From an uncultured Bifidobacterium sp. (GTDB lineage: Bacteria > Planctomycetota > Phycisphaerae > Phycisphaerales > SM1A02): a DNA stretch of 61,879 bases. Positions 1 through 61,879 of the stretch are shown in pieces. How positions within the stretch are numbered: position 1 is the first letter of the stretch; every line of letters begins with the position of its first letter. The notes beneath the pieces were generated by a model. The model was not told where the DNA came from. It did not search any database and saw nothing but the letters and a program-made list of their open reading frames with translations. The stretch lies in NCBI GenBank assembly GCA_964552505.1, contig CAZKHO010000001.1, positions 1 through 61,879 on the forward strand, in the 5' to 3' direction. The translations under genes were made by a program, and so were the position numbers.

Positions 1-53
1 AGAGCGGAGCATTCATAACGCTCAGGTTGGCGGTTCGAGTCCGCCCTTCGGCA
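1..53 (+). tRNA. 3' portion of a tRNA with CAU anticodon (elongator Met or Ile2-type); the 5' part is off-window
   Basis: Anticodon stem 7-11/19-23 with loop TTCATAA (CAT at 14-16). 5-nt variable region at 24-28. T-arm GGCGG/TTCGAGT/CCGCC at 29-45. Acceptor 3' strand 46-52 plus discriminator A53. No GGG:CCC anticodon stem, so not an initiator. CCA is not encoded. Confidence 0.75.
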
Positions 54-59
54 CTTCCC

Positions 60-89
60 AAGGCCCGCGCCGCGTCCGGCGCGGGCCTT
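60..89 (+). terminator. Hairpin directly after the tRNA, a likely intrinsic terminator
   Basis: Perfect 12-bp stem AAGGCCCGCGCC (60-71) / GGCGCGGGCCTT (78-89) with a 6-nt loop. Followed by the T-containing tail TTGGCGTTTCC. Confidence 0.55.
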
Positions 90-293
90 GGCGTTTCCGC
101 TGCCCCGGACCGTCCGCGGCCCGGAGCGGCGACCTCCACAAGGCCCGCCAGCACCCGCTCGCGGCCGCCACAGGAAGCCGCCCGAATCCGACCATGGCCG
201 CACCGCGGGTCATGGTCCCCGCGGACCTTGCACCTGAGCGGGCGAAGACCGGTCGAAGTCGAACGGCGACGACCCGCCGTCAGGAGCCAAGTC

Positions 294-1004
294 ATGCACC
301 ATCCCAGCGTCATCGTCCCGTTCTCCGTCTCGGCCGCGCTCGCCCTCTCGATGGCCGCGCACGGCGGCGTGGTCTTCACCGGCACCCAGCTGCGCGTCCA
401 GGCGTCCGTGCCGGCCGCGTCGCCCACCGTCAACGAAAGCGTGGCCAGTGGTGTGGAGGAGAGCCTCTTCGCCGACGTGTCCATCCAGACATGGCTGCAC
501 GAGGGCCAGTTTCCCAACGACCACTGGTACCTGCCGGGCGCCTACACCTCCGGCGGCGCACACGCACAGAACATCCTGGGGCAGGCCGGCCTTGTGGTGA
601 TGGGAGACTTCATCGAGTACATGCAGGGCGCCAACCGGCTCACGGTGACCTGCGACTTCGTGGTGGAGGATGAGACCCGCGGATACGCCGCGTCGATCGA
701 CATCTTCCGGCCCACGAGCAGCGGCTACTCCAGCGGATTCCTCCGGCTGACGCGCGACGGCACCCAGACCGTGCTGGAGCAGACCATCCAGGCGGTGGAC
801 TCGCCCGTGCGGTACGAGTGGTCCACGCTGGGCGAACTGCCGCCCGGTGCGTACACGCTGGAGTTCGACGTGTCCCGCTGGTTTTCCGACAGCCCGTTGT
901 CCTGGAACGAGACCACCGTCCGCATGGAGTTCTCCATGCCCACCCCCGGAGCCGCTGCGCTGCTGCTGGCCGCCGCCGGCGTGGCCCGGCGCCGCCGTCG
1001 GTGA
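294..1004 (+). CDS. Secreted protein with a PEP-CTERM-type C-terminal sorting signal
   Basis: ATG at 294 in frame with ORF 27..1004. N-terminal signal-like segment (VPFSVSAALALSMAAHG). C-terminus is MPTPGAAALLLAAAGVARRRRR, i.e. a PEP-like motif, a hydrophobic helix and an Arg cluster. The upstream part of the ORF would overlap the tRNA and hairpin, so it is not used. Confidence 0.7.
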   Translation: MHHPSVIVPFSVSAALALSMAAHGGVVFTGTQLRVQASVPAASPTVNESVASGVEESLFADVSIQTWLHEGQFPNDHWYLPGAYTSGGAHAQNILGQAGLVVMGDFIEYMQGANRLTVTCDFVVEDETRGYAASIDIFRPTSSGYSSGFLRLTRDGTQTVLEQTIQAVDSPVRYEWSTLGELPPGAYTLEFDVSRWFSDSPLSWNETTVRMEFSMPTPGAAALLLAAAGVARRRRR

Positions 1005-1011
1005 GTCGAGC

Positions 1012-1049
1012 GCCGCGGTGCGACGCGCCCCGTGACGTCGCACCGCGGC
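1012..1049 (+). terminator. Strong hairpin after the PEP-CTERM gene
   Basis: Perfect 14-bp stem GCCGCGGTGCGACG (1012-1025) / CGTCGCACCGCGGC (1036-1049) with a 10-nt loop, 8 nt after the stop codon. No clear U-tract. Confidence 0.45.
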
Positions 1050-1072
1050 CTTCCGCTAGGCTGTCGGTTCAT

Positions 1073-1327
1073 ATGGGGTTCTTCTTCCGGAAATCGATCG
1101 GACGCGGACCGCTCCGGATCAACCTGAGCAAGTCGGGCGTGGGCTGGTCGCTGGGCATTCCGGGTCTGCGGTTGGGACGATCGGCCACCGGCCGCACCAC
1201 CACGCGCGCCGGCATCCCTGGCACGGGCATGGGGTGGCAGTCCAGCGGCAAGTCGGGCTGCCTGGTCCCCCTGGCCATCGTGCTCGCCGGCGTCTGGGGC
1301 GTCCTGACGACGACGCTGCTCCGCTGA
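1073..1327 (+). CDS. DUF4236-like small protein with a C-terminal TM helix
   Basis: Starts MGFFFRKSIGRGPLRINLSKSGVGWSLGIPGLRLG, matching the DUF4236 N-terminal signature as I remember it. C-terminal hydrophobic helix CLVPLAIVLAGVWGVL. Confidence 0.65.
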   Translation: MGFFFRKSIGRGPLRINLSKSGVGWSLGIPGLRLGRSATGRTTTRAGIPGTGMGWQSSGKSGCLVPLAIVLAGVWGVLTTTLLR

Positions 1328-1358
1328 CCGCTTTGACGGCGGCAGGCGTGCCGTGCGA

Positions 1359-1388
1359 TTGACATCAGGCACCACGCGAAGGTATTCC
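1359..1388 (+). promoter_or_regulatory. Possible sigma70-type promoter upstream of the 1487 gene
   Basis: TTGACA at 1359-1364, then an 18-nt spacer, then TATTCC at 1383-1388. About 100 nt upstream of the ATG. The -10 is weak. Confidence 0.2.
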
Positions 1389-1486
1389 CGGCGCTCCGGG
1401 TCGCTTCGTGGCGTGGATCCGGGCCATGGCGTCGCGGCGCGGAGCGACGGTGGCGATCCAGCCAACGCGCCTCACGGAGCCCCATC

Positions 1487-3655
1487 ATGCGCATCTCCGC
1501 TCGTCGGCCCTCCCCGCGCCTGCCCGCTTCACTCCTTCTGTGCATGGTCGCCGCCGGCTGCACCACGCACATGGAGGACGCGGTGAACCCCTATCACGAC
1601 GGTCAGTTCGACCTGGCCGCCGCGCAGGTGGAGAAGGTGGCGCCTTCGGTGGCGGCGGACGGACGCCTGAAGGGGCTGGAGGTGGAACACAAGAAGGATC
1701 GTCTGTGGGCGGGTCTGGAGAAGGCCAAGATCCTGCAGGACCAGGGGTCGTTCGCCGCCAGCCTGGATCTCTACACATGGGTGGACGCGGAGGCCGCGGA
1801 CCTTCGAAAGATCGAGTCGTGGTACGCGCAGAACCCCGCCAATCCCGCGTCGTGGGACGCCGGCCAGTTCCTGCAGGACATCGGCCAGACCGTGGTGGGC
1901 GCGGACCAGACCGACTATCTGCTGCAGCCGTACGAGATGATCCTGGCCAACAGCTACATGACGCTGGACGCCCTGATGACCCGACGCCCCGCCGAGTCCT
2001 GCGCGCTCAGCACCATCCAGCTGCAGGAGTGGGAACAGCGCGACCTGGAACTGGCGGGCGAGGAGGTGGCGCAGCCGGATCTGGCCAAGCTGGACACCCA
2101 GCTGGCCGGCAAGGCCGACTCCGGCGTCCCGCAAGGTTTCTCGTTCCAGAAGGCCTTCCAGGAGACGCCCACGGGATCCACCCGCGACGGATTCGGTCCC
2201 TCCAAGGCCGCGCTGTCCGAGGCCATCGCGCGCGCCAAGGCCACGCACTGCAACGATCCGCGCGTGGCCTTCGGCTATCTGATGTCGTGGGCCGCCTACG
2301 TCAACACGGGCAGCACACCCAAGGCCTCCGCCGTGCGCGAGTTCTTCCAGTCCACCTGCGGCGCCTCGCGCCTGGCCGGCCAGATGAAGGTGCACGAGTC
2401 GGCCAAGTCCCAGGACTTCGTGCTGGTGGTGCTGGGCTCGGGCAAGGCGCCCGACCGCGACTACTTCAGCGTCCGCATCCCCATCCCCATCCCCAACGTG
2501 GGCATCGGCTACTACCGCGGCGTCTATCCGTTCCTGCGCTTCCGCACCGACGGCCGTCCGCGGCAGTTTGCGGTGACCGCGGCGGGCAACCGGGTGCAGG
2601 CGGAGCAGATCGATTCCATCGACGCCATCGCCGCGCGCAACTTTCAGCGCCGGGAGCTGGAACTCTGGCTCATCCCCACGCTTCGTGGCGTGATCCGGAC
2701 CGCAGCCTCCATGGCCGGCCAGAAGGTGCTGAAGGACAACGATCAGGGACTCGCCGCCCTGGGCGTGGCGGTGGCGGGTCTGGTGGTGGCCGAGGCCGAA
2801 CAGGCCGACCTGCGCATCTGGCGCACGCTTCCCGCGGAGCATCATGCCGTGCTGGTGCCGCGACCCGCGGACGGCAAGCTGCGCATCGACTTCGACGACG
2901 GCACCACCGCCGGATCGATCGACACGCAGGTGGAGCCGGGCACGTCGCTGGTGTACGCACGCGTGATCACGCCCACCCGACACACCGCCGCGTTCTGCGC
3001 GCCGTTGCGGTCGGGCCGGCCGTCGGGCCAGGCCTCGTCCGATCGCGGCTCCGCCTCACCGCAACCACAGGACACCGCAGACACCGCCGACGCTTGGGCG
3101 GCGTCCACGCCGTCGAAGCCCAGCGCACCCACCGCGGCACCGGCGCGCGCCGCGACGGAGTCCCCCGCGTTCGCCCCGCCAGCGGCCCCAGTCCGGACCA
3201 ACGCCGTCAGCGCAAAACCAAACTCGCCTCGACCCCCTGCGCCCACGCCACCTCCTGCCGTTGCAGTGGCCGCGCCAGCCACCGCGCGCCCGACCGGCTT
3301 GACCGCCCCCACGCCCGAATCCCCGCGCACGCTCACCGTGGTGGATCTCTCCTCCGGTCAGGGGCCGCGCGCCGCCGACGGAGACCTGGTGAGCTACCAC
3401 TACACCTGCTCGCTGACGGACGGCCGGGTGGTGTTCGACGGTCGCCGCGGCGCCGCACGAACCAGGCCCGCGGGCTCGGACGCCATCCCCACCGGTCTGG
3501 GCCTTGGACTGCGCGGCGCGCGCGAAGGCATGCACCGGCGCATCACGGTCCCGCCGGACCTGGGCTACGGGGACGCGGGACAGCCGGAGGGCGGGATCCC
3601 GCCCGGCGCCACGCTGGTCTTCGACCTGTGGATCGACCGCGTCCGCAGCCCCTGA
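1487..3655 (+). CDS. Lipoprotein with a long Pro/Ala linker and a C-terminal FKBP-type PPIase-like domain
   Basis: Lipobox LLLCMVAAGC. C-terminal DLVSYHYTCSLTDGRVVFDG...ITVPPDLGYGD...IPPGATLVFDLWIDRV matches the FKBP pattern, with a degenerate middle. The N-terminal 450 aa may be the COG3014-type lipoprotein often found next to lpoB/ycfL (tentative). Confidence 0.7.
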   Translation: MRISARRPSPRLPASLLLCMVAAGCTTHMEDAVNPYHDGQFDLAAAQVEKVAPSVAADGRLKGLEVEHKKDRLWAGLEKAKILQDQGSFAASLDLYTWVDAEAADLRKIESWYAQNPANPASWDAGQFLQDIGQTVVGADQTDYLLQPYEMILANSYMTLDALMTRRPAESCALSTIQLQEWEQRDLELAGEEVAQPDLAKLDTQLAGKADSGVPQGFSFQKAFQETPTGSTRDGFGPSKAALSEAIARAKATHCNDPRVAFGYLMSWAAYVNTGSTPKASAVREFFQSTCGASRLAGQMKVHESAKSQDFVLVVLGSGKAPDRDYFSVRIPIPIPNVGIGYYRGVYPFLRFRTDGRPRQFAVTAAGNRVQAEQIDSIDAIAARNFQRRELELWLIPTLRGVIRTAASMAGQKVLKDNDQGLAALGVAVAGLVVAEAEQADLRIWRTLPAEHHAVLVPRPADGKLRIDFDDGTTAGSIDTQVEPGTSLVYARVITPTRHTAAFCAPLRSGRPSGQASSDRGSASPQPQDTADTADAWAASTPSKPSAPTAAPARAATESPAFAPPAAPVRTNAVSAKPNSPRPPAPTPPPAVAVAAPATARPTGLTAPTPESPRTLTVVDLSSGQGPRAADGDLVSYHYTCSLTDGRVVFDGRRGAARTRPAGSDAIPTGLGLGLRGAREGMHRRITVPPDLGYGDAGQPEGGIPPGATLVFDLWIDRVRSP

Positions 3656-3703
3656 GGCCCGACACACGCGCACTTCCGGCGGGCCGGACGCTTTCGTGCG
3701 GAC

Positions 3704-4351
3704 TCACTTGGTGATCGGGAACGCCGGGCTGCAGATGATGGTGCCGGTGACGGCGTCCATCAGTCGCGCGCGCAGTTCGTACTGCGTCTCCGTTGGCACG
3801 CTCCGGCCGTCCACCGGAACCTCCTGGCGGCAGACGTCGATCTTCATCAGCACGTCCGCCTTGGAGAGCCCCTCGGCGAAGACCCGGCCGGTCTTCTGGT
3901 TGTAGCGCTTGTCGAAGTCCTGCCTGCGTGCGCGCTCGCCGGCCTTCCAGTAGTTGGGGGCGTCGGGTTCGACGGACTGCGCAAAGGTGCCGATGTCGTT
4001 CTTGGCGAAGTCCGTCTCCAGCTTGACGAAGAAGTCGTCGTGGCGCGCCACGTCCCACGTGAGCTTGCCGGTGCGGTTCTGGAACTCGTCCAGAAGGATC
4101 ACCAGATCCTGCGTATTGGGGTTCTCCCGTCGCACGCGATCCACGAATCGCTTCCATTGCGGCGAGGCGGCGATCTGGCTTGACAGATCCTGCGCGGCGC
4201 GGCGCATGTCCGACTGGTCCACGTCGACCTCGCGCTGCGCCCTGGAGGCGCTGGAGGCGGCGCAGCCGGGAACGGCGGTCGACACCACCGCCACGGCCAG
4301 CACGGCCAGAGGCGCGGCGACGCTGCAGAGTGGGTTCCGGAATCGCGTCAT
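3704..4351 (-). CDS. LpoB-like (COG3417) lipoprotein
   Basis: Lipobox AVPGC. ILLDEFQNRTGKL and ELRARLMDAVTGTIICS resemble E. coli LpoB segments LLVDSVNNRTNGS and QMQLMLVQTGEIIWSG. Lies 13 nt downstream of the YcfL-like gene, the same order as E. coli ycfL-lpoB. Confidence 0.6.
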   Translation of the reverse strand: MTRFRNPLCSVAAPLAVLAVAVVSTAVPGCAASSASRAQREVDVDQSDMRRAAQDLSSQIAASPQWKRFVDRVRRENPNTQDLVILLDEFQNRTGKLTWDVARHDDFFVKLETDFAKNDIGTFAQSVEPDAPNYWKAGERARRQDFDKRYNQKTGRVFAEGLSKADVLMKIDVCRQEVPVDGRSVPTETQYELRARLMDAVTGTIICSPAFPITK

Positions 4352-4364
4352 GGAAGCGGTCCTT

Positions 4365-4769
4365 TCAGCCCTTGGCTGGGCGGAGGGTCATCCGAAAGTC
4401 GGTGGCGTCCCGGGAGCCGGCCTGCTGGATCTCGCGCGACTGGCCAGGCTGCAGTTCCAGCCTCTCCCACTCGCGTCGCCCACCCACGCTGACGCCATCC
4501 TGATCGAACCAGTCGAAGGCGGCCTCCACGGTTCGCGTGCCGGTGCCGTCGTTGCGGACGGTCACCTGCGCCAGCTTGCCCGTGCCACGCGCGTCGATGC
4601 GCGCAGAAACCACCTTCACGTCCGCGGCCAGCAGCGGATCGCGCTCCACGCGACGCAGGTCCACGTTGGAGGGCGGCTGCGTGGTGGCGTAGGTGTTCAC
4701 GGCGTTGCACGCGGCCAGCAGGGCGGGAAGCACCAGGGCGAAGACCGGTCGTCGGAGGCCTTCAAGCAT
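4365..4769 (-). CDS. YcfL-like (DUF1425) lipoprotein
   Basis: Start chosen at MLEGLRRPVFALVLPALLAACN (lipobox LAAC). The beta-rich body (VKVVSARIDARGTGKLAQVTVRNDGTGTRTVEAAFDWFDQDG) is typical of YcfL. Adjacent to the LpoB-like gene. Confidence 0.55.
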   Translation of the reverse strand: MLEGLRRPVFALVLPALLAACNAVNTYATTQPPSNVDLRRVERDPLLAADVKVVSARIDARGTGKLAQVTVRNDGTGTRTVEAAFDWFDQDGVSVGGRREWERLELQPGQSREIQQAGSRDATDFRMTLRPAKG

Positions 4770-4776
4770 GGCGAGA

Positions 4777-4785
4777 TGGTAGCAT
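4777..4785 (+). promoter_or_regulatory. Extended -10-like element TGGTAGCAT in the divergent intergenic region
   Basis: An AT-richer island in GC-rich DNA with a TGnTAnnnT pattern. The same TAGCAT hexamer recurs at 41436-41441 and, on the minus strand, at 43654-43659. Confidence 0.2.
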
Positions 4786-4920
4786 CGTCTGCCGCGCGAC
4801 CCGCCGGAACGCGCCCGCAAACAACGTCACGATTCGATGCAAATCACGTCCGGAGGAGCGTCCAGAGGATGAGGTCCCGGCACCCGCCCTGCGCGGACTC
4901 CGCGACCCGAGAGACGAACC

Positions 4921-7173
4921 ATGCCATCCATCGACCGATTCCTGCGCGCCCTTCCGGTGGTGCTGGCCCTGCTTCCGGCCACGTCGCCCACGCTGGCCAT
5001 GGGTCAGGCGGAGTCGTGGATGCGCTCGGAGGGATACGAGCCGGGCTGGAACGACGCCACGCAGCGCGCGGTGTTCGTGGGCATCGCTCCCGTGTCGGTG
5101 GCGCCGGATCAGCCGGACTACCTGACGCAGCGGGCGCAGGCGGCCGAGGAGGCCATCGCGGACGCTCGACGACAGGCGGCGGAGTGGCTGGGTGCCCGCA
5201 TCGCCGCGTCCATCGACCGCCAGACGGATCTGAAGCGGTTCACCGGAAGCGAAATGGCCGGAGCTCTGGACGCGGGCCGGCGGTCAGGCTTCATCGCTGA
5301 CGAGCGCCTGGACCAGGTCACCCGCGTGTCCGCCGAAGCCGCCCTGGCGGGATGCGTGGCCCTGCAGACCTTCGAGGACGTGGATGATCGCGGCGCCGGC
5401 ATCGAGGCGGTGGTGGCGGTCTCGCCCAAGTTCGCAAGCTGGATCATGTCCGGCGGCTCCATCGGCGGCGAGCGTGGCCCGCGCGGGACTCCCCTGCCGG
5501 AATGGTTCGAGTCCCTCTCACCCGCGGAACTGAGCCGTTCCTATGGCACGCGCTTCGTGGCGGACGAGCAGGGTCGGATCCACCTGGTGGCGTTCGGGCA
5601 CGAGCCCGTGCCGCAGCCAGCGGACCCGGGTCTGGCGGACGGCGCGCGTGACGCCGCCTCCAGCCAGGCGATCCTGCACGCGTCGCTGGCTCTGGCGGCT
5701 CGGCTGGAGTCGGACGCGCTCTGCGCCGCCATGGCCAACGCACGCCGCGGCAGCGCACTGCCTCCGTCGCAGTCCAGCGTGAAGTCCTTCCGCTCCTCGG
5801 TGCAGGACCGCGCCGCACTCACGGCCCGCGGGCTGCACGCCCTTGGCACGCGCACCATCACCGACCCCACCTCCCGGCAGCCCCTCTGCGTGGCCGCATG
5901 CGACGTGCTGCTGGGAAGCGCCCCAGGCCAGACGCCGGCGCCCGCCGCACGCGTGGGCGGCTGTCCGCCGGTGCCCGACCGCATGCGCGCCGCCACCCGT
6001 CAGGTCCAGGCCGAGGGCCGCGGCGCCACCGAAGAAGCGGCCATCGCCGCCGCGCTGAAGGCCGCCATCGATCGCGAGGGCGTGCAGGTGGAGGCCAGCG
6101 GCCTGCTTCGCAAGCAGTACGACGCGGCTCGCGAGCGCGTGAACGGCGAAGTCAAGCAGAAGGCCTCCGCATACACGCGCCAGGACACCACCGTGCGGAC
6201 CTTCTCCACAGGCTTCGTCCACTCGTTCGAGGTGGTGGCCCGCCAGCCGGTGGACGGCGTGCAGCAGGTGACCATCTGCGCCAACCTGGTGCGATTCGAT
6301 CCCAAGGACCCGCGGTTCGGCCTGCCGCCCACCGTGGCGGTGGTCTCGCTGACGGGTCGCCCCGGCACCGTGGAAGTGGCGCATCGGATGGAGGCCCCCG
6401 GCGCCTGCCTGCGTCTGGCGGAGTCGGCGCTGGAGTCCACTCTCCGCGCGTCGGGCCGATACATGCTCATCGACGACCGCCTGCGGCCCGTGCTGCAGAA
6501 GGTGCGACGCGACATGGCGGACCGCGCCGCGCGTGGGCAGGTGGACGAGCAGGAGCTGATCAAGCTGGGACGCGAACTCACCGCGGACTTCCTGCTGGTG
6601 GTGGAGCTGGATCGCGCGGAGTTCTCCGGCGCCGCGGGCCCGCGCCCCAATGTGACGCCCGACGACACCGCGTCCGCCGCCCTGTCGGGACGACTGGTGA
6701 ACGTGGCGGACGGCTCCGTGGCATGGAGCGGCACCGCCAACGAGATGCTCTCGCAGCGCGACCTCTGGATGGCCTGGAACCGCAACCCGGAGCATCCCGA
6801 GGAGACACGGCTGTCCCCGATCGAGGTGGCCATGAGCCGAGCCTCGGTGCGACTGGCGGAGTCGCTGCGACTGGAGGGACTGGGCGGAACCCCGGCCTCC
6901 GCGCCTGTCCGTCTGCTGGGCGTTTCGCGCGGACCCTCCAGGGAGATCCGACTGGACGGCACGCACCCGTCCGTGAAGCCCGGCGCCCGGTTTGCGGTGG
7001 AGAACCTGGTGCGGGTGGACCTGCCCGACGGCCGCAGCGAGATCGAACGAGACCGCGTGGCGGTGCTGGAAGTCACCACGGTGCAGGGTGGCGTGGCCAC
7101 CGCAAAGGTGGTGGAAGGCGACGCGGATCTGATCGAAGCGTCCATCTGCGAGGTGGTGCCACTGGCCAAGTGA
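4921..7173 (+). CDS. Secreted protein with an LPP20/FlgT-like N-terminal region and a CsgG/LpoB-like central domain (tentative)
   Basis: Signal peptide LRALPVVLALLPATSPTLAMG. The segment PPTVAVVSLTG...LRASGRYMLIDDRLRPVLQKVRRDM...LGRELTADFLLVVELDRAEF resembles the CsgG/LpoB/FlgO fold pattern. The N-terminal region is paralogous to the 7199 gene. Confidence 0.6.
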   Translation: MPSIDRFLRALPVVLALLPATSPTLAMGQAESWMRSEGYEPGWNDATQRAVFVGIAPVSVAPDQPDYLTQRAQAAEEAIADARRQAAEWLGARIAASIDRQTDLKRFTGSEMAGALDAGRRSGFIADERLDQVTRVSAEAALAGCVALQTFEDVDDRGAGIEAVVAVSPKFASWIMSGGSIGGERGPRGTPLPEWFESLSPAELSRSYGTRFVADEQGRIHLVAFGHEPVPQPADPGLADGARDAASSQAILHASLALAARLESDALCAAMANARRGSALPPSQSSVKSFRSSVQDRAALTARGLHALGTRTITDPTSRQPLCVAACDVLLGSAPGQTPAPAARVGGCPPVPDRMRAATRQVQAEGRGATEEAAIAAALKAAIDREGVQVEASGLLRKQYDAARERVNGEVKQKASAYTRQDTTVRTFSTGFVHSFEVVARQPVDGVQQVTICANLVRFDPKDPRFGLPPTVAVVSLTGRPGTVEVAHRMEAPGACLRLAESALESTLRASGRYMLIDDRLRPVLQKVRRDMADRAARGQVDEQELIKLGRELTADFLLVVELDRAEFSGAAGPRPNVTPDDTASAALSGRLVNVADGSVAWSGTANEMLSQRDLWMAWNRNPEHPEETRLSPIEVAMSRASVRLAESLRLEGLGGTPASAPVRLLGVSRGPSREIRLDGTHPSVKPGARFAVENLVRVDLPDGRSEIERDRVAVLEVTTVQGGVATAKVVEGDADLIEASICEVVPLAK

Positions 7174-7198
7174 CGGCCGACCACGTCGCCCGCAACCC

Positions 7199-8674
7199 AT
7201 GAACATCCCCACTGACCATCCAAACAAGACCCCCATGCGCCACAACAACTCGCCGTTCCTGTTCGTCCGCCGCACGTTGACCGGCATCGCCGGCGCCGCG
7301 TGCCTTGTCCTGCTCAACGCGGCGGTTGCGCAGGCGCCGGCAACGCCGCCCGCATGGGACGGCCCCACGGTGGACACGGTGTGGCTGGAGGAGCCGACGC
7401 GCGGAACCGGCGCCATGGCGGCGCCCGGCCGTTCGGCGGTCGATCAGGCGCAGGACCTGCTGGTGTCGCGCCAGCTGGAGCCGGGCTTCAACCGCAACAC
7501 CGGACTCTTTGTGGCCATCGGCAGCTCCGCCATCGGCGCCAACTGCGGTGACGAGGGCTTCGCCGATTCGCGCGAGCAGGCCTTCCTGATGGCCATGCTG
7601 GACGCCAAGCGCCAGCTGGCGCAGTTCATCGCCGCGCAGGTGGCCACGGAGGCGGAGCAGTCGCTGCGGCAGTCGAGCGCGTCGGAATCCACCACGCCCC
7701 AGACCGCGCGAAACCCGGGCGCCGTGCCGGCCGAACTGGTCCAGCGCGCGCTGAGGATGACCGAGCCCGCTCCCGGCATCGACATCGATCCCGCCACCAA
7801 CCAAAAGGATCCGCCCCCTGCCCCCGTCCAGCGCCAGCGCAAGCTGCTCATGGAACAGTCCTTCAAGGACCGGCTGGCGGTGGTGGCTCTGGCGGAGGTG
7901 GCCGGCCTGCAGGCCTACCGAACGTTCGAGTCCACCGGACCCAAGGGCGGCGAGGTGGCCGTGATCGCCGCCTACAGCCGAAGCTCCGGCGATCTGGCGC
8001 GATCGCTGCTGGGCAAGGGCCCCGCGCCCAAGGGCGTCCGTGGCGTCTCGATCCCACAGTGGGCCCGAAGCCTGTCCACGGACCAGCTGCTCTACACCCA
8101 CGGCGCGCAGCTCCGCGTGGACGAGAACGGCGACGTGGTGCTGGTGTCGTTCGGCATGAGCACGCCCGCCTTCGACAGCCCCATGCTCAACAAGCAGGCC
8201 CGCGACGACGCGCGCAACGAGGCCTTCCGCGCCGCGCGCCTGTTCCTGGGCAGCCTGATCGAGGACCTGGAGTCCAGCACCCGCGGGGAGGACGCCAAGG
8301 TCCACTCCGACGAGGTCACCAAGGTGTCCAACACCAGTGAACGGGCGCTGCGCATCCGAGCGCGCGCCGACGCACTGGATCTGAAGGGCGGCTCCAGCGT
8401 GCATGGCTGGCATGCCCAGCACCCGTGCATGAAGCAGGGCGCGGAGACCTTTGGGTGCGTGATGAAGTTCTCCCTGCGCGACGCGCAGGCAGCCAACGAA
8501 CTGGCGGACCTCTTCCGTGCCGCCAAGGGCTGGGAGGGCGGCAACGGCGTCACCACGCGTACGCCGCGTCAGCCGCAGGGCGTTTCCGGCGGCACCCCCG
8601 CCACGGGCGCCGCCGGAGAGCTGGATCCAGGCGCCGCCACCCGTGGCGGCGCGGGCGTGCGTGGCGTGGACTGA
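7199..8674 (+). CDS. Secreted protein, an N-terminal paralogue of the preceding gene
   Basis: Signal-like LTGIAGAACLVLLNAAVAQAPA. GLFVAIGSSAIG...REQAFLMAMLDAKRQLAQFIAAQVATEAEQ aligns by eye with AVFVGIAPVSV...RAQAAEEAIADARRQAAEWLGARIAASIDRQ of the 4921 gene. The start could instead be the ATG at 7235. Confidence 0.6.
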   Translation: MNIPTDHPNKTPMRHNNSPFLFVRRTLTGIAGAACLVLLNAAVAQAPATPPAWDGPTVDTVWLEEPTRGTGAMAAPGRSAVDQAQDLLVSRQLEPGFNRNTGLFVAIGSSAIGANCGDEGFADSREQAFLMAMLDAKRQLAQFIAAQVATEAEQSLRQSSASESTTPQTARNPGAVPAELVQRALRMTEPAPGIDIDPATNQKDPPPAPVQRQRKLLMEQSFKDRLAVVALAEVAGLQAYRTFESTGPKGGEVAVIAAYSRSSGDLARSLLGKGPAPKGVRGVSIPQWARSLSTDQLLYTHGAQLRVDENGDVVLVSFGMSTPAFDSPMLNKQARDDARNEAFRAARLFLGSLIEDLESSTRGEDAKVHSDEVTKVSNTSERALRIRARADALDLKGGSSVHGWHAQHPCMKQGAETFGCVMKFSLRDAQAANELADLFRAAKGWEGGNGVTTRTPRQPQGVSGGTPATGAAGELDPGAATRGGAGVRGVD

Positions 8675-8701
8675 TCCGCGGCCACACCGCACAGCGATAC
8701 C

Positions 8702-10939
8702 ATGACCGGCATGCAAGACCTGCTGATCGGGGCGCTCCTGTGTCTTGGCATGGCGGCGCTCCCGGCGCCGGCGGATGACAACACTTCTCCGGCCGTCACG
8801 CTCGCCCAGCGCGTGGTGGTGGTGATGCCGCCCGAAGCCGTGCCACTCTCCCCGCCTGCCGGAAGTGACGCGCCTGCGGTGGCGGTTCCGCCGAACGTGG
8901 TCCGCAAGATCGAGGCCCTGCTCCGCAGCGAGATCAACCATCCGAATGTGCGGCTGGTGGACCGCGGAGACTTGAGCGTCTACGACTGGGAGCGGAAGAT
9001 CCAGGAGGCCTGGAACAGGCAGACCAGCACGCCCGGCGCGCCCATGAAGCTGCTGGAGCCCAACTGCATGCTGCGGAGCCGGATCTACCGGGAACCCAAC
9101 GGGCAGTCCTTCATGGAACTCACGCTGACCGCCAGCAGCGGTGCGGAGGCCTCCGTGATCCTCGCGTGCGACGTGACCAGACGGACCATGTCGGACACGG
9201 ACGAAGATCTGCGCCAAGGGGTGCAGGAGCTTCTGACTCGGATGCAGCTGCGGGTGGAGGCCCCGCAGGCCCCCGCCATCCGCGCGCCGACGCCCGTGGA
9301 TGTGATGAACACCCAGCCGTTCGTTCCACGCCCCGGCACGCCACAGGCACTCCGGATGCAGCTTCAGGATGGCCGCCATGTGCTGCGCCCCGGCGAGAAC
9401 TTCGCGCTGGAACTGGATTGCGGCATGAGCGGCTTCCTGACCGTCCTGCAGATGGACGCCAACGGCCAGGTTCGGACGCTTGAACCCGCCGGCCCCAAGG
9501 CCGAGCCCGTTCGCGTTCGCACGGGCCAGAAGATCTCCGTGCCGCAGGACGTGCGGGCGCGCTTTCGCGCCCGGGATCCGGGGTTGCTGCGCTTGAAGGC
9601 GCTGATCACGCGTGAGCCACTGGACCTGGGGAGTCCTCAGGCCATCGCGCAGGCCATGAAGCAGCTGACGCAATCCTCGGAGTCATGGGCCACGGCGGAA
9701 CTGTCCTGCGTGGTCTCGGCATCCGACCAGGCGTCCGCCCCGGTGATCCAGCCCACAGCCGACTCACGCGCGCCCTCGGCGCCACCGGCACCGGTGGAAG
9801 GGGCTTCCCCCGCCACGCCCGCTCCCACCTCCGAGCCGTCGCTGGATCCTTCCCACGCACGCCCGTCGGAGCCACCGCAGGATTCCGGATCCGGCGTCAA
9901 GGACGTGCAGTCCCGGCTGCAGGACGCGCTGAACGACGTGCGCCGCTCCGTGGAACCGCGGTTGCCGCTGGCGTGCAGGACGCTGGGATGGGTGCGCAAC
10001 CGCCCGCAGGACTGGCCTGCCTCCTGGAATCCGCCCTCCATCGGTTGGGCGCCACTTCCCAAGGGCGTGAAAGTGCCGGACATCGCCGTGATCGACGCCG
10101 ACTTCGATCCGGACGACGCGCTGCTCACGCGTGCCTTCTCCTCCATGAAACCGGCGGTGCGCGAACAGCTGCGTGCCGAGATCCGGAAGGTGGAGGATCC
10201 CGACTATCGGCATGGGAACCGCGTGTGCTCGCTGATCGCGGGTGAGGCGCCGTGGCTTCCAGCGTTGCTGCCCGGGACCACCGTCAGGACCTACCGCGCG
10301 GCCGCCAACACGGGAGCCCGGAGTCCCGACGCGGCATGGCGCATTCAGGCTGGAAGCGAGGAGGAGGTTCTGGCCGGCCTGCGTCAGGCCATGGCCGACG
10401 GGTGCCGGGTGGTCAATCTGAGCCTTTCGTTCCCCAAGCCCAGCGCCACGTTCACCGATGATCCCGTGTGGAACCGGCTTGACAACGCCGGCGTGCTGCT
10501 GGTGTGCGCGGCGGGCAACAACCGCGAGAACCTGGACACCGCGGACGGTGCGGCCCCCCAGTCGCTGGCATCGAGGCACTCCAACATCCTGGTGGTGGGT
10601 GCGTCCGATCTTGACGGATCCATCTGGAAGAACCCTCGCACGGGCCTCGGCAGCGCCATGGGGGCCCGCGGCGTGCACCTGCTTGCGCCGGGATGCGGGC
10701 TGCCCGTCTCCGATGGCGCGGGCATGCCGGCGCTGGCCGAAGAAGGCACCTCGTACGCCGCACCACTGGCGGCAGCCACCGCGGCGGCATGGATGGCGCT
10801 GCACCCCTCCTGGACCCCCCAGCAGGTGATCGAACGCATGGTGGCAACCAGTCAGCCCGTGGCAGACACGGGCGTCCGCTGCCGCGGCGGACTGCTGCGC
10901 TGGCCAACCCAGGCTGAACTGGCCGCTGCCGGGCACTGA
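8702..10939 (+). CDS. Secreted S8 (subtilisin-like) serine peptidase with CsgG/LpoB-like and DUF4384-like N-terminal domains
   Basis: Signal peptide LLIGALLCLGMAALPAPA. Catalytic triad motifs VIDADFD, HGNRVCSLIAG and GTSYAAPLAAATAAW, plus oxyanion AAGNN. DUF4384-like segment LRPGENFALELDCGMSGFLTVLQMDANGQVRTLEP. Confidence 0.8.
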   Translation: MTGMQDLLIGALLCLGMAALPAPADDNTSPAVTLAQRVVVVMPPEAVPLSPPAGSDAPAVAVPPNVVRKIEALLRSEINHPNVRLVDRGDLSVYDWERKIQEAWNRQTSTPGAPMKLLEPNCMLRSRIYREPNGQSFMELTLTASSGAEASVILACDVTRRTMSDTDEDLRQGVQELLTRMQLRVEAPQAPAIRAPTPVDVMNTQPFVPRPGTPQALRMQLQDGRHVLRPGENFALELDCGMSGFLTVLQMDANGQVRTLEPAGPKAEPVRVRTGQKISVPQDVRARFRARDPGLLRLKALITREPLDLGSPQAIAQAMKQLTQSSESWATAELSCVVSASDQASAPVIQPTADSRAPSAPPAPVEGASPATPAPTSEPSLDPSHARPSEPPQDSGSGVKDVQSRLQDALNDVRRSVEPRLPLACRTLGWVRNRPQDWPASWNPPSIGWAPLPKGVKVPDIAVIDADFDPDDALLTRAFSSMKPAVREQLRAEIRKVEDPDYRHGNRVCSLIAGEAPWLPALLPGTTVRTYRAAANTGARSPDAAWRIQAGSEEEVLAGLRQAMADGCRVVNLSLSFPKPSATFTDDPVWNRLDNAGVLLVCAAGNNRENLDTADGAAPQSLASRHSNILVVGASDLDGSIWKNPRTGLGSAMGARGVHLLAPGCGLPVSDGAGMPALAEEGTSYAAPLAAATAAAWMALHPSWTPQQVIERMVATSQPVADTGVRCRGGLLRWPTQAELAAAGH

Positions 10940-11061
10940 GACGCGTCCGCAGGCGCCGGAGCGACCCGCAAAATCCTCATTTCGCTGCAAGTCACCGGAC
11001 GGCCTCCGTCAAGGAGTCAGGCGAACCTCGTGGTCCGCCCTTCCCCGTCAGGAGGCTGCAC

Positions 11062-11529
11062 ATGCGAACCAAACTCACCTGGGCCGTGATCCTGACGGTG
11101 ATGTTCGTCTGCATCGCCACCGGATGCCACACCGCGGGCCGGTGGGATCAGTGCCAGTCGCCCGAGCCTGGGCGCCCGTCGGCCGTCTCTCCGCCGGTGC
11201 GGGCCGGCGTGGATCGCGCCCCCCTGGGACCGTCGCCCGTCACGGAGGTGGCGCGCGGGTCCGCCCAGGACACCGACGCCCCGCCCCGTCGCCAGCGCGC
11301 TGGATGGATTCGCGGCATGAGCGCCCTGCAGGGATCCATGGACCAGTTCCACGACTCGATGGACGTGGCCATGCAGCAGGCGGTGTCGCGACTGGAGTCC
11401 CGCGTGCAGATCCTCACCGGCTCGCCCTCGCCCATGGCCGCGCGCACGGGCCAGCCCGATGCTGCGGACGAGCCCCTGGATCCGGAACTGCAGGCTCGCA
11501 TCGAACGGCTGGCGCAGGCGCGGCGATGA
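11062..11529 (+). CDS. Small lipoprotein, function unknown
   Basis: AGGAGG 6 nt upstream of the ATG. Lipobox CIATGC. The stop overlaps the next start (ATGA at 11526-11529). Confidence 0.6.
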   Translation: MRTKLTWAVILTVMFVCIATGCHTAGRWDQCQSPEPGRPSAVSPPVRAGVDRAPLGPSPVTEVARGSAQDTDAPPRRQRAGWIRGMSALQGSMDQFHDSMDVAMQQAVSRLESRVQILTGSPSPMAARTGQPDAADEPLDPELQARIERLAQARR

Positions 11530-11837
11530 ATCCCATGGAACACCGCGCTCCGCATCTTCGACTTCGGCCGCGTCGCGCCACCGCACGCGGCTCCATCGAC
11601 CTTCTGCTGGTGATGGCATGCGCCGGCGTGGGCCTGGGCATGCAGGCCCCGTGGGCGCCACCGTCGCCCAAGCCGGTATCGGATCCCGGCGTGGACGCGG
11701 ACGCCGCCCCTTCCAGCAACCTCGGACCATCGCTCGCCTTCCGGGACGAGCGGATCGGCGCCGGCGTCCACGCGACCGCCGGCGCCGACAGGATCACCCC
11801 CGTGAACGACACCACCCCAAGGAGTGCAACGCCATGA
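11526..11837 (+). CDS. Small hypothetical protein with one hydrophobic segment
   Basis: ATGA overlaps at both ends (11526 and 11834). Hydrophobic IDLLLVMACAGVGLGM. No recognisable family. Confidence 0.4.
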   Translation: MNPMEHRAPHLRLRPRRATARGSIDLLLVMACAGVGLGMQAPWAPPSPKPVSDPGVDADAAPSSNLGPSLAFRDERIGAGVHATAGADRITPVNDTTPRSATP

Positions 11838-12280
11838 GAACCATCTTCGCCGTGTTCGTCGGATCCATCCTCGCCGTCTACGCCATGCGCGCCCTGGACC
11901 GGTACTTCGACGGCCATGGTTCCGCCGCGCAGGCCGCCGCGCGACTGCTGCAGCGCGCGGAGCTGGACCTGCAGTGCGTGGCGGAGAAGTTCGAGCAGGA
12001 GATGATCGCGCTTCGCGCCGCACCGTCTCCCGTGGCGGCGCCGCAGAACCCGGAAGCCCCGGTGTCCTCCCTGGCGCAGGAGCGCCACCAGCGCATCGCC
12101 CCCCCTGCAGAATGCGCCGCGGAGGTGGCCAGTGCCGCCCAGTTCGACGCACCCGTGCAGGTGCAGCCGGCCGTGTCCACCGCCATCGCCCCCTCCAGGA
12201 GCAGCCCGATGGCGGATCCCGCCGCCGTCCGCGCCGCCCAGGCCGCGCAACGGCTGAACCGAAGGATGGGCGGGCGCTGA
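11834..12280 (+). CDS. Small membrane-anchored hypothetical protein
   Basis: N-terminal TM IFAVFVGSILAVYAM followed by a predicted coiled region. ATGA-coupled to the preceding ORF. Confidence 0.5.
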   Translation: MRTIFAVFVGSILAVYAMRALDRYFDGHGSAAQAAARLLQRAELDLQCVAEKFEQEMIALRAAPSPVAAPQNPEAPVSSLAQERHQRIAPPAECAAEVASAAQFDAPVQVQPAVSTAIAPSRSSPMADPAAVRAAQAAQRLNRRMGGR

Positions 12281-12320
12281 GAGCGATCGCCGAACCGCAG
12301 GCCCCACGGAGATCCATGCC

Positions 12321-13166
12321 ATGTCAACTATGATGCTGGCCATGCCGGGAACCGAAATCGAACGCTGGTGTGAAGCTGCGCGTGCTCGCTGGCCCCAGTT
12401 GACATGGCCGATCGAGCGGTTCGCGGCGTACGTCGGCCGGGATCGACCCAGCCACCCTCAGGACCTGTATCTGGCGGGCGCTGCCGCCGAACGACTGCAT
12501 CGGGCATGGGAGATCGTGCATCTGGAGACGTTCGAGCGGGTGGTCCGGCGCCTCGGCCATTGTCGTTTCGGCGCCGAGTCGGACGGCTTCCGGGCGGAGG
12601 ACCTGTACGGCGAGGTGCTGACCGCCCAGATGGCGGAAGACCCCTCCGCAACACCGCTGCCCGACGGGGTACGGCCCGCGCGCATCCGAAAGTTTCGAGG
12701 CAACAGCAGTCTTTCCACCTACTTCGCCACGTGCGCCACGAACCTGGCGCGGGACCTCATGCGAAGACGTAAGGTCATCGACGTCCGATCGGAAAGTGCC
12801 TGGAAGGAGGGCGATCCGTTCGAGCGTGATGATGGCGGTCGAAGCGCCCCGGCCCCCAGTGGAGAGGAGCAGGACGCGATGTCTCGCGTGCTCGTCCAAG
12901 CTTGGGAGGCGCTGCCGCCGCGACATCGGGCGCTGTTCCGCTTGTGTGCGCTGGGCATGGAGATCGGCCGAGCGGGTCGCGTCTGCGGCCTGACTCCATC
13001 CACCGCGACGCGCACGCGACAGGACGCCATCGACCGCATCCTTCTTCACTTGCAGTCGGCTGGCGTCGACGCCTCGCAACTCACCCCCGAAATCACCCGA
13101 GTCCTGATTCAAGCCCTGCAGGCCCAGTCCGACGATCCAACTTCCACCCCAGGAGGCCACCGATGA
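12321..13166 (+). CDS. ECF-type sigma-70 family RNA polymerase sigma factor
   Basis: Region 2-like DLYGEVLTAQM...STYFATCATNLARDLMRRR. Region 4-like LPPRHRALFRLCALGMEIGRAGRVCGLTPSTATRTRQDAIDRI. Several alternative ATG starts lie within the first 8 codons. Confidence 0.7.
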   Translation: MSTMMLAMPGTEIERWCEAARARWPQLTWPIERFAAYVGRDRPSHPQDLYLAGAAAERLHRAWEIVHLETFERVVRRLGHCRFGAESDGFRAEDLYGEVLTAQMAEDPSATPLPDGVRPARIRKFRGNSSLSTYFATCATNLARDLMRRRKVIDVRSESAWKEGDPFERDDGGRSAPAPSGEEQDAMSRVLVQAWEALPPRHRALFRLCALGMEIGRAGRVCGLTPSTATRTRQDAIDRILLHLQSAGVDASQLTPEITRVLIQALQAQSDDPTSTPGGHR

Positions 13167-13699
13167 GCCCCGCCCCCCTCGACGTCCGCGCCGTCCAGCG
13201 CACGCTGCAGTCCTCACAGGCTCGCGTGGTCCATCTCGACGAGGAGACCATCGCCACACTGCTCGACCACGGGCTGGCAGGACTGCCGCCCGAAATGCAA
13301 GGCCGGGCGCTGGAAGCGATCGCTTCCAATCCGCAGCTTGCGCAGGTGCTGGCGTCCCTCGATGACCCTGCAAGTGATGCCGCAGACAGCCACAACGCGT
13401 CCATGTGGGAAGCTTTTCGATCCGTGACCGGGATCTGGCGACTGACAAATGCTGCCTGTACGGCCCTTGCGGTGGGCGGGTCGTGGTGGGCCTGGAATGC
13501 CTCGCAGTCCGGGCGGCCGCAGCCCGCCCTGCTGGACGGCTCCAGTCCCTCCCTGCCGGATGCGGCGCCTGGCCTCAATGGCCTGGCCTTGGCCCTGCTG
13601 GTGCTGACGTGGCTGCTGGTGGGCGTCACCTTTGTTCCGGCGTTCATCACGCCGCTCCGCGACCGCCACTCCATGCACCGCGGCCACGTGGGCGAGTGA
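13163..13699 (+). CDS. Putative anti-sigma factor (single-pass/two-TM membrane protein)
   Basis: ATGA overlap with the sigma gene stop. Cytoplasmic N-terminus followed by TM segments (WRLTNAACTALAVGGSWWAW and LALALLVLTWLLVGVTFVPAFI). The call rests on position and architecture only. Confidence 0.5.
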   Translation: MSPAPLDVRAVQRTLQSSQARVVHLDEETIATLLDHGLAGLPPEMQGRALEAIASNPQLAQVLASLDDPASDAADSHNASMWEAFRSVTGIWRLTNAACTALAVGGSWWAWNASQSGRPQPALLDGSSPSLPDAAPGLNGLALALLVLTWLLVGVTFVPAFITPLRDRHSMHRGHVGE

Positions 13700-14715
13700 C
13701 GCGCGTGCGGCAGTTGGTCGTGGCGCTGCTGCTGTGCGGAACGCTGGGTGCGTGGGCACCCGGTGGCGATGTGCCGTCCGTGCGGCTGATGCCCGACAAG
13801 CGTCCGCTCCAGCTGCTCCAGCTGGATCCGCAGAGCGTCGAGAACGCGGCCGCCGTGCTGACACGCCTGCACCAGCGCTACAACGCGCCCACCGTGATGG
13901 TGCGCCCCGAGCGTCCCAAGTGGCCCGACGAGGCCGAAGTGGCTCGGATGCTGGTGGCGGAGCTGCGCCAGTACGGATTCGAGGCGATGGCGGAGGCATC
14001 GGCCATGGATCAGGCGCGCCAAGCCGCGGACGAGGCCAGGAAGGCGCAGGTGCCCGATGATGCAGCCAAGGCAGCCCTGAACCTCCGGCCGGACTTCGAG
14101 ATCACGGTCCACTCGGAGCAGTCCGTGAGCCAGCAGCAGATCTACGCCAACAAGGAAGAGATCGTCCGAAAGAGCCTGCGCTGCAGCATCCAGTGGCGCG
14201 GCCGCGAGCTGAAACCCTGCGAGCGAAGTCTTGAGAGCCGCAGGCTGATGCTCAACGACGCCGACCGGAGCCCGGACCAGGGCTTCGCACCTCTGGCGAG
14301 CGAGATCGGCCCGGAGGTGGCGGCCGCCCTCGCCTTGGAGTGGATCCGCGCGGACGCACCCACGCAGCCACGGCTCGTCGAGGTTCGCGGAGGCCTGCCA
14401 TCGGATCAGGTGAAGCTGATGGGCGGCAAGGTCATCACGGACAGTCCCGGCGTGTCCACCACCATCCTGCTCGATGGCGAATTGCCGGCGTCGCTTCGAG
14501 CGGAGGGCCCGCCGCTGCTGGAACGCCCCGGCTACGTGCTGATCGGCCGAAGCGCCGGTTCCGGGTGGCTCCCGGTGGCCGCGCCGGTCGCCGCGCTGGT
14601 CATTGCGGCGATCTGCCTGCCCTGGATCCTGTTCACCGCCATCAAGAGGGCCAGGTCCCGGGGGCATCGGTTCGAGTCATCCTCTCCGCCGCGGCCACCA
14701 GCAGGATCTCGTTGA
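13696..14715 (+). CDS. Exported protein with a C-terminal TM anchor, third gene of the ECF module
   Basis: GTG start overlapping the previous stop (GTGA). Signal/lipobox-like VVALLLCGTLG. C-terminal TM PVAAPVAALVIAAICLPWILFTAI followed by KRARSRG. Confidence 0.5.
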   Translation: MTRVRQLVVALLLCGTLGAWAPGGDVPSVRLMPDKRPLQLLQLDPQSVENAAAVLTRLHQRYNAPTVMVRPERPKWPDEAEVARMLVAELRQYGFEAMAEASAMDQARQAADEARKAQVPDDAAKAALNLRPDFEITVHSEQSVSQQQIYANKEEIVRKSLRCSIQWRGRELKPCERSLESRRLMLNDADRSPDQGFAPLASEIGPEVAAALALEWIRADAPTQPRLVEVRGGLPSDQVKLMGGKVITDSPGVSTTILLDGELPASLRAEGPPLLERPGYVLIGRSAGSGWLPVAAPVAALVIAAICLPWILFTAIKRARSRGHRFESSSPPRPPAGSR

Positions 14716-14736
14716 GCGCACCGCTCAGACGTCCCC

Positions 14737-15375
14737 TTACGGCCCTTCGGCAACTCCCCACACCCGTCCGATCTCCTCTCCGCCCGGCCAGGCCAACCCC
14801 AGCCTGGACCGCTGCATCGCCGCTTCGATCACCTGGTCGCTCACCACCGACCGCGGCAAAGGCAGCCATGCCGGATCAGGCCGGGAGCCCACCCTCGAGA
14901 GGTCCAGTCGATCCGCCACAAAGCAGGTGGCCACCGATGCGTCGCCGTGGTGCCGAGTGCCGGTGTGCAGCCGACACGCTTCGTGAAGGCTTTCGAACTC
15001 CCGCTCCGACAGGCCACAGATGACGGCACGGGTGGCCGCGCACGCGTCCTCCACCGTCGGATCGCCCTTGCGCACCTGCGCAAGCCAGGCGGCCGCGCGA
15101 GGACCGTGCTCTGGATCGTGGCCGTCATCCTGACGGTGCGCGTCATGGAAGATGGCGAACAGGCGGGTCACCCGCATGCTGGCGCCCATGGCCGGAGCCA
15201 GCAACTGGGCGTTGTGTCGCACCCGCCACCAATGCGACAGGCCGTGAAGGCCTGACGCTGACATTCCGTGGCGCTTGAGGCAGGCTCGGGCCGCCACCAC
15301 CAGTGCGGTTTCGGGAAGTTGATCCTGATTCTCCAGCATCTGCGCCGCCTCAGCTCCCCGTCCTTGGCCAGCCAC
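14737..15375 (-). CDS. HD-domain (metal-dependent phosphohydrolase superfamily) protein
   Basis: H...HD...D pattern: LHGLSHWWRV, LFAIFHDAHRQDDGHDPEHG. Lies 12 nt downstream of the PD-(D/E)xK gene on the same strand. An alternative start is at 15339. Confidence 0.6.
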   Translation of the reverse strand: MAGQGRGAEAAQMLENQDQLPETALVVAARACLKRHGMSASGLHGLSHWWRVRHNAQLLAPAMGASMRVTRLFAIFHDAHRQDDGHDPEHGPRAAAWLAQVRKGDPTVEDACAATRAVICGLSEREFESLHEACRLHTGTRHHGDASVATCFVADRLDLSRVGSRPDPAWLPLPRSVVSDQVIEAAMQRSRLGLAWPGGEEIGRVWGVAEGP

Positions 15376-15387
15376 GAAGGGGCGATC

Positions 15388-15906
15388 TCAACCCACCACC
15401 TCCGCCGCCCGCTTCAGCGCCTCCCCGCCCGCCGCGCGGTCTCTGGCACCAGTCCACGAAGCCCCCGCCGCCACCACCACCTGCGAAAGCCGCGCGGCCA
15501 GCACGGGCCCCAGCACCGCATCCGTGGGCGTCTCCGCCGGCATGTCCCGCCGGAACGCAAGGCGCGGCGGCGGCTGCACCGGCATGTCGATCACCCACAG
15601 CAGCCACGGCTTCACGTCCGTTCGCAGCCCCACCAGCTTGAAGAGCGGGTACTGGTCGCGGACCTGCCGATAGTTGCCCTGCAGATCCACCGTGCCGTCC
15701 GAAGAGGTCTTCACCTCGAAACCGGTGCCGGTGGCGATGATGTCGGGCTGTCCCGCGCCTCGGTTGATGTAGCAGCCGCGGTACGGGTCCATGGTGCCCA
15801 GAGCCGTGGCCACGGCATCCTGGAACCAGCTGCCGAAGACCTGCGCCTGATGGCGGCGAAGCAGTTCCTCAAGCAGGACCACGGCGGCGTTGGAGAGCTT
15901 GAACAT
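15388..15906 (-). CDS. PD-(D/E)xK restriction-endonuclease-fold protein
   Basis: The motif GAGQPDIIATGTGFEVKTS fits PD...ExK. Lies 18 nt downstream of the ATPase gene. Confidence 0.6.
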   Translation of the reverse strand: MFKLSNAAVVLLEELLRRHQAQVFGSWFQDAVATALGTMDPYRGCYINRGAGQPDIIATGTGFEVKTSSDGTVDLQGNYRQVRDQYPLFKLVGLRTDVKPWLLWVIDMPVQPPPRLAFRRDMPAETPTDAVLGPVLAARLSQVVVAAGASWTGARDRAAGGEALKRAAEVVG

Positions 15907-15924
15907 GGGTTGCCCTGGTGTTGA

Positions 15925-17955
15925 TCAGAAGGTGCGGACCACCGGCACACAGTCGCGCCCTGGCTGCAGCGGCGGCAGCTCCACGTGCTTGACGGCGCGG
16001 CCCGCGCGGCCGGCGGCGGTGATGAGCTGCGCGGCGAACTCGCGATCGAAGGTGGCCACGATGATCTGGCTGGAGACCTGGTCCTTGCGCAGCCCCCCCA
16101 GATACTCGGCCACCTGCGAGCGACTCGCCTCGTCGAGGCCGTTCGTGGGCTCGTCGAAGACGATCCATCCGGGCTTGTGTTCCGGCGTGCCGGCCACCTT
16201 GCCCACCACCGCCATGGCGGCCGCGATGTTCACCAGCACGCGCTGCCCCTCCGAGAGGCTCTTGCCACGATCCTGACCCTGCACCTCCACCGCGTGGCCG
16301 CAAAACTTCAGGCCTTGCAGGGACGGATGGAGCGAATGCAGCCGTTCAACCAGCGTCTGGAATCGACCCTGCACGCCGGCGTCCTGCACCACCGTGCCGG
16401 AGGCCGACCCGGCCTGCGCCTGCCGCTCCTGCACCATCTGGGCAAGCACCCGCAGCCAGCGTTCCCGCTGCTCGGAACGGCGCCGGTCCGCGTCCACCTG
16501 ATCCAGACTGGCTTCCCAAGCGACGCGATCCAGCGCACCAGCCGCGGCCAGCGCCGCGCCCAGCGACTGCAGACGGCGGAAGTCCTCCTGCGCCTCGCCC
16601 AGTCCGTCGTTGAGTCGGCGTGCTTCGGACTCCAGGTCCTGCCCGGCCTTCGCGGCATCCGCGGCCAGCTGACGCGCGGCGTCCAGCGCCGCCGACCCGG
16701 GGGTGGTGGCCCATTCGCGGGTCCAGCGATCGCATCCCTCCCGCAGATGATCCGCCGCCTGCCGCACGGATTCCGCGCTGTCCGAGCTCGGATGCAACGA
16801 CGGCACCACCTTGGCCAGCGCCACGCGGACGGCCTCGTGCTCACGCCGCGCCGACTCCGAGGCCGCCTGCAGTTCGCGGGCCAGCGAATCCAGCTCGTCA
16901 CACGCGGCATCCGCCGCGTCGCGCTGCGCCATCCACTGCTTCGCCTGCGCGTCCTCGGTGCGCGCCACCTGGTCGGCCAGCGACTGCGCGAGCGCCGCGT
17001 GGTTGATCGGGCCGCCGCACACAGGACACTCGGGCGCGGGGGTCCCGGACGCCACCTGCTGCACCAGGTACCTGTGCGCGTCGGTGCGCGTGGTCTGCAG
17101 AAGGTTCAGGGCTGCAAGCAGCTGTCGACACCTGGAGGAGGCATCGCGCAGCTGCTTCACCGCGGCCGCGGCCGCGTCCGAGGCGGCCACCTGCGGGCCA
17201 GCGGCGGTGACGCCGGGCATCCGCCAGACCCGCTCGAGCGCCGCCCGGAGCTTGGCGTCCAATCCCGCTGCGCGCCACGCCGCGCTGACGGCCGCCGACG
17301 AAGGCACGGGCAGCCCAGCCAGTGCCGTCAGGTGCGGCCGAAGCGTCTCCAGACCAGCCAGTGTCCGGGATTCCGGCTGAAGCGAGAGCTCCGCCTGCCG
17401 ACGCGCACCCGCGTCCCCATCCAGGTCGGGCCGGTTCCAGACAAGACCCTTCCTGGACGCCAGCGCACGCCCCAAGCGGTCGTACTCGCCTGCGGTGCGC
17501 GGCCGATCGCCGCAGCGACGGTCCGCCTCCAGGAAGTCCTGCCGAAGCTGCCCCAGCCCGGCCGGCTCCGCGGGCCCCTGGCCGTTGCCGCCACGCTCCA
17601 GCTGACGGGCCAGCTGCTCCAGCAGTTGCGCTTCCTCGGAAGGCCGCGTGGCGTTGGCCGCCATGGCCAGGGCCTGGCTCAGGTCGCGGAACTCCTTGAG
17701 CAGCTCGATGGAGGTGATGAACGCCACGGTCTGCCGCACGCCGCGCGTGCTGAACTCCTGCGCGGCGCCCGTGTCCTGGTCGATGCATCGAACCTGCGCG
17801 TCCGCCTTCGTCTCCTGGAGAGGCTTCAGCAGCGTGGACTTGCCGGCACCATTGGGACCCGAGACCACGATCAGGTCGAAGCGGGAGAGATCCTCCACCG
17901 CGACCGCTCCCAGCGGACCACGCGCGTGCTGGATGGCCTCAACGCGCAGGGCCAT
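15925..17955 (-). CDS. Rad50/SbcC-like ABC ATPase with a coiled-coil insert and a central CxxC zinc hook
   Basis: Walker A SGPNGAGKST. Signature LSEGQRV. Walker B WIVFDEPTNGLD. Long Ala/Arg/Gln/Leu-rich helical insert. ECPVCGGPI sits at the midpoint (about nt 17008-17031), resembling the Rad50 hook CPVCG. Confidence 0.85.
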   Translation of the reverse strand: MALRVEAIQHARGPLGAVAVEDLSRFDLIVVSGPNGAGKSTLLKPLQETKADAQVRCIDQDTGAAQEFSTRGVRQTVAFITSIELLKEFRDLSQALAMAANATRPSEEAQLLEQLARQLERGGNGQGPAEPAGLGQLRQDFLEADRRCGDRPRTAGEYDRLGRALASRKGLVWNRPDLDGDAGARRQAELSLQPESRTLAGLETLRPHLTALAGLPVPSSAAVSAAWRAAGLDAKLRAALERVWRMPGVTAAGPQVAASDAAAAAVKQLRDASSRCRQLLAALNLLQTTRTDAHRYLVQQVASGTPAPECPVCGGPINHAALAQSLADQVARTEDAQAKQWMAQRDAADAACDELDSLARELQAASESARREHEAVRVALAKVVPSLHPSSDSAESVRQAADHLREGCDRWTREWATTPGSAALDAARQLAADAAKAGQDLESEARRLNDGLGEAQEDFRRLQSLGAALAAAGALDRVAWEASLDQVDADRRRSEQRERWLRVLAQMVQERQAQAGSASGTVVQDAGVQGRFQTLVERLHSLHPSLQGLKFCGHAVEVQGQDRGKSLSEGQRVLVNIAAAMAVVGKVAGTPEHKPGWIVFDEPTNGLDEASRSQVAEYLGGLRKDQVSSQIIVATFDREFAAQLITAAGRAGRAVKHVELPPLQPGRDCVPVVRTF

Positions 17956-18133
17956 GGCCGGAGCCCTCCGTGTGCGACGCGGCGTCCAGATCCTGCTCGG
18001 CCAGTCTGGCCAGCTCGTTGAAGGCGTCGTTGCCGTTGGCGTTGCGAGCCACCTTGGCCGACGCGCCGTACAGCGTGCCGGGACATGCGGCCAGCGCGCG
18101 CTCCACGGCTTCCCGGATCTGCGATTCGTTCAT
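17939..18133 (-). CDS. Small (64 aa) helical protein, first gene of the ATPase operon
   Basis: Overlaps the ATPase start by 17 nt. Plausible composition (MNESQIREAVERALAACPGTLYG...). No recognisable family. Confidence 0.45.
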   Translation of the reverse strand: MNESQIREAVERALAACPGTLYGASAKVARNANGNDAFNELARLAEQDLDAASHTEGSGHGPAR

Positions 18134-18239
18134 GGCGTGACCTGAACCTGAGCGATGGATGAAGCGACGGCCGGGACGGACGGCCGCACAAGACAGGAGG
18201 CGCCGAGTCTAGCGTGGGACGAGGTATCGTTGGGCGCCC

Positions 18240-18920
18240 ATGGGGTCTCCCCTCTCCGCCCTGCTCAACCTGCTGAAGTGGCCCATCGCCGCGGCGGTGG
18301 CGTTGCTGACACCCGCCGGCGCAGCGGCGCTCTGGCCGCTGCTGGTGGAGTCGTGGAATCGCAGCCTGTGGTGGACGCCCTTCGGCGTGGGGTTCATCGC
18401 GGCGCTGGGGTCGTGGACCTTTGTGGCGCGCCTGCGACCGGTGCGGTTCTGGTGCACCATGGAGCACGAGCTCACGCACGCGCTGTTCGCGTGGATGACG
18501 CTGGTGCCGGTGCTGGAGCTGCGCTCCACCGACGGCACCATGCACAGCGAGGACAACAGCGCCGGACACGTGCGACTGGGCGGCAGCAACTGGCTCATCT
18601 CCATCAGTCCGTACTTCTTCCCCACGCTGCCCGCCGCGCTGCTGCTGGCCACCTGGGCGCTGGCCACGCAGCCCTCGCCGCTGGCGCGCGCGCTGCTTGG
18701 CGCCGCCACCGCCTTCAGCCTGACCTCCACCTGGCAGGAGACCCATCGGCATCAGGTGGACCTTCGCCGCGTGGGGTTCCTCTTCAGCTGGCTGTTCCTG
18801 CCCGGCGCCAACCTGCTGGCGTACGGCCTGCTGCTGGCCAACGAGCTGGCCGGACCCGCCGGCGCCATCCGATACGCGGTGGGCGCCTTCACCGTGACCT
18901 GCCGCTGGATGGGCTTCTGA
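18240..18920 (+). CDS. Polytopic membrane protein with an HExxH motif (M50B-like putative metalloprotease)
   Basis: MEHELTHALFAW lies within or next to a TM helix. There are 5-6 hydrophobic helices. TAGCGT and TATCGT -10-like hexamers lie 25 and 11 nt upstream. Confidence 0.6.
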   Translation: MGSPLSALLNLLKWPIAAAVALLTPAGAAALWPLLVESWNRSLWWTPFGVGFIAALGSWTFVARLRPVRFWCTMEHELTHALFAWMTLVPVLELRSTDGTMHSEDNSAGHVRLGGSNWLISISPYFFPTLPAALLLATWALATQPSPLARALLGAATAFSLTSTWQETHRHQVDLRRVGFLFSWLFLPGANLLAYGLLLANELAGPAGAIRYAVGAFTVTCRWMGF

Positions 18921-18951
18921 ACGGACGGACTCGGCACCCGGAGAACCGAAC

Positions 18952-19434
18952 ATGCATCCGCTGCTCACCTTCCTGATTGGACTGGCGCTGGGCCTGGTGG
19001 CGCTGGCCATCGCCATGCTTCGCGCGCGGCTGCGGCACCAGCGCGAACTGGCCGCGGCCCGCCAGGACAGCGTCCGCCGCAGCCGCAGCACCCTGGGCGG
19101 CAAGATGGCCGAGCAGTTTGCGCCCATGCTGCCGGGCTTCGACGACGAGCCGGGCGACTGCAAGTTCCTGGGCGACCCGATCGACTACGTGGTGTTCCGC
19201 GGCCTCACGGAGGCGCGACATGGCGACGGTGCGCTGGACAATCTGGAGGTGGTGCTGCTGGACGTGAAGTCCGGCGCCAGCCAGATGAGCAAGTGGCAGC
19301 GCGCCATCGCGCAGGCCGTGCATGCCGGGCGGGTACGCTTCGAGGTGATCCGCGTGGACGAGCGCGGGACCTTGGTGCGCAAGCCGTACACCCCTCGCGG
19401 CGGCGACGCGCCCCCGACAGGAGACCGAGCATGA
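18952..19434 (+). CDS. TM-anchored Holliday-junction-resolvase-like endonuclease (COG4741-type)
   Basis: N-terminal TM LLTFLIGLALGLVALAIAML. Then KFLGDPIDYVVFRG...VVLLDVKSGASQMSKWQRAIAQAVHAGRVRFEVIRV, matching the Hjc-like PF10107/COG4741 pattern as remembered. Confidence 0.6.
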   Translation: MHPLLTFLIGLALGLVALAIAMLRARLRHQRELAAARQDSVRRSRSTLGGKMAEQFAPMLPGFDDEPGDCKFLGDPIDYVVFRGLTEARHGDGALDNLEVVLLDVKSGASQMSKWQRAIAQAVHAGRVRFEVIRVDERGTLVRKPYTPRGGDAPPTGDRA

Positions 19435-19880
19435 GCCACCCCAACGCGCCACGCACCGACGGACGCATGCGAGTGTCGCTGGATCCCGAGACCAGCGGCC
19501 CTGCCCCCACGCTGGAGAGCGTGCAGATGCGCCGCGTGGCCGGCGACCAGCTGGAGGTGCTGGTGCACTACGCGGTGGCGATGCCGTCCACCACCGAGGT
19601 CCGACTGGACTTTGGTCAGCTGCAGGTGCACGCCAAGGGCCAGCGTCGCGTGGCCCTCCACATCGAGGACTCCGGTCTCTGGCGCTCCAAGTGGAGCCAC
19701 GATCAAATCCAGCACGCGTGGCTGGACCAGGGGCGCACGCTGCGGGTGGAACTCCGACTGCCCTCGCGCCACGAGCAGGTGCCGCAGGACGCGCCCTTCG
19801 AGGCGCGCGCGTTTCCCGAGGAGCCGTGGACGATCATGACACGGCAGCAGTGGCTGGACGCGCTGGATCGGTACGGGTGA
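19431..19880 (+). CDS. Hypothetical protein, ATGA-coupled to the Hjc-like gene
   Basis: ATGA overlap at 19431-19434. Normal composition. No family recognised. Confidence 0.5.
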   Translation: MSHPNAPRTDGRMRVSLDPETSGPAPTLESVQMRRVAGDQLEVLVHYAVAMPSTTEVRLDFGQLQVHAKGQRRVALHIEDSGLWRSKWSHDQIQHAWLDQGRTLRVELRLPSRHEQVPQDAPFEARAFPEEPWTIMTRQQWLDALDRYG

Positions 19881-19915
19881 GGTTCAGGCCGGCGGGCGGG
19901 TGCTCTTGCAGCGCC

Positions 19916-20653
19916 TCACGCCCGATCGCCGCTCTCGCCACCACCCAGATCCAGTTCCGGCTCCTGAGCCTTCTCACGGGCCAGGTCCTGCGCAAAGCGC
20001 ACGATCAGCTGCCGCTCCACATCCGAAACATCCGGGGGCATGCCCTCAGGCATCGGAAGGCTGAGCTCCACCGGCTCCTCCTCCAGGTGGAGCGTGACGG
20101 TCTCGTTCGCCGGGCCGCTGGGCGCACCAATGGGGTCCGCTCGGACGGCGGGCTCGCGCGTGCTGGCTGCGGCAGCATGGGGCGCGGGAGGCGGCGGGGC
20201 CTGAGCCGAATGCTGCGCCCCCTCCTTCACAGCGGACGTGAGCGCGGGCTCCAGGGCCGGATGCGCGAGCGATGGAACCGCGGCATCCGCCGGCTGCACG
20301 GCCAACCCACGCGCCAGCACCGCCACGGCCACGCGCTCCTCGCTGGTCACGGGACAACCGGCCAGCGCCGCTCGAAGCTGCCGCACCCACTGCGCCGCCG
20401 CGGGGTGGGCCAGAAGCCAGCTCGCCACATCCTCAAGGTCGCCCGCCACGTCACGAAGGCCCGCACTTCCACGCTGCTGCGCCAGAGCGCGCCCCTGCTC
20501 CGCAAGGCTTCCTGCGCAATCCGCCGGAATGCGTCCGCAGCGGGACAGGCCCGCACGGACGGCCTCCGGCGACTGACCGGCCACGGTGGCCAGCCACGCC
20601 ACGGCACGCAGGCCGTTCACATGCGAGAGGTCGAAGGGTCCGGATGCGCTCAT
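19916..20653 (-). CDS. Hypothetical protein
   Basis: Best-composed ORF of the overlapping set; the plus-strand alternatives are Arg/Pro-rich shadows. Acidic C-terminus. No family recognised. Confidence 0.45.
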   Translation of the reverse strand: MSASGPFDLSHVNGLRAVAWLATVAGQSPEAVRAGLSRCGRIPADCAGSLAEQGRALAQQRGSAGLRDVAGDLEDVASWLLAHPAAAQWVRQLRAALAGCPVTSEERVAVAVLARGLAVQPADAAVPSLAHPALEPALTSAVKEGAQHSAQAPPPPAPHAAAASTREPAVRADPIGAPSGPANETVTLHLEEEPVELSLPMPEGMPPDVSDVERQLIVRFAQDLAREKAQEPELDLGGGESGDRA

Positions 20654-20731
20654 GGATTCATTCTCCTGGCTCGGACGGCGGGGTTGCGCGCCGAGGACCG
20701 AAGCCGCAGGGTCATGCTACTGGCTGCCTGA

Positions 20732-21124
20732 TCAGCCCCACGTGCCCGCCAGCAGGACGGTCACCAGCTCGTCACGGACCGAGTCCAGCAGGCCGCCCAT
20801 GCGGTGCCCAAGCACTTCCAGCACATGGTTTCCAGCCTCGTCGTCCCAGTCCAGTCGGCAGAGCTCCCCGCGGCCGTCCATGAAGCGCGCGGCCACCAGC
20901 TTCACGTCGTGCGCCGCCGGAATGGCCTGCGGCGCCGCGGTGCCGGCGGCGGCAGCCAGCAGTCCGCCCCACCACGATCGCCCCAGCGACGCCGCCTTCA
21001 TCGCAGGCGCGGGTGCGGGCAAGTCCAGCATCACCCGTCGATAGTCCACCAGCGGCGTCACGGACCGTCCCAGCGGGTGGAGCCGAAAGTCCAGTTCGGC
21101 CCGGGTGGGCCTTCGCCATCGCAT
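20732..21124 (-). CDS. Hypothetical protein (130 aa); only the 3' part of track ORF 20732..21982 is used
   Basis: Start chosen at MRWRRPT (ATG at 21124). The upstream part of the ORF is antisense to the well-supported TerB/J-domain gene. The start is uncertain. Confidence 0.35.
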   Translation of the reverse strand: MRWRRPTRAELDFRLHPLGRSVTPLVDYRRVMLDLPAPAPAMKAASLGRSWWGGLLAAAAGTAAPQAIPAAHDVKLVAARFMDGRGELCRLDWDDEAGNHVLEVLGHRMGGLLDSVRDELVTVLLAGTWG

Positions 21125-21180
21125 GCGATGCAGCGCCAGTTCGACGTCCGGATCCAGCGGCACGGGAGGCACGGCGCGCC

Positions 21181-21190
21181 AGTATAGATG
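21181..21190 (-). promoter_or_regulatory. AT-rich 10-mer CATCTATACT (read on the minus strand), a candidate -10 region
   Basis: The identical 10-mer occurs on the plus strand at 54014-54023 upstream of the second STAND gene. It contains TATACT. It lies in the 63-bp divergent intergenic region. Confidence 0.3.
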
Positions 21191-21937
21191 GATGCGCGCA
21201 CGCGCCGGGATACACTGCGGATCGTGTCGGCAGCCCAGACCACGTCCGGTGCTTCCAAGCCCTCCGCGCAGGGCTTCGCGTTCCTTCGAAACCTTGGATG
21301 GCTGGCCATCTGCGACGGCCCGCTGCGGCGCGCCGAAGCTGCGGCCCTGGCGCGGATCGCGGAAGCCAGCGAAGGTCTGCGTGGCTGCCTGGCGCCCACG
21401 CTGGCGCTGCTGGAGGAGATGGACTACGCCACCGTGGCCGACGCCTGCCGAGGCGTGGGCGAGCTGGCCTTCAACGATCGCCGGCGCCTGCTCCGATGCG
21501 CGGTGCAGGTGGCCCTGGCGGACGGTGGCCTCACGGTGGCCGAGGGACATGCGCTCCGCCTGATGGCCGATCTCTGCTGCGGCGGCGTGGGCGGCGAGCA
21601 GGAGCTGGCCAACGCCTATCGCGAGGTGACCAACCGTGCGCTGCCCGCGTTGGCCGACCCTTCGTCGGTGGAGTGGTGGCGCAACCAGGAGCTCACGGGC
21701 AAGGGCGGCGCCGACGACGAGGATCCGCACGCCGCCTCCGCGCGCCGCCGGCTGGAGAACCTGAACCTGCTGGGACTGGAGCCCAATGCCTCGCCGCCGG
21801 AGGTGGAGGCCCGTTTCCGGGATCTGATGAAGATGCTGCATCCGGATCGCTTCCACCACGATCCGCGTCTGGGATCGGTGGCCGCGGCGCTCTTCCAGCG
21901 CATCCAGACGGCACGCCGGGAGCTGATGGAGCCATGA
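21188..21937 (+). CDS. TerB-like domain plus C-terminal J-domain protein (DjlA-like architecture)
   Basis: TerB-like repeats LAICDGPLRRAEAAALARIAEA and ALADGGLTVAEGHALRLMADL. J domain NLLGLEPNASPPEVEARFRDLMKMLHPDRF carries the HPD motif. The start may instead be the GTG at 21224, because TATAGA overlaps the ATG. Confidence 0.75.
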   Translation: MDARTRRDTLRIVSAAQTTSGASKPSAQGFAFLRNLGWLAICDGPLRRAEAAALARIAEASEGLRGCLAPTLALLEEMDYATVADACRGVGELAFNDRRRLLRCAVQVALADGGLTVAEGHALRLMADLCCGGVGGEQELANAYREVTNRALPALADPSSVEWWRNQELTGKGGADDEDPHAASARRRLENLNLLGLEPNASPPEVEARFRDLMKMLHPDRFHHDPRLGSVAAALFQRIQTARRELMEP

Positions 21938-22236
21938 TCGACCTCTACGCGGTGATCGGACTGCCCGGCCCCGTGCCCGCACATCGGGTGGAGGAGGCGC
22001 TCTCCAATCCCGCGCTGCGATCGGAGACCCGGGATCTGGTGGCCTTCGTGCTGAAGGACCCCCACCGCCGTGCCACCTACGACGCCGCCTGGCGCATGCA
22101 CATGCTGAGCGCGGCGGTGCGTCGAGAGTGCGGCCTCACCGAGACGGTGCTGTGGAAGCGGACGCCGCCCCTGCAGGCGCCCGCGGCGTGGGATCCGGCG
22201 TCCAAGGTGGAGTTGATGGTTCTGAGGGGTGGGTGA
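21934..22236 (+). CDS. Small J-like protein lacking the HPD motif
   Basis: ATGA overlap with the upstream gene. IDLYAVIGLPGPVPAHRVEEA...KDPHRRATYDAAW resembles J-domain helices I-II and the end of helix III, but no HPD is present. Confidence 0.5.
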   Translation: MIDLYAVIGLPGPVPAHRVEEALSNPALRSETRDLVAFVLKDPHRRATYDAAWRMHMLSAAVRRECGLTETVLWKRTPPLQAPAAWDPASKVELMVLRGG

Positions 22237-24000
22237 ATGACGGGAGGTGGACCACGCCAACGAACGCCATTCGTCGCGTGGAAACGCTCTCTCCGCGACA
22301 TCCTGAAGGATCAGCAGAACTGGAATCTGCATGCGCGAGAGAGGGAGATCCATCAGGTCTCGCAGCGAGCGATTCTTCCGAAGCGCATCAAACGGATGGC
22401 GCTGGACATCATCCTGGGGGTGCCGATCGGCCTGCTCGTCGTTCGCAGGACCGGCTCCGATGCGGCGAACCCGCGCCACCATCTGGTGGACGGACTGCTC
22501 CGATGCCTGCTGCTCCGGCACCTGTTCCAGACGCCTGACGGAGCGCCGGAGCACGCGGAATGGCCGTGCGTGGATCTCCGGAAGCTGTTCGGGAGCGGAC
22601 GCCGCCCACTCGATCGGGGACAGGCTCTTCGTCGCCTTCGCGACGAGGAACGGCTGGGGTCCGCCATCCTTCCAAAGGCTGCGGAACGCCCACGTGTCGG
22701 GCGTCTGGCGCTCTGGCGCCTGATGGGGAGCGAGCCGTCGCCGGAGGATCGTCTCCCGGTGGACCCCGCGCATGCACTCGGCTGGGAACTGCTGCGGGAG
22801 CGCGTTGCCGAATTCCCGGTGTACGTGGCGTGCCTCAACGGAACCCCGAGCCTGGCCGAACGCGACGCACGAGCGGATCGATGCCAGCAGTCACTCAACG
22901 TTCCAAGCCACCGGCGCTCACTGGGCGTGCAACGGAGGGGCTACCGCCTGCTCTGGGATCACTTCGAGGCGTCCCTGACATCCGCTGGCGCGGATCCGCG
23001 TGAAGTGAGCGCGTGGCTGGAAGTCTCGGGGAACAACGCAGAGGCGACGGCCTTTCTGCTCCGGCTGATCGCCGACCGCGCCGCCCCGGATGCCGAACCA
23101 TCGCAGCCGCGCATCATCGCCAAGGGGCTCTCCCCTGAGGACTGCGCAGCACATCTGCCAGCACTGGCTGCGGGCATTCGCGACACGCATGCGTTCTGGC
23201 AACGGCGGTGCCTGACCATCACCAAGCCATACTGGTACCTGGTGTCCGGATTGGCCCATCGCCTGGACGCGTTCAGCGCCTCGGAACTTGAAGGGCCGTT
23301 CACCGCCAGATTCTGGCGGATGCTCATGGCCGACATCCCCCAGGATCCCCGCGTCATCCGCTCGATGCTCGACGGATCGAGGCAATGGCCCGAGCCGCTC
23401 GTCGCCAACCCCCTGTCGTTCGTCCGACGCATGCTTGATTGGGCGCCGGAGCACTCGGAACAATCGCTGCGAGCCCTCCTGGACTTCCTGCTGTCCCCGG
23501 ATTCCGTGGCCGGGGGCACACCGCTCCCGCAGCACGCGCGCCCGGACGGCACGATGCAGCCCGCTCACGCATTCCTGCGCGAGGCGATGCGGAACGGGGA
23601 ATCCTGCGATCTGGACCACATCATTCCCGAGTCCGCCTTGCGGGAGTGCAAGGCCAGATCCGTGGTCCAGTCGCCGCTGAACAAGTGGGCGCTGCCTTCA
23701 GGCATGAACCGAAGCAAGAACGACCGCCCGCTGCCCGATTTCGCGCGCTCCTCCTACCTGACCATGCTTGAGCGCGGCCGCATCGATGACTGCCTGTCAC
23801 AATGGACCAACTCGCACGGATTCCACTGGCTTCCTCTCGAGGAGGGCGCTACGACATCGCAGCTGCAGACGCTTCTGGCGGACCGGAGCGGTTTCTTCTG
23901 GAAGAGGCTGGAGCGCCTGCAACCCAGCGACGCATCCGTGTCTCCCGGCCAGGTCCGCGGACTTCTGCTGGAAGGCCTCCGCGAACGCTGGGGCGGCTAA
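22237..24000 (+). CDS. Large protein with a C-terminal Cas9/McrA-type HNH endonuclease motif
   Basis: CDLDHIIPESALRE...SPLNKWALPSGMNRSKNDRPLP parallels D-x-DHI-x-P-x-S...NK-x-L...NR-x-K-x-D-x-P of Cas9-type HNH domains. The ATG directly follows the previous stop. The N-terminal 450 aa are unassigned. Confidence 0.7.
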   Translation: MTGGGPRQRTPFVAWKRSLRDILKDQQNWNLHAREREIHQVSQRAILPKRIKRMALDIILGVPIGLLVVRRTGSDAANPRHHLVDGLLRCLLLRHLFQTPDGAPEHAEWPCVDLRKLFGSGRRPLDRGQALRRLRDEERLGSAILPKAAERPRVGRLALWRLMGSEPSPEDRLPVDPAHALGWELLRERVAEFPVYVACLNGTPSLAERDARADRCQQSLNVPSHRRSLGVQRRGYRLLWDHFEASLTSAGADPREVSAWLEVSGNNAEATAFLLRLIADRAAPDAEPSQPRIIAKGLSPEDCAAHLPALAAGIRDTHAFWQRRCLTITKPYWYLVSGLAHRLDAFSASELEGPFTARFWRMLMADIPQDPRVIRSMLDGSRQWPEPLVANPLSFVRRMLDWAPEHSEQSLRALLDFLLSPDSVAGGTPLPQHARPDGTMQPAHAFLREAMRNGESCDLDHIIPESALRECKARSVVQSPLNKWALPSGMNRSKNDRPLPDFARSSYLTMLERGRIDDCLSQWTNSHGFHWLPLEEGATTSQLQTLLADRSGFFWKRLERLQPSDASVSPGQVRGLLLEGLRERWGG

Positions 24001-25169
24001 ACCCGCATCGCCGCAAAGCTCTCCCCCCGCCGCCCGATCTCGCGCTGCCGCTCCGCCGCGTCGCTTCCACCCGTGATCAGCCACAGGATGCGGCGCCGGC
24101 AGTCCAGCGTGCGCGCCCCCTGCCCGTCGGTCATGAAGATCACGCCGTCGATGCGCTGCGCACGTTCGTTCACCCACGCGATGGCGGGGTCGAAGTCCGT
24201 GCCACCGCCGCCCGAGGTCTCGGTGGGCGCCTGCCCCCGATAGTTCCAGACGCGCCCCACCTCCTGGTCGCTTTCCACCACGGTGATGGTGGCACCAGCC
24301 CGCCAGATGGCCCGCACCTCGCCGAAGAAGGCGGCCAGCTGCCGCGGCTCGATGGAACCGCTGGTGTCCAGCACCACCGCCAGATGGCTGAGGGGCTGCA
24401 CCCGGATCCCCGGCACCTTGCCGAACCGCTTGGAGGGCCGCTTGAGCGTGGTGCGGATGCGCGTGCGGCGGCTGCCGGTGCCGAACAGTCGGACCATGCG
24501 CCGCCAGTCTCGGGTGCCCGTGCCATGGGCCACGGTCTCCTCCACCACGCGCCGCAGATCGCCGGGGAGCCGGGCCAGCGCCTCGGCACCCGCGGCCTGC
24601 GCCCCCTGACGGACCACCTCGGCCGTCACCGCGGCCGCCGCGACGGGATCTCCCTCCGCCCAGATCTCCGCACCCTGCCCGCGCGTGTCCGATGACTGCT
24701 GCAGGGCCGTGGCCGCCGCGCCCGAGGCCAGACGCGCGTAATACCACTCCATGGTCTGGCCCCACAGGCGGTCGCCGAGTGCCAGCAGGCCAGGCGTGTC
24801 GATGCGGAGGGCGCTCGCAGGCAGCAGTTCCTCCTCCACCAGGCAGTTCACCGCCAGGTCCGCCGCCACGTTCATGCGCTCCGCATGTTCCAGCTGTCTG
24901 GCACGCTGCAGGTGCCCCAGCACCACATGCAGGATCTCGTGCTTGAGCACTCCAACGCGGTGCGCGTCGCTTTCCAGCGTGCGCAGCCAGAACACCGGGT
25001 TCACCAGAAGATGCAGCGCGCCGTTGCGGACGGTGACCGCCGCGGTCTCCACCTCCTCGGTCACCACGCGGATGGCGCAGAGCAGGACGTGCCCGTAGAA
25101 CGGGTTCACCAGCAGCAGCCGACTTGCCGCACGCTCCAGCGACGCCAGCACCGCCTGCCGGTCATGCAT
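23997..25169 (-). CDS. VWA-domain protein with an N-terminal HExxH putative metallopeptidase domain (DUF2201-like)
   Basis: HEILHVVLGH motif. MIDAS VVLDTSGSI. GGGGTDF and FMTDGQG motifs. Overlaps the MoxR gene stop by 8 nt. Confidence 0.8.
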   Translation of the reverse strand: MHDRQAVLASLERAASRLLLVNPFYGHVLLCAIRVVTEEVETAAVTVRNGALHLLVNPVFWLRTLESDAHRVGVLKHEILHVVLGHLQRARQLEHAERMNVAADLAVNCLVEEELLPASALRIDTPGLLALGDRLWGQTMEWYYARLASGAAATALQQSSDTRGQGAEIWAEGDPVAAAAVTAEVVRQGAQAAGAEALARLPGDLRRVVEETVAHGTGTRDWRRMVRLFGTGSRRTRIRTTLKRPSKRFGKVPGIRVQPLSHLAVVLDTSGSIEPRQLAAFFGEVRAIWRAGATITVVESDQEVGRVWNYRGQAPTETSGGGGTDFDPAIAWVNERAQRIDGVIFMTDGQGARTLDCRRRILWLITGGSDAAERQREIGRRGESFAAMRV

Positions 25170-26277
25170 GCCCCAGCCTCATGAGCGGCGCGTGCTCCAG
25201 CAGGAACGCCGTGACCTGCATGGTGGCGGCCTTGCGGAGGAACGCCTGGCGCGCGTCCGCCGGCAGGCGCTCCCACATGAGAAGCTCGATCAGGTTGCGC
25301 CGTTGCCGTTCCCCGACGGTGCCCATCCGGGACAGATGCGCGGCCAGCCGATCCAGCATCATCATCATGCGGTCCACGCGCGGGGCCGCGCCCGGTGGAT
25401 GCACCAGGGCCTCCAGCCGCTGCAGCAGCCGCTCCTCCGCCAGCCTCTCCAGCAGGTCCTCGGCGGACGGGAGCCGGGCCATCCCTCCCTGCACGAAAGC
25501 CAGGAAGCTTCCGGCCGCGGCCGGCTCGATGCACCCTGTGGCGATCATGGCCACCAGATCGTGGTGCGCCGCCAGATCCTCCAAACCACGCAGATGCTCG
25601 AAGAGGTTGGTGAGACTGCGCGGCGTGGTGCGCCCCGTGCCCACCAGCTCCGGATAGGCCAGCACGAACTCGATGCCCCGCGAATCCACCCCCGCCGACG
25701 CCGCCCAGGTGGCCCACGCCTTGGCGTCGAAGGTCATGGTGGCGTGCATCATGCGCGTCAGCAGCGCGTCGTCCATGGGCGTGACGGAGAACTCGCCGCC
25801 GTCGGGATTGGCCGTCAGGAAGATCTGCCAGCGCTCCGGCAGCCCCCAGTTGAACATGCGGCGGTCCTGCAGCAGCTGCATGATGCCGCGCAGGATCCGG
25901 TCGTCGGCGCGGTTCACGTCGTCCAGCAGCAGGATGCCTTCGCCCCCCCGCTGGTGCATCTGCTGCGCCCACTCCGGCATGACGTACATGGTGTAGTCGT
26001 CGGTGGGATCGTCCGGCGTGTTGGGGTCGATGACCTTGGGCATGCCCGTGAGGTCTCCCATCTCCTCGAACTGCGCAGGATTGACCTGCAGGAAGTTCAC
26101 CCGGCGCGCCGCGGCGAAGTCGCGGATGCTCTGAGTCTTGCCGATGCCTGGCAGGCCCCAGACGCAGAGCGGCACGGGCTGCAGGCCGCGGCGCATGCGG
26201 TCCACGTTGGCGTCGTAGACATGCGAGATCAGGCGGTGGTAGCGCTCGCCGGAGACTTCAGGGCCGTGCACGATCAT
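25162..26277 (-). CDS. MoxR-like AAA+ ATPase (AAA_5 type)
   Basis: Walker A VWGLPGIGKTQS. Walker B ILLLDDVNRADD. Sensor-like FLTANP. Confidence 0.85.
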   Translation of the reverse strand: MIVHGPEVSGERYHRLISHVYDANVDRMRRGLQPVPLCVWGLPGIGKTQSIRDFAAARRVNFLQVNPAQFEEMGDLTGMPKVIDPNTPDDPTDDYTMYVMPEWAQQMHQRGGEGILLLDDVNRADDRILRGIMQLLQDRRMFNWGLPERWQIFLTANPDGGEFSVTPMDDALLTRMMHATMTFDAKAWATWAASAGVDSRGIEFVLAYPELVGTGRTTPRSLTNLFEHLRGLEDLAAHHDLVAMIATGCIEPAAAGSFLAFVQGGMARLPSAEDLLERLAEERLLQRLEALVHPPGAAPRVDRMMMMLDRLAAHLSRMGTVGERQRRNLIELLMWERLPADARQAFLRKAATMQVTAFLLEHAPLMRLGHA

Positions 26278-26293
26278 GGGGGGCGTTCCTCGC

Positions 26294-29272
26294 TCAGGTG
26301 CGTCTTGCCAGATGGGCCAGCGGCCCGTCCGTGTCCACGGAGATCTCGATCCGGTCGGAGAGCCGCTCCAGCAGGCGCACGCTGTCGGCGGAGAGCGAGC
26401 GCACGTCGTGCAGCCGGATGTCGGTGAGCATCCTGCACGCCTCGATCTCCGGCGGGATCTGGTGGATGGCGGATCCGGACAGCGAGAGCGTGGAGAGCTG
26501 CGTGAGCCGCCCGATGGAGGCAGGCAGACGCTCCACGCCGGTGCGGTCCAGGCAGAGCGTCTGGAGCCCGGGCATGTCGCCGATCCAGTCCGGCAGCGAC
26601 GCGAGCGCGGTGCCGGAGAGGTCCAGCAGGCTGAGCGAAGGCAGGCTGCGAAGGCTGGCGGGCAGCTGGGTGATCCGGGTGTCCTCCACCTTGAGGCTGC
26701 TCAGCGCCGTGCACTGCCCCAGCGACTCGGGCAGCCGCTCCAGCGGACAACCGTCCAGACGGAGCACCTGCAGCTGGGTCAGCTGGCCGATCGAGTCCGG
26801 GAGATGCCCCACCAATGTGGTGCTCACATCGATCAGCTCGCAGGCGCTCCACGCGCCGATCCAATCCGACAGCGATTCCAGCGCCGAGCCCGCGGCCTCG
26901 AACTCACGGAGCCGCGTCCACCCTGCCGCCCAATCCGGCAGGTGACGGATGGGCGCGCGATCCAGCTTGAGCTCACGAAGCGGCACATGCCGCAGCCACT
27001 CCGGCACGGCGGTCAGCGACGTGCCCGACAGCGAGAACGCGTACTCCGCAGGCTTGGCCGGCGCTTCGTCGGCGTCTTCACCCTGGTCATCGTCGTCCTC
27101 GACATCCGGATCCTCCTCGTCCTCTTGCTCTTCGGAAGGATCCTCCGACGCGGATCCCCCGGGGATCGCCGCGTCGTCCAGATCCAGTTCGAAGGAATCC
27201 GTGTCCGCCTGGACCTCCAGTTGCGGCTCCTCCACGCCCATGGCGTCCAGGTCCAGCACCAGCTCCTCGGCGTCGGTGCCGTCGGGGTCCAGCACCAGTT
27301 CCTGGTCCTGATCGATCGTCAGCTCATGGCCGGCGCCAGCGTGGGTGCCAGAGCCATGCCTGCTGGGAGGCGCCGTGGGTCCGGTGCAGCCTTGCGCAAA
27401 GGTGCAGTTCTCCAGATCCACGCGGATGGGCACGTCCGTGTCCGCATCCACCCACGCCTGCGCCATCTCCACCCGCACACCTCGAAGCCCTTCGGCGCCC
27501 AGTGCGCGAAGATGCGACAGGTTCCACAGCCAGGCGGGGAGTTCCTGCACGCCCGACTCGCCCACCTCAAGCTCGCTCAGCGCGCCGGCCTGACGCAGCC
27601 ACGACGGCAGCCGGCCCAGCGCGCTCGGCACCTGCAGCTCCTTCAGGTGACCCACGCCTCCCTGCGGCGTGGGGAGGCTCTCCAGCATGGTGCCCTTGAG
27701 CGAGGTGTTCTCCGCGTACGGCAGCTCCGGGCAGTGTGCCAGCGGATTGCCGCTCAGCTTGAGGATGCTCCCTTCCGCCGTGGCGAACGCGGCCGCGGGC
27801 ACCTGCCCAGGGTCGATGCGGGTGATGCGGTTGTCCGCCAGCTCCAGGGTGTCCAGGCCGGACAGGTCGCGCAGGGCGCTGCCCACACCGCACAGCATGT
27901 TGCCGTCCAGTCGCAGGCGCCTGAGCTGGGGCAGGTTCCACCGCGCCGCCCCCAGCGACACCACGCCGCACTCCTCGATGAAGAGTTCCGTCAGGGCCGG
28001 GAAGACGCTGCCGTCCACCAGCCAGGCCGGCACCTGCGAGATGGGCACCTTCTCCAGGCGCAGACATTCGATCCACGGGCAGACGATGCCCGAGAGGTCG
28101 GGCAGCGCCATCGCGCCACTGATGCCCAGCGTGCCGTGCACCCTGGGCGCCAGGGAGCGCATGAAGTCGCGGTCGATGCGGGGACAGCGCTCGAAGCGGA
28201 CCGAGCCGATCGGCTCCACGTCCTCCACGTCGTCCCACTCCGTCACCTGCTGGCCGGCGCCCACCACCGAACCGCAGCGCTCGAACATGATCTCCAGCCG
28301 CTCCGGCTCCTCGCCCTGGGACTCGAGCCAGTCCACGGCGTCCGCACGCGCGTTCAGCAGCCTCTGGAACTCGCCCGGGCAGTCCACCAGCCGAAGCTCC
28401 TGCCACAGCTGCGGGGGAATCCACGAGTGGATGCAGTCGGCCATCCATTCCTCCAGCGGCCGTCCGTCTCCGGCGATCACCACCGACAGCGAACCGTTCT
28501 CCACCGTGTCCGGGTCGGCCAGGCAGCCCTCGTCCGTCAGTTCCAACTGGGTCTTCGTCATGCGCCGAAGCATCTCCAGCGGCACGATGCGCTGTCCCTC
28601 TCCAACCTTGTTGCCGGCCTCGATCACGTGCCAGGATGGAAGACACGCCAGCGCCTGACGGTGCCAGCCACCCTGCGACTCGTCCATGTGCAGGAGCGCC
28701 CACGCCATGGCGGGCACGGGCCCCAGCGTCGCCGCCACTTCCAGCGCCGCGCGCGGACCGCCGGCCTGCTCGGCGATCTGCAGGATCGTGCCGGCGTCCG
28801 GATGCTCGTCACGCTCGAACGCGGCCCGAAGTCCCCGACCGATCCGACCCCAGATGCCCCCGACATCCGCGATGGTTCCTGCCACCTCGACCCGGATCTT
28901 CCGGAACATCTCGTCCTCGTCGTCGCGCAGAGCCAGACAGGAGGCGGCGAGCAACTGCACCAAGTGGATGTCGGATCGTGCACCGAGCGCACGGATCTTG
29001 GCCAGTGCCAGCCGCGTCAGACCCTCGTCGCCAGAATCCAGCAGCTCCGCAATCTCCCGATCGGCCGCGGAGGCCTGCCAGTCCTCCAGCAGCCCCGGCA
29101 CGCGCCCGGCCTGCACCCACCGCCCCGGAGCCACGGCCAGCCGATCCTCCCCCAACAACTCTCCGCGCCGCGCCATGGCCCGGACTTCGCCAGCGGTGAA
29201 AGGCCCGCGCACGTCCTCCAGCAGTCGCCAGAGCCAGTACTTGTTCGCGGTGCCCTGCTGTTCCGGACTCAT
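26294..29272 (-). CDS. GYF_2 (DUF4339) domain plus leucine-rich-repeat protein with an acidic linker
   Basis: N-terminal KYWLWRLLEDVRGPFTAGEVRAMARRGELLGEDRLAVAPGRWVQAGRVPGLLEDW fits GYF_2. Two LRR blocks, e.g. LQVLRLDGCPLERLPESLGQCTALSSLKVEDTRITQLPASL. Acidic run EDPSEEQEDEEDPDVEDDDDQGEDADE. Confidence 0.8.
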   Translation of the reverse strand: MSPEQQGTANKYWLWRLLEDVRGPFTAGEVRAMARRGELLGEDRLAVAPGRWVQAGRVPGLLEDWQASAADREIAELLDSGDEGLTRLALAKIRALGARSDIHLVQLLAASCLALRDDEDEMFRKIRVEVAGTIADVGGIWGRIGRGLRAAFERDEHPDAGTILQIAEQAGGPRAALEVAATLGPVPAMAWALLHMDESQGGWHRQALACLPSWHVIEAGNKVGEGQRIVPLEMLRRMTKTQLELTDEGCLADPDTVENGSLSVVIAGDGRPLEEWMADCIHSWIPPQLWQELRLVDCPGEFQRLLNARADAVDWLESQGEEPERLEIMFERCGSVVGAGQQVTEWDDVEDVEPIGSVRFERCPRIDRDFMRSLAPRVHGTLGISGAMALPDLSGIVCPWIECLRLEKVPISQVPAWLVDGSVFPALTELFIEECGVVSLGAARWNLPQLRRLRLDGNMLCGVGSALRDLSGLDTLELADNRITRIDPGQVPAAAFATAEGSILKLSGNPLAHCPELPYAENTSLKGTMLESLPTPQGGVGHLKELQVPSALGRLPSWLRQAGALSELEVGESGVQELPAWLWNLSHLRALGAEGLRGVRVEMAQAWVDADTDVPIRVDLENCTFAQGCTGPTAPPSRHGSGTHAGAGHELTIDQDQELVLDPDGTDAEELVLDLDAMGVEEPQLEVQADTDSFELDLDDAAIPGGSASEDPSEEQEDEEDPDVEDDDDQGEDADEAPAKPAEYAFSLSGTSLTAVPEWLRHVPLRELKLDRAPIRHLPDWAAGWTRLREFEAAGSALESLSDWIGAWSACELIDVSTTLVGHLPDSIGQLTQLQVLRLDGCPLERLPESLGQCTALSSLKVEDTRITQLPASLRSLPSLSLLDLSGTALASLPDWIGDMPGLQTLCLDRTGVERLPASIGRLTQLSTLSLSGSAIHQIPPEIEACRMLTDIRLHDVRSLSADSVRLLERLSDRIEISVDTDGPLAHLARRT

Positions 29273-30582
29273 GCGTGTTCCTCCTGAACTCGACGGCCAA
29301 GGAGGCCGCCAAGCGCCTGGGCAAGGCTACGGTCCTGCGCGCCCAGCACCACGCGCCCCAGACGCGGCAGCCGCGCCAGCGTGTCCAGGCCTTCATCCAC
29401 ACCCGCACCCGTCAGGCGAATCAGGCGGAGGCGTGCGCATCCGGCCAGCGTGCTCGGCAGCACAAGATGCCTGCATCCCCGCAACGAGAGCGTCTCCAGC
29501 GCACCGCAGCCGCCGATGCCGTGCGGCAGCTGGCGCACGGCCGTCCCGTCCAGCTGCAGCTGCCGCAGCCTGGGCCAGGTCACCGGCCCCGCCGGAAGCT
29601 GCTGCACCCGGGTGCCCGAAAGGTCGAGCGTCTCCAGCGTGACCACGCGCGCCAGCGACTCCGGCAGCTTCCGCAGGGGATTCCCGGCAAGGTCCAGATG
29701 CCGCAGGCGGGCGCAGCGATCGAGCGGCCCCGACAGCTCCTCCACCTGGTTCCAGCCCAGATGCAGCGACTCCAGGTGGCGGATCGCCTCCGCGTGGACC
29801 GTGGCCACGCGCGCACCCGTCAGGCGCAGCACGCGAAGCGCGGCGCGGCCCTCCAGTCCGGCGGGCAGCTCGTCCAGCGGATTGCCGTCCAGATGCAGCG
29901 TGTCCAGCGCCTCCGGAAGCCCCTGCTCCAGCGCAAGGACCTCGATCCGGTTTCGAGAGAGATCCGCGTGGCGAAGGCCGGTGCACTTGCGCAGGCCGAA
30001 GGCGTCCAGGCGAAGGCGGTTGCACGCGGCCCGAAGGGTGACCAGCTGCGGACAGAGCTTTCCCAGGCCGTCCAGATCCGTCAGACGGTTGCGACAGAGG
30101 TTGAGCGCGCGCAGCGAAGCGCCGCAGCCACGCAGGAGCGCCACCGGGAGTTCCAGCAGGCCGTTGCCGGAGAGGTCCAGCGACGCCAGCGCGGGAAGGT
30201 CGTGCGCCAGTTCAACCTTTCGAGAGAGGCTGCAACCCCGCAGAAAGAGCGACTGCAGCGAGGGCGGCAGCGGCAGCGGTCCCCTCCCAAGCGGAAGGCC
30301 CTCCAGCGCCAGCGACTGCAAGGGCAGCTGCGCAAGCCACCCGGGGATCTCCTCCAGACACCCACGCACGCGCAGCGAACGGAGTGCGCCACAGCCCTGA
30401 AGCCACTCCGGAAGATCCGGCCGTTCGCCCAGATCCAGCTCCAGCGACTGGAGCGCATCCGCGCCAGCCGGCGCGGCTCCGGACGCGGCGGCGCCCTGCG
30501 GCAAGGACCACCCATGCCGGACCCCGTCGCCGGGGCGCGCCAAGACCACCATCCAGTCCTGTCCGGAAGGGATGGTGGTCAT
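29269..30582 (-). CDS. Leucine-rich-repeat protein
   Basis: About 14 tandem LRRs, e.g. LRHLDLAGNPLRKLPESLARVVTLETLDLSGTRVQQLP. ATGA overlap with the downstream GYF-LRR gene. Confidence 0.8.
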   Translation of the reverse strand: MTTIPSGQDWMVVLARPGDGVRHGWSLPQGAAASGAAPAGADALQSLELDLGERPDLPEWLQGCGALRSLRVRGCLEEIPGWLAQLPLQSLALEGLPLGRGPLPLPPSLQSLFLRGCSLSRKVELAHDLPALASLDLSGNGLLELPVALLRGCGASLRALNLCRNRLTDLDGLGKLCPQLVTLRAACNRLRLDAFGLRKCTGLRHADLSRNRIEVLALEQGLPEALDTLHLDGNPLDELPAGLEGRAALRVLRLTGARVATVHAEAIRHLESLHLGWNQVEELSGPLDRCARLRHLDLAGNPLRKLPESLARVVTLETLDLSGTRVQQLPAGPVTWPRLRQLQLDGTAVRQLPHGIGGCGALETLSLRGCRHLVLPSTLAGCARLRLIRLTGAGVDEGLDTLARLPRLGRVVLGAQDRSLAQALGGLLGRRVQEEHA

Positions 30583-30622
30583 GGCGCTGCCGGAATCACA
30601 TGGGCATGCGGACCGTGCGCGT

Positions 30623-33600
30623 TCAGACGGTCTCGTGCTTCTGGCTCCACCAGAGCCAGTTGCAGAAGCCGTCCACCGTCACGCCCCACTCGCCGTGGAT
30701 CAGCGCGCGAAGCTCGCCGCTGGTCAGCCAGTTGAGCATGACCTGCATGGACCGGTCGTCCACGCTGTCGCGGCCCTGCACGTTGCGGATGAGCCCCGTG
30801 GACGCCTTCGAGAGGCCCGCAGGCTGCAGACCCGCAGGCACCGCCCAGCTCAGCCGGTGACCGTCACCTTCGCGCTCGAAGCGCACCGAGCCGCGGATGG
30901 ACTTGGGCAGCGCGCCGTCGGCCAGCCCAGGCCCCACCACGAGCATGCGGAACAGCATCTGCGCCGCCACCCGATGAGCCTCGGCCTGCGGAACGTCCAG
31001 GGCCGCCGCGAACATCATGGCGCAGCGCCACAGGCGCTTCTGGTTGGCCAGAGCGATGGGATAGTCCTGATACTCCTCGTCGCGCTGCGCCAGCATGTGC
31101 GCCACGTAGGCCTTGGCCTCGGGGTGCGCCGCCAGGTGCAGCGGATCCAGCACGCGACGAAGCAGCGCGCTCACGGGTCCGCCACCCGCAGGCGCTGGGC
31201 CGGCAGGACCGGCGTCCGGCTGCGAATCCACCAGCAGGCGGGTCAGCAGGTTGCGGCCACCCTTCACGGACTGGAGCGCACGATCCAGCGGACGGTCCGC
31301 CTCGCAGCGGTCGATGAGCAGGCGGAACATGTCCTCCTTGGCCACGCTGTCGCGGGCCTCGGCGCCAGGCACGTACGCGCCCGCCGAGTGGTAGCGGTCC
31401 GCCGCGTCCACCACGCGATCCAGCGCGGGAGGATTGCGGAGGTCGCGCACCCGCTCCACCACCGGACCACGGGCTTCGCGGTTGCCCAGCAGCGCCTCGA
31501 AGAAGCGCACCTGACCGCTGCCGATGAGGGCGTCGATGAGCTCGTCGTTGACGCTCTCGGCCAGCTGCTGACCGGGCAGGCGATGACAGAACTCCGCGAA
31601 GATCATGACGGCGGCCTGCTCGCCCGCCGTGTCGGAGCCCACGTTGGTGTCCATGGCCAGACGCAGCGCGGACATCTTTCGGGCGAACGGCACCGAATCG
31701 CCGTCGCGGGCGCTGGTCTCGATGCGCTCCGGCGAGAGCTCCACGGCCTGACGCACGGACGCCGGCACGCGGCCCAGGCGCTCCAGCGCGTGGCTGAGCA
31801 CGCCGGGATCGCCGCTGGCGATGGCCTCCAGCACGATGGAGGTGCGGTCACCCGACTGCACGTCCACCTTGGCGCCGCTCTGGATCAGCAGGTCGGCCAC
31901 CTGCTTGTGGCCCATGCGGTAGGCGAGGTGGATGGGTCGGATGCCGTGTCGCGAGGCCTTGTCCAGATGATCCGGAGCGCGTCGCAGCAGCTCCTCCACC
32001 ATCTTCTTGGCTTCCTCGTCGAAATCCGCGGCCACGCGCACCGCGGCCATGAGCGGCGTGACGCCGTCGTGGGTGGCGCGGAAGTGGTCCGGCGTGAGGC
32101 GGCATCGGCGGCCAGCCAGCTCCATGGCCGAGCCGTGACCCGTGCTGGCCAGCACGAACACCAGATTGCGACCCAGCGTGTCCGGCATCATGTCGAACGA
32201 GCGCTGACCGAACCATTCGACGGAAACCGGATCGTCGGTCAGCGCCTTCAGGAACAGGCTGCGGCGGCGGGAGATCTCCTCCGGAGCCAGTCGGGTCCGG
32301 GCCGAGCCGGCCACGAACGGACGAAGGAAGCGCTCCAGTTCCAGATGCAGCGCGGGACGGCCGAAGTCCGGCAGGCGCCCGGCCTGGGCCTGCGACCGCA
32401 TCCGCTCACGCAGCGACTGCGCCACCTCGGCGTCCGGGCGGCCGGTGATCTCGATGGCGGGCTGGTTGTTGCCAGGATCGCGGCTGACCCAGAAGGTGAA
32501 CGCCTCGCGGCACTTGAAGGCCTTCTCCCAGAGCTTGCGGTCGTAGCCGCCCACTTCGGGCATGGCCTGGTCCAGCTGCTCCAGCGCACCACGGTCGAAT
32601 TCCTTGATGAAGGTGCCGTAGAGCAGCTCCTCGAACTCGCCGGCGTTGTCGGTGGCCAGCACCGTCTCCAGCCGGTTGTCGCCGCGACGGCCACGCCCCT
32701 TGGGGCGGCGGCGCGTCAGCAGGTCGTACTCGCTCTTGATCAGCGGATCGGCAAGGTCCTCGGCCAGCACACTGGCGCCGGACTGCAGGCGCTCGGGCGC
32801 CACTTCCGCACCCTGGTCCAGCAGCAGCTTGAGCGGCGACGGCGCAAGCACGGCGGCGCCGAAGCCCGCGTGGACGCGGGTCTCGGCCAGCAGCAGCACG
32901 TCCAGAGCGATGTACGCCAGTGTGGAGAGCATGGAGGCGCGCTCCTCGCCGGTGGCGCTGCGCTGCAGCACCTGGAGCGCCTCGCGGACGCCGGACTGCT
33001 CTCCGGGACGGTGACAGAGGATCTGCACGGTCGCGTCCAGCATGGCGCGCTCGGAGGCGCCGCGGCCGGTGTTTGCGATGGAACGCGACACGGCCTGCAG
33101 GAACTGCTCCGCGTACTGGTTGGGCTGGGCCGCGGTGGCCTGCGACAGCAGGCGCCGCAGCGCAACGCGCAGGCGGCGACGGAAGGTGTCCGGCAGCGCG
33201 CGGGCGCCCCGGGTGAGACGGAGCGACCAGCCCGACATGGGCTCGCGCTTCATCACCATGCGGCGGAGGCGGTTGGCCAGGGTGGCCGAGCGGCCTTCAC
33301 CCTCGGGCTCCTCGTGACCCACGGCCATGCGCACGATCGACACCATGTCGTCGCCGCGCTCGAGCAGGCTGCTGCCCCACTTGAGGTCGTTGCGACGCTC
33401 CCAGGACTCGATGCGCTTGCCGCCGGCGTAGGCCAGATCGAGCACGCTCTCGAACTTCCACAGGAAGTCGATCTCGCGACGAGCCACGCTGATGGCCGCG
33501 CCCACGCCCTGGATCTGGTCCAGGATCTTGCGGCTCCAGTCCTCGCACTTCTCGAAGTTGAGGCCCGGGAGCCGATTCCGGCTCTCCAGCATCTCGCTCA

Positions 33601-34180
33601 GCAGCCAGTAGCCGTAGGCGATCTCCTCGCCCGACGGGGCGTCCGCCGCGGTGGCCGGGTGCACCAGCTCGCGCACGGAGCGGTCGAACTCGCCCAGCAC
33701 CACGCAGCGCAGCAGCGCCGACGAGGCGCCGTGATGGCGCGTGATGGTGAGGAACTCCTCGCCGCAACGACGCAGGCGCTCGCGAAGGCCGTTGGCCGGC
33801 TCGCTGAACACCAGCAGCGGGTGCACGCGCGCGCCCTCGGCGTCGGCGTCCACCATCAGGTGACGCAGCTGCAGGTCGCGGAACGGATCCGATCCCTTCT
33901 CCGCCAGACGGAAGAGATGGTCGTAGAGCGCCATCGCATGGTCGGTGTTGCCGAAGCGATCCGCACGATTGAACGGCGCACCCTGCGCGTGCACCATGTC
34001 GCAGCCGTACTCGTCGAAGGTCACCAGGAACAGGCTCCGCCACGTGTCCGACCGCTCCGGCGTGGCAAGGCTGGTGGTCTCAAGCCACTGGGTCGCTGCG
34101 CTGAACGCCTTCGTCAACTCGCCGCGGCGCACGTGCTTGAGGTACAGGTCGAGGAACCGTGTTTCTTCTGGCGTGGGCAT
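30623..34180 (-). CDS. 1185-aa protein with central ankyrin repeats; the rest is unassigned
   Basis: Ank-like HDGVTPLMAAVRVA...RHGIRPIHLAYRMGHKQVADLLIQSGAKVDVQ. Normal composition throughout. The opposite-strand ORF 30572..34297 is an Arg/His/Gln/Gly-rich shadow. Confidence 0.75.
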   Translation of the reverse strand: MPTPEETRFLDLYLKHVRRGELTKAFSAATQWLETTSLATPERSDTWRSLFLVTFDEYGCDMVHAQGAPFNRADRFGNTDHAMALYDHLFRLAEKGSDPFRDLQLRHLMVDADAEGARVHPLLVFSEPANGLRERLRRCGEEFLTITRHHGASSALLRCVVLGEFDRSVRELVHPATAADAPSGEEIAYGYWLLSEMLESRNRLPGLNFEKCEDWSRKILDQIQGVGAAISVARREIDFLWKFESVLDLAYAGGKRIESWERRNDLKWGSSLLERGDDMVSIVRMAVGHEEPEGEGRSATLANRLRRMVMKREPMSGWSLRLTRGARALPDTFRRRLRVALRRLLSQATAAQPNQYAEQFLQAVSRSIANTGRGASERAMLDATVQILCHRPGEQSGVREALQVLQRSATGEERASMLSTLAYIALDVLLLAETRVHAGFGAAVLAPSPLKLLLDQGAEVAPERLQSGASVLAEDLADPLIKSEYDLLTRRRPKGRGRRGDNRLETVLATDNAGEFEELLYGTFIKEFDRGALEQLDQAMPEVGGYDRKLWEKAFKCREAFTFWVSRDPGNNQPAIEITGRPDAEVAQSLRERMRSQAQAGRLPDFGRPALHLELERFLRPFVAGSARTRLAPEEISRRRSLFLKALTDDPVSVEWFGQRSFDMMPDTLGRNLVFVLASTGHGSAMELAGRRCRLTPDHFRATHDGVTPLMAAVRVAADFDEEAKKMVEELLRRAPDHLDKASRHGIRPIHLAYRMGHKQVADLLIQSGAKVDVQSGDRTSIVLEAIASGDPGVLSHALERLGRVPASVRQAVELSPERIETSARDGDSVPFARKMSALRLAMDTNVGSDTAGEQAAVMIFAEFCHRLPGQQLAESVNDELIDALIGSGQVRFFEALLGNREARGPVVERVRDLRNPPALDRVVDAADRYHSAGAYVPGAEARDSVAKEDMFRLLIDRCEADRPLDRALQSVKGGRNLLTRLLVDSQPDAGPAGPAPAGGGPVSALLRRVLDPLHLAAHPEAKAYVAHMLAQRDEEYQDYPIALANQKRLWRCAMMFAAALDVPQAEAHRVAAQMLFRMLVVGPGLADGALPKSIRGSVRFEREGDGHRLSWAVPAGLQPAGLSKASTGLIRNVQGRDSVDDRSMQVMLNWLTSGELRALIHGEWGVTVDGFCNWLWWSQKHETV

Positions 34181-34357
34181 GTGGATCTTTCTTCTCTTCT
34201 GCCGATGGGTCTTGCGATGCGCGAATCGATCGAACGACGAGCCTTGGGCCCCTGGGCGCCACGAGCGGATCGGGCGTCCCGAGGGCGCGGATACTAGCGG
34301 GCCTTCGCGCGTGCCGCCGCACGAAGGACGACGGCCACGGGGGCCGGAAGCGTCATG

Positions 34358-37354
34358 TCAGGCCGCACCTTCGCTGCCCCCCAGCGCGGAGGCCGTCCAG
34401 CGGATGTCGCGAAGTTCCTGAAGGGCCCGCTCCACACGCGCCGCATCCTCGAATTGACCGTTTTCACGCAAGGCCGTGTATCGGGTCGAAAGGCTGTTCA
34501 GAAGCGTGTTGGCGGACCGCCAGATGCTGCCCACGGTCTCTGCCTGAAGGGGCGGCATGCCCGCAAGGAGACCACCGTGCACCCCCAGCCATCGCTGCAC
34601 CGCCTCACGGAGCTCGGGCGTGACACCGGCGCCAACGGGAGTCACGGGCGGCTCATAGGGCTTCGAGGTTGAGTTGCTGGCAGCGGCCGCCGCCGGCATC
34701 TCCATGGGCATGCGGATGCTGAACACGCGCTCCAGCTCGGCCCGAGAATCGGCCAAGGCCGGCACACCCTTGACCAGGACCTTGCAGATGGCGGCCTGAA
34801 GCACTGGGTCCGCAGCCAGGCCGTCGAAACCATGCTTGCCGAAGGAGGTCAGCACGGCGCCGTCCACGCCGGCAAACCGCATGATCTCGCTCTCGAAGAG
34901 CGCACCCGAGAGCGCCGCTCCCGGCTGACGGAGCGACTCGTCCATCTCCTTCTCCAGTTCGCGCATGAACCCGTGCAGGTGCGTCCTGGCGCCCTCGGAG
35001 CCGCGTGACCCGGGCACACCACCCATGGAGCCCAGCGATGCCGCGGCCGGAGCCGGCGAGCGGGACGCCAGCCACTCCAGGCAGCACGCGACGAACTCGC
35101 GGATGAACGGAGCGCGCATCTGGATGGCGGCCAGCGCGATCTCCGGGTTGGCGCGAGCCAGGAACGGGCCGGTCAACTCCACCATCTCGTGGCCCAGCTC
35201 GCCGCCCTGCTCGTCCATCACCTTGACCTGCAGCCGCTGCGCCGCATCCACATGGGTGGCGCCGTCGAAGTCGATCTTGTCGCCCAGCTGCGTCCAGGTC
35301 TGCGTGGAGCTCCACGATCCCGGCGCGCTCTCGGCGGGCACCGCCTTGCACGTCACGCGGCGCTCGAAGGGCTGGCCCTTGGAGCCCAGGAGCCCGCGGA
35401 CCATGACCGGCGACCCACCATTCCACAGGCGCACCAGCAGCGCCTTTCCGGCCGCGATGCCCTCGCCCGCCAGGCGGAGTTCCACCCCGTCCGCATGTCC
35501 ACCCGCGCTGGCGCGCGTCACGCGATACTGAAGCGCAGGCTTGGCACGGGGACCGCGGGCGACATTGCGAAGCCACTCCACCTGCGTGGGATCCAGCCGA
35601 CCGGGGTCGGGCAGTCCGTACGGCGACATGGGACGCTGGTCGTGCAGCCGAACCACGTCCATGGCGGCGCGGACCACTTCCGGCGTGAAGCCACGGGAAT
35701 CATGATCGCCGCGAAGCATCCGGTAGGCCTGCTGGAAGTCGCCGCGTTCCGCGGCCTGGACGGCCGGATGGGCGGCCGGGGAGGCCGACCCGGCAGGATT
35801 GTCCGCGTTGATGCCCTTGTTCAACAGCGCATGGAGACGGGTCTTGGTCTCCCACGGCAGGGCGTGCGCAGCACCAAACTCGGTCTTCTGGATGATCTCC
35901 TCACCAAACTCGCGCAGTTTGGCACCGTCAGCCACCGGCGTCGGCCGCGCCAGATACCGGATCACCAGCAGCGCTGCGTCGGCGTAGTTGCGCTCGCGCA
36001 TGAAGGAACGGATCCAGAGCACGCGAACCTCTCGGAGCCACTCGCGCGCCGAGACGGGCAGCTTGTCCTCGGATCGCGAGAACTGCTGCAACTCCGGGGA
36101 CATGGCAAAGCCGTCGGCCCGAGGCGCGGATTCACCGGTCACACGGGCGCACACCTCGCGCGCCATCTCCTCGCGACTGCAGTTGTAGTGGAAGGTGGCC
36201 CAGGCCAGCATGAAGCGCACGGAGGCCGCCGCGTGATGTTGATCCGCGGCGAACTGCCAGTCATTCTCCAGCAGGCTGCGGCCCGCCTCATAGATCTCTC
36301 GGATGCGCGCATCCGCCTCCTGCTCGCTGGCCGGCACCTTGGACGGCGTTCCGGCGACCGGGGCCGCTGCCGGAACGAACACGCCGGCATTGGGAGTGAA
36401 GCGCGCGTGGTAGCGGACCAGCGCGTGGAGATACGTCGCCGCCACAGCGGGGCGGTACTTGGAGCCCACCGGACTCTTGTCCCAGGCTTCCGCCAGGAGC
36501 GTGATGGCGTCACCCAGCCACTCGTCGCGCTCCAGTTTCAGATCCACCGACGCCAGGATGGCGAGCGGGTCCAGCGTCTCGCCAAAAACCTTCTTGGCCT
36601 GGTCGAAGCACCGATCCGCCTCCGTCCGCGCGCTGAACTTCTGCGGCGAGCCCTCGCCGGCGTGCCTGAAGATGGCCCGCCACGCAAGTCCGCGTGCGTA
36701 CCAGCCCCATCCCGCGGCGTCACCACTGGTGGTCTTGTCAGCAAGCTTCTCGCCGATCAGCCCGGCGATGAGCGCCTTGGGCTCCGGAATGCCGCGGAGC
36801 GCGGTCTCCGCCTCGCCCGTCAGACGCGCGACGGCCGCCCGGCGGATCGTGGCGTAGTGGCCACCGTTCTCAGCCTGCGAGAATCCGAGTTCGGACGGGT
36901 CGGCGGAGAACTCCACTCCGACCAGTTCCATGAAGTTGGCACCGGCCTTGGACCAGATCTGGTGCTCCAAGCTTGTCATCGAACCACCCGCCGGAGGGCG
37001 GCCTCCAAAGCCCGCTGGAGAGCCGAAGCCCGTCGATCCGTAGGACGAAGTCGAAGAGGGCTTCGAGCCCCGGCCCGCCCGCCGCGCCACGATCAACGCC
37101 ACCACCACGCCCACCACCAGCGCCGCCACCAACGCCACGGGCAACGCCCACGCCGGCAGCGCGTCCACCGGAGCGGCCGCTGACGGTGCACCCTTGGCGC
37201 CCGCCGCCGGAGCCGCGGTCGACTGCGCCGCCCACGCAGCACCGACACTCACCAGGTAGGACAGCGCCGCGATCGATGGCGCCATGGCGCGTCCGGGCAA
37301 CATCCCCCGAAGGTGCATGCGGCCGGAAACTCGCCCGAAAGTCTTCTTGTTCAT
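34358..37354 (-). CDS. About 1000-aa single-pass membrane protein with a large predicted cytoplasmic domain, unassigned
   Basis: Start at MNKKTF (ATG at 37354). Signal-like segment, then about 25 Ala/Pro-rich residues, then TM ALPVALVAALVVGVVVALIV followed by ARRAGRGSK. About 870 aa of helical-looking sequence with no motif I recognise. Confidence 0.7.
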   Translation of the reverse strand: MNKKTFGRVSGRMHLRGMLPGRAMAPSIAALSYLVSVGAAWAAQSTAAPAAGAKGAPSAAAPVDALPAWALPVALVAALVVGVVVALIVARRAGRGSKPSSTSSYGSTGFGSPAGFGGRPPAGGSMTSLEHQIWSKAGANFMELVGVEFSADPSELGFSQAENGGHYATIRRAAVARLTGEAETALRGIPEPKALIAGLIGEKLADKTTSGDAAGWGWYARGLAWRAIFRHAGEGSPQKFSARTEADRCFDQAKKVFGETLDPLAILASVDLKLERDEWLGDAITLLAEAWDKSPVGSKYRPAVAATYLHALVRYHARFTPNAGVFVPAAAPVAGTPSKVPASEQEADARIREIYEAGRSLLENDWQFAADQHHAAASVRFMLAWATFHYNCSREEMAREVCARVTGESAPRADGFAMSPELQQFSRSEDKLPVSAREWLREVRVLWIRSFMRERNYADAALLVIRYLARPTPVADGAKLREFGEEIIQKTEFGAAHALPWETKTRLHALLNKGINADNPAGSASPAAHPAVQAAERGDFQQAYRMLRGDHDSRGFTPEVVRAAMDVVRLHDQRPMSPYGLPDPGRLDPTQVEWLRNVARGPRAKPALQYRVTRASAGGHADGVELRLAGEGIAAGKALLVRLWNGGSPVMVRGLLGSKGQPFERRVTCKAVPAESAPGSWSSTQTWTQLGDKIDFDGATHVDAAQRLQVKVMDEQGGELGHEMVELTGPFLARANPEIALAAIQMRAPFIREFVACCLEWLASRSPAPAAASLGSMGGVPGSRGSEGARTHLHGFMRELEKEMDESLRQPGAALSGALFESEIMRFAGVDGAVLTSFGKHGFDGLAADPVLQAAICKVLVKGVPALADSRAELERVFSIRMPMEMPAAAAASNSTSKPYEPPVTPVGAGVTPELREAVQRWLGVHGGLLAGMPPLQAETVGSIWRSANTLLNSLSTRYTALRENGQFEDAARVERALQELRDIRWTASALGGSEGAA

Positions 37355-37470
37355 CGTTGGTGGAGCCTTGGTGGATTCCTTCGTCGACCGTGCCAGGCGG
37401 CAGGTCGTGGGGATGGTACTGGTGCCTGCGGACCCCCGCAATCGATTCGCCCGGCACCTACGATGCTCGG

Positions 37471-39411
37471 ATGGGGATCAAGCGCGCCAGGACCCGCACT
37501 CAGACCAGCGTCGGCGGCGCCGCCACGGTCCAGGTCCGGCTGGCGTCTCCGAACGAGCGCCCCCTTCCCGATCGACTTCGCGCCGCGCTGCCTGGTCTGC
37601 AGGGCCCGCTGCTGGAGGCACCCAACCTGCCCGATCTGCCGGGAGTCGGGCTGGCTGCGGCACTTGCGTCGCCGGCCGCCGGTGCCCACTTCCTGCTGGC
37701 CGAGAGCGCCGCGGGAGATCCGATGGCGCGTGCTCGAAAGCTGATCAGGCACCTCCGCACCGCCGGCATCGGCGCGCTCCCCTGCCGCGTCTGGCTGCTG
37801 GCTTCGGACGCTTCGCCCCTGGCCTCCGAGATGGCCAGCGCCGCTCGCGCGGGCGTGCTGCGGCCGCCGGATCTGGAGCCGGCGCGGCTTCGCGGTCTGC
37901 TGCTTGGATCGGTGCAGCTGGAGCTGGGAGAGGTTCCCGCGGCACAGCGAAGGGACTGCGTGTGGCAGGTGTCCCGACTGTTCGGCGAGCGCGTGATGCC
38001 GCCGTCCTTGGACGCGGGCGCGGAGCAGGACACGCTTCCGGAAGAGCGACGGCTGGCGCGTGAGATCGCCGGACTGCGAGCGTCGCTGGCCACCGCGGAG
38101 ATGGATCCGCACCAGCTGGACGCGCGCGCCCGTGTGTGGACGCAGGGCGCGCGGATGGTGCGTGGCGTGACCGGCTCCGGGAAGACCTCCGTGCTGGCGG
38201 CAGCCACCGCGCTGGCCGTGGATGCAATGGCCTGCAAGGCGCGCACCGCGCCCGCCGCCGCGCCGCGCGTGCTGGTGACCTGCCCCGAACGCTCGCTGCT
38301 GCCCGCGCTGCAGGAGCGCATCACCGGATGCTTCACGGCGCGCACCGGGGCGCGGCGCCTGCCGCGGTGGGTGGAGTTCCGCGCGCTTCCCGAAGTGGTG
38401 AGTCGCGTGGCCGCACAGCTGGGTGCCAAACCCCCCGTGGATGCCACGCTGCCCCAGCGCGAACGGCTGGCGCTGGACGCGCTGCGGACCGCCGGAGCCG
38501 TGCCCGCCGCGGCCGCATGCGACCTGGTGGTGCTGGACGAGGCCCACGACGCGTCGGACCAGGCCCTGGAGCTGCTGGCGGCGCTGGCCGAAGGCCGAAA
38601 CCCCGGTGATCCCCGAGTGCACGCCTACTTCGACGACGCGCAGGCCATGGCTCCGGCGGGTGCCGAGACCGCACGCGGCCTGCGACGGCGATGGAAGTCG
38701 CTGGGCCTTCGCGCCACCGGACTTCGATCGGTGCTGCTGGACCAGGCCTACCGCACGCCGTTGGAGACGCTGGAACCGGCGTTCAACCTTCGGCTTGGAA
38801 CGCTGCGTGCGGAACGCGTGGCCGACGCGGCGGACTGCGTGGAGCTGGACCGGCTGGTCTCGCGCGGCAAGGTGGTCCTGGATCACGACGGCTGGGCACG
38901 CGTCCAGTTTGCCGTCCGGGACGGCGGGCGCTGGCCCCTGGTCCACCGGCGCAACGGGCGGCGTGCGGCGCTGCAACACGCGATCGACTCCGCGGCCAAG
39001 CTGGTCCGCACCTTCGGCCTGCTTCCGGAGGACGTGGCGGTGCTGGCGCCGGACCTTGGCACCCTCGAGGAACTGGAGGTGCTTGCGCGACCCCACACCG
39101 CCACCCCGGTCCGGGGCTCCACGGATCTCTCTCGCACGCTGATTCCCGTGGAGGGCAGCCGGCCCGTGGTGGCATGCACCGCCAACGCCGCGCGCGGCCT
39201 GGAATGGCCCGTGAGCATTCTCGTAGGATGGGAAGGGATGGCAGTGACATCGGAAACCCGGGCCGGGCTCTATGTGGCCATGACGCGCACGCAGCATCTG
39301 TGCATGCTGGTCACCACGCGGTCGTGCACGCTGGCGGACGAGCTGGAAGCGTGCATCGAGCGGAGCCGCCGCGCTCGGGGGAACGGCCGCACTCAAGGAG
39401 CCCCCGCATGA
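37471..39411 (+). CDS. UvrD/Rep-like superfamily 1 helicase with an unassigned 190-aa N-terminal domain
   Basis: Walker A VRGVTGSGKTSV. Walker B LVVLDEAHDA. C-terminal ARGLEWPVSILV and LYVAMTRTQH motifs. Start at MGIKRAR (ATG at 37471). Confidence 0.8.
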   Translation: MGIKRARTRTQTSVGGAATVQVRLASPNERPLPDRLRAALPGLQGPLLEAPNLPDLPGVGLAAALASPAAGAHFLLAESAAGDPMARARKLIRHLRTAGIGALPCRVWLLASDASPLASEMASAARAGVLRPPDLEPARLRGLLLGSVQLELGEVPAAQRRDCVWQVSRLFGERVMPPSLDAGAEQDTLPEERRLAREIAGLRASLATAEMDPHQLDARARVWTQGARMVRGVTGSGKTSVLAAATALAVDAMACKARTAPAAAPRVLVTCPERSLLPALQERITGCFTARTGARRLPRWVEFRALPEVVSRVAAQLGAKPPVDATLPQRERLALDALRTAGAVPAAAACDLVVLDEAHDASDQALELLAALAEGRNPGDPRVHAYFDDAQAMAPAGAETARGLRRRWKSLGLRATGLRSVLLDQAYRTPLETLEPAFNLRLGTLRAERVADAADCVELDRLVSRGKVVLDHDGWARVQFAVRDGGRWPLVHRRNGRRAALQHAIDSAAKLVRTFGLLPEDVAVLAPDLGTLEELEVLARPHTATPVRGSTDLSRTLIPVEGSRPVVACTANAARGLEWPVSILVGWEGMAVTSETRAGLYVAMTRTQHLCMLVTTRSCTLADELEACIERSRRARGNGRTQGAPA

Positions 39412-40685
39412 GATACACCCTGCAGCGCCAGAACGGCGTCTCGCGACGCGACCTGTCCGCCACCGAACTGCTGGCCCTCTGCAAGCTGGGCGAGATCGGC
39501 TCCGAGGACCTGATCCAGCGCGAAGGCGACACCGCGTGGCACCACGCCTCCACCATCCCGGAACTGGCCGAACTCATGCGGTCGCAGGAGCGGCCGCGAC
39601 GGGAGTGGACGGAGATCTTCGAGGAGATCAATCCGCTGGTGCCCATGATCGAGAACGGCCGGGGGTGCGGCAGCGGACTGCTCATCTCGGCGGACGGGTT
39701 GGTCCTGACCAACAGGCATGTGATCGAGTGGGGCGACCGCGCGGAGAAGGGGGCCACCGCCATGGTGCGCTTCCCGAAGGGTGGCGCGCACCGCGCCATC
39801 CTGGTGGCGGCGGCACCGGACTGGGATCTGGCGCTCTTGCGCTGTCCCTTGGCGGGGCAGCGGTTCTTTGATCTGGAGAGCCGGGCCGGCAGAGACATCC
39901 GGCAAGGCAGCGCCGTGGCGAGCATCGGCCATGCACGGGGGCTGCGCAGTTCGATGATGCAGGGCATCGTCAGCAACCCGTTGGTGTCCTGGCTGGAGTG
40001 CGTGAAGCTGGACTTGGCCGGCGATCCCCGCACGGGCAAGGAATTCGTCCAGGTGGACATGCGGATGCCGCAAGGAATGAGCGGAGGCCCCTGCATCGAC
40101 AACACGGGAGCGCTGGTGGGCGTCAGCACCTGGGGCGACGCCAAGGCCTATGACGACTCGGTCAACTTCGCCATCCCGGCCGCCGCGGTGTGCGCCTGGG
40201 TCGGTTCCATCCGGCACGGCATCGCAGCGGGAACCATTCACATGCCCACCGATGCGGAGATCCACGCCGCCCAGATCCGCCCAGATCCAAGGGTGGCGGT
40301 CGAGTTGGCCATGCTGGAATCAGGCTTTCAGGCGCGGCGGTTGCTGCAGAAGGACACCCGTTCGCAGGATCATGCCTGGCGTCTGGGCGTGCAACTGAAG
40401 GACCGTGACAAGCCTCTGGAATTCGCCATCTGGCTCTCGGGCCCCGAGGCGGATGGCGAGAGCGCCACGCTGTCGATCCGCTCAGCCGCCATCAACCGTG
40501 ACGGTCTCAAGTTGGCCGATCTGCTCCGATTCCAGTCGAAGAGCGGTCAGGCCCGCGCCTGCCTGGACGACGACGCGCAACTGCTGGTGGAGGCCACTCG
40601 ACCGGTGCAGGATCTGGACGCCAGCGAGGTCCTATCCATGCTGGGCGATGCGATCGGCCTGACGGTGGCCCTGATGGACCGCTGA
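39408..40685 (+). CDS. GYF_2 domain, trypsin-like (S1) serine protease and YbjN-like C-terminal domain in one protein
   Basis: ATGA overlap with the helicase stop. N-terminal MRYTLQRQNGVSRRDLSATELLALCKLGEIGSEDLIQREGDTAWHHASTIPELAELM fits GYF_2. Catalytic triad LTNRHV, DLALLRC, GMSGGPC. C-terminal LLRFQSKSGQARACLDDDAQLLVEATRPV is YbjN-like. Confidence 0.8.
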   Translation: MRYTLQRQNGVSRRDLSATELLALCKLGEIGSEDLIQREGDTAWHHASTIPELAELMRSQERPRREWTEIFEEINPLVPMIENGRGCGSGLLISADGLVLTNRHVIEWGDRAEKGATAMVRFPKGGAHRAILVAAAPDWDLALLRCPLAGQRFFDLESRAGRDIRQGSAVASIGHARGLRSSMMQGIVSNPLVSWLECVKLDLAGDPRTGKEFVQVDMRMPQGMSGGPCIDNTGALVGVSTWGDAKAYDDSVNFAIPAAAVCAWVGSIRHGIAAGTIHMPTDAEIHAAQIRPDPRVAVELAMLESGFQARRLLQKDTRSQDHAWRLGVQLKDRDKPLEFAIWLSGPEADGESATLSIRSAAINRDGLKLADLLRFQSKSGQARACLDDDAQLLVEATRPVQDLDASEVLSMLGDAIGLTVALMDR

Positions 40686-41399
40686 TCAGCGCCCGCCGCC
40701 ACGCTCGTCGCGACGCGCGCGCCGGATCAGCCGAAGCAGCTCCTCCACGCCGCCCGCCTCACGGATGGCCTGCTCGATCATCTCCCGCTGCGAGGCGTCG
40801 CTGACGCCGGGCACGTCGATGTCCACCGAGTCGGTGGCTTCCAGGCCTCCGCCGGACGAGTCGCCGGAATCGTCGCCGTCGTCGTCACCGCCGTCGCTTC
40901 CCTCGTCTTCATCGTCGCCGGAGCGGAAGAAGTCCACGTCCACCACGCCGCGCTCGGTGGCGCAGGTGAGCGGCTCGTGGAAGGTGTCCAGGGCACGACC
41001 CATGGCTGACACCACGGCGGCGATCTGCCCGGCCGTGATCGTGCCGTCATCCACCGGAAGCTCGCACACCAGGTCCATCCGAACCTCGTCACCATGGTCG
41101 TACAGCTCGAACTGGCAGAAGTCCGTCAGATCGCACACGCGGAGCATGGTCTCGCAGGTGGCGGCAAGGTGGGCGCGGGACTCCAGCTGGTACACGTCCT
41201 CGATGGTGGCCAGCATCGTCTTTCCATCGTGCTCGGTGGTGAAGATCAGATCGAAGCCCTGTTCGCCCTCCGGGTTTCGGTACTCCTCCGAACGGAAGCT
41301 GACATGGCAGAGGCGATGCCCGTCGTCGGCCTTGAGGATGTCGCAGGTCCAGCCGCATTCCCGGATTCGTTCTGCGATCTGGCGGATGGAGATGGGCAT
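40686..41399 (-). CDS. YbjN-like (T3SS-chaperone-like fold) protein with a strongly acidic C-terminal tail
   Basis: Start at MPISIRQIAERI (ATG at 41399, with GGAG 7 nt upstream). The pattern HRLCHVSF...FDLIFTTEHDGKTMLATIEDVY...RVCDLTDFCQFELYD...VRMDLVCELPVDDGTITAGQI fits YbjN. Tail GDDEDEGSDGGDDDGDDSGD. Confidence 0.65.
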   Translation of the reverse strand: MPISIRQIAERIRECGWTCDILKADDGHRLCHVSFRSEEYRNPEGEQGFDLIFTTEHDGKTMLATIEDVYQLESRAHLAATCETMLRVCDLTDFCQFELYDHGDEVRMDLVCELPVDDGTITAGQIAAVVSAMGRALDTFHEPLTCATERGVVDVDFFRSGDDEDEGSDGGDDDGDDSGDSSGGGLEATDSVDIDVPGVSDASQREMIEQAIREAGGVEELLRLIRRARRDERGGGR

Positions 41400-41431
41400 G
41401 CGCGTGCTCCGGGAGGTTGCGTTGAAGCTCC

Positions 41432-41441
41432 ATGCTAGCAT
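41432..41441. promoter_or_regulatory. Perfect 10-bp palindrome ATGCTAGCAT in the 52-bp divergent intergenic region
   Basis: Reads as an extended -10 (TGcTAGCAT) on both strands. It sits 11 nt before the plus-strand ATG at 41452 and 33 nt before the minus-strand ATG at 41399. It could also be an operator. Confidence 0.35.
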
Positions 41442-41451
41442 CCCCCGCGCC

Positions 41452-41985
41452 ATGCCATTCACCGCGAAGCAACTCCGGAGGTCGCTCAAGGAGCTCGGCG
41501 TCGAAGCCTCGAAGGATCCCCTGCCGGACACCCTCCGCGAAGCGGGCTTCGAGAAACTCAGCGCGTTCTGCAAGACCCGGCGTTACACCAACCCGGACGA
41601 CCGCGGGAATCATGTCCGGGTCACCTTTGTGGTGCCCCCCAAGGCCACCAAGCTGACCGTGGGGGTGTACCGGGCCTACGTCATGAACACCGCGCGCAAT
41701 CGCGCCCGGGCTTTCATGGCGGCGCTGGGCGTCTGCGCCAGGACCTTTCTGGTGCAGGCGGAGTGGAACGCGCCCTCCGAATCGCTGGGCTTCGCCATCG
41801 AGATGCCGGTGATGGACGGCACCCTGACCACCGCGCAGATCCATCGCATGGTGACCACGCTTCTGGGCGTGCTGGACGACTACGACCCGGTCATGCGCCG
41901 CGCGGCCGAGGAGGGCGTGGTGGACTTCTCCTCCCTGCAGCAGCCAGGCGCACAGGACGAGGAAGAGGACGAAGACGACGCCTGA
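41452..41985 (+). CDS. YbjN-like protein with an acidic C-terminal tail
   Basis: VRVTFVVPPKATKLTVGVYRAYV...TFLVQAEWNAPSESLGFAIEMPVMDGTLTTAQIHRMV fits the YbjN pattern. Tail GAQDEEEDEDDA. Divergent from the other YbjN-like gene. Confidence 0.6.
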   Translation: MPFTAKQLRRSLKELGVEASKDPLPDTLREAGFEKLSAFCKTRRYTNPDDRGNHVRVTFVVPPKATKLTVGVYRAYVMNTARNRARAFMAALGVCARTFLVQAEWNAPSESLGFAIEMPVMDGTLTTAQIHRMVTTLLGVLDDYDPVMRRAAEEGVVDFSSLQQPGAQDEEEDEDDA

Positions 41986-41991
41986 TCGCGG

Positions 41992-43617
41992 TCAGCGATC
42001 GGGTACCCGGCGGTATCGATACCACGCCAGCCACCAGAAGAGCCCCCCGGTGGCCAGCACCGCCGCCAGCAGCGCGCCCACGTAGAAGCCAGGATCCAGT
42101 CCGTCACCGCTGCCGTCTGCATGCGAGGCGGTGAAGTTGCGGACGTTCACGCTGAGCACGCTGGACACCACCTGCAGCGGCAGACCCGCCACCGTGAAGA
42201 AGGTCAGGAGCGTCAACAGCTGGTTCCGCTTCTCGTCCCCGCGCTCGCGCTCCTCGCGCTCGCGCGTGTGGTGCTCCTCCACCACCCACTTGGCCACCGC
42301 CTCCGCGCCGTCGATGGCGATGCGGTGCATGTCGTCGATGCGGGTGACGGCGCGCAGGAAGCGCTCGAATCGGGCGTGGTTGCGCCGGCGGGCGATCTCC
42401 GTGAAGAAGCCGCGCGCACGCACCGCCATCACGGTCTCCAGAAGCGCGCGCACTTCCGTCAGCTGCTGTCGGCGCTCCTGACGCGTCGGCTGGCGGCCGT
42501 CCAGCGGCCGACGCTGCAGCGAACTGGTGGCCTTGATGGTCTGAAGGCGGATGATCTCGATGCAGTGCCACTGGTACTGCGTGAACAGGTCGATGGTCTG
42601 GTAGATGCGGCGGACATGGTTGGGCATGGTGGAGCGGAAGAACTCCGCCGCACGGCCGCGGTCCGCGTCGAAGCCGATGAACATCGCCACGTCCTTGGTG
42701 GCCACGAACCACGCACGGTCGTTGTACTGCAGGCGCTCGCCGCGGGTGGCGTCCGAGTTCTCCGGCACCGGGTCCAGCGCTCTGGACTGGGGCGCCATCT
42801 CCACGAAGCGGTTGAGCAGCCGATGCCGCGCGTCGTCCTCCAGCGGCGCATCCCGCAGCGAGACGCATCCAAAGGCGTGCAGCGGCGCGCCGCGCTCGGC
42901 CGGAACGGCCCAGTCTGCCGGTTCACCCTGATGCCGGATGGCCACCCCCACCTGCCCCAGCAGGCCCCGGATGATCTCCGCCAGCGCCGCCGTCCGCGGC
43001 CCGTCGCCCTGCCGCGCCTCCGGACGCTCCAGGTGCACCCGCGACGGCTGGTCGAAGAACCGGAAGTGGTGCAGCATGTCGTGCCACGCCGGAAGCTCGT
43101 CGGTGGTGGGCTGCGTGACGAAGGTCAGGTAGCCCAGTCCCGTGTCGAACAGCATGAGCTGCACATCGATGAAGCGGAAGGGCACGGAATCCGCGCGGCT
43201 GCCCTGTCCCCAGCACAGTCGCCAGCCGGTGTCGCCACCAAGACCCCGCCAGCTCTTCATGGCGCCGTTGGCCATGCGCCATCCCGCGGCGTGCGGGGGC
43301 GGGTGATCCAGATCGCGGTCCTCCTCCAGCAGCGCGCGCACGTCGGCGGAGAGATCGCCCAGTTCCAGAAGCTTCTCACCCTGGATGGGCTCCCACCCCT
43401 TGTCCATCTCGCCCACGCGCGCCTCGCCCACGTCACGGACCGCGCTGGTGAAGTTCACGCCACGCGACGACTCCTGCGTCTGGCACTCGAACCGGAACGC
43501 GTATCGGAAGCTCAGGAACGAGGTGGTTCCCAGTCCCTGCCCCGTGGGCGACAGGAGCACCGTGGTGGCCGGCGTGACGGACGGGGACCGGATCTCGTCG
43601 TGGGTGTCGTTCGGCAT
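41992..43617 (-). CDS. CorA-like membrane protein: large cytoplasmic domain plus a C-terminal two-TM hairpin, no GMN motif
   Basis: C-terminus NQLLTLLTFFTVAGLPLQVVSSVLSVNV...FYVGALLAAVLATGGLFWWLAWYRYRR mirrors the CorA TM1-(GMN)-TM2-basic-tail layout, with SVN in place of GMN. A long helix rich in R/E precedes it. Confidence 0.65.
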   Translation of the reverse strand: MPNDTHDEIRSPSVTPATTVLLSPTGQGLGTTSFLSFRYAFRFECQTQESSRGVNFTSAVRDVGEARVGEMDKGWEPIQGEKLLELGDLSADVRALLEEDRDLDHPPPHAAGWRMANGAMKSWRGLGGDTGWRLCWGQGSRADSVPFRFIDVQLMLFDTGLGYLTFVTQPTTDELPAWHDMLHHFRFFDQPSRVHLERPEARQGDGPRTAALAEIIRGLLGQVGVAIRHQGEPADWAVPAERGAPLHAFGCVSLRDAPLEDDARHRLLNRFVEMAPQSRALDPVPENSDATRGERLQYNDRAWFVATKDVAMFIGFDADRGRAAEFFRSTMPNHVRRIYQTIDLFTQYQWHCIEIIRLQTIKATSSLQRRPLDGRQPTRQERRQQLTEVRALLETVMAVRARGFFTEIARRRNHARFERFLRAVTRIDDMHRIAIDGAEAVAKWVVEEHHTREREERERGDEKRNQLLTLLTFFTVAGLPLQVVSSVLSVNVRNFTASHADGSGDGLDPGFYVGALLAAVLATGGLFWWLAWYRYRRVPDR

Positions 43618-43653
43618 GCGGTGGAGCCCGGAGCGGAGAAACCTTGAGGGAGC

Positions 43654-43659
43654 ATGCTA
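43654..43659 (-). promoter_or_regulatory. TAGCAT -10-like hexamer (minus strand) inside the 8-bp palindrome region AGCATGCT
   Basis: Lies about 36 nt upstream of the CorA-like ATG at 43617. The same hexamer occurs at 41436-41441 and 4780-4785. Confidence 0.25.
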
Positions 43660-43731
43660 ACGGGGCCGCAACGCCGGGTGCGCGGGGCGCCACGGAGTCC
43701 GCGCAGGGTTCCGAAGGCCGATCACCACCGT

Positions 43732-43737
43732 TAGACT
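43732..43737 (+). promoter_or_regulatory. TAGACT -10-like hexamer 15 nt upstream of the SAM-STAND start
   Basis: A TAnnnT hexamer in an otherwise GC-rich 135-bp intergenic region. It would give a very short leader. Confidence 0.2.
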
Positions 43738-43752
43738 CCCGGTCTTCCGGCG

Positions 43753-46700
43753 ATGTCAGACCTGCGGACCATCCTGACCCAATCTGGTCTTGGCGAATAC
43801 GCCGAGCGCATGGTGTCGGACCGCATCGATCTTGCGCAGTTGGCGGAGATGAGCGAGCAGGACCTGCGGGAGTACGCGGCTGCATGGCCCTGGGGTGACC
43901 AGAAGCGGCTGCGAGACCTGTGCACCCGCCTGCAGGCCCAGGCACGGAGTGGCGCAACAGCGCAGACGCCGCCGCAGGAGCCCGCGGCCAGCGCGCCACC
44001 CGCCGCCCCTGCCGCGCACCAAGTCGACGTGCCGCCGCTGCCGGCGGACGCCACCATCGACCCCGAACTGCTGCATGGGCTGCCGCTGGTGATCGCGCGG
44101 CCGCTGGAGGCGCTGCTGGGGGCGAAGGATCCCCACCGGATGGTGCACGCGTCGGACCACCTAGTGGACGTCACGCTTCGGTTCCTCTGCCTGATCTGTC
44201 AGGTCGACTACCTCGGGCATCCCAACTGGCAGGACCAGCAGGTGAACGACCAGATCGATGCGCATCTGGAGCGCCCCTCGCTGGGCGACTGGTCCGACCT
44301 CATCACCATGCTGCTGAAGTCGGCGAAGGCGCAGAGCGTGGAGCCGTTCCTCCAGGAACTGCCCGAGGCTTGGCGCGAAATCAAGAATCAGCCGAGCGTG
44401 CCGGTGGACGGCGAGATTTTCGACCGCCTCGGCCATCCGCAGCCGAGCAGCAACCGCATCTCGATCGTGGACGCGCTCACGAGCGCCCGGAACGGCTTTG
44501 CGCATCGAAGAAAGGTGCCCGGCGATCCTGTCGAGGCTGGCTCCCATCGAGACAACGCGTGTCGCCTGATCCGCGGACTCGCCTGGCTGGCTTCCTACGA
44601 CCTGTTCCTCGCGGAGTCCGGCTCAAGCACGCTGCTCCGCGGGCTTCGAGGCGTCGTCAGCGTGGACGGCCCCCGAACCGCGGCTGGTGGTTCATCCCTG
44701 GTGCTCCGCCGGGCTTCCGCCCGGACACGATCCGGGACGGAGTCGCGTGAACTTCCCCTTCCGCCGCTCATCGTTTCCGAGCGTGCGCTGCGCTCCGATG
44801 GACGCGCCGGGGAACCCGCGCTCTACAACGGCCTCAACCCTCGCAAGGGGACCATCTGGTTCACCCCTGCCAGCCCCGACGAACGCGCCATCGAGAGCAC
44901 CCGGCTGAACGAGGCCTATTCGGCACTCCGTGAACGCAAGCGGTACGTGTCGTTGGGTCGCGACGCTTTGACGCAGGAGATCCTTCGCGATCGCGTCGCG
45001 CAGGCGACGAGGCGCAGCTTGGATCAACTGCGCACCTCAGGGAAGTACCGCGAGGAGTTCCACTGCATCCGAGAGTCCTGCGAGCCGATGCTGGAGGGCT
45101 GGGCCGCATCTCCCAAGGCGCTGCTGGGCATCGAGGCGAGGGCCGGAGCTGGCAAGACTGGCGTGATGGCCTCGCTGGCAGGCTCGTGGTCGAGGGACGG
45201 GTCCTGTCCTCCGGTGCTCTTCACGCTGGCACGTGAGTTCCAGTCCTCCAGCCTGGATCAGGTCGTGCGCCGACTGCTGGTGCTGGATGAGGACGTCTTT
45301 CTGGACGACATCTGGCAGCCACTGGGCGGCCTGCTGGTGCTCGTGGACGGTCTGAACGAGTGCCCAAGCGACCATCGTGACGCCATCCTGCAGGGGATCA
45401 TTGCCGCCGCCGATCGGCGCCAACGGGAGGGTCGCGGTCCGCGATTCGCGGTCTCCTGGCGCGAGGACGACCGGGCCTGGATCGAACGAACGCTGCGTCG
45501 TCGCGAGCTCTGGTGGACACCCTTGGAACTGCGACACGAAGCGAGGAGCGCCGACCTCACCCCCACCGCCGGCGATCCGGAGGGATCCACGCGTTCGGAC
45601 GCCCGGCAGTCGCTGGCCCCCCGCCCGCAGCAGGCCGAATCGGGGATCGGGACCCCCGGCAAGTCCGCCGCGCGGGCGACGGACCCATGCTTCCGACTGC
45701 GCCCGTTGACCGATGACGAACTGACGACACTCTGGGATCGATACAAAACACAGGGCGAAAGCCCCACGTCGCGTCATCGGTGCGCACCCCGATTCGACTT
45801 CGAGACGCTTCGCCAGAAGAGCCCTGCCCTGGCGGAGGAACTGCGCAATCCGCTCACGCTGCGCATCGCGATGGAGCTGTACCACGACCAGCCTCTGCCG
45901 CCGGAGGTATCGCCGGAACACCTCTTCTCGGGGTATCTGGAGCGGCTGCGCGCGGAGCGGCTTCCCGCCGGCGCACTCCTGGATCTGATGGCGGAGCTCA
46001 TGGTGCAGGGACGGTCCACCACCGTCTCCCAATGGGCGATCGAGGACCGCCATCGCGAACTGGTGCACGCATCGCCCGTGTCCGCGCTCGACCTGCTGCG
46101 CGACACGGGCGTGCTCTCCTGCCGTCACGAGCGCAACCAGCCGCTGCTGTTCTTCACCAACGAACGGGTGGGCGAGCAGGTGATCGGCGAGTGGCTGGTG
46201 TCGGCCCAGGACGCCGTGGATGCGACATGGCTTGCCGGACGATGCACCGAGATGGAGCCGCTGCCGCTCGCGCGCGGGGCGATCCGCGCGGCGCTGTCGA
46301 TCCTGATCGAGCGGCACGGCTTCGAATACCTGACGCGCTTCATCGACGCGAATCCTCCGGGGGTGGCCAGCATCGCGGGACGGCTCCTCGAGGACAGGCT
46401 GCGCCGATCCGACGAGGGGGAAGCGCGCGCGCTGGGCGAGGCTCTGATCGCGGAGCAGACCGATTCCGACTTCGACGTGGCGCGCGAGGCCGTCCTGGGC
46501 GGCAACACAACGGAGCTTGACGACGAGCAGGCCGTGCCCTTCCTCGAGGCCCTCCGCAACGCGATGCTGTCCGCATCCTCACGAAGCGCAGCCGCCCGGG
46601 ATCTGTGTCTTCACTACGACAATCGGCTCGGAGAGGAGGCCTCGCTGGATTGGCTGCACCTGCTGGAACAGGCGTGGAGAAAGACCACGCACCACGAGCG

Positions 46701-49359
46701 CCGCGCTCTGGTGCTTGGCCGGATCGCCAAGCTGCAGTCCCGGAACGGTCGGCATGCCGAGGCGGTCGAGGCTGCGAAGTCGGGCGTGGCCGTGGCACGA
46801 GCATCCAAGGATCGGAACCGGATCGCCCTCTGCCTCCGGATCCTCGGGGACGTCTTGGTCGCTTCCGGGGAGCGTGAAGCGGCGATCTTGGTGCTTCGGG
46901 AGTCTCTCGACACCGCCTCTCGGCCGAAACCTGCCGCCGACTGGGGGCCTTACCAGACGGAGCTGGTCTGCAGTTCCCTTGCAAAGGCCCTTCACCACCT
47001 CGGTCGTCAGGCCGAGTGCCTTGCAAGCCTGTCGCTCAGCCTCGAAGCCTGGCGCTCCTCGGACGAGGAAGCTGGCAGCATGGCGCTGGCGGCCGCTCGG
47101 CTGGCCGATGTTCACGGGGACGTCGACGATGTGGAAGGAGCGGTGCGACTGGCCCACTTCTCGGTGGAGCATGCGGCGCAGGCCGGGGACCGTCGCCTGC
47201 ACGCACTCGCCTTGGAATGGCTTGGCGACACCATGCGCCGGGCTGATCGACACGCCGCGGCAATCCCCGTCTATGAGCAGGCGCTCAAGCGCGGGCTCGA
47301 GCCGGTCCGAGCTCCGGAATGGTTTCCCTCGTCCGTTCTCCGGGAGTTGGCGCGATGCCACCGAGCCTTGCGATGCCATGATCAGGCGCTTCGATGCGAA
47401 CGCAGTTGCCTGGAAGCGCTGCTGGCGGACGACGATCTGACCGGGGCCTCCACCACGGCCAGCCGGATCTCGGACCTGCTGCACGATCTTGGGGATTCCG
47501 ATGGCGCCGCGGCCTCGGCGCATCGCAGCGTGGAATTGGCGGTGCAGTCCGGAGAACGGCGCCAGATCGCGCTCTCCCAGGAGTGGCTGGGTTGCTCGCT
47601 GCGCAAGCTGAGCCGCCCCGAGGAGGCGATGGAAGCGCTCGCGATGGCCTTGGAGACCGGCCTCACCCCCGAGCGCCTTCCCAGATGGAGCCCCTCCTCG
47701 ATTCACGTCTCCATCTCCAGCTGCCTTCAGGATCTTGGGCGGCTGGGCGAGGCCGTAGACGCCGAGGAGCTGTGCCTGGCTGCGGAAATCGAGGACGAGA
47801 CACTGGACGACGCGGCCCGTACCGCAGCTCGACTCGCGGAAATCGAGCAGAAACGCGGCCATGCAGAGAGCGCAGTGGCGTGGTCCATGCGTGCGATCGA
47901 GTTCGCTTCGGACGCCGGCGAACATGGACTCCTCGGCCGTTGCCACAAGTGGTTCGCCGACATCCTCTGGGATCTCGGCCGTCGGGACGAAGCGCTGGAT
48001 GCCTCGCGACGCGCCGCCAAAGTGGCGTCGCATTCTGGGGATGCTGAGGCGGCCAGAGACTGCCATGAAGCGCTTGGCCTCCGGTATTCGTCCATGCAAC
48101 GGCACCGCGAAGCAGTGGAATGCTTCCGCCGAGCGCTCGCCGAAGACCCTCCAGGATCCACCGGCACACGGGCCTGGCTTGGCGATTCCCTGAACCAGCT
48201 CGGCCAGAGCGCGGAGGCGCTTCGAGCTGTGGCTGGCGCGCTTCAGGACAAGAGCATCGACCCGGACGACTATGAACTGGTGAGCCTCGTGGGCATCGAG
48301 GCTCTGCGACAACTCGATGCCACAGCCCAACTGGGGCGCTGGGCTGAGTGCCTTCGCGTCGGAACCGCATTCACAGCCGACGAATCGCTTCCACTCCGAA
48401 CGCGACTGGTGCCCCTGCGACTGATGGAGGATTGCCGACTCGAAGCCGGGGTCAGCCAGGCAAGCGAATTCATGAAGGACTGCCTCTCGCTCATTGAGGC
48501 GGGCGAGCGATCCAATCCGAACGACGAGACGACACGTTGGGAGCGGCTTGAACTCGCGAACCAACTTGCCAAGTCCTCGATGACGGCCGAGGCTCGAAAG
48601 GTCCTTGCACCCATCTCATCATTTGTGGGAAGCCTGACAGAGGCCGTTCGAGGGCCTTCGCCGTATCAGTCACAACCATGGGAGGCCCTGGGCAGAGTCG
48701 CGCTGCGTGAAGGCCAGTGGCGGTCGGCGGTACGCCATCTCAGGCTGGCATGCGAACCCTGGTCCGGGGACGACGAGTTCCACGACGATCTCCACGCCCT
48801 CACCCTCGCCCTCTGGAAATCCGGCGACCGCAAAGGCGCCCGCGCCGCCATCCAACGCCTGCTCGACGGCATCACTCAGGAACGCTCCGCGCCGCAGGCG
48901 GTCATGGAGTGCGTGCGCATGGCCTGCACCCTTCCCGCCGACGCCGCCGATCTGGCGCACGAGGCGGCCGTGCTGGCCGTTCGTCATGTGCAGAAGGTGA
49001 TCCAGCCTTCCGCAACGCCCTTCGAGGGCGACGCGTGGCTCACCGCGGTGCTGGCCCGTTGCGGCCCCCTGCTGGTCCGAGGCGCCTCGCCCGAATCGGC
49101 ACGCAAGGTCCAGGACACGCTCCTCAAGGGGCTCAAGGCGCTGGAGCGCGCACGCCGCGAGGGACCCAGCGAGTTCCTGCAGCGTTGCTCGCTCCGCGTG
49201 GCCTGCGACCAGGGCTGGCAGTGGATCGCGCAGCTGCTGGACGCCCAGGGCAAGGCGACCGAGGCCGCGCAGGCACGGCGTCTGGCGAAGGCCTGGCACA
49301 TCGATGTGGGAGCGCTGCTCGATGCCTGCCTGCCCGCCCGTGACGCGCGGGCCACCTGA
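43753..49359 (+). CDS. Giant STAND protein: SAM domain, HEPN-like domain (RNxxxH), NACHT-type NTPase and TPR array
   Basis: SAM-like LTQSGLGEYAERMVSDRIDLAQLAEMSEQDLREYAAAWPWGDQKRLRDL. RNGFAH at nt 44488-44505. Walker A ARAGAGKTGV (about 45139-45162). Walker B LLVLVDGLNECP. About 1100 aa of TPR-like repeats. Paralogue of the 54049 gene. Confidence 0.85.
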   Translation: MSDLRTILTQSGLGEYAERMVSDRIDLAQLAEMSEQDLREYAAAWPWGDQKRLRDLCTRLQAQARSGATAQTPPQEPAASAPPAAPAAHQVDVPPLPADATIDPELLHGLPLVIARPLEALLGAKDPHRMVHASDHLVDVTLRFLCLICQVDYLGHPNWQDQQVNDQIDAHLERPSLGDWSDLITMLLKSAKAQSVEPFLQELPEAWREIKNQPSVPVDGEIFDRLGHPQPSSNRISIVDALTSARNGFAHRRKVPGDPVEAGSHRDNACRLIRGLAWLASYDLFLAESGSSTLLRGLRGVVSVDGPRTAAGGSSLVLRRASARTRSGTESRELPLPPLIVSERALRSDGRAGEPALYNGLNPRKGTIWFTPASPDERAIESTRLNEAYSALRERKRYVSLGRDALTQEILRDRVAQATRRSLDQLRTSGKYREEFHCIRESCEPMLEGWAASPKALLGIEARAGAGKTGVMASLAGSWSRDGSCPPVLFTLAREFQSSSLDQVVRRLLVLDEDVFLDDIWQPLGGLLVLVDGLNECPSDHRDAILQGIIAAADRRQREGRGPRFAVSWREDDRAWIERTLRRRELWWTPLELRHEARSADLTPTAGDPEGSTRSDARQSLAPRPQQAESGIGTPGKSAARATDPCFRLRPLTDDELTTLWDRYKTQGESPTSRHRCAPRFDFETLRQKSPALAEELRNPLTLRIAMELYHDQPLPPEVSPEHLFSGYLERLRAERLPAGALLDLMAELMVQGRSTTVSQWAIEDRHRELVHASPVSALDLLRDTGVLSCRHERNQPLLFFTNERVGEQVIGEWLVSAQDAVDATWLAGRCTEMEPLPLARGAIRAALSILIERHGFEYLTRFIDANPPGVASIAGRLLEDRLRRSDEGEARALGEALIAEQTDSDFDVAREAVLGGNTTELDDEQAVPFLEALRNAMLSASSRSAAARDLCLHYDNRLGEEASLDWLHLLEQAWRKTTHHERRALVLGRIAKLQSRNGRHAEAVEAAKSGVAVARASKDRNRIALCLRILGDVLVASGEREAAILVLRESLDTASRPKPAADWGPYQTELVCSSLAKALHHLGRQAECLASLSLSLEAWRSSDEEAGSMALAAARLADVHGDVDDVEGAVRLAHFSVEHAAQAGDRRLHALALEWLGDTMRRADRHAAAIPVYEQALKRGLEPVRAPEWFPSSVLRELARCHRALRCHDQALRCERSCLEALLADDDLTGASTTASRISDLLHDLGDSDGAAASAHRSVELAVQSGERRQIALSQEWLGCSLRKLSRPEEAMEALAMALETGLTPERLPRWSPSSIHVSISSCLQDLGRLGEAVDAEELCLAAEIEDETLDDAARTAARLAEIEQKRGHAESAVAWSMRAIEFASDAGEHGLLGRCHKWFADILWDLGRRDEALDASRRAAKVASHSGDAEAARDCHEALGLRYSSMQRHREAVECFRRALAEDPPGSTGTRAWLGDSLNQLGQSAEALRAVAGALQDKSIDPDDYELVSLVGIEALRQLDATAQLGRWAECLRVGTAFTADESLPLRTRLVPLRLMEDCRLEAGVSQASEFMKDCLSLIEAGERSNPNDETTRWERLELANQLAKSSMTAEARKVLAPISSFVGSLTEAVRGPSPYQSQPWEALGRVALREGQWRSAVRHLRLACEPWSGDDEFHDDLHALTLALWKSGDRKGARAAIQRLLDGITQERSAPQAVMECVRMACTLPADAADLAHEAAVLAVRHVQKVIQPSATPFEGDAWLTAVLARCGPLLVRGASPESARKVQDTLLKGLKALERARREGPSEFLQRCSLRVACDQGWQWIAQLLDAQGKATEAAQARRLAKAWHIDVGALLDACLPARDARAT

Positions 49360-49362
49360 CCC

Positions 49363-49875
49363 CTACCCCACCCGCATGGTCATCCCGGCCTCCGGCGACT
49401 CGAAGCTGGCCTCCACCTGGTAGGCGCTTCCGTCGCCACGCACGTAGGTGCAGCGCCGGCGACTCCACTGGATGCAGTGCAGGCACCCGGTCCGCCGCGC
49501 TTCCGCGGTGACCCACGCCAGCACCGCGTCAGGGGCCTGCGCGCCCTGCGGCAACGCCACGCCCGCCATGAAACCGGGCAGCAGACGCACCGACACCCGC
49601 AGTTCCACGGGCTGCTCAGCCCAGCGCTCCCACGCCTGCCGCTGCCGCTCCTCCGTCAGGCGCTGCAGTTGCGCCAGCACGGCCTGGGGCACCCCCAACG
49701 CCATAGCCACGCGCCGCAGCGTCTCCGGCGTGGCCGGGCCGCCCAGTTCCAGTTCGCGGATGCGGGCCCCGCCGCGGGACGCGTCGGCCCAGCCGGCGCG
49801 CAGGGCCAGTTGTCCGGGCGTGAGCCCCGCGGCCAGCCGTTCGGATTCCAGATGATCACCCAGAGGTGTACGCAT
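49363..49875 (-). CDS. XRE-family helix-turn-helix protein with an unassigned C-terminal domain
   Basis: Start at MRTPLGD (ATG at 49875). HTH LTPGQLALRAGWADASRGGARIRELELGGPATPETLRRVAMALGV. Convergent with the STAND gene, with the stops 3 nt apart. Confidence 0.55.
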   Translation of the reverse strand: MRTPLGDHLESERLAAGLTPGQLALRAGWADASRGGARIRELELGGPATPETLRRVAMALGVPQAVLAQLQRLTEERQRQAWERWAEQPVELRVSVRLLPGFMAGVALPQGAQAPDAVLAWVTAEARRTGCLHCIQWSRRRCTYVRGDGSAYQVEASFESPEAGMTMRVG

Positions 49876-50249
49876 GACAAGCCTTCCTTCCGCGGGCCGC
49901 GACCCGCCATACGCATGCCCAGAGTGCCCTGGTGGAAGGCCGCGAGCCACGGACGCCGTGCTCGCGGAGCGGACCGTCCGGCTGCCCAGGCGCGCTGCGC
50001 CCGTGACCGCCGCCGATCCGCCGGCTTTGCGCTCGTTCGCCGCGGGGTCCGTGGACCTTGGGCGACGGCGCCGCATGCCCCTTCCGGGGGTTCCTCCGCA
50101 CCGTGGCCGCGCGGAGCAGCTCGGTTGCGACCCGGCCAGGAGGTGCCGGGATTCGTCATGCTGGGAGCACGATAGCGCGGCTCCCGGGACACAAACGGGA
50201 CACGCCGCGGGTCTTGCCAAAGATTGAGCCGACGGGCGCGGAAATCCCG

Positions 50250-52037
50250 ATGAACCGCGGCGCCCCGGGAGGAGGTGGCGCCCTCATGTTTCCATCGATT
50301 CTGATCTCCGCGGTGGTCCTTGCCGGCAAGGCGCACGCCCCCTTTCCAGTCTGGTGGCTGAACGACGACGCCGTGTGGATTCCCTCGCAGGCCGACTGCG
50401 TGCGCCTGTGGGATTCGCAGCACCCAGGGCGCGGCGCCACCTCGCAGCTGCAGCCGGTCACCTTCCGCGACACCGACAACAAGGAGCGCTCGGTCCGAAC
50501 CTGCCGAGAGTGGTCCGAAGCTCAGGCCTCCGGCGCCACCTTGATCCCGCACGACATGGGATCCGCCGAACACGACCTGGCGGCGGCCTGCGCCCGCCTC
50601 AGCGCCGTGGCCTGCATGCGGCCCTCGGTGCACTCAGCCTTCGCCGGTCAGTCCCACACCGCCCTTGCACTGGCATGCTCCGAGATCGTCAAGGACCACA
50701 CGCCCGGCAAGGCGCAAGCCAAGCCGTCGGGTGTCACCACCCAATCGATCCCGGACGGCGTGGTGGTGCGCGACGGGGAGGGCGGCGAGCTGGTGAAGGT
50801 GCTGGCCAAGGGCGACGTGGATGGAGACGGCTGGGAGGACCTGCTGGTGGGACGGTGGAGCGCGTCCGACGAATGCGGTCGCGAGCACTTCTCCTACGAC
50901 GTGGTCACCCGGGTGGGCACCGGCGGAAAGCTGGTTCCCATCACGGACCGACTGCGACTGCAGGTCAGCGCGAAGCCCACCCCATCGACGGGCAAGCCCC
51001 AGGCCGCCGCGTCCAAGACCACCCACCCGGTCTGGTGGCTCAACGAAGCCACGCTCACCATCCAGTCACCCGCCGACTGCGAGCGCCTCTGGAGCACATG
51101 GCGACCCAAGCCGGATGCAGGAAGTGATCCGTACGACGTGGAGATGACGCTGAAGGACGACCGCAAGGTGACCGCGCGCACCTGCAAGGAGTGGGCCGCC
51201 GCCGTGGACGCGGGCGGCTATGCGTACACCACCTTGGACATGACCATGGAATCGTGGTTTGTGGACGCTTCGGCGCGTCTGGCCATGGTGCCCGTGCTCC
51301 TTCCCTCACGCCACAGCGCCTTCGCAAGCCAGCCCTTCCGTGCGTACGCGCCCGCGCTCAGCGAGTACCGCATGTATGCGGCCGCCAGCAGACTGCGGCG
51401 GTCCACCACCCCCGACCGGATCACCAGCAGCGTGAAGGGCGACGAGTTCAGCTGCGTCCTGGTGGACTCGGAGTGGGAAGAGACGCTTCGCGTGGTGGCA
51501 CGCGGGGACTACAACGGCGACGGCTGGGAGGATCTGTTGGTCAGCAGTGCCGAGCACGCCCTCAGTGGCAGCGGCCGCCGCTACCGCTGGGCGGTCTACA
51601 CACAGGTGGGCAAGGGCCGCCTGATCCCCATCACGGCCCAGGCCTCCGACCGGCCGCTCACGCCGGAGCAGATGACTCAACGCCGCGCGGCCATCGCCCG
51701 TTCCTTCGGCCTTCCTGAGGACCGAGAGATCACGCTGCGCGGCACGCTCAAGGACGCCACGGAGACGCTGCCCGTGACCTGTCGACTTCGATTCAAGAAG
51801 GGCTTCGCCACCGGCTCGTACCAGTACGACCGGGTGGGCAAGCCGATCGAGCTCTCCGGGTCGCTGGGGTTCGAGGGCGCGCTGCTGCTGCGCGAGTTTG
51901 GCGGCGCCGGCAGCGTCCCCACGGGCGACTTCAGGCTGGACTACGCCGTGGAAGGCGGCCGACTGCGCGTCAAGGGGTTCTGGCACGACCAGAACGAGGG
52001 CTTCGATGTACAGCTGGAAGGCGAACTTCCCCGCTGA
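50250..52037 (+). CDS. Exported protein with an internal tandem duplication of about 227-231 aa (each copy with an FG-GAP/VCBS-like GDxDGDGWEDLLV motif) and a distinct C-terminal domain
   Basis: Signal-like MFPSILISAVVLAGKAHA. Repeat anchors PVWWLN (W codons at 50352 and 51033) and DGDGWEDLLV (W at 50832 and 51525). The start could instead be the ATG at 50286. Confidence 0.65.
   Translation: MNRGAPGGGGALMFPSILISAVVLAGKAHAPFPVWWLNDDAVWIPSQADCVRLWDSQHPGRGATSQLQPVTFRDTDNKERSVRTCREWSEAQASGATLIPHDMGSAEHDLAAACARLSAVACMRPSVHSAFAGQSHTALALACSEIVKDHTPGKAQAKPSGVTTQSIPDGVVVRDGEGGELVKVLAKGDVDGDGWEDLLVGRWSASDECGREHFSYDVVTRVGTGGKLVPITDRLRLQVSAKPTPSTGKPQAAASKTTHPVWWLNEATLTIQSPADCERLWSTWRPKPDAGSDPYDVEMTLKDDRKVTARTCKEWAAAVDAGGYAYTTLDMTMESWFVDASARLAMVPVLLPSRHSAFASQPFRAYAPALSEYRMYAAASRLRRSTTPDRITSSVKGDEFSCVLVDSEWEETLRVVARGDYNGDGWEDLLVSSAEHALSGSGRRYRWAVYTQVGKGRLIPITAQASDRPLTPEQMTQRRAAIARSFGLPEDREITLRGTLKDATETLPVTCRLRFKKGFATGSYQYDRVGKPIELSGSLGFEGALLLREFGGAGSVPTGDFRLDYAVEGGRLRVKGFWHDQNEGFDVQLEGELPR
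50340..51650 (+). repeat. Intragenic tandem duplication (two diverged copies of about 680-690 nt)
   Basis: Copy 1 is about 50340-51020 and copy 2 about 51021-51650. Anchor motifs are offset by 681 and 693 nt. The copies are diverged at the DNA level and similar at the protein level. Confidence 0.6.
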
Positions 52038-53957
52038 TCAGCGTCGAAGGCGGCGCCATCGCCACCGCCCCACCGCCCCGCGCAGCGTGAACAGGCACGC
52101 CGCCACCGCCACCGGCATCAGCACCGCCATGCCGGCCAGCATGGCTTCGTAGCCCTGGGTGGAGAGGCGCGTGCTCACCAGCACGCCCACCAGCAGCAGC
52201 GAGAACAGCACGAAGGCGCGGACATACACGGCGTCGATCAGGGTGCGCGCGCCCGGCGCGGGCTTGGGCTCCGCGAAGTACAGCGCCACCGCGGAGAGGA
52301 ACAGGCTGGCCAGGATCCCCGCCACCATGTCGGCGTGGCCGCTGCCGGCCAGCAGCGCCGCCATGGCGATCACCAGCAGCAGCGCCAACGGGAGCCCCAC
52401 GCGCAGGGCCACGTCGCGACGGGCCCGCCGCAGCCGCACGCCAAACTCCATGCCCTGCACCACCGCCGGTCTGCCGTCCATGGAAGGGCGCGCGGACCAG
52501 GTCACGCCGCGGTGCCCGCCCACCACGCGCCAGCCGGTGCAGGCGCAGTCGATGTCGGCACCGCGCGCCAGCGGCCGCATCACGGATCCCGCGTGCGCGC
52601 CGTCGGCGGCCAGACGGATGGTGAGCAGCTGCGTGTCGAAGGGATACGCCACCAGATCCGGATCCAGCCGGAAGGTGCCGCGAAGCGTGTAGACGCCCGC
52701 ACCCAGGCCGCGAGCCACGCGCCACTCCGGCAACCCCACGGCGTTGAGCACCCGCACGCAGTCGGGCCCGTGGGCGTCGGACCACGGGCGGTCGCTGGCC
52801 AGGTGCACCAGCGCCTCGGCCTCGAAGGTGCCCTTGGCCTCGTCGACGGCGCCCACCTCCACCAGGTCCACGTCCGCGGCCAGCGAGGGCGACCGTTCGA
52901 ACGAACCGTCCGTGCGGGGAACCACCTGCATGGGCGCCGTCTGGCGCCGGCGCGCCACGGGATCCACCGACCCCACCACCGTCTCCAGGCAGGCGTTGCG
53001 CCGATCCGCGTCGAACCACATGGGCCTGTGCCAGCCACGGAAGACCCGCTGCCGTCCGTCGCGGGCGGCGATGGCCGCGCAGAGCGCGTCGGCCAGGCCG
53101 GCGGCGTCCGGAGCGCGCAGCCGATCCAGCGTCTCGATCACCAGCCGCACGGCGTCGATGCGCCAGGCCAGCATGCCCGCGGTGTCCAGGTCCGCCTGCT
53201 CGGGGGACTCCAGGACCTGCGCCACGGCCGCAGCCAGCCCGCCACCGATCCGGTCGGGCAGCATGCCCACGATCTCCCGGACGCTGGCGGCCGCGGCGTC
53301 GGAGGGATCTGGATTGCCGTTCAGGAAGACCACGGAGCGACGACCGTCCAGTTGACGGGCGATGGCGCGATTGAGGGCGCCGCCGCACTCCAGCAGTGCC
53401 ACGCCGTCGGGCTGCGTGGACGACAGGATCTCCTCCACGCAGCGCGCCACGCCGGAGGCGTTGGCGGGCGGCGTCACCGGCGTCACGCGGCATGTGGCCA
53501 CGCGAAGCAGGCACGCAGGCGGGTCAGACGAGACCACTGCCGCGTGCGCGTGACCCTCGCCCATCAGGAGCGCCGCCGCCGCCTGGGCCTTGTGCAATCT
53601 CGAACCGACCCCCAACCGGAACGATCGCGCATGCCCTGCCGTGGCCGGTTCCAGGTTCTGGTGCAGCACCACCACGGGCGCGGCGCCCACAGCCGCCACC
53701 ACCGCGCGACCCGCCGCCTCCGACGGGGGCGCCAGGATCACGGTCAGCGTGGTCGGATCCAGGCGCACGGCCGACATGGGTGCGTCGCCGGAAGGGTCCA
53801 GCACCTGCTCGAATCGCAGGCGGTGCCCACGGGGCGTGCCCTCCCGCCTGGACTCCGCGATGGCCAGGTCCGCCAGTTCGCGCTCCAGCCGGATCACCTC
53901 GGCCATGGACCGAGGCGCCTCGAAGGGCTGCAGGATGGACAGGATGCGCACACGCAT
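52038..53957 (-). CDS. Cys-loop (pentameric ligand-gated ion channel) family homologue with a large N-terminal extension and no signal peptide
   Basis: AYPFDTQLLTIRL matches the Cys-loop FPFDxQxC signature, with the Cys replaced. It is followed by beta-rich sequence and four TM helices (M1 LPLALLLVIAMAALLAG ... M4 MAVLMPVAVAACLFTL). Start chosen at MRVRILS (ATG at 53957) to avoid overlap with the divergent 54049 gene. The N-terminal 300 aa may be periplasmic-binding-protein-like (tentative). Confidence 0.7.
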   Translation of the reverse strand: MRVRILSILQPFEAPRSMAEVIRLERELADLAIAESRREGTPRGHRLRFEQVLDPSGDAPMSAVRLDPTTLTVILAPPSEAAGRAVVAAVGAAPVVVLHQNLEPATAGHARSFRLGVGSRLHKAQAAAALLMGEGHAHAAVVSSDPPACLLRVATCRVTPVTPPANASGVARCVEEILSSTQPDGVALLECGGALNRAIARQLDGRRSVVFLNGNPDPSDAAAASVREIVGMLPDRIGGGLAAAVAQVLESPEQADLDTAGMLAWRIDAVRLVIETLDRLRAPDAAGLADALCAAIAARDGRQRVFRGWHRPMWFDADRRNACLETVVGSVDPVARRRQTAPMQVVPRTDGSFERSPSLAADVDLVEVGAVDEAKGTFEAEALVHLASDRPWSDAHGPDCVRVLNAVGLPEWRVARGLGAGVYTLRGTFRLDPDLVAYPFDTQLLTIRLAADGAHAGSVMRPLARGADIDCACTGWRVVGGHRGVTWSARPSMDGRPAVVQGMEFGVRLRRARRDVALRVGLPLALLLVIAMAALLAGSGHADMVAGILASLFLSAVALYFAEPKPAPGARTLIDAVYVRAFVLFSLLLVGVLVSTRLSTQGYEAMLAGMAVLMPVAVAACLFTLRGAVGRWRWRRLRR

Positions 53958-54013
53958 GACGGCGGCGGAGGCTACCCGCGGCGGCGCGTGGCACGCGTGA
54001 CGGCCTGCCGCGG

Positions 54014-54023
54014 CATCTATACT
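54014..54023 (+). promoter_or_regulatory. AT-rich 10-mer CATCTATACT, a candidate -10 region 26 nt upstream of the second STAND gene
   Basis: Contains TATACT. The identical 10-mer occurs on the minus strand at 21181-21190. It lies in the 91-bp divergent intergenic region. Confidence 0.3.
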
Positions 54024-54048
54024 CGCCGGGCCCTCGGGCAAGCGGCCC

Positions 54049-57000
54049 ATGAGCGACGGCTCCTTCCAACCCGAACACACCTCCCGGGAGCTGATCACCA
54101 GCCTTCCCATGGTGATCGCACGCCCACTGCAGCGCCTCATGGCGGCCGGGTCCAGCACGGACCTCAACGACGCGGCGAAGATGACGCTGAACTACACCCT
54201 GCGGTTCCTGGGGCAGGTCTGCATCTCGGACTACCTGGCGGCCGACGACTGGTACGACCCCATCGTGACCGGCCTGGTGCAGGACCGGGTCAAGCGCAAC
54301 TCCATGGGCCACTGGGTGGAGATCACGCGCGCCATCATCTCCTCGGCCGCCGCTCGCCGGCGCACCATGTTCCTGCAGGAGCTGCCGGACACGTGGCAGC
54401 GCACCGAGTTTGCGCAACCGCTTCGCCTGAGCGGCGTGTCGTGCGACGAGGACGGCCCCGTGGCGCCGCAGCGACGCTTCGGCAGGCTGGAGTACCTGCT
54501 GAAGCACCGCAACGACCTGGAGCACGGCCGCATCATGTCCACCGACGAGGCGAAGGCGGAGGAGTTCCGGCTTCGCACGGTGGAGGCGCTGGCGGAGTAC
54601 GCATGGCTGGGCCGCTACGAAGTGCTGCTGCAGGACCCCAGCGGCTGGTGGCGCTGCCGCGGACTGCACCCCATGCTGATCTCCACCAGCGACCCGGGCA
54701 AGCGGCCCGAGCTGCACTTACGCCTGCCGGATCCCGGCAGCGCCGCCGGAGCCAGGTCGCTCCGGCTGCTGCCGCTGGTGGTGCCGCGAAGTCTGGTCAG
54801 CGCCGACGCGGCGGGAGGCGAGACCGACATCGCCGTCTATGGACAGATGGTGGGCGAGCGGCAGGCGCAGTACACCGGCCCGTCGCTCGACACCCGCACG
54901 CGCCGCGTGGGCGAGTTTGGAAGCGCGCTGGCCACCACCATCGAGGAGCTGCACGCGCTGCTCCGGCGCAAGGAGTTCCCGCTGCTGGGGCGCGAGGGCC
55001 TCACGGCCGAGCAGATCCGCGAGCGCATCCGCGCGGCTACCGATCTCACCTTCCGCACGCTGCACGACTCGCGCAAGTACACACCGGAGCTGCATGTGCC
55101 GAGGGAGTCGTGCGAGGACCGACTGGCGGACTGGCTGCGATCGCCCCTTCCCCTGCTGGGCGTGCACGGCGAGCCGGGCTCGGGCAAGACGGGCATCCTG
55201 GCGTCGCTGGTGCGCCGTTGGAACGGCACCGAAGGCGGGCCCGCCGTGCTGTTCCTGCTGGCGGCCAAGTTCGCCGACGCCGGATCGCTGGACGCGCTGG
55301 TGGAGCAGGCGCTCCGACTGCACGACGTCTCGCTGGAGCGGCTGGCCTCGCACGAGCAGCTCAACGGTCTGGTGGTGGTGCTGGACGGCCTCAACGAGCA
55401 TCCCGCTCGCGAACGCCTTCTCTCCGACATCCTGCAGCAGGCGCACCGCAGCCGCGAGCGTGGCGTGGGCGCACGCTTCCTGATCAGCTGGCGCACCGAC
55501 GACCGCGCCTGGATCGAGCCCGCCCTGGCGGAGCGCGCGCTGTGGTGGGATCCGGGCGCGCAGCGGGTGGCGTCGGTGCGCACCACGGGCAGCCGGGACG
55601 ACTGGGGCACGCAGCTGGCCGCCCTGCGCGAGCGCCTGCGGCCCGCCGGGTCCGACACGCGCGAGACGCCCCGCACCTCCGTCGCCACGGACGGCCAGGC
55701 GCAGGCCGCGCCCAACCGCAGCGGGAGCGGCCCCACCGGTCCCGCACCGGAACTGGACCGTGGCACCGCCGGGGAAACGCCCGCGGGCTCCCACGCGAAC
55801 GACCGCGCGGCGGCGCACCCTGCGCTTCGAGTGCCCGCGCTGGACGACGCGGAGGCCGCGCGCATCTGGGAGCGCTACAGGGAGCGCGAACCGCACCGAC
55901 TGAACCCGGGCTTCTCGCTGGAGGACCTGGGACGCAGCAGCCGCTGGGCGCATCGCGCGCTGGCCAGCCCGCTGGGCATCCGCATCGCGCTGGAGACCTT
56001 CCACGAACGCGAGGTGCCCAGCAGCGACGAGGCGGAGAGCCTGTTCTTCTCCTTCCTCTCGCATCTGGAGCGCGGTTCCACGGGACCGGCCGTGCGCCGC
56101 CTGCTCGACACGGTGAGCCGACTGGTGCTGGCGTCACGACGCAATCGAGTGGAGCTTCGCGAGATCGAGGCGGCCGGCGGCTCGGATCTGCTGTTCGCCA
56201 CGCCGGAGTCGGCCATGGATCGCCTGGTTCGCCGAGGCGTGCTCTCCATGCTCCGCTCCCCGGACGGTCGCGACGCCTGCGCCTTCACCGTGGAGCGCGT
56301 GGCGGAGCATGCGCTGGGCCGCGTGCTGTCGGAGGCGGACGAGGCGTCCGATCCGTCGTGGCTGGCGAACCGTGCCGTGCAGCTGCAGGACCTCACGCTC
56401 TCCAAGGGTGCCGTGGAGGCGGCCCTGCATCTGCTGTCGGATCGGCACGGCATCGACTACGTGTTCCGCTTCGTGGACGCGGTGCCCAGTGAACACGCGG
56501 GCATCGCCGGACGCGCGCTGGGAGCGCATCTGCTGCGCAGCGGACCCGACGGCGCCGCCGACGTGGCCGAAGGTCTGCTCTCGCAGCGCACCGACTCCGA
56601 CTTCGAGGTGGCGCGCGCGGCGGCGGACTACCTGTGGTGGTCCGAGGGTGCCGACGCGGCCGTGGAACTGGCGTTCCTGGACGCCGTCGCGGAGCCCGCA
56701 CTGGAGGCGTTCCTCTCCGGCAACGAGACGGCGGGCGAGGTGCTGCGGCAGTACGCGCAGTGCCTGATCCAGCACCATCACGCCTCCAGCGAGGACGACG
56801 CCCCCGCAGGCGAGGCCAGCGGATCCATCGAATGGCTGGAGGACGTGCTGCGCCGCGCCGAGGGCGTGGCCCCGCTGGGCCCGGTGCTGGCCCTCATGCA
56901 CGAGCTGGGCCGACACCTGCTGCGCGACGACCGTGACGCGGACGCGGCCGCGTGCTTCGGACGCGTGGTGGAGCGGCTGGCCGGCGCCGACCGGTCCGAT

Positions 57001-60000
57001 CCCGCGCTGCAGCGGCAGTTCCTGCTGGCGCTGCACCAGCAGGCGCGCGCGCTGGAGCGATGCGAACGCTTCGCCGAGGCGCTGGCGGCGTACCGACGGG
57101 GGCCGCTGGAGGCGTCCAGACATCCGCACCAGCCTGGCTGGACCTCCGACGACGACGACGCGGGCGAGGCACGCTGCCTGGAGGGCCTGGGACGCTGGGA
57201 GGAGGCGCTGCCACTGCGCGAACGGCTGCTGCACGCCGCCGAGGCCTCGGGCGATCGCCGCGACATCGCCATCGCGCTGGAGTTCGTGGCGCGCGCGCAG
57301 CGCAACTCGGGACTGGTGGAGGAGGCCATCGAGTGCTTCGAGCGCTCGCTGCGCACCGGCCTGGAACCCACGCGCTGCGAGAACTGGTACCCGGCGGTGC
57401 TGGCCAACGCCCTGGCCCGGGCGGAAGGCGCGCGTGGCAACCATGACGCCGCCGTCGGGTGGCGCCGCCGCTGCCTGGCGTTCGTGCAGGCGGACCTGGA
57501 ATCGGGGCTGGCCGAGCGACGCAACGTGGCCATCGAGCTGGAACTGCTTGGCGACGCGCTCCGCGAGGCGGGGCGTCTGGACGAGGCCGTGGCGCAGTAC
57601 CACGCGTCGCTGGACATGGGCATGAACCCCGAGTGGTGCGACCGCTGGAGCCCGGTGCTGGCCACCATCGAGCTGGCGCGCTGCCACGTGTCCGCCGGCC
57701 GCCACGACCGGGCCGAAGCCGAGATGGAGCAGCTGGTGCAGCGGACGCGCGAGCACGGCGAGGCGCTGCATCTGGCGCGCGCGCTGCTGGCGCAGGCGTC
57801 CATCCTGCAGCAGCTGGATCGTCACGAGGACGCCATCGTGTGCCTTGAGGCCGCGGTCACGGAGGGCGACGAGCGCGCGGTGTCGGCGGGATGGAGCCCC
57901 ACCGAGGCGCTTGAGAGCCTGGTGGAGAGCCGCGAGGCGCTGGGCGATCTGGAGGGCGCGCGCGCGGACGTGCGTCGGATCCTGGAACTGGTGGAAGCCG
58001 GCGGCGACCGGCGCGCCAAGGCGATCGCCCTGGAGCGCGAAGCCCGACTGCTGCGGGCGCTGGGGCGCCACGCCGAGGCGCTGGACGCGGCTGGCCGCTC
58101 GCTGGACGCGGGACTGCTTCCCGAACCGTGCCGAGACTGGTCGCCCTACCCCGCCGCCGAGATGATGGTGGAGTCGCTGGAGGCCATGGACCGGCGCCCC
58201 GAGGCGCTGGAGGCGGCACGCGAGATGGTGCGGCGCGTGGAGCCTTGCTCGCGTCGATCACGAGCCATCGTGCTGGAACTGCTCGGCGACACGCTGGAGC
58301 GCGCCGACCGGCCCGAGGAGGCCATCCGCGCCTTCCTGCAGAGCACCGAGGTGGGCATGACGCCCGCGCCCGTGGCGCGCTGGAGCCTGGCCACCGCGCC
58401 TCGCAAGGCCGCGCGTCTGCTGCTGCGGCTGGACCGCGTGGACGAGGCGATGACGCTGCTGAAGGAGAGCCAGCTTCGAAGCCTTCGCCATTCGGATCGT
58501 GCCGCCTCCGCGAACGACCTGGAGCTGGACGCCGACATGCTCCGCGAGGAGGAGCGTCTGCGTGAGGCCGCAGAGATCTACGGGCGCTCCATCCAGGTGG
58601 GCATGCAGCCGCGACAGGCGCCCGGCTGGAGCCCGCGCGGCTCGCTCTGGGGACTGGCGGACGCGCTGGCTCGACTGGGCGACCACAAGGGTTCGCTGGA
58701 CGCCGCCGAGCGCTACCTGGCGGCCGCCCGCATGGACCAGGACCGTCGTGCGGAAGTGATCGGACTGGAGATCCGCGCCTACGCGCATCTGGGTCTGGGA
58801 CAGCTGGACGCCGCGGAGCGCGACGCGCGCGCCTCGATCGCGGCGGCCACGCAGGGCAAGTGGGTGGGCGAGTGGTCGCCCATCCCGTCGGGACAGACCG
58901 TGGCCAAGGCGCTCGCCGGCCTGGGCCGCGCCGCGGAGGTGCCCGCGTTCTGGCATTCCATCGCGCAGCTCTGCGATCACGAAAGCGTCCGGCGTGCCCG
59001 CGCGATCGCCCTGGAGCTGCAGGGCGACGCCCTCAAGGACGCCGGCCATCCGGAGGAGGCGATCAAGGCCTTCCGTGCCGCGCTGGAGTCGGGGATGCAC
59101 CCCCACCGCTGCTCCAACTGGAATCCGCTGGTGCTGCTGCACAAGAAGTTCCGGTGCCGGCAGGCTCTGGCGCAGTGGCCGCAGGCGCTGGAGGGCGCGG
59201 ACGCGTACCTGGCCATGGCTCGGCGCGTGGAGAACTCGTTTGGCCTGGCCGTGGGCCACGAACTCCGCTGCCTGGCGCTGCTGGAGCTGGGTCGACACTT
59301 CGAGGCGCTGGAAGCGGCCCGCAAGGCGCTGGACGCCGGCATGGGTCCGCCCTGGGTGCGGGGCTGGCGCGTCACCGCGGTCACGCCGCTGGTGGCCGCC
59401 GCGCTGCGCGGTCAGGACCGTGCGTCGGACGTGGCGCCCACGCTGCACCAGATCGCGGAGCGTGCAGGCAGCCTGGGCCACGCGCAGGCCAAGGCCACCG
59501 TCCTGGTGCAGGCGGGTGAGGCCTTCGCGAAGGACGGTGACGAGTCGTCCGCGGTGGAGGTGCTGCAGGAAGCGGTGACGCTGGCGGAGACGCACGAAGA
59601 TCAGGCGCTGCTGGTCCGCGCGGTGGCCGCCCTGCGCCAGCCGCTCATGCGCCTGGGCAGACACGCCGAGGCGCTGGGGCATGTCACGCGCATGCTGGAA
59701 CGCGCGCGGGTCGCGGGCCAGACGCCAACGGTGGCTGAGGCCCTGTGCCTTCGCGCGGAACTGCTGAACGAGCTGGGTCAGCACCAGGAGGCGCTGCGCG
59801 ACGCCGGCGAAGCCATCGACCGTGGCTGCGAAGGCCCCTGGTCGGAGGACTGGTCGCCTCTTGCCGCTGCGGACGCCACCGAGCGCGCGATGGTGGCGCT
59901 GCAGCGCACGCGTGAGGTCCCCACCTTCTGGTCGTCGATCGCCGCGCGCGCTACCCACGGCGGCCGCCGCCTGGAGCAGGCCGAGGCCCTGCTCCGATCG

Positions 60001-61245
60001 GGCATGGCCTCCGCCGACGCCGACGACCATGCGGCCGCCATCCCCTCGCTGGAGCGCGCACTGGGCGTCGCCGGCGGGCCGGAGCCGCTGCAGGACTGGG
60101 ACCACGCGCATGCGCTGGCCACGCTGGCGAGCTGCCACGCTGCACTGGGCCACCACGCGGAGGCACTTGAACTGGAGCGACGCTGCGAGCAGGCCGTCCT
60201 GGCCGACGGCAACCTGAGCAACGCCGTCCGCTGCTGCATCCGTCAGGTGACCTGCCTGACGTCGGTGGGCGACCTGGCCGGCGCCGAAGTGGCTTCCGCG
60301 CGGTGCGTGTCGCACGCCCAGCGTTCCGGTGAACGCCGGCTGCTGGCGCTGGCGCACCTCCGCCGTGGCGAGTTCCTCCGGGATCGCGAACGGCACGCCG
60401 ACGCGATCGACCACTTCGGACAGGCCATCGACGCTGCGCGTCAGCCCGAACCCATTCCCGACTGGCCCCTGGCCACCGCCATCATGGGACTCAGCACCAG
60501 TCTGGCCGCCACGGGCGACCTGCCGCAGGCGCTGGATCTGCTCCAGCCCGTGATCGACGCCGCGCTGGACGCGCAGGATCATGCGGAAGCCGCGCAACTG
60601 CTTGAGCATCGAGGACAACTGCTGGGGGAGGCCGACCGCCTGGAGGAGGCCGCCATTGCGCTTGCGTCCATGGCGCGTCATCACAGCCTGGCCAAGGACG
60701 CCGATGGACGCGCGAAGGGACTGCTGTTGCACGCCTCGTGCCTGGAACGCCTTGGGCGAAGCGAAGAAGCCGGACGCGTGCTGGCCGCGATGCTGGATCC
60801 GGGACCGGACGGCATCGAGACCGAGGACGCCGTGGCGGCCGCCTGCTCCTGCTGCCCGGCGCTGGCCGAGGCCCAGCCGGAACTGGCGGGTCGGCTGGCG
60901 CGTCCCGCGCTTCGTCAGGTGTTCGCGCTGGCGCGCTCGCGCGGCGACGCCGTGATGGCCGCGCTGGACCTGGCCATCCTGCTGCCTTCGCTGGGCCCCA
61001 CCCTGGTGACGGAGCCCGTCATCCTGGCCACCGACGCGCTGCTCCGGCACCTGCTGCAGGCACTGCAGACGCTGGAGCGCGCCAACCTGAAGGGCCGTCA
61101 CCCCGAGATGCTCCGTGACGGCTCCGTGCGTGCGATGGTGGCGCAGGCATGGGACTTCGCCTCCACCCTGCTGGACGCCACAGGCGATCCACGCAGCGCC
61201 GCGGGCGCCCGGGAAAGCGCCGAACTCTGGAGGAAGGCCCCATGA
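54049..61245 (+). CDS. Giant (2398 aa) STAND protein: HEPN-like domain (RNxxxH), NACHT-type NTPase and a very long TPR array
   Basis: RNDLEH at nt 54508-54525. The N-terminal region aligns by eye with the 43753 protein (LPMVIARPLQRL / LPLVIARPLEAL; TLRFLGQVCISDYL / TLRFLCLICQVDYL). Walker A GEPGSGKTGI (about 55168-55194). Walker B LVVVLDGLNEHP. About 1700 aa of TPR-like repeats. Confidence 0.85.
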   Translation: MSDGSFQPEHTSRELITSLPMVIARPLQRLMAAGSSTDLNDAAKMTLNYTLRFLGQVCISDYLAADDWYDPIVTGLVQDRVKRNSMGHWVEITRAIISSAAARRRTMFLQELPDTWQRTEFAQPLRLSGVSCDEDGPVAPQRRFGRLEYLLKHRNDLEHGRIMSTDEAKAEEFRLRTVEALAEYAWLGRYEVLLQDPSGWWRCRGLHPMLISTSDPGKRPELHLRLPDPGSAAGARSLRLLPLVVPRSLVSADAAGGETDIAVYGQMVGERQAQYTGPSLDTRTRRVGEFGSALATTIEELHALLRRKEFPLLGREGLTAEQIRERIRAATDLTFRTLHDSRKYTPELHVPRESCEDRLADWLRSPLPLLGVHGEPGSGKTGILASLVRRWNGTEGGPAVLFLLAAKFADAGSLDALVEQALRLHDVSLERLASHEQLNGLVVVLDGLNEHPARERLLSDILQQAHRSRERGVGARFLISWRTDDRAWIEPALAERALWWDPGAQRVASVRTTGSRDDWGTQLAALRERLRPAGSDTRETPRTSVATDGQAQAAPNRSGSGPTGPAPELDRGTAGETPAGSHANDRAAAHPALRVPALDDAEAARIWERYREREPHRLNPGFSLEDLGRSSRWAHRALASPLGIRIALETFHEREVPSSDEAESLFFSFLSHLERGSTGPAVRRLLDTVSRLVLASRRNRVELREIEAAGGSDLLFATPESAMDRLVRRGVLSMLRSPDGRDACAFTVERVAEHALGRVLSEADEASDPSWLANRAVQLQDLTLSKGAVEAALHLLSDRHGIDYVFRFVDAVPSEHAGIAGRALGAHLLRSGPDGAADVAEGLLSQRTDSDFEVARAAADYLWWSEGADAAVELAFLDAVAEPALEAFLSGNETAGEVLRQYAQCLIQHHHASSEDDAPAGEASGSIEWLEDVLRRAEGVAPLGPVLALMHELGRHLLRDDRDADAAACFGRVVERLAGADRSDPALQRQFLLALHQQARALERCERFAEALAAYRRGPLEASRHPHQPGWTSDDDDAGEARCLEGLGRWEEALPLRERLLHAAEASGDRRDIAIALEFVARAQRNSGLVEEAIECFERSLRTGLEPTRCENWYPAVLANALARAEGARGNHDAAVGWRRRCLAFVQADLESGLAERRNVAIELELLGDALREAGRLDEAVAQYHASLDMGMNPEWCDRWSPVLATIELARCHVSAGRHDRAEAEMEQLVQRTREHGEALHLARALLAQASILQQLDRHEDAIVCLEAAVTEGDERAVSAGWSPTEALESLVESREALGDLEGARADVRRILELVEAGGDRRAKAIALEREARLLRALGRHAEALDAAGRSLDAGLLPEPCRDWSPYPAAEMMVESLEAMDRRPEALEAAREMVRRVEPCSRRSRAIVLELLGDTLERADRPEEAIRAFLQSTEVGMTPAPVARWSLATAPRKAARLLLRLDRVDEAMTLLKESQLRSLRHSDRAASANDLELDADMLREEERLREAAEIYGRSIQVGMQPRQAPGWSPRGSLWGLADALARLGDHKGSLDAAERYLAAARMDQDRRAEVIGLEIRAYAHLGLGQLDAAERDARASIAAATQGKWVGEWSPIPSGQTVAKALAGLGRAAEVPAFWHSIAQLCDHESVRRARAIALELQGDALKDAGHPEEAIKAFRAALESGMHPHRCSNWNPLVLLHKKFRCRQALAQWPQALEGADAYLAMARRVENSFGLAVGHELRCLALLELGRHFEALEAARKALDAGMGPPWVRGWRVTAVTPLVAAALRGQDRASDVAPTLHQIAERAGSLGHAQAKATVLVQAGEAFAKDGDESSAVEVLQEAVTLAETHEDQALLVRAVAALRQPLMRLGRHAEALGHVTRMLERARVAGQTPTVAEALCLRAELLNELGQHQEALRDAGEAIDRGCEGPWSEDWSPLAAADATERAMVALQRTREVPTFWSSIAARATHGGRRLEQAEALLRSGMASADADDHAAAIPSLERALGVAGGPEPLQDWDHAHALATLASCHAALGHHAEALELERRCEQAVLADGNLSNAVRCCIRQVTCLTSVGDLAGAEVASARCVSHAQRSGERRLLALAHLRRGEFLRDRERHADAIDHFGQAIDAARQPEPIPDWPLATAIMGLSTSLAATGDLPQALDLLQPVIDAALDAQDHAEAAQLLEHRGQLLGEADRLEEAAIALASMARHHSLAKDADGRAKGLLLHASCLERLGRSEEAGRVLAAMLDPGPDGIETEDAVAAACSCCPALAEAQPELAGRLARPALRQVFALARSRGDAVMAALDLAILLPSLGPTLVTEPVILATDALLRHLLQALQTLERANLKGRHPEMLRDGSVRAMVAQAWDFASTLLDATGDPRSAAGARESAELWRKAP
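57139..60099 (+). repeat. Strictly periodic 82-aa (246-nt) super-repeat within the TPR array
   Basis: The conserved motif G-(L/M)-x-P-x(4)-W-(S/Y)-P has its Trp codon at 57139, 57385, 57646, 57892, 58138, 58381, 58627, 58873, 59119, 59365, 59851 and 60097. Spacings are 246, 261, 246, 246, 243, 246, 246, 246, 246, 486 (2x243) and 246 nt. The copies are diverged at the DNA level. Confidence 0.75.
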
Positions 61246-61583
61246 AGCGATCGTCCGTCACCGCCGCGGCCGCGGCCGCCCTGCTTGCCATGACCGCACT
61301 GGCGCTGATGGCCGCCCGTCCCGACGGACCGCACGGTCGCTGCGTGGGCATGTTCCTGGATCCCTCGCCGGGCGGCGGCAGCTCGCGCCTGCCGAAGGAG
61401 GTGCCGGCGGACGCCAACAACCTGACCGTGCGCGGCACCGTGCCGTGCGCGGGCAACGTGATGGCCTGGAGCGCGCGCGGCCCCTATCGCGTCTTCGAGG
61501 ACGGCACCGTGGAGTTCCTGGCGTCGCCCATCCCACCGTGCCCCGGCGGCGACTTCTACGTGTGGATCGCGTTTCCCAACTGA
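61242..61583 (+). CDS. Small secreted Cys-containing protein, ATGA-coupled to the STAND gene
   Basis: ATGA overlap at 61242-61245. Signal peptide MKRSSVTAAAAAALLAMTALALMAA. Four Cys in the mature part. No family recognised. Confidence 0.55.
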   Translation: MKRSSVTAAAAAALLAMTALALMAARPDGPHGRCVGMFLDPSPGGGSSRLPKEVPADANNLTVRGTVPCAGNVMAWSARGPYRVFEDGTVEFLASPIPPCPGGDFYVWIAFPN

Positions 61584-61727
61584 GGACCGGCGCCTCACGC
61601 AGGCCGTGCACACGGCGGTTGCGACTATGCTCCGCGCCGTGCGTCTCCCCCGCCCCGCCGCCGAACAGGTCTCTGGCTCCCGGGCGCATGGTGACATGAC
61701 GCGGCCGCCCACATCCCAGGTGCATCC

Positions 61728-61879
61728 ATGACGCTCTTCCTGGTCAGCCTGGCGCTGACCTACATCATCACCGTCTACTTCCTGACCAACCCGCTGCGAC
61801 ACGGGCGCCCGTTCATGTGGCGCCGGTTCACCAACTGGTTCCCGCTGGGCATGACGTACTCGTTCCTCTACATGGGGCG
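61728..61879 (+). CDS. 5' end of a membrane protein gene (possibly an MFS-type transporter), truncated by the window edge
   Basis: ATG at 61728, open to the end of the window. MTLFLVSLALTYIITVYFL...NWFPLGMTYSFLYMG is hydrophobic and reminiscent of MFS N-termini. Not in the ORF track because it is incomplete. Confidence 0.35.
   Translation, partial: MTLFLVSLALTYIITVYFLTNPLRHGRPFMWRRFTNWFPLGMTYSFLYMG

What the first reader, a model, noticed from the sequence alone, without database searches (positions are those of the whole stretch)
14737..18133. Orphan Rad50/SbcC-like zinc-hook ATPase operon with PD-(D/E)xK and HD partners and no SbcD/Mre11
Seen in sequence: four minus-strand genes with a 17-nt overlap and gaps of 18 and 12 nt. 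They are a 64-aa helical protein, a 676-aa ABC ATPase, a 172-aa PD-(D/E)xK protein (QPDII...FEVK) and a 212-aa HD protein (H...HD...D). The ATPase has GPNGAGKST, LSEGQ and FDEP motifs and a long coiled-coil insert. The midpoint of that insert carries ECPVCGGPI, essentially the Rad50 hook motif CPVCG. Established knowledge: canonical Rad50/SbcC works with the Mre11/SbcD phosphoesterase. Coiled-coil ABC ATPases with nuclease partners also form defence systems, such as Lamassu, the ABC three-component systems and the zinc-hook ATPase RloC. Inference: this four-gene arrangement does not match any named system I know. The HD phosphohydrolase may substitute for Mre11, or it may act on nucleotides or signals.
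Basis: partly seen in the sequence, partly recalled or inferred. Interest (0 to 1): 0.75.

Follow-up and report, generated by a model that had tools for sequence, protein, structure and literature searches.

The report
Rare zinc-hook ATPase–nuclease three-gene module
A rare, unnamed three-gene cassette (a 64-aa protein, a Rad50/LmuB-like zinc-hook ATPase and a small Hjc-like nuclease) recurs across four bacterial phyla and most resembles the Lamassu anti-phage system, whereas the neighbouring HD gene is a local addition and not part of it.

Summary
The four minus-strand ORFs, their spacing and every quoted motif are real. Only three of the genes form a conserved unit. The order p64, then a 676-aa zinc-hook ABC ATPase, then a 172-aa PD-(D/E)xK protein recurs in about 30 loci from Planctomycetota, Verrucomicrobiota, Alpha- and Betaproteobacteria, always in that order and usually with the same 17-nt p64/ATPase overlap. 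The HD gene is a genuine HD hydrolase, but it is absent from all other loci except one, where a distant homolog lies 3.5 kb away. A 99%-identical copy of the cassette loses synteny exactly at the p172 stop codon.

No SbcD/Mre11 gene accompanies the ATPase in any locus. Pfam, NCBIfam, PHROGs and PADLOC assign no family to p64 or p172. The ATPase gets only sub-threshold ABC/SMC hits and partial LmuB hits, and the "mad3" hit comes from a generic profile.

By fold, the ATPase matches Rad50 and Salmonella LmuB about equally, and p172 matches Hjc-type resolvases. The family keeps the Walker B Asp-Glu but has an invariant Phe in place of the H-loop His.

The best reading is a minimal, rearranged Lamassu-like module that senses DNA and controls a nuclease. 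An SbcCD-like repair role is the main rival. I rate it a new variant of a known kind, of moderate interest.

The parts
17939..18133 (-). p64: a 64-aa, mildly acidic (pI 5.1) small protein and the first gene of the conserved triad. Its stop overlaps the ATPase start by 17 nt, which suggests translational coupling.
   Evidence: ORF. Homologs (38-50% identity) lie directly upstream of the ATPase in every locus with enough sequence, including second-tier loci L019 and L021. The 17-nt overlap is conserved in about 20 loci. No Pfam, PADLOC, NCBIfam or PHROGs family. No similarity to SbcD.
15925..17955 (-). 676-aa Rad50/LmuB-like coiled-coil ABC ATPase with a zinc hook.
   Evidence: Invariant Walker A, CxVC hook, LSEGQ signature, Walker B FDEP and D-loop. 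AF2 model has pLDDT 90. Top Foldseek hits are Rad50 7zr1 (3e-9) and LmuB 9hqx/9hqu (3-6e-8). Best PDB sequence hit is Rad50 5da9 (2e-8). The family is isolated: 39 representatives below E 1e-30 out of 1.84 billion.
17833..17859 (-). Walker A / P-loop, GPNGAGKST (residues 33-41).
17341..17571 (-). Family-specific conserved helical insert near the base of the N-terminal arm (residues 129-205; invariant D145, C148, R153, T154, Y158, G162, W173, R185, E189, P194, R197, G201). It is a candidate docking or DNA-binding surface; that role is inferred.
   Evidence: Invariant columns; short helices H134-148, H155-169, H182-190 in the AF2 model.
17005..17031 (-). Zinc-hook motif ECPVCGGPI (C310 and C313) at the apex of the coiled coil.
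   Evidence: C310 and C313 are invariant in 32 sequences. A CPVC or CxxC motif lies at mid-length in all tiers of the family. In the model the loop sits between helices H258-302 and H319-331.
16243..16257 (-). ABC signature motif LSEGQ (residues 567-571).
16132..16167 (-). Walker B WIVFDEP, with the catalytic Glu602 retained, followed by the D-loop TNGLD.
   Evidence: D601, E602 and P603 are invariant.
16036..16059 (-). Degenerate H-loop VATFDREF: Phe636 occupies the position of the ABC H-loop histidine.
   Evidence: The HMM alignment places the family's 'vatFdreF' against Rad50 'ITHDEEF'. F636 is invariant in 11 sequences and at least 90% conserved in 32.
15388..15906 (-). p172: a small Hjc-like PD-(D/E)xK nuclease (predicted catalytic D30, D55, E64, K66) with a C-terminal two-helix hairpin (residues 132-171). 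It is the third gene of the triad and the inferred effector.
   Evidence: 59 homologs, none with a name or Pfam domain. Invariant residues. AF2 model has pLDDT 90 and pTM 0.90. Top Foldseek hits are Hjc resolvases (1gef, probability 0.97), RecE, EcoRV, SwaI and DpnI, and viral Hjc/RecU-like proteins. It always lies -4 to +27 nt after the ATPase gene. The second-tier partner is homologous (hhalign 99.5%).
14737..15375 (-). HD-superfamily phosphohydrolase of the YedJ/BH2835/YpgQ type. It is adjacent and probably co-transcribed here, but it is a lineage-specific neighbour and not a conserved component of the module.
   Evidence: 79 homologs. Invariant H48, H77-D78, H137 and D155. PDB HD hydrolases 3dto/3djb hit at 2e-4, and Pfam HD is matched by 6 of 25 members. 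Absent from L003 and about 28 other triad loci. Its homologs lie in unrelated contexts. A distant homolog lies 3.5 kb from the triad in L013.

Best explanation
The real unit is a conserved, horizontally spread three-gene operon: p64, a zinc-hook ABC ATPase, and p172.

I propose that the ATPase dimerises in two ways, through its CPVC zinc hook and through ATP-driven head engagement, to form a short Rad50/LmuB-like clamp that recognises DNA ends or unusual DNA structures. The H-loop histidine is replaced by an invariant phenylalanine. ATP turnover is therefore probably slow, and the ATPase would behave more like a switch than a motor.

p64 is made in fixed proportion to the ATPase through the conserved 17-nt overlap. 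I take it to be a small structural subunit occupying the position that LmuC, or the SbcD C-terminal domain, holds just before the ATPase gene. p172 is the effector, an Hjc-like PD-(D/E)xK endonuclease. Its C-terminal helical hairpin would tether it to the ATPase until DNA sensing licenses cleavage.

The most likely biological role is Lamassu-like immunity against phage or plasmid DNA.

Shown here: gene content, order and coupling; the folds; motif conservation; the rare and patchy distribution. Inferred: physical complex formation, the DNA-sensing trigger, regulation of the nuclease, and the defence role. The HD gene is a neighbour specific to this genome.
For: The triad keeps a fixed order in about 30 loci across four phyla. 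The 17-nt overlap is conserved and the ATPase-p172 gap is always -4 to +27 nt. Divergence of the ATPase and p172 is correlated across loci (r = 0.62). The architecture extends to second-tier ATPases (L019, L021) and to an ~820-aa relative (L020).

The ATPase fold matches Rad50 and LmuB, and PADLOC LmuB models hit at 1e-13 and 2e-11. LmuB is about 600-650 aa with a CxxC hook and degenerate catalytic motifs that imply slow hydrolysis. Here a different motif is degenerate, the H-loop His replaced by Phe.

p172 has a PD-(D/E)xK fold with invariant catalytic residues. Lamassu effectors include PD-(D/E)xK/REase domains.

Only 7 of 185,579 species genomes carry the module, and they are phylogenetically scattered. 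A 99%-identical cassette has a different downstream flank. Some neighbourhoods contain TIR, STAND, trypsin and Phage_AlpA genes, and the window itself carries NACHT-TPR, LRR and MoxR-VWA genes.
Against: No LmuA or LmuC model hits p172 or p64. The gene order is not LmuA-LmuC-LmuB. p172 lacks the 5-6-helix LmuA C-terminal domain. The Walker B glutamate is retained, as in repair-type Rad50.

PADLOC found no recognised defence system among the tested neighbours, so the defence-island argument is weak. The module is absent from plasmid, phage and viral-contig collections, so a link to mobile elements is not shown. Recurrent neighbours are DNA-processing enzymes (an AddAB-like pair, DUF2779, Endonuc_Holl, RNase_T), which fits a repair role equally well.

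Complex formation was not modelled, and no experiment exists.
Confidence: 0.5

Rival explanations
1. The triad is an analog of the SbcCD / Mre11-Rad50 DNA-repair complex. In this reading the Mre11-type phosphoesterase has been replaced by a PD-(D/E)xK nuclease. The complex would process hairpins, blocked ends or branched intermediates ahead of resection by a helicase-nuclease.
For: Rad50 is the top match both by fold (7zr1, 3e-9) and by sequence (5da9, 2e-8). The Walker B Asp-Glu and a single hook are retained. p172 most resembles Holliday-junction resolvases. In one lineage the triad is followed, with a 0-3-nt gap, by an AddB-like and AddA-like pair (L006-L009, L037, L038, L040). A fused 2047-aa AddAB-like gene lies near L020. 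RNase_T follows the L019 triad. An Endonuc_Holl protein neighbours the triad in both the window and L023. From my own knowledge, not tested here: Bacillus subtilis has addBA and sbcDC in one operon.
Against: The distribution is very sparse and crosses phyla (7 of 185,579 species), and the flank varies at strain level; both are atypical for a core repair function. The H-loop histidine, which is normally required for ABC and Rad50 catalysis, is replaced by an invariant Phe. The AddAB-like pair scores far below the NCBIfam equivalog cutoffs (43 vs 486 bits and 116 vs 861 bits), so it is not the housekeeping AddAB, and it is followed by a TIR-DUF2779 gene. The coiled coil is about 300-400 residues shorter than in SbcC.
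Confidence: 0.25
2. This is the first reader's model: a four-gene system in which the HD phosphohydrolase is an integral partner, either standing in for Mre11 or acting on nucleotides or signals.
For: In the window the HD gene lies on the same strand 12-48 nt after p172, with no terminator-like site between them. A distant HD homolog (29% identity, E 5e-16) lies 3.5 kb from the triad in Limnohabitans locus L013. One member of the HD family is fused to a TIR domain, which hints at a conflict-related role.
Against: HD is absent from about 28 other triad loci. That includes L003, whose cassette is 99% identical and whose synteny ends at the p172 stop. HD homologs in Planctomycetota sit beside unrelated genes with no triad nearby. 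The L013 copy is on the opposite strand, beyond three intervening genes.
Confidence: 0.07
3. The locus belongs to an already named system, as suggested by the PADLOC hits to MADS (mad3) and by motif similarity to RloC, DndD/Pbe, Septu, PARIS or Wadjet.
For: PADLOC mad3 hits at E 3.9e-21. Weaker hits go to mad8, AriA, JetC, PbeC, DndD and PtuA.
Against: The mad3 hit is partial (profile positions 162-329 of 374, aligned to the C-terminal head). The MADS HMMs were built from HHpred alignments of PDB hits, so they are generic. MADS needs eight genes including a methyltransferase, a kinase and a specificity subunit, and none is present here. All the other hits cover only the P-loop or have E values of 1e-5 or worse. 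The ATPase carries no extra nuclease or anticodon-nuclease domain.
Confidence: 0.03

Closest known systems
Short-type Lamassu (LmuA-LmuC-LmuB, also called DdmABC or ABC-3C)
   Same: It is a three-component operon built around a ~600-700-aa Rad50-like ABC ATPase with short, kinked coiled coils and a CxxC zinc hook. A small accessory protein is encoded immediately before the ATPase gene. A separate effector can be a PD-(D/E)xK/REase nuclease. The ATPase active site is degenerate, which implies slow hydrolysis. The fold matches Salmonella LmuB at E 3e-8.
   Different: The gene order is accessory, ATPase, effector, and not effector, accessory, ATPase. The effector is only 172 aa, with a two-helix tail in place of the 5-6-helix LmuA C-terminal domain. 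The accessory protein is only 64 aa. No LmuA or LmuC HMM hits, and LmuB HMMs hit only partially at 42-48 bits. The degeneracy lies in the H-loop (His to Phe), not in Walker B. The family is sharply separated from all others in an exhaustive search.
SbcCD / Mre11-Rad50
   Same: It has a zinc-hook ABC ATPase paired with a nuclease. Rad50 is the best match both by fold and by sequence. Walker B is intact. A small protein-coding region that precedes the ATPase gene parallels the position of the SbcD C-terminal domain.
   Different: No calcineurin-type phosphoesterase gene occurs in any locus. The ATPase is about 370 residues shorter than E. coli SbcC, and hhalign aligns only the signature-to-Walker B segment. 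p64 shows no similarity to SbcD. The H-loop histidine is lost.
RloC
   Same: It is a defence-associated ABC ATPase with a coiled-coil insert carrying a CxxC zinc hook (own knowledge; named among LmuB homologs).
   Different: RloC is a single polypeptide with a C-terminal anticodon-nuclease domain. Here the ATPase ends at the C-terminal head lobe, and the nuclease is a separate PD-(D/E)xK protein.
Archaeal Hjc / RecU-type Holliday-junction resolvases (closest relatives of p172 only)
   Same: p172 has a minimal PD-(D/E)xK core with the D...D...ExK catalytic signature, and these resolvases are its best structural matches.
   Different: Sequence identity is only 10-16% and the Foldseek E-values are weak (0.01-0.3). 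p172 has an extra N-terminal helix pair and a C-terminal helical hairpin, and it is always encoded next to the ATPase.

Membership tests
Lamassu (LmuACB / ABC-3C) | Rad50-like coiled-coil ABC ATPase (LmuB) of about 600-650 aa (short type) | tested here: met
   676 aa. AF2 model gives Foldseek E 3e-8 and 6e-8 to Salmonella LmuB 9hqx_B and 9hqu_A.
Lamassu (LmuACB / ABC-3C) | Recognition by LmuB family HMMs (PADLOC LmuB; Pfam DUF3732, the latter from my own recollection) | tested here: inconclusive
   Best PADLOC LmuB hits are 48 bits (E 1.4e-13, hook region only) and 42 bits (E 1.9e-11, about half the profile). DUF3732 is not among the Pfam hits.
Lamassu (LmuACB / ABC-3C) | Effector LmuA: an N-terminal enzymatic domain plus a dedicated C-terminal domain (a 5-6-helix bundle in the short type) | tested here: not met
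   p172 is a PD-(D/E)xK domain with only a two-helix C-terminal hairpin. No PADLOC LmuA model hits it. No LmuA chain appears among the top 50 Foldseek hits.
Lamassu (LmuACB / ABC-3C) | Middle component LmuC, encoded just upstream of LmuB | tested here: inconclusive
   p64 occupies that position and overlaps the ATPase start. However, it is much smaller than LmuC, hits no LmuC model, and its structure was not modelled.
Lamassu (LmuACB / ABC-3C) | Operon order LmuA-LmuC-LmuB | tested here: not met
   The order is p64, ATPase, p172 in every locus.
Lamassu (LmuACB / ABC-3C) | Divergent Walker B (short type hhhhD[Q/S/T/E]; long type hhhhDD) | tested here: inconclusive
   The motif is WIVFDE, that is hhhhDE. 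This is allowed within the published short-type pattern but is also the canonical ABC form.
Lamassu (LmuACB / ABC-3C) | Anti-phage or anti-plasmid activity that depends on the ATPase and the effector | not testable with these tools
   This needs plaque or transformation assays.
SbcCD / Mre11-Rad50 | Zinc-hook (CxxC) coiled-coil ABC ATPase with a Rad50-type head | tested here: met
   C310 and C313 are invariant. Matches to Rad50 7zr1 at E 3e-9 and 5da9 at E 2e-8.
SbcCD / Mre11-Rad50 | Partner Mre11/SbcD calcineurin-like phosphoesterase encoded with, or acting with, the ATPase | tested here: not met
   No such gene appears in any annotated neighbourhood. p64 versus SbcD gives hhalign probability 0.2%.
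SbcCD / Mre11-Rad50 | Catalytic H-loop histidine and a long (~900-1300 aa) protein | tested here: not met
   Phe636 occupies the H-loop His position. The protein is 676 aa, against 1048 aa for E. coli SbcC.
MADS | Eight-gene operon that includes an N6-methyltransferase, a kinase and a specificity subunit | tested here: not met
   Only a partial hit to the generic mad3 profile. The MADS HMMs derive from PDB alignments. No methyltransferase or kinase lies in the locus.
RloC | Single polypeptide: a zinc-hook ABC ATPase fused to a C-terminal anticodon nuclease | tested here: not met
   The ATPase ends with the C-terminal head lobe (strands to residue 675) and has no further domain.
PD-(D/E)xK nuclease superfamily (p172) | Alpha-beta-beta-beta-alpha-beta core carrying conserved D...D...(D/E)xK residues | tested here: met
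   D30, P54-D55 and E64-x-K66 are invariant in 33 sequences. Confident model. The top Foldseek hits are all PD-(D/E)xK nucleases.
HD phosphohydrolase superfamily (p212) | H...HD...H...D metal-binding motif within an HD fold | tested here: met
   H48, H77-D78, H137 and D155 are conserved. The profile hits HD hydrolases 3dto/3djb at 2e-4. Pfam HD is matched by 6 of 25 members.

The most novel reading that the evidence does not exclude
The triad is a distinct, previously undescribed lineage of the Rad50/SbcC radiation, in which the Mre11 phosphoesterase has been replaced by a resolvase-like PD-(D/E)xK nuclease and the ATPase-binding element has become a free-standing 64-aa protein. It would be either an evolutionary intermediate or an independent parallel to the proposed route from SbcCD to Lamassu. 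Its invariant H-loop His-to-Phe change would make it a one-shot, ATP-gated switch, and in some lineages it would work together with divergent AddAB-like helicase-nucleases.
Probability: 0.2. Interest if true: 0.7.

Novelty: new variant of a known kind. Interest (0 to 1): 0.5.

Why it matters
Lamassu and SbcCD are current models for how Rad50-type clamps sense DNA ends and control nucleases. This module is about as small as such a system could be: a 64-aa subunit, a 676-aa hook ATPase and a 172-aa nuclease. It has a different gene order, a different way of disabling ATP hydrolysis (H-loop Phe in place of Walker B Gln), and a resolvase-like effector.

If it proves to be a defence system, it widens the known Lamassu-like design space, and it is missed by the PADLOC v2.0.0 (2023) models tested here. 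If it proves to be a repair factor, it would be a non-orthologous replacement of Mre11/SbcD. Either way its small size makes it attractive for structural and biochemical work.

The practical correction for annotation is that the HD gene should not be counted as part of the system.

Tried and rejected
1. MADS membership. The mad3 hit is generic and the other MADS genes are absent.

2. A conserved fourth gene upstream. Several loci have a ~212-223-aa gene just upstream of the triad, but these proteins are unrelated to each other and to the window's HD and M50B-like proteins.

3. HD as a conserved partner. Rejected on synteny.

4. The AddAB-like pair as housekeeping AddAB. It scores far below the NCBIfam equivalog cutoffs.

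5. A defence-island call from PADLOC on the neighbours. Only generic domain hits were found.

6. p172 as a paralog of the neighbouring Endonuc_Holl protein. hhalign probability is 1.5%.

7. p64 as a homolog of the SbcD C-terminus. hhalign probability is 0.2%.

8. Presence on plasmids, phages or viral contigs. None found.

9. Promoter and terminator consensus scans gave nothing, and there are no tRNAs in the window.

11. The ABC ATPase classification paper (Krishnan et al. 2020) could not be retrieved. I therefore could not check whether it lists this clade.

12. The word-indexed homolog search found only 3 ATPase homologs, because common ABC words saturated the candidate list. The exhaustive search and partner-guided locus retrieval recovered the family.

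Full report
**Observation.** The four minus-strand ORFs exist exactly as described: 17939-18133 (64 aa), 15925-17955 (676 aa), 15388-15906 (172 aa) and 14737-15375 (212 aa). The overlap is 17 nt and the gaps are 18 and 12 nt. Third-position GC of 0.77-0.87 in a ~70% GC window supports coding. All quoted motifs were located at window coordinates. The public annotation of the HD gene uses the ATG at 15339 (200 aa, P0063), which would widen that gap to about 48 nt.

**Family libraries.** Pfam, NCBIfam, PHROGs and PADLOC give no family for p64 or p172. The HD protein gets only a weak HDIG hit. The ATPase gets only sub-threshold ABC_tran, SMC_N and SbcC_Walker_B hits in Pfam. In PADLOC it gets partial hits to "mad3" (3.9e-21, C-terminal head only) and to LmuB (1.4e-13 and 1.9e-11). 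The MADS profiles were built from HHpred alignments of PDB hits, and MADS itself is an eight-gene methyltransferase-containing operon. The mad3 hit is therefore generic, and MADS membership is excluded.

**What is conserved.**
- The word-indexed search found only three ATPase homologs. Their contigs already showed the same layout: a small ORF overlapping the ATPase start, and a ~170-aa ORF after it.
- p172 has 59 homologs, all unnamed and without a Pfam domain.
- Neighbourhoods of p172 homologs, a scan of 185,579 species genomes (7 loci: Verrucomicrobiota ×2, Limnohabitans, Hyphomicrobiaceae, Singulisphaera, Planctomycetota ×2) and a metagenome scan (24 loci) all agree. The ATPase lies directly upstream of p172, and a p64 homolog lies directly upstream of the ATPase, wherever the contig is long enough.
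- The 17-nt p64/ATPase overlap is preserved in about 20 loci, although the proteins are only 38-50% identical. The ATPase-p172 spacing is always -4 to +27 nt. Divergence of the ATPase and p172 is correlated (r = 0.62).

**The family in an exhaustive search.** A profile search of 1.84 billion representative proteins shows a sharply isolated family. There are 39 representatives below E 1e-30, then a few ~820-aa relatives, then generic ABC proteins at about 1e-7. All tiers carry a CPVC-type hook at mid-length. The second-tier loci L019 and L021, and the ~820-aa relative in L020, have the same layout. The L019 partner protein is homologous to p172 (hhalign 99.5%).

**The HD gene is not part of the unit.**
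- L003 carries a cassette 99% identical to the window from 18391 down to 15392. Similarity stops two bases before the p172 stop codon, and different genes follow.
- No HD homolog occurs in about 28 other triad loci.
- The HD protein is real. It has 79 homologs with invariant H48, H77-D78, H137 and D155, and its profile matches YedJ/BH2835/YpgQ-type HD hydrolases.
- In Planctomycetota its homologs sit beside unrelated genes.
- The only second co-occurrence is a 29%-identical homolog 3.5 kb away on the opposite strand in Limnohabitans locus L013.
- In this window it may well be co-transcribed, since no terminator-like site was found. It is nevertheless a local addition.
- Several loci have ~212-223-aa genes just upstream of the triad, but these are mutually unrelated, so there is no hidden fourth component.

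**The ATPase.**
- Walker A, the CxVC hook, the LSEGQ signature, Walker B FDEP and the D-loop are invariant.
- The AF2 model (pLDDT 90) shows an ABC head split by two multiply kinked helical arms of about 200 residues each. They meet at the hook loop, residues 303-318.
- The Foldseek ranking is Chaetomium Rad50 (3e-9), then Salmonella LmuB (3e-8 and 6e-8), then JetC, archaeal Rad50 and cohesins.
- The best PDB sequence hit is Rad50 5da9 (2e-8). That alignment places the family's invariant Phe636 ("VATFDREF") opposite Rad50's H-loop histidine ("ITHDEEF").
- Against E. coli SbcC, only the signature-to-Walker B segment aligns.
- A family-specific conserved insert (residues 129-205) lies near the base of the N-terminal arm.

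**p172.** Residues D30, GAGQPD55, GFE64-V-K66, N78-Y79 and R95-T-D97 are invariant. The model is confident (pLDDT 90, pTM 0.90), with an alpha/beta core followed by a C-terminal two-helix hairpin. The best structural matches are archaeal Hjc resolvases, RecE, EcoRV, SwaI and DpnI in the PDB, and Hjc/RecU-like proteins in the viral library. The E-values are weak, but the hits are consistently PD-(D/E)xK nucleases. p172 is unrelated to the neighbouring Pfam Endonuc_Holl protein.

**p64.** It is conserved across both tiers, with a Q-I-R...G-x-L-Y-G...R-x-A-x-G...D-I-x-x-A pattern, and is mildly acidic. It shows no similarity to SbcD.

**Genomic context.**
- There are no matches in plasmid, phage or viral-contig collections and no tRNAs in the window.
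- Recurrent but lineage-specific neighbours are mostly DNA-processing enzymes:
  - an AddB-like and AddA-like pair immediately downstream in one alphaproteobacterial-type lineage, followed by a TIR-DUF2779 gene; this pair is far below the AddAB equivalog cutoffs;
  - a fused 2047-aa AddAB-like gene near L020;
  - DUF2779 proteins in seven loci;
  - RNase_T after the L019 triad;
  - an Endonuc_Holl protein beside the triad in both the window and L023.
- Other neighbours include a STAND-like DUF4062-AAA_16-TPR protein, trypsin-like proteases and Phage_AlpA.
- The window itself carries NACHT-TPR, LRR, ankyrin, MoxR-VWA and TerB-DnaJ genes.
- PADLOC recognised no named system among the tested neighbours.

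**Comparison with known systems.** Published work describes LmuB as a Rad50 relative of about 600-650 aa with short coiled coils, often a CxxC hook, and a divergent Walker B that implies slow hydrolysis. The small LmuC is encoded just before LmuB, as the SbcD C-terminal domain is before SbcC. LmuA effectors include PD-(D/E)xK/REase domains joined to a dedicated C-terminal domain. Lamassu is proposed to have evolved from SbcCD (bioRxiv 10.1101/2025.03.14.643221; PMC10586767; PMC12663957).

The triad shares these features:
- the ATPase architecture;
- the position of the small protein;
- a separate nuclease effector;
- a degenerate catalytic site.

It differs in these:
- gene order;
- a far smaller effector that lacks the LmuA C-terminal domain;
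- a 64-aa accessory protein;
- an H-loop change in place of the Walker B change;
- no LmuA or LmuC HMM hit.

It also fails the SbcCD definition: it has no phosphoesterase partner, a short coiled coil and no H-loop histidine. I therefore classify it as a new variant of the Rad50/LmuB-type ATPase-nuclease kind, and not as a member of Lamassu or SbcCD.

**Mechanism.** I commit at about 50% to the following. A hook- and ATP-dimerised clamp senses DNA ends or unusual structures. p64 acts as a stoichiometric structural subunit. p172 is a tethered Hjc-like nuclease that is licensed on sensing, with the role being defence against foreign DNA. The main rival, at about 25%, is an SbcCD-like repair role. 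That reading is supported by the Rad50-like head, the intact Walker B, the resolvase-like nuclease and the AddAB-like neighbours. It is weakened by the very sparse, cross-phylum distribution, the strain-level variation in the flank and the lost H-loop histidine. Folds, motifs and operon conservation are shown here. Complex formation, the trigger and the biological role are inferred.

Noticed in passing
window 18952-19434 (+); L023 6-344 (-): A 160-aa protein with an N-terminal transmembrane helix and a Pfam Endonuc_Holl (PF10107) domain lies divergently upstream of the triad, beyond an M50B-like gene. A 62%-identical homolog lies divergent-adjacent to the triad in the otherwise distant locus L023. 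It is unrelated to p172 (hhalign probability 1.5%).
   Followed up: partly
L006 8529-14876 (+); also L007-L009, L037, L038, L040: In one lineage the triad is followed, with 0-3-nt gaps, by a PDDEXK_1 protein (1065 aa) and a UvrD-helicase/PDDEXK_1 protein (1048 aa). They resemble AddB and AddA but score far below the NCBIfam equivalog cutoffs. A TIR_2-DUF2779 protein of 1260 aa comes next. This may be an extended five- or six-gene system.
   Followed up: partly
L004 14281-16215, L016 10426-12294, L034 7346-9172, L012, L033, L041, L044: Proteins of 600-650 aa containing DUF2779 (PF11074) recur within a few kb downstream of the triad in seven loci from different lineages. They hit no PADLOC or NCBIfam family.
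   Followed up: no
L003 4228-6090 (-); L006 1566-3425 (-): An unannotated 620-640-aa protein (47% identical between the two loci; no Pfam, PADLOC or NCBIfam hit) recurs near the triad in two distant lineages. One of them is the 99%-identical relative of the window cassette.
   Followed up: no
window 23997-26277 (-); L015 10383-12697 (-): A gene pair encoding a MoxR-like AAA_5 ATPase and a DUF2201 VWA/metallopeptidase protein lies about 6-8 kb from the triad in the window. A distantly homologous pair (23-28% identity) lies at a similar distance in the Hyphomicrobiaceae locus L015.
   Followed up: no
window 54049-61245 (+) and 43753-49359 (+): Two giant proteins: a 2398-aa NACHT/NPHP3_N STAND NTPase with extensive TPR repeats, and an 1868-aa TPR protein. 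They fit the conflict-system style of gene content in this region.
   Followed up: no
window 26294-34180 (-): Consecutive large repeat proteins: LRR proteins of 992 aa and 437 aa, and an ankyrin-repeat protein of 1185 aa. These are unusual eukaryote-like repeat proteins sitting next to the MoxR-VWA pair.
   Followed up: no
P0136 (JGI metagenome protein, 271 aa): One member of the HD-protein family has an N-terminal TIR_2 domain (Pfam E 4e-19) fused to the C-terminal part of the HD-family sequence. This hints that the HD family can take part in conflict or signalling systems.
   Followed up: no
L019 3092-3829 (+): A second-tier triad (79 aa, 702-aa ATPase, 184-aa p172 homolog) is followed 15 nt later by an RNase_T/DEDDh exonuclease gene. 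That gene hits PADLOC PDC-S48 and Cas-associated DEDDh models at about 1e-25.
   Followed up: partly
window 21188-21937 (+): A 249-aa protein combining a TerB domain with a C-terminal DnaJ (J) domain.
   Followed up: no
window 12321-14715 (+): Immediately beyond the HD gene, on the opposite strand, lie a 281-aa protein with a weak sigma-70 region 2 hit and a 436-aa protein with no family. They may form an ECF-type sigma factor and partner pair.
   Followed up: no

Follow-up and report, generated by a model that had tools for sequence, protein, structure and literature searches.

MoxR-VWA pairs are widespread and are understood in few maturation pathways. All experimentally studied pairs (NorQD, CbbQO, and RavA-ViaA) act as assembly or maturation chaperones. 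In NorQD, the VWA domain inserts a finger into the pore of MoxR, and a linker is remodelled (PMC13036017). MoxR-vWA modules also occur in ternary conflict systems of the VMAP, iSTAND, iSTAND2, and TERNS3 types, where peptidases are among the effector domains and NTP-dependent threshold setting has been predicted (Kaur, Burroughs, Iyer, Aravind 2020; Kaur et al. 2021; PMC7159879, PMC8195603). Moreover, group 2.2 jumbo phages encode a MoxR together with a metallopeptidase-vWA protein, and this pair is predicted to function in virion assembly and processing (Iyer et al. 2021, PMC7824862).

Here we analysed a locus of six genes (g1 to g6) in a 61,879-nt stretch of DNA, referred to as the window (Table 1). 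Re-calling of the ORFs placed all six genes on the minus strand at 23997-37354, as an earlier note on this DNA had described, and the tight spacing given there proved exact, with g3 and g4 sharing ATGA at 29269-29272, g5 and g6 overlapping by 8 nt (25162-25169), and intergenic gaps of 16, 40, and 177 nt. Pfam searches and a motif check likewise bore out the domains and motifs listed in that note, including clear Walker A/B motifs in the MoxR gene, a MIDAS DxSGS motif plus HEILH in its partner (DTSGS and HEILHVVLGH in g6), and ankyrin repeats as the sole recognisable part of the 1185-aa g2 (Ank/Ank_2 only), the exception being the GYF_2 domain of g4, which was sub-threshold. The roughly 1000-aa single-pass membrane protein was recognised as g1, which has one strong hydrophobic helix by hydropathy. 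The coding status of g1-g6 is supported, since GC3 was 0.80-0.91 in the called frames. A crude scan revealed neither promoter-like sites nor minus-strand terminator-like sites inside the operon, and we only infer that g1-g6 are co-transcribed.

Table 1. Genes of the locus with their domains and motifs, and neighbouring genes in the window.
Feature	Position	Strand	Residues or size	Remark
g1	34358-37354 (from ATG)	-	~1000 aa	Single-pass membrane giant
g1 TM helix LPAWALPVALVAALVVGVVVALIVA	37079-37159	-	~66-92	Kyte-Doolittle peak 3.08
g2	30623-34180	-	1185 aa	Soluble giant, ankyrin
g2 Ank/Ank_2	31856-32074	-	703-775	2-3 repeats; Ank 9e-8 (Pfam)
g3	29269-30582	-	437 aa	LRRs only
g4	26294-29272	-	992 aa	GYF_2-like + LRR; third component
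g4 GYF_2-like domain	29078-29239	-		N-terminal; weak
g4 LRR block 1	27473-28072	-		Pfam
g4 acidic linker	27062-27355	-		Between LRR blocks
g4 LRR block 2	26348-27040	-		C-terminal; Pfam
g5	25162-26277	-	371 aa	MoxR-type AAA+ ATPase
g5 Walker A GLPGIGKT	26134-26157	-	41-48	Motif
g5 PAQFEEMGD	26053-26079	-		Family-specific motif
g5 Walker B ILLLDD	25900-25935	-	115-120 within	Motif
g5 TANP	25795-25818	-		Sensor motif
g6	23997-25169	-	390 aa	Predicted zincin-VWA; 8-nt overlap with g5
g6 HEILHVVLGH	24912-24941	-	77-86	Zincin motif in DUF2201_N
g6 MIDAS DTSGS	24354-24368	-	268-272	DUF2201 VWA
g6 GGT	24192-24212	-		VWA motif
g6 TDG	24117-24137	-		VWA motif
TerB + J-domain (DjlA-like) co-chaperone	21188-21937	+		Pfam TerB 3.6e-8, DnaJ 4.3e-7
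J-domain-like N-terminus (DLYAVIGL)	21934-22236	+	100 aa	ATGA overlap with TerB-DnaJ; translation
587-aa protein	22237-24000	+	587 aa	Slot of GmrSD_N (DUF262) proteins in L002, L090, L091, L099
GYF_2 + trypsin-like serine protease	39393-40685 (start approximate)	+		Possible accessory; Pfam Trypsin_2 5.8e-25, GYF_2 2e-4

On the basis of its profile match, its structural neighbours, and the VWA protein encoded beside it, g5 is a MoxR-class AAA+ ATPase. It matched AAA_5 in Pfam (2e-6; 28.2 bits against a cut-off of 22), and its AlphaFold model (pLDDT 85.8) retrieved NorQ (9qh4, 9qh8) and CbbQ (6l1q, 5c3c) as top Foldseek matches (probability 1.0), at TM-scores of 0.60-0.64 normalised to the target and 13-15% identity. 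The GxxGxGKT motif, the Walker B DD, and TANP are conserved across 75 g5 relatives or loci, and the protein ends in a helical C-terminal extension of ~190 aa. Of these 75 loci, many of them truncated, 50 conserve the g5-g6 pair, and in relatives as in the window its two genes overlap or adjoin.

Judged from its profile matches and motifs, g6 is a DUF2201_N/DUF2201 zincin-VWA protein with a complete MIDAS. Both domains scored well above the Pfam cut-offs (DUF2201_N, 6e-16, 59.3 bits against 23.2; DUF2201, 1.7e-14, 54.4 bits against 26.4), and in 50 members of the g6 family the motifs KHExLHxxxxH and DTSGS..GGT..TDG show a conservation of 90% or more. Among family members the zincin domain is always fused to the VWA domain and is not swapped for other effectors. 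A sequence search returned no solved homologue of g6, and the single-sequence AlphaFold model reached a pLDDT of 39. Phage genomes also hold DUF2201-type proteins; the best of these align to 29-42% of g6 with an identity of 24-34%, and a phage origin of g6 was rejected on account of these partial matches.

Both g4 and g3 matched several LRR families (1e-15 to 1e-30, Pfam). Of the two, g3 is made of LRRs alone (LRR_4, 4e-30), with ~30% identity to LRR block 2 at the C-terminus of g4 (BLASTP 7e-13). A counterpart was absent from the gene lists of every relative examined, and g3 is specific to the window. The earlier note had read g4 as a GYF_2 domain, an acidic linker, and LRRs; here, the LRRs and the linker stood, the richest 40 residues of the linker containing 22 Asp or Glu and the acidic stretch being kept in the clade consensus, whereas GYF_2 stayed below threshold: the isolated N-terminus gave an E-value of 0.0012 and 19 bits against a Pfam cut-off of 25.8. 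One g4 orthologue showed a "weak" GYF_2 match. A region without domain assignment separates the GYF_2-like domain from LRR block 1. In relatives, g4 orthologues sit immediately upstream of MoxR, and the third component of L099 combines WD40 with LRR, WD40 propellers being present in the LRR protein of the sub-lineage that carries no giants (Pfam). An identity of g3 or g4 as T3SS effector was rejected, since the NCBIfam matches reached ~120 bits against cut-offs of 450-600 and covered the LRRs only.

The start of g1 is uncertain, being TTG at 37441 (longest ORF), ATG at 37354, or M24 at 37285, from which the NCBI call (P0123, 975 aa) begins. The protein opens with a signal-like N-terminus and a short external stub; one TM helix comes next, followed by ~900 residues that are predicted to be cytoplasmic and carry no known domain, g1 having no Pfam, NCBIfam, or PADLOC match. 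The helix is directly followed by RRAGRGSK, and since basic residues stand at this position, it is suggested that the bulk of g1 is cytoplasmic. The same topology was obtained by hydropathy for the L001 orthologue, and orthologues in L001, L002, L004, and L091 are 20-28% identical to g1. For g2, Ank was the only Pfam domain in six of six orthologues, and alignment showed that FCNWLWW at the C-terminus is kept in the nearest relatives. A phmmer search against 1.84 billion representatives, of which the best 150 rows were mostly generic Ank matches, contained among the matches listed P0128 as the one full-length relative, plus two fragments; g2 appears to be rare, since this sole full-length relative among the matches listed is 39% identical. 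A word-indexed homologue search gave nothing beyond g2 itself and one weak Ank match, and a concatenated g1+g2 profile retrieved, among the matches listed, only the g1 of the window, the candidates being mostly long Ank proteins. Outside the neighbourhood of the g4-g5-g6 triad, no homologue of g2 came to light, the g2-anchored metagenome scan with a three-sequence alignment itself matching nothing, and exact-sequence look-up in the contig index gave no record of the MoxR or the Ank giant of the window. Large ORFs of L099 were rejected as divergent g1 or g2 homologues by hhalign. In summary, g1 and g2 are fast-evolving giants and near-orphan proteins.

Downstream of g6, a trio of plus-strand genes converges on the locus and is opened by the gene encoding the TerB-DnaJ co-chaperone, homologues of which are found near the module in L001-L004, L009, L010, L090, L091, L093, and L099, at shifting positions. 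The 100-aa protein encoded next to it had no Pfam match, and in L001-L004 TerB-DnaJ is likewise accompanied by a gene of comparable length (97-127 aa). The 587-aa protein shares with the GmrSD_N proteins of relatives only GVPIG-type and DLDHIIP-type motifs. Its assignment to the GmrSD family was not supported, as BLASTP was not significant, hhalign gave a probability of 2.8%, and neither Pfam nor PADLOC returned a match; its position and motifs leave it as a lead, a GmrSD-type candidate of unproven homology. The GmrSD_N proteins next to the module in the four relatives themselves match HEC-05, PDC-M55C, and NsnA of PADLOC. A trypsin gene near the module was also found in two relatives (the contig of P0006 and L099), and the weak GYF_2 is the only domain type common to g4 and the neighbouring trypsin-like protease. 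The window further encodes two NACHT-TPR giants, an LmuB/mad3-like ATPase, and a NERD/UvrD-like helicase.

The earlier note had named as a refuting result that homologues of the giants and LRR genes would not accompany MoxR-VWA pairs elsewhere, and our neighbourhood comparison showed that they do co-occur. Relatives whose MoxR is 48-67% identical keep both giants (membrane and Ank) linked to the GYF-LRR protein, MoxR, zincin-VWA, and TerB-DnaJ while the flanks differ, and the giants stay within ~10 kb of the triad, even though other genes are inserted between giants and triad in L003 and L004, and in L090 and L091 a rearrangement has brought the giants to its downstream side. Since the linkage survives rearrangement, there appears to be selection for keeping the giants with the triad. 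The comparison supports a functional neighbourhood that is conserved, as opposed to a chance cluster. Of the six-gene unit proposed earlier, the linked neighbourhood was therefore retained and the number six was not, as g3 is confined to the window, the giants are optional, and TerB-DnaJ had been missed. TerB-DnaJ and the gene in the GmrSD slot are conserved partners that lie on the opposite strand, beyond the coordinates of the earlier note.

The evolutionary core is the LRR-MoxR-zincin/VWA triad (g4-g5-g6), which is more widely spread than the giants; these are missing in the L093/L099 sub-lineage and absent from all distant triads. The triad was found in Planctomycetota, Myxococcota, Bacteroidota, and other MAG lineages, its carriers including free-living Chitinophaga (four cultured species), Flavobacterium, and marine and freshwater MAGs. 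A scan of 185,579 species genomes gave 459 matches, with ~45% identity in distant phyla, and an LRR partner adjoins the pair in 20/35 well-flanked genome loci and in 16/19 well-flanked metagenome loci. Four gene orders of the triad occur (LMV, MLV, MVL, and VML), LMV, as in g4-g5-g6, being the commonest elsewhere. Between the window and L001, the repeat and giant proteins are 26-34% identical, compared to 66% for MoxR and 55% for zincin-VWA. L006 has housekeeping flanks, and in L088 and L089 a MoxR-DUF2201 pair lies among housekeeping genes without an LRR neighbour.

Tentatively, and with slightly less than even confidence, we read the triad as an LRR-scaffolded, MoxR-gated zincin protease for surveillance or defence. 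The LRR protein g4 would be the specificity and scaffold subunit that binds a protein ligand, and would be held by the VWA MIDAS of g6, possibly via the conserved acidic linker. By analogy with NorQ acting on NorD, the MoxR hexamer of g5 would grip the VWA domain and remodel the VWA-zincin linker in an ATP-driven manner, which may activate the peptidase or present substrate to it, the output being ATP-gated, ligand-dependent proteolysis. The giants, g1 as an inner-membrane anchor with a large cytoplasmic part and g2 as a helical ankyrin protein, would probably tether the module to the membrane, and the TerB-J-domain co-chaperone probably connects it to Hsp70. Giants and co-chaperone would be additions made in the lineage of the window, probably Planctomycetota, as would the GmrSD-type DUF262 protein in relatives and the trypsin-like protease in some loci.

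The role of such a module would be sensing of invaders or stress, i.e., surveillance and conflict, rather than housekeeping maturation. This role is favoured because the repeats of the third component vary between LRR only and WD40+LRR (L099), because divergence is much faster in the repeat and giant proteins than in the enzymes, because the distribution is sparse, because GmrSD_N proteins adjoin the module in four relatives, because the window carries the NACHT-TPR giants, the LmuB/mad3-like ATPase, the NERD/UvrD-like helicase, and the GYF-trypsin protein, and because the gene order parallels that of the ternary systems (PMC7159879, PMC8195603). A more far-reaching version, which we regard as doubtful, is that the triad represents an innate-immune sensor family across several phyla, in which an LRR receptor licenses an ATP-gated metalloprotease, and that the form in the window is tethered to the membrane by the giants, coupled to Hsp70, and equipped with GmrSD-like nuclease and serine-protease outputs. 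LRR receptors serve as pattern-recognition receptors in animals and plants.

Effector swapping is typical of conflict systems, and the invariant zincin-VWA fusion, the lack of PADLOC matches, and the pairs without LRR among housekeeping genes speak against a conflict role, while the J-domain partner is equally compatible with proteostasis. The same observations, including the recurrence of the J-domain co-chaperone as a conserved partner, favour the main rival explanation, namely that MoxR/zincin-VWA is a housekeeping chaperone that, helped by the DjlA-like J-protein and Hsp70, folds, assembles, or matures the LRR protein and the giants, as clients and not as sensors, into a membrane-associated structure. 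This would agree with the characterised MoxR-VWA pairs, all of which are maturation or assembly factors (PMC13036017), and with the jumbo-phage pair, for which a part in virion assembly, including peptidolytic processing, has been predicted (PMC7824862). However, vertical and slow evolution would then be expected, whereas the putative clients are only 20-35% identical, their repeats vary (LRR or WD40+LRR), the sister lineage does without giants, the distribution across phyla is sparse, and defence-type neighbours recur (GmrSD_N, as well as STAND NTPases and an LmuB-like ATPase in the window), so that we consider a housekeeping chaperone rather unlikely.

The triad alone might be functional, with g1, g2, and g3 as unrelated neighbours kept by the close kinship of the relatives. 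While the restriction of g3 to the window, the absence of the giants from L093/L099 and distant triads, and a 177-nt gap between g1 and g2 that could hold its own promoter are consistent with this, the giants are still no more than ~10 kb from the triad in relatives with 48-67% MoxR identity, despite changing flanks, the linkage is left intact by the insertions in L003 and L004 and the switch of sides in L090 and L091, and g2 is rare (its sole full-length relative among the matches listed being 39% identical), making chance neighbours improbable. LRR, Ank, and GYF domains are typical of eukaryote-interacting bacteria, and given this domain content and the partial matches of g3/g4 to XopL, XopAC, and XopAE of Xanthomonas and to SlrP, the LRR, ankyrin, and GYF proteins could also be secreted or host-directed effectors for amoebae or algae, with MoxR/zincin-VWA and the J-protein as dedicated chaperone and processing factors. 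We find this very improbable, since the NCBIfam scores are limited to the LRRs and lie far below the cut-offs, g2-g6 have neither signal peptide nor TM, most of g1 is placed in the cytoplasm by prediction, the window yielded no secretion-system genes, and free-living Chitinophaga, Flavobacterium, and marine or freshwater MAGs carry the triad.

Irrespective of its role, the locus links an uncharacterised MoxR subfamily and its zincin-VWA partner to an LRR protein that is dedicated to them across several phyla, and the triad thereby offers a concrete three-protein system for probing the function of MoxR-VWA pairs. If it is a sensor-gated protease, LRR recognition would join bacterial immunity outside STAND and Roco proteins and a MoxR-gated zincin would add to effector logic, whereas an assembly machine would point to a hitherto unrecognised LRR-based cellular structure; four Chitinophaga species are cultured carriers, which opens either outcome to experiment. 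For the near-orphan giants g1 and g2, the operon context is a first functional handle.

Compared to known systems, g5-g6 resembles NorQ/NorD and CbbQ/CbbO in the AAA+ fold and in pairing a MoxR hexamer with a VWA protein on which it acts, yet ~190 helical residues at the C-terminus of g5 are additional, and the N-terminal regions particular to NorD and CbbO are replaced in g6 by an HExxH zincin domain. A housekeeping identity as NorQD or CbbQO was rejected, as there was no NCBIfam match and the partner is DUF2201_N+DUF2201. No norCB, cbbLS, or carboxysome genes were detected by Pfam among the called genes of the window, and membership of such a housekeeping subfamily, which the earlier note had named as a refuting result, is thus contradicted by low identity (13-15%), partner architecture, and the lack of nor or cbb genes nearby. 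A functional analogy exists to AAA+ proteases of the FtsH/Lon type, which couple an ATPase to a peptidase, FtsH being a membrane HExxH zinc peptidase; in contrast, the MoxR-clade ATPase g5 and the predicted peptidase g6 are separate polypeptides with a VWA/MIDAS bridge, and threading of substrate through the pore is hypothetical. The architecture of the jumbo-phage pair, a MoxR AAA+ plus a vWA co-chaperone with an N-terminal metallopeptidase, is also that of g5-g6, whose setting is instead cellular, with an LRR partner, giants, and a J-protein, and Pfam revealed no phage structural genes in the window.

Neither the composition of the locus nor the triad was found in the literature searched (DUF2201, COG3864, TM0930, MoxR+LRR/anti-phage), and PADLOC-DB v2 gave no match for g1 and g3-g6 and matched g2 to PDC-M72A via Ank alone (6e-5), in agreement with the view expressed earlier that this is not a described system. 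The ternary systems share with it a variable, fast-evolving third component, followed by MoxR and a vWA protein carrying an enzymatic domain. On the other hand, the third component of the g4 type is LRR, sometimes WD40+LRR, with no VMAP, iSTAND, or TERNS3 module by Pfam, and whereas the ternary systems use variable C-terminal effectors through vWA-L and shared EAD/Death-like adaptors, g6 carries an invariant N-terminal zincin. The VWA domain of g6 belongs to the DUF2201 family, and neither DUF2201 nor an LRR third component is mentioned in PMC7159879 and PMC8195603. Hence, the triad would be a previously undescribed form of MoxR-vWA ternary logic.

Six genes, g1 to g6, run in tandem on the minus strand of the window, a complete contig of 61,879 bp with about 70% G+C (see the table). 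The ORF coordinates bore out the tight packing described in the earlier note: g3 and g4 overlap by ATGA, g5 and g6 by 8 nt, and at the other junctions the genes are separated by 16, 40 and 177 nt. The called frames are supported by their third-position G+C (0.80-0.91), and a crude scan found neither a minus-strand terminator-like site nor a sigma-70-like promoter inside the operon. The start of g1 is uncertain; the earlier note took ATG at 37354, while the longest ORF begins at a TTG at 37441 and the NCBI call begins at M24 (975 aa). Three plus-strand genes outside the proposed unit converge on g6, among them a TerB-DnaJ gene. The run itself was confirmed and its interpretation is partly upheld, but the boundaries and membership of the unit need correction.

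Coordinates of features in the window
Feature	Position	Strand	Remarks
g1, membrane giant	34358-37354	minus	about 1000 aa, start uncertain
g2, Ank giant	30623-34180	minus	1185 aa
g3, LRR protein	29269-30582	minus	437 aa
g4, (GYF-)LRR third component	26294-29272	minus	992 aa
g5, MoxR	25162-26277	minus	371 aa
g6, zincin-VWA	23997-25169	minus	390 aa
TerB-DnaJ	21188-21937	plus	conserved partner in clade
J-like protein	21934-22236	plus	100 aa; ATGA overlap with TerB-DnaJ gene
587-aa protein	22237-24000	plus	no family match
tRNA, 3' part	1-53	plus	cut by contig start; Rfam tRNA, 33.2 bits
Subtilase (Peptidase_S8) with DUF4384	8675-10939	plus	inside same-strand run 4873-11529
Two small genes	15388-15924, 14737-15387	minus	no assigned family; follow the SMC/ABC-type ATPase
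SMC/ABC-type ATPase	15925-18129	minus	734 aa; PADLOC mad3 (5e-21), LmuB (1.5e-13)
Peptidase_M50B-like protein (weak match), then Endonuc_Holl protein (4.8e-27)	18213-19434	plus	
SF1 helicase	~37441-39411	plus	DEAD, AAA_30, UvrD_C_2; divergent from g1
Trypsin-like serine protease	~39393-40685	plus	N-terminal GYF_2; protease part matches PADLOC RT-Protease_XI (2e-11)
First NACHT-TPR giant	43735-49359	plus	about 1870 aa; possible N-terminal SAM-like domain (E 0.017)
Second NACHT-TPR giant	54001-61245	plus	about 2410 aa

Pfam agreed with the domains read earlier from the sequence, assigning AAA_5 to g5, DUF2201_N and DUF2201 to g6, LRR families to g3 and g4, and ankyrin repeats only to g2. The catalytic motifs reported there were also found, with Walker A and Walker B intact in g5, and HEILH and a MIDAS DTSGS in g6. 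The GYF_2 domain of g4 was seen as a weak match and recurs in one orthologue, but it falls below the Pfam threshold (E 0.0012); the acidic linker of g4 is real, as 22 of 40 residues in its most acidic stretch are Asp or Glu. No Pfam domain was found in g1, and ankyrin was the sole Pfam domain detected among the orthologues of g1 and g2. A signal-like N-terminus and one strong TM helix in g1 are followed by basic residues and then about 900 further residues, indicating that the bulk of the protein is probably cytoplasmic. Among the matches listed for g2 from 1.84 billion representatives (HMMER), one was full-length (39% identity) and two were fragments, the rest being generic ankyrin matches among which weaker true relatives may be hidden; g2 appears close to an orphan protein. 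Conservation over the family reaches at least 90% for the ATPase motifs, the complete MIDAS and the HExxH with its third His, so both enzymes, the g5 ATPase and the peptidase-type g6, are probably active. Compared to the orthologues at L001, a closely related locus, the giants and the repeat protein are much more diverged (g1 26%, g2 34%, g4 31% identity) than the MoxR (66%) and the zincin-VWA protein (55%).

Relatives of the g5 MoxR were numerous (1,933 scored matches), and contigs of progressively more distant ones were inspected for gene content (percentages give MoxR identity to g5). The P0006 contig and L001 (66-67%) carry a divergent UvrD-like helicase, a ~940-aa protein, a ~1160-aa Ank protein, a (GYF-)LRR protein of ~970-990 aa, MoxR and the DUF2201 protein, with a convergent ~600-aa gene, a ~100-aa gene and TerB-DnaJ at the far end. 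Locus L002 (59%) has the same five genes (giants, LRR, MoxR and DUF2201) with different downstream flanks, and in L003 (56%) and L004 (48%) three to four added genes, including TerB-DnaJ, separate the Ank giant from the LRR gene, an arrangement resembled by that of a Planctomycetota MAG (L010, 56%). The order in L090 and L091 (64%) is LRR, MoxR, DUF2201, TerB-DnaJ, GmrSD_N protein, g1-like giant and g2, placing the giants on the opposite side of the triad of LRR, MoxR and zincin/VWA genes with linkage kept. The giants are absent from L093 and L099 (60%), where hhalign comparison of the large ORFs with g1 and g2 profiles was negative, and where genes for a trypsin-like protease, a DnaJ protein and a GmrSD_N protein neighbour the third component. 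The third component of L099 (5046-9926, plus strand, 1626 aa) combines a g4-like N-terminal region with two WD40 propellers inserted before its C-terminal LRRs, from which the repeat module is judged interchangeable.

The six-gene order of the earlier note is therefore conserved in part: the giants, LRR, MoxR and VWA genes recur together, but a g3 homologue was found in none of the relatives examined (P0006 contig, L001-L004, L010, L090, L091, L093 and L099), and the two giants occur in most clade members, not all. As judged from gene content, the conserved set of the clade is a GYF-LRR-type third component, MoxR, zincin-VWA and TerB-DnaJ, usually with a GmrSD_N protein or a protein without family match in the same slot. 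The 587-aa protein occupies the position of the GmrSD_N (DUF262) proteins of L002, L090, L091 and L099. Motifs of the GVPIG and DLDHIIP type are common to it and those proteins, but its DGQQR motif is degenerate (VDGLLRC), and it may be a GmrSD relative that has diverged strongly or lost its activity.

Scanned with a MoxR profile, 185,579 species, each represented by one genome, gave 459 relatives, and the best 80 of these 459 loci, mostly 40-47% identical to g5, belonged to Planctomycetota, Myxococcota, Bacteroidota (among them Chitinophaga species in culture and Flavobacterium MAGs), Verrucomicrobiota and further groups. Of 75 loci, many of them truncated, 50 had a DUF2201 partner by tblastn and ORF clustering; ORF clustering placed one LRR-protein cluster in 36 loci and another in 15, and Pfam identified 17 of 27 large ORFs directly upstream of MoxR as LRR proteins. 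In loci of the genome set with at least 4 kb on each side, all three genes lay within 6 kb in 20 of 35, and the orders L-M-V, M-L-V, M-V-L and V-M-L (L, LRR protein; M, MoxR; V, zincin/VWA protein) were all seen in this set. Cultured carriers of the triad are Chitinophaga eiseniae DSM 22224, C. qingshengii, C. fulva and C. varians, which have it in the V-M-L order. A separate metagenome set showed the full triad at 16 of 19 well-flanked loci (LMV 11, MVL 3, MLV 2). That the three partners stay together through repeated reshuffling of their order is strong evidence for a functional triad. In the alignment, the Myxococcota-type LRR partners (L006, L014, L015, L017 and L019) look internally duplicated: a helical cap motif (...QGVELLRSL.D..L...LL.GVTW...) leads into LRRs twice over, and a proline-/lysine-rich linker joins the two halves where the planctomycete clade has the acidic linker.

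Several other genes of the window were recorded. The SMC/ABC-type ATPase and the two small genes after it (14737-18129) may form a Lamassu- or MADS-like defence unit. Both NACHT-TPR giants carry a NACHT/STAND-type P-loop followed by long TPR arrays, and by their domain layout are typical STAND sensor architectures. The SF1 helicase matches the PADLOC candidate C3a187 'NERD+UvrD' (5e-10), and a UvrD_C helicase is found at the equivalent place only in the two nearest relatives. A trypsin gene is found close to the module in L099 and in the P0006 contig as well. The Endonuc_Holl domain is archaeal Holliday-junction-resolvase-like, and the genes around the subtilase have no assigned family.

We tentatively read the triad as taking part in surveillance or conflict, a role to which we give somewhat less than an even chance. 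It is favoured by the sparse distribution across several phyla, the variable and fast-evolving third components, the recurrent GmrSD_N neighbours, which match PADLOC HEC-05, PDC-M55C and NsnA, the GYF-type domain common to g4 and the neighbouring trypsin-like protease, a layout parallel to that of the MoxR-vWA ternary systems, and the many genes of conflict type in the window, namely the two NACHT-TPR giants, the LmuB/mad3-like ATPase, the NERD/UvrD-like helicase and the endonuclease resembling a Holliday-junction resolvase. On the other hand, PADLOC returned no match for any component beyond a trivial ankyrin match in g2, and the MoxR/zincin-VWA pair could be an assembly chaperone, which we regard as rather unlikely. 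Every MoxR-VWA pair studied is a maturation chaperone, and for a jumbo-phage metallopeptidase-vWA/MoxR pair of the same architecture the predicted role is virion assembly and processing (PMC7824862). The zincin domain is moreover invariant and not swapped for others, the J-protein would suit proteostasis equally well, and some flanks are of a housekeeping kind: metabolic genes and an RHS toxin border the triad of L006, and in L088 and L089 a MoxR-DUF2201 pair without LRR neighbour lies among housekeeping genes.

The sole mechanistic template for MoxR-VWA pairs is NorQD, in which a VWA finger sits inside the MoxR-hexamer pore and ATP hydrolysis remodels the linker of the VWA domain to the remaining NorD (PMC13036017). 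Acting on g6 in an analogous way, g5 would alter the state of its zincin domain or how substrate reaches that domain. The MIDAS site of g6 would hold an acidic ligand, an obvious candidate being the acidic linker of g4, which is conserved and separates its two LRR blocks, and specificity would come from LRR (or WD40) surfaces. In the lineage of the window, g1 may anchor the assembly in the inner membrane, with g2 as a possible scaffold, and Hsp70 could be recruited by the TerB-J protein.

The confidently predicted structure of g5 (pLDDT 85.8) best matched the MoxR proteins NorQ and CbbQ; at 13-15% identity and with an additional helical C-terminal region in g5, identity of g5/g6 with NorQD or CbbQO, which the earlier note had named as a refuting case, is ruled out. 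The nearest solved chain to g5 by sequence is a midasin AAA domain; g5 had no NCBIfam match, and a sequence search gave no solved structural relative of g6. Literature on DUF2201, on COG3864 and on MoxR in connection with LRR or anti-phage activity, within an incomplete journal coverage, gave no description of the triad or the giant-bearing operon, in agreement with the earlier note, which did not recognise the composition as a described system. The jumbo-phage pair matches the two-gene core of the triad, with distant, partial matches only between the proteins. Closest in working logic are the ternary systems (PMC7159879; PMC8195603); however, their third component is VMAP, iSTAND or TERNS3 and their effector a variable C-terminal domain, neither of which holds for the triad, and its membership fails on the third component and on effector placement and variability. 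The three-gene module is testable and is carried by cultured bacteria.

Follow-up and report, generated by a model that had tools for sequence, protein, structure and literature searches.

Two anciently diverged STAND proteins with HEPN-like, NACHT-like and TPR modules, one of them SAM-capped, as candidate RNase-armed sensors of a rare bacterial family

Fusions of a HEPN domain, a STAND ATPase and TPR repeats have been described within the Swt1-like HEPN assemblage, e.g., Npun_F6454, MED222_16016, and Desac_1927 (Anantharaman et al., 2013; PMC3710099), and HEPN RNases have later been named among the N-terminal effectors of the bacterial bNACHT proteins (Kibby et al., 2022, preprint, 10.1101/2022.07.19.500537). 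The related Avs proteins are single-gene systems that oligomerise upon binding of a phage protein (PMC13581612). In the animal proteins SAMD9 and SAMD9L, the layers comprise SAM, an AlbA_2 tRNase, SIR2, a P-loop NTPase, TPR and OB, and among SAMD9-like proteins an N-terminal SAM domain "seems exclusive to eukaryotes" (Legrand et al., 2025; PMC12680541). As HEPN-STAND-TPR proteins have been known since 2013 and HEPN domains on bacterial NACHT proteins since 2022, the basic architecture of the two proteins described here was already predicted, and they represent a variant and not a new kind; what is new is the SAM cap and the giant size of the repeat arrays.

The window, i.e., the whole stretch of 61,879 nucleotides that has been analysed (contig CAZKHO010000001.1), carries a wealth of genes of the LRR, ankyrin, FG-GAP, MoxR-vWA and GYF-trypsin types. 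The two genes of interest, defined by their open reading frames and translations, are:

43753..49359, forward strand: P1, 1868 aa, SAM / HEPN-like / NACHT-like NTPase / TPR
54049..61245, forward strand: P2, 2398 aa, HEPN-like / NACHT-like NTPase / TPR, lacking the SAM cap

Both reading frames are uninterrupted and lie where a first-pass annotation made from the sequence had placed them, and their GC3 values of 0.79 (P1) and 0.89 (P2) match coding bias, while scans for tRNAs, promoters and terminators have returned nothing informative. The N-terminal domain that this annotation had considered common to both proteins has been recovered with BLASTP on residues 1-960 of both proteins, in which P1 105-913 aligns to P2 14-858 (863 columns, 34% identical, E 3e-118), a likeness far above chance; the quoted LPLVIARPL / LPMVIARPL and TLRFL segments are found in the sequences, and every quoted motif sits at its quoted position. 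A six-frame scan of the window has yielded exactly two copies of the N-terminal module, those of P1 and P2. The paralogy is old. A recent tandem duplication has been ruled out, as the P2 lineage is the sister of the entire SAM-bearing clade and each paralogue has a separate orthologue elsewhere: P0006 for P1 (58% identity in the core), and P0005 and P0157 (2404 aa) for P2, all of them with the identical start Met. When compared with the fusions of PMC3710099, by description only, the layout of HEPN, STAND and TPR is common to both, whereas P1 and P2 are set apart by a large insertion within their HEPN core, by a beta subdomain, by a disordered segment inside the NTPase module and by TPR arrays of 900-1500 aa, and P1 alone carries the SAM cap.

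The central NTPase (NOD) modules and their motifs, the latter placed by position in the sequence, are as follows:

44935..46497, forward strand: P1 NACHT-like NOD module, residues ~395-915, from Pfam and motif conservation
45145-45162, forward strand: P1 Walker A, GAGKTG
45343-45360, forward strand: P1 Walker B, VDGLNE
45520-45696, forward strand: P1 disordered insert in the NOD, residues ~590-648
45847-45870, forward strand: P1 NPLTLRIA motif
54961..56628, forward strand: P2 NACHT-like NOD module, residues ~305-860, from NPHP3_N, NACHT and motif conservation
55177-55194, forward strand: P2 Walker A, GSGKTG
55381-55398, forward strand: P2 Walker B, LDGLNE
55555-55818, forward strand: P2 disordered insert in the NOD, residues ~503-590
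55966-55989, forward strand: P2 SPLGIRIA motif

The NACHT-like P-loop and Walker B proposed at first sight have been borne out by the family, in which GxGK[ST] is invariant (80/80 sequences) and the Walker B reads D-[GA]-x-N-E (D 70/71, N 65/71, E 67/70), with an Asn in place of the usual second Asp of the NACHT-type hhhhDGxDE. The proline of the NPL..R motif is found in 72/72 sequences, and a conserved helical module follows the NTPase together with an F..E segment. NACHT and NPHP3_N have been the top-scoring NTPase families: NPHP3_N reaches 25.5 bits in P2, above the cut-off of 24.8, which is also exceeded in the relatives P0018, P0020 and P0040, while for NACHT, P1 (15.4 bits) and P2 (23.3 bits) both stay below the cut-off of 26.7, and P0020 (29.6 bits) exceeds it. 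Weak nSTAND_NTPase5 matches have been seen among the relatives, and NB-ARC has never appeared among the Pfam matches of P1, P2 or their relatives, which favours NACHT in the choice between NACHT and NB-ARC that the first-pass annotation had left to be checked. The identical NOD type is present in 88 of the 154 family proteins and is followed by TPR_12/TPR_10 arrays. With a helical module behind the NTPase and a C-terminal repeat sensor of TPR_12 arrays, the layout is that of STAND proteins, and the invariant STAND/NACHT-like motifs speak against an NTPase from outside this clade. The low-complexity insert noticed earlier is indeed present in both proteins and rich in A/G/P/R/T; its identity between orthologues is 33-38%, as opposed to 57-79% in the flanks, and it is missing from distant homologues. 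As in bNACHT proteins, a NACHT-like NTPase stands between a predicted enzymatic effector at the N-terminus and repeats at the C-terminus that would act as the sensor (TPR, LRR or HEAT in bNACHT), yet neither P1 nor P2 is matched by PADLOC models, and their NACHT scores stay below the Pfam cut-off. With Avs they have in common that an effector, a STAND NTPase and a TPR-like sensor are stacked as three layers; they differ from Avs by the NACHT-like NTPase and by an effector that is HEPN-like and not Cap4, Mrr, SIR2, TIR or a protease.

The C-terminal parts of both proteins consist of long TPR arrays, as anticipated from the sequence:

46630..49356, forward strand: P1 TPR array, residues ~960-1868, TPR_12 E 5e-25, 8 stretches
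56746..61242, forward strand: P2 TPR array, residues ~900-2398, TPR_12 E 4e-38, 10 stretches

Likewise, the differing repeat periods have been reproduced: as measured by the distance between successive copies of a 'G-x-x-P...W-x-P' loop, the super-repeat of P2 is mostly ~82 aa long, and that of P1 measures ~122-126 aa. TPR_MalT has been matched weakly, and NCBIfam on the full P1 and P2 has returned TPR noise only. The absence of DNA-level repeats in either gene (Tandem Repeats Finder) indicates that the arrays are old and have not been recently amplified. Towards their orthologues, the arrays diverge faster than the remainder of the proteins, with 46% identity for P1 against 56-67% in its N-terminal modules, and 48% for P2 against 73-79% for HEPN and NOD, and in P2 only 3 gap positions are found in 1498 aligned residues. 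Such faster divergence with almost no indels may be counted as the behaviour of a sensor, and the unlike architecture of the two arrays, together with their pace of divergence, suggests two receptors for two ligands.

Based on the observed domain architecture, motif conservation, family distribution and synteny, we regard it as rather probable that P1 and P2 are anciently diverged paralogues of a rare, NLR-like single-polypeptide STAND family, in which a HEPN RNase effector, an oligomerisation switch and a TPR ligand sensor are combined. As judged from sequence, each most likely serves by itself as a sensor for immunity or cell suicide; the kind has been described before, and the version seen here is rare and unusually elaborate. 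The mechanism that we propose is modelled on Avs/bNACHT proteins and on the known behaviour of HEPN domains, by analogy to which we infer RNase activity, activation by oligomerisation and an immune role. The effector core would be a divergent HEPN domain, predicted to be a metal-independent RNase with R-N-x-x-x-H as catalytic motif, which at rest would be kept inactive in the monomer. Once the TPR array has bound a macromolecule that is foreign or signals danger, the NOD would be released, and the ensuing NTP-dependent oligomerisation would bring the HEPN domains into contact, in which case composite active sites may arise from paired R-N-x-x-x-H motifs. Cleavage of RNA (tRNA, rRNA or mRNA) would then stop translation and lead to growth arrest or abortive infection.

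The trigger might alternatively consist of self-derived or competitor-derived signals, with the same architecture, including the HEPN RNase as executioner, serving programmed cell death, kin discrimination or developmental lysis in a myxobacterium-like social organism; we consider this non-antiviral role unlikely, albeit worth weighing. It is in line with the distribution of the family, which has been found in MAGs of Myxococcales, Planctomycetota, Opitutia and Dormiibacterota, and with the LRR, ankyrin, FG-GAP, MoxR-vWA and GYF-trypsin genes of the window, which are typical of conflict systems that occur mostly in multicellular prokaryotes (Kaur et al., 2020; PMC7159879). No link to phages or mobile elements has emerged in the searches made: viral contigs and plasmids have contained no relatives, and no mobile-element marker has been seen. 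PADLOC-DB 2.0 has assigned 0 families to P1 and P2 at E<=1, and in the neighbourhood within the window it has returned only weak or candidate defence matches. The PADLOC models, which we take to include AVAST/Avs (Avs1-5) as well as bNACHT01/09 and others, match neither protein, which places P1 and P2 outside every validated Avs/bNACHT family. The sequence by itself draws no distinction between such a role and antiviral immunity; the fast divergence of the TPR arrays at constant length is typical of anti-invader loci, and so are the TIR, DUF4062 and ubiquitin-like neighbours of the homologues. The contexts of homologues are of conflict type: in one, DUF4062-STANDs accompany an E1/E2/JAB cluster of ubiquitin-like type, and in another a TIR_2 protein is found beside a DEAD/MZB helicase.

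The reading as RNase-armed sensors depends on the N-terminal module, for which the following features have been delimited:

44065..44622, forward strand: P1 HEPN-like helical domain, residues ~105-290, from the alignment with P2 and the family
44488-44505, forward strand: P1 RNGFAH, predicted catalytic, by motif position
44623..44787, forward strand: P1 small beta-strand subdomain, residues ~291-345, end of the conserved N-module, aligned with P2 191-245
54088..54618, forward strand: P2 HEPN-like helical domain, residues ~14-190, from the AF2 model, column conservation and family-level HEPN Pfam matches
54229-54234, forward strand: P2 conserved acidic D61 and Y62, by column conservation
54508-54525, forward strand: P2 RNDLEH, predicted catalytic, by motif position
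54619..54783, forward strand: P2 beta-strand subdomain, residues 191-245, from AF2 strands

This common module of ~250 aa defines a rare family, as an exhaustive HMMER scan of 1.84 billion representative proteins has returned 199 clusters at E<=1e-3; word-indexed searches with the P2 N-module, a 900-aa profile of P1 and P2, or a profile of 36 sequences have given just 2-4 fragments each. Patterns specific to P1 and P2 have met no relative among the GTDB species genomes, so that the clade, like the genome of the window itself, is missing from the species representatives, and P1 as an exact sequence has matched no record in public assemblies. Among ~130 diverse sequences that cover the motif, its Arg (133/134), Asn (132/133) and His (129/134) are the best-conserved residues of the N-module, contrary to the lack of conservation among homologues that would have spoken against a HEPN domain. 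An Rx4-6H motif with a polar residue right after the Arg, as expected of HEPN, is found in both P1 and P2, and the end of the preceding long helix bears an acidic residue (E/D, 131/158) followed by a Tyr (133/157). A second motif of this appearance in P2 (RNSMGH, residues 83-88) has been rejected, since the same column pair reads R-P in the family. In the AF2 model of the P2 N-module (pLDDT 89.8, pTM 0.86), a long helix 36-64, with the conserved E/D61 at its end, is separated by a large insert (65-145) from helix 146-158, the C-terminal end of which carries the motif (154-159) and which is followed by a loop and by helix 167-182; five strands (191-196, 199-202, 209-212, 221-226 and 236-240) make up the beta subdomain. 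Judged by the order of secondary structure alone, this placement of the motif at a helix end running into a loop fits the HEPN description.

In Pfam, HEPN_RiboL-PSP (best E 2.1e-6, with 28.2 bits just short of the cut-off at 28.4) and HEPN_MAE_28990 have each been matched by 9/36 family N-modules, and HEPN_Apea by 2/36, as has HEPN_Swt1, the family of the assemblage from which the fusions of 2013 are known. These matches span the motif-bearing region and all remain below the curated cut-offs, and no non-HEPN family has been matched by more than one of the 36 N-modules. P1 itself matches HEPN_RiboL-PSP weakly over the motif region (E 0.047, 14 bits), P2 is without any HEPN match, and neither reaches a curated HEPN threshold. 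With hhalign against one Pfam-annotated HEPN_STY4199 protein, only RN..AH and the next helix have aligned in register (E 0.02, probability 2%). Foldseek of the pLDDT 89.8 model against PDB and BFVD has found no match at E<0.05, the method being weak for helical bundles with large inserts, so that a HEPN fold may still be present; the best HEPN entries have been 8xeh_B (E 2.7) and a MAE_28990-like HEPN (E 0.87), with TM values of 0.26-0.45, and an earlier shallow model (pLDDT 70.6) has likewise given nothing significant. Neither phmmer nor hmmsearch has found a match among PDB sequences, and NCBIfam on the 36 N-modules has produced singletons at noise level (E>0.02), headed by Cas13b. The initial HEPN assignment is supported by the near-invariant RNxxxH of ~130 domains and by the recurrent HEPN Pfam matches, and has gained no significant structural match from Foldseek. 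Taken together, membership of the N-module in the HEPN superfamily appears probable from its sequence.

The missing match to a solved HEPN structure, the profile scores below every cut-off and the weak TPR_MalT matches would also suit a module that is not a nuclease, i.e., a helical domain with a regulatory or adaptor function, or a catalytically dead HEPN derivative that binds RNA, in signal-transduction STAND ATPases of MalT/AfsR type that act via partner proteins. We consider this improbable, since the top conservation of R, N and H would be unexpected for a dead domain; moreover, Pfam has revealed no DNA-binding or other output domain in P1 and P2, and HEPN families alone recur among the matches.

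Directly upstream of P1 lies a conserved, divergently oriented gene, given here as context only:

41992..43617, reverse strand: CorA-like protein, 541 aa, PADLOC PDLC01175, E 2.7e-13

A homologue with 48% identity is encoded just upstream of the P2 orthologue in the locus L003, and across related genomes the genes of the local block share 25-56% identity, as against 80-84% for the small genes that flank it. That P1 and P2 are parts of a multi-gene system with the ankyrin protein, the ~940-1030-aa protein, the UvrD-like helicase and the CorA-like protein, and not autonomous sensors, seems very improbable. This block (with a ~940-aa protein) does precede a HEPN-NACHT-TPR gene both in L003 and in the window, is suggested by gene sizes and Pfam marks on the JGI 3300059473 contig, and includes CorA-like and helicase proteins that match PADLOC candidate-defence models. 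However, the distant members P0008, P0010, P0011, P0025 and P0033 have wholly different neighbours, the genes are divergently oriented and form no single operon, and the number of STAND genes varies, with one in L003 and two each in the JGI contig and the window. The linkage may therefore reflect only the synteny of related genomes.

Returning to P1 as an RNase-armed sensor, its distinguishing feature is the N-terminal cap:

43753..43947, forward strand: P1 SAM domain, residues 1-65, SAM_1 21.7 bits against a cut-off of 23, and homologous caps
up to ~44064, forward strand: P1 Ala/Pro-rich linker behind the SAM domain

The SAM-like domain suspected at P1 1-65 has been substantiated by its alignment with 18 homologous N-terminal caps, as 14 of the 19 aligned caps match SAM_1 (best E 3e-18) and 11 match SAM_2 (best E 7.5e-18). 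With a SAM-cap HMM, the cap has been found in 20 of the 154 proteins of this bacterial STAND family, N-terminal every time, a finding to be set beside the SAM-bearing SAMD9-like proteins; in other members, its place is taken by a zinc ribbon or by a short beta motif. The layer order of P1, with SAM, a predicted RNA-targeting nuclease, a STAND P-loop NTPase and TPR, parallels that of SAMD9/SAMD9L, and a translation-arresting antiviral sensor may be proposed for both P1 and SAMD9/9L. In contrast to SAMD9/9L and bacterial Avs9, the nuclease of P1 is HEPN-like and not AlbA_2, and it has no SIR2 or OB domain (neither AlbA_2 nor a SIR2-like domain has been found by Pfam in P1 or P2); the analogy lies in layer order only, with no detectable sequence relationship. 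For the SAM domain we infer a role that probably adds homotypic clustering or recruitment. Tentatively, P1 might stand for a lineage of bacterial STAND-TPR receptors, SAM-capped and armed with an RNase, that arose independently of SAMD9/9L and converged on their layout, and in which the SAM domain, as a swappable module for regulation or polymerisation, would gate an as yet unmodelled HEPN family.

The conceptual advance is modest, as the architecture was predicted earlier. If the prediction holds, the bacterial NLR-like repertoire would gain a class of effectors that target RNA by means of a distinctive HEPN variant not yet covered by models, in high-GC organisms of myxobacterium- or planctomycete-like type, in which immunity is poorly studied. 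The co-resident paralogues, with TPR solenoids that are unlike each other and diverge quickly at fixed length, offer a natural pair for studying how the specificity of repeat sensors evolves. Gain-of-function mutations in human SAMD9/9L cause disease, and the SAM-capped members may provide a bacterial test bed for SAM control of such nuclease-STAND sensors. Should the tentative convergence be true, the SAM-driven assembly of nuclease-STAND immune sensors would be no eukaryotic invention.

The two large ORFs of the first-pass annotation have been recovered with identical coordinates and lengths, and all quoted motifs, including both P-loops, both Walker B motifs, RNGFAH of P1 (44488-44505) and RNDLEH of P2 (54508-54525), lie where they had been placed.

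The paralogous pair
43753-49359, + strand: P1, 1868 aa, with SAM, HEPN-like, NACHT-like NTPase (NOD) and TPR modules
54049-61245, + strand: P2, 2398 aa, with HEPN-like, NOD and TPR modules

In a window of ~70% G+C, both ORFs are biased at third codon positions as expected (GC3: P1 0.79, P2 0.89). The GC3 of P1 is clearly below that of P2 and most neighbours (0.85-0.90), and the regional G+C is ~0.68 around P1 vs ~0.73 for P2 and most neighbours, which could reflect a different history or a different expression of P1. A BLASTP comparison of the N-terminal 960 residues of the two proteins has given one unbroken alignment (P1 105-913 vs P2 14-858; 34% identity, 863 columns, E 3e-118) and bears out the N-terminal domain that the two had been said to share, while the C-terminal halves align repeat to repeat at 25-29%. 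No further copies of the modules have been found in the window by a six-frame HMM scan. The observation on the pair is confirmed, and its interpretation is supported by the sequence comparisons that follow.

The ~250-aa N-terminal module (N-module) is unrecognised by Pfam, NCBIfam and PADLOC, save for a weak HEPN_RiboL-PSP trace in P1 (E 0.047), and word-indexed searches have returned almost no homologues. A profile of P1, P2 and the related protein P0001, run with HMMER exhaustively against 1.84 billion representative proteins, has matched 199 clusters at E<=1e-3, of which 32 also pass E<=1e-10. In the alignment of 171 matching domains (P2 numbering), conservation peaks over the whole module at R154 (133/134), N155 (132/133) and H159 (129/134); P20, A24, Y62 and W89 are conserved as well, and position 61 is acidic (E/D in 131/158). 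AlphaFold2 has produced a confident model (pLDDT 89.8, pTM 0.86; 36-sequence alignment, A4), whose elements have the same order as in the published description of the HEPN domain (PMC3710099).

Elements of the N-module model (residues)
21-32 and 36-64: two helices
65-145: helical insert
146-158: helix with RNDLEH at its end
167-182: helix after a loop
191-240: five-stranded beta subdomain

When 36 N-modules were scanned singly against Pfam, the families matched by more than one of them were HEPN families without exception [HEPN_RiboL-PSP, 9/36, best E 2.1e-6, 28.2 bits (cut-off 28.4); HEPN_MAE_28990, 9/36, best E 3.7e-5; HEPN_Swt1 and HEPN_Apea, 2/36 each], and the matches span the RNxxxH motif and its flanking helices. 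An hhalign comparison with a Pfam-annotated HEPN_STY4199 protein, present by chance in another family locus (L010), has aligned only RN..AH and the next helix, in register and with weak significance. Foldseek has found no significant match of the confident model in PDB and BFVD (HEPN entries at E 0.87-2.7 only), and a profile search of PDB sequences has returned nothing. Of the N-terminal HEPN domain claimed at first pass, the conserved RNxxxH motif and the exclusively HEPN recurrent Pfam matches stand, whereas the structural comparison lends no significant match. The N-module probably represents a divergent HEPN family without a Pfam model, marked by a large insert and an added beta subdomain; less probably, it would be non-catalytic.

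The NOD is present in 88/154 family proteins according to an HMM of the P1/P2 module. Its Walker A motif GxGK[ST] is invariant (80/80), as is the Pro of the helical NPL..R motif (72/72), and its Walker B reads D-[GA]-x-N-E (D 70/71, N 65/71, E 67/70), with Asn replacing the second Asp of the NACHT-style hhhhDGxDE. In Pfam, P2 scores 25.5 bits for NPHP3_N (cut-off 24.8) and 23.3 bits for NACHT (cut-off 26.7), for which P1 scores 15.4 bits; P0020 reaches 29.6 bits for NACHT, and the family members P0018, P0020 and P0040 pass the NPHP3_N cut-off. NB-ARC is absent from the Pfam matches of P1, P2 and relatives, and the assignment of the NTPase as NACHT-like has held in this comparison. An 862-aa metagenome protein from the database search (P0004) combines Trypsin_2 and NACHT with a P1/P2-type NOD (E 1e-5), so that this NTPase lineage appears coupled to a protease effector too. 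The low-complexity insert noted after the NTPase has been located between its core and the helical module (P1 ~590-648, P2 ~503-590), and is restricted to the P1/P2 clade, with orthologues sharing only 33-38% identity in it. Every full-length relative scanned ends in a TPR_12/TPR_10 array. Both arrays contain a recurring 'G-x-x-P...W-x-P' loop, and since its spacing is ~82 aa in P2 vs ~122-126 aa in P1, the different repeat periods ascribed to them are correct; the genes contain no DNA-level tandem repeats.

The additional SAM-like domain described at P1 1-65 itself scores 21.7 bits for SAM_1 (cut-off 23). Because SAM_1 matches 14/19 aligned SAM-type caps (best E 3e-18) and SAM_2 11/19, the P1 cap is, judged by its relatives, a genuine SAM domain. 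N-terminally extended family members form three cap groups, SAM-like (20/154 proteins by HMM), a CxxC...CPxC zinc ribbon (~18) and a short, uncharacterised 'RFxGFPxPDGLLVLDTxTGEV' motif (~22), and a single protein, P0084, has a kinase-like N-terminus. Two HEPN-like modules stand in tandem in P0014, and caps are swapped upstream of the HEPN-like module across the family proteins P0015-P0152. P2 and its orthologues bear no cap, and an in-frame extension of P2 is impossible, as no start codon lies between 54049 and the stop that precedes it.

In a neighbour-joining tree of the HEPN+NOD core, P2 and its orthologue P0005 (70% identity to each other) are the sister of the whole SAM-bearing clade, in which P1 is 58% identical to its orthologue P0006 and 33-43% to P0003, P0008, P0010 and P0011; the P1/P2 duplication is therefore ancient as far as the tree indicates. 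P2 and its orthologue share 76% identity in HEPN, 73% in NOD and 48% in TPR, the latter with no more than three gap positions over 1498 aligned residues, a pattern that would be expected for a sensor surface diversifying on a fixed scaffold. A 41.6-kb JGI contig (3300059473) carries both orthologues on the same strand, 3.4 kb apart with other genes in between, and the ENA contig L003 a P2-type gene only. The window and L003 have in common a block that encodes an ankyrin protein, a protein of ~940-1030 aa, a UvrD-like helicase and a CorA-like protein, with the STAND gene downstream; judging by its gene sizes and Pfam marks, the JGI contig is probably organised likewise. Between L003 and the window the block is only 25-48% and the STAND gene 56% identical, whereas two small flanking genes (61317-61580 and 61728-61877) reach 80-84%, so the locus, by these identities, is fast-evolving. 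Named genomes with distant family members comprise Myxococcales, Planctomycetota, Opitutia and Dormiibacterota MAGs; no relatives have been found on viral contigs or plasmids, and the P1/P2 clade is absent from GTDB species representatives.

Neighbouring genes in the window
1487-3655, +: 722-aa protein with a C-terminal FKBP-type isomerase domain
8702-10939, +: subtilase S8 protein with DUF4384 domain
14737-15906, -: small ORFs beside the SMC/ABC-type ATPase
15925-17955, -: SMC/ABC-type ATPase (PADLOC mad3 E 4e-21, LmuB E 1.4e-13)
23997-25169, -: DUF2201_N+DUF2201 (vWA/metallopeptidase) gene
25162-26277, -: MoxR-type AAA_5 gene
26294-29272 and 29269-30582, -: two LRR giants next to the MoxR-type gene
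30623-37441, -: ankyrin protein (1185 aa) and adjacent 1027-aa protein without Pfam domain
37558-40685, +: UvrD-like helicase, then GYF_2 + Trypsin_2 protein
41992-43617, -: CorA-like protein, 541 aa (PADLOC CorA-like PDLC01175, E 2.7e-13)
49363-50220, -: HTH_31 protein, between P1 and P2
50058-52037, +: FG-GAP repeat protein, between P1 and P2
52038-54167, -: 709-aa ORF without Pfam hit, between P1 and P2

A homologue of the cluster at 23997-30582 (MoxR 55% identity, DUF2201 39%, LRR) occupies 7020-14512 of the contig L012 and directly adjoins P0011, a SAM-HEPN-NACHT-TPR homologue, so that its linkage to a STAND gene is seen in at least two genomes. One distant homologue is surrounded by DUF4062-STAND genes and a ubiquitin-like E1/E2/JAB/RING cluster, another by a DEAD/MZB helicase and a TIR_2 protein. 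The CorA-like gene is transcribed divergently from P1, and its homologue in L003 (48% identity) lies just upstream of the P2 orthologue. The UvrD-like helicase matches the PADLOC 'NERD+UvrD' candidate C3a187 (E 5e-10). The ORFs 36973-39411 and 38691-40685, as listed, are in different frames and share ~700 nt, so the GYF_2 + Trypsin_2 gene probably has its true start near 39.4 kb; GYF-trypsin proteins have been named as conflict-system components (PMC7159879). The SMC/ABC-type ATPase region is a possible defence module resembling Lamassu or MADS. The ankyrin and 1027-aa proteins keep their position in L003 (1-5536) at only 33% and 25% identity, and the small gene 61317-61580, which is downstream of P2 in the window, has its L003 homologue on the upstream side of the P2-type gene, indicating local rearrangement. 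As listed, ORF 52038-54167 overlaps the P2 start by 119 nt; the JGI contig has four other small genes between the paralogues. An alternative to self-sufficient proteins is that P1 and P2 depend on their conserved neighbours.

This kind of protein is already known, as HEPN+STAND+TPR fusions (Npun_F6454 and others) were included in the 2013 HEPN survey (PMC3710099) and HEPN RNases have been listed as one of the effector types at the N-terminus of bacterial NACHT proteins (10.1101/2022.07.19.500537). Zero PADLOC families match P1 or P2, which places both outside every validated defence family. The literature searched holds no description of the SAM-capped HEPN-STAND-TPR version, of cap-swapping within the family, of the HEPN variant with insert and beta subdomain or of giant TPR arrays of fixed length. 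In the order of its layers (SAM, RNA nuclease, STAND NTPase, TPR), P1 resembles animal SAMD9/9L, whose SAM domain 'seems exclusive to eukaryotes' in a comparison with bacterial Avs9 (PMC12680541); the SAMD9/9L nuclease is AlbA_2, whereas that of P1 is HEPN-like, the SIR2 and OB domains are absent from P1, and the likeness is, on architecture, an analogy only.

P1 and P2 both display an effector-switch-sensor architecture with intact catalytic-type motifs in the HEPN-like and P-loop domains, and the TPR sensor diverges faster than the other modules. HEPN RNases typically work as dimers, in which Rx4-6H forms a composite site (PMC3710099; PMC13092281). A social or programmed-cell-death role would be an alternative to an antiviral one. 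The Avs/bNACHT mode of action and the behaviour of HEPN dimers suggest that the TPR solenoid would bind a ligand and thereby permit NTP-dependent oligomerisation, to which the SAM domain of P1 would plausibly add homotypic clustering; oligomerisation would juxtapose the HEPN domains, and the RNase so formed would arrest translation, leading to abortive infection or cell death.
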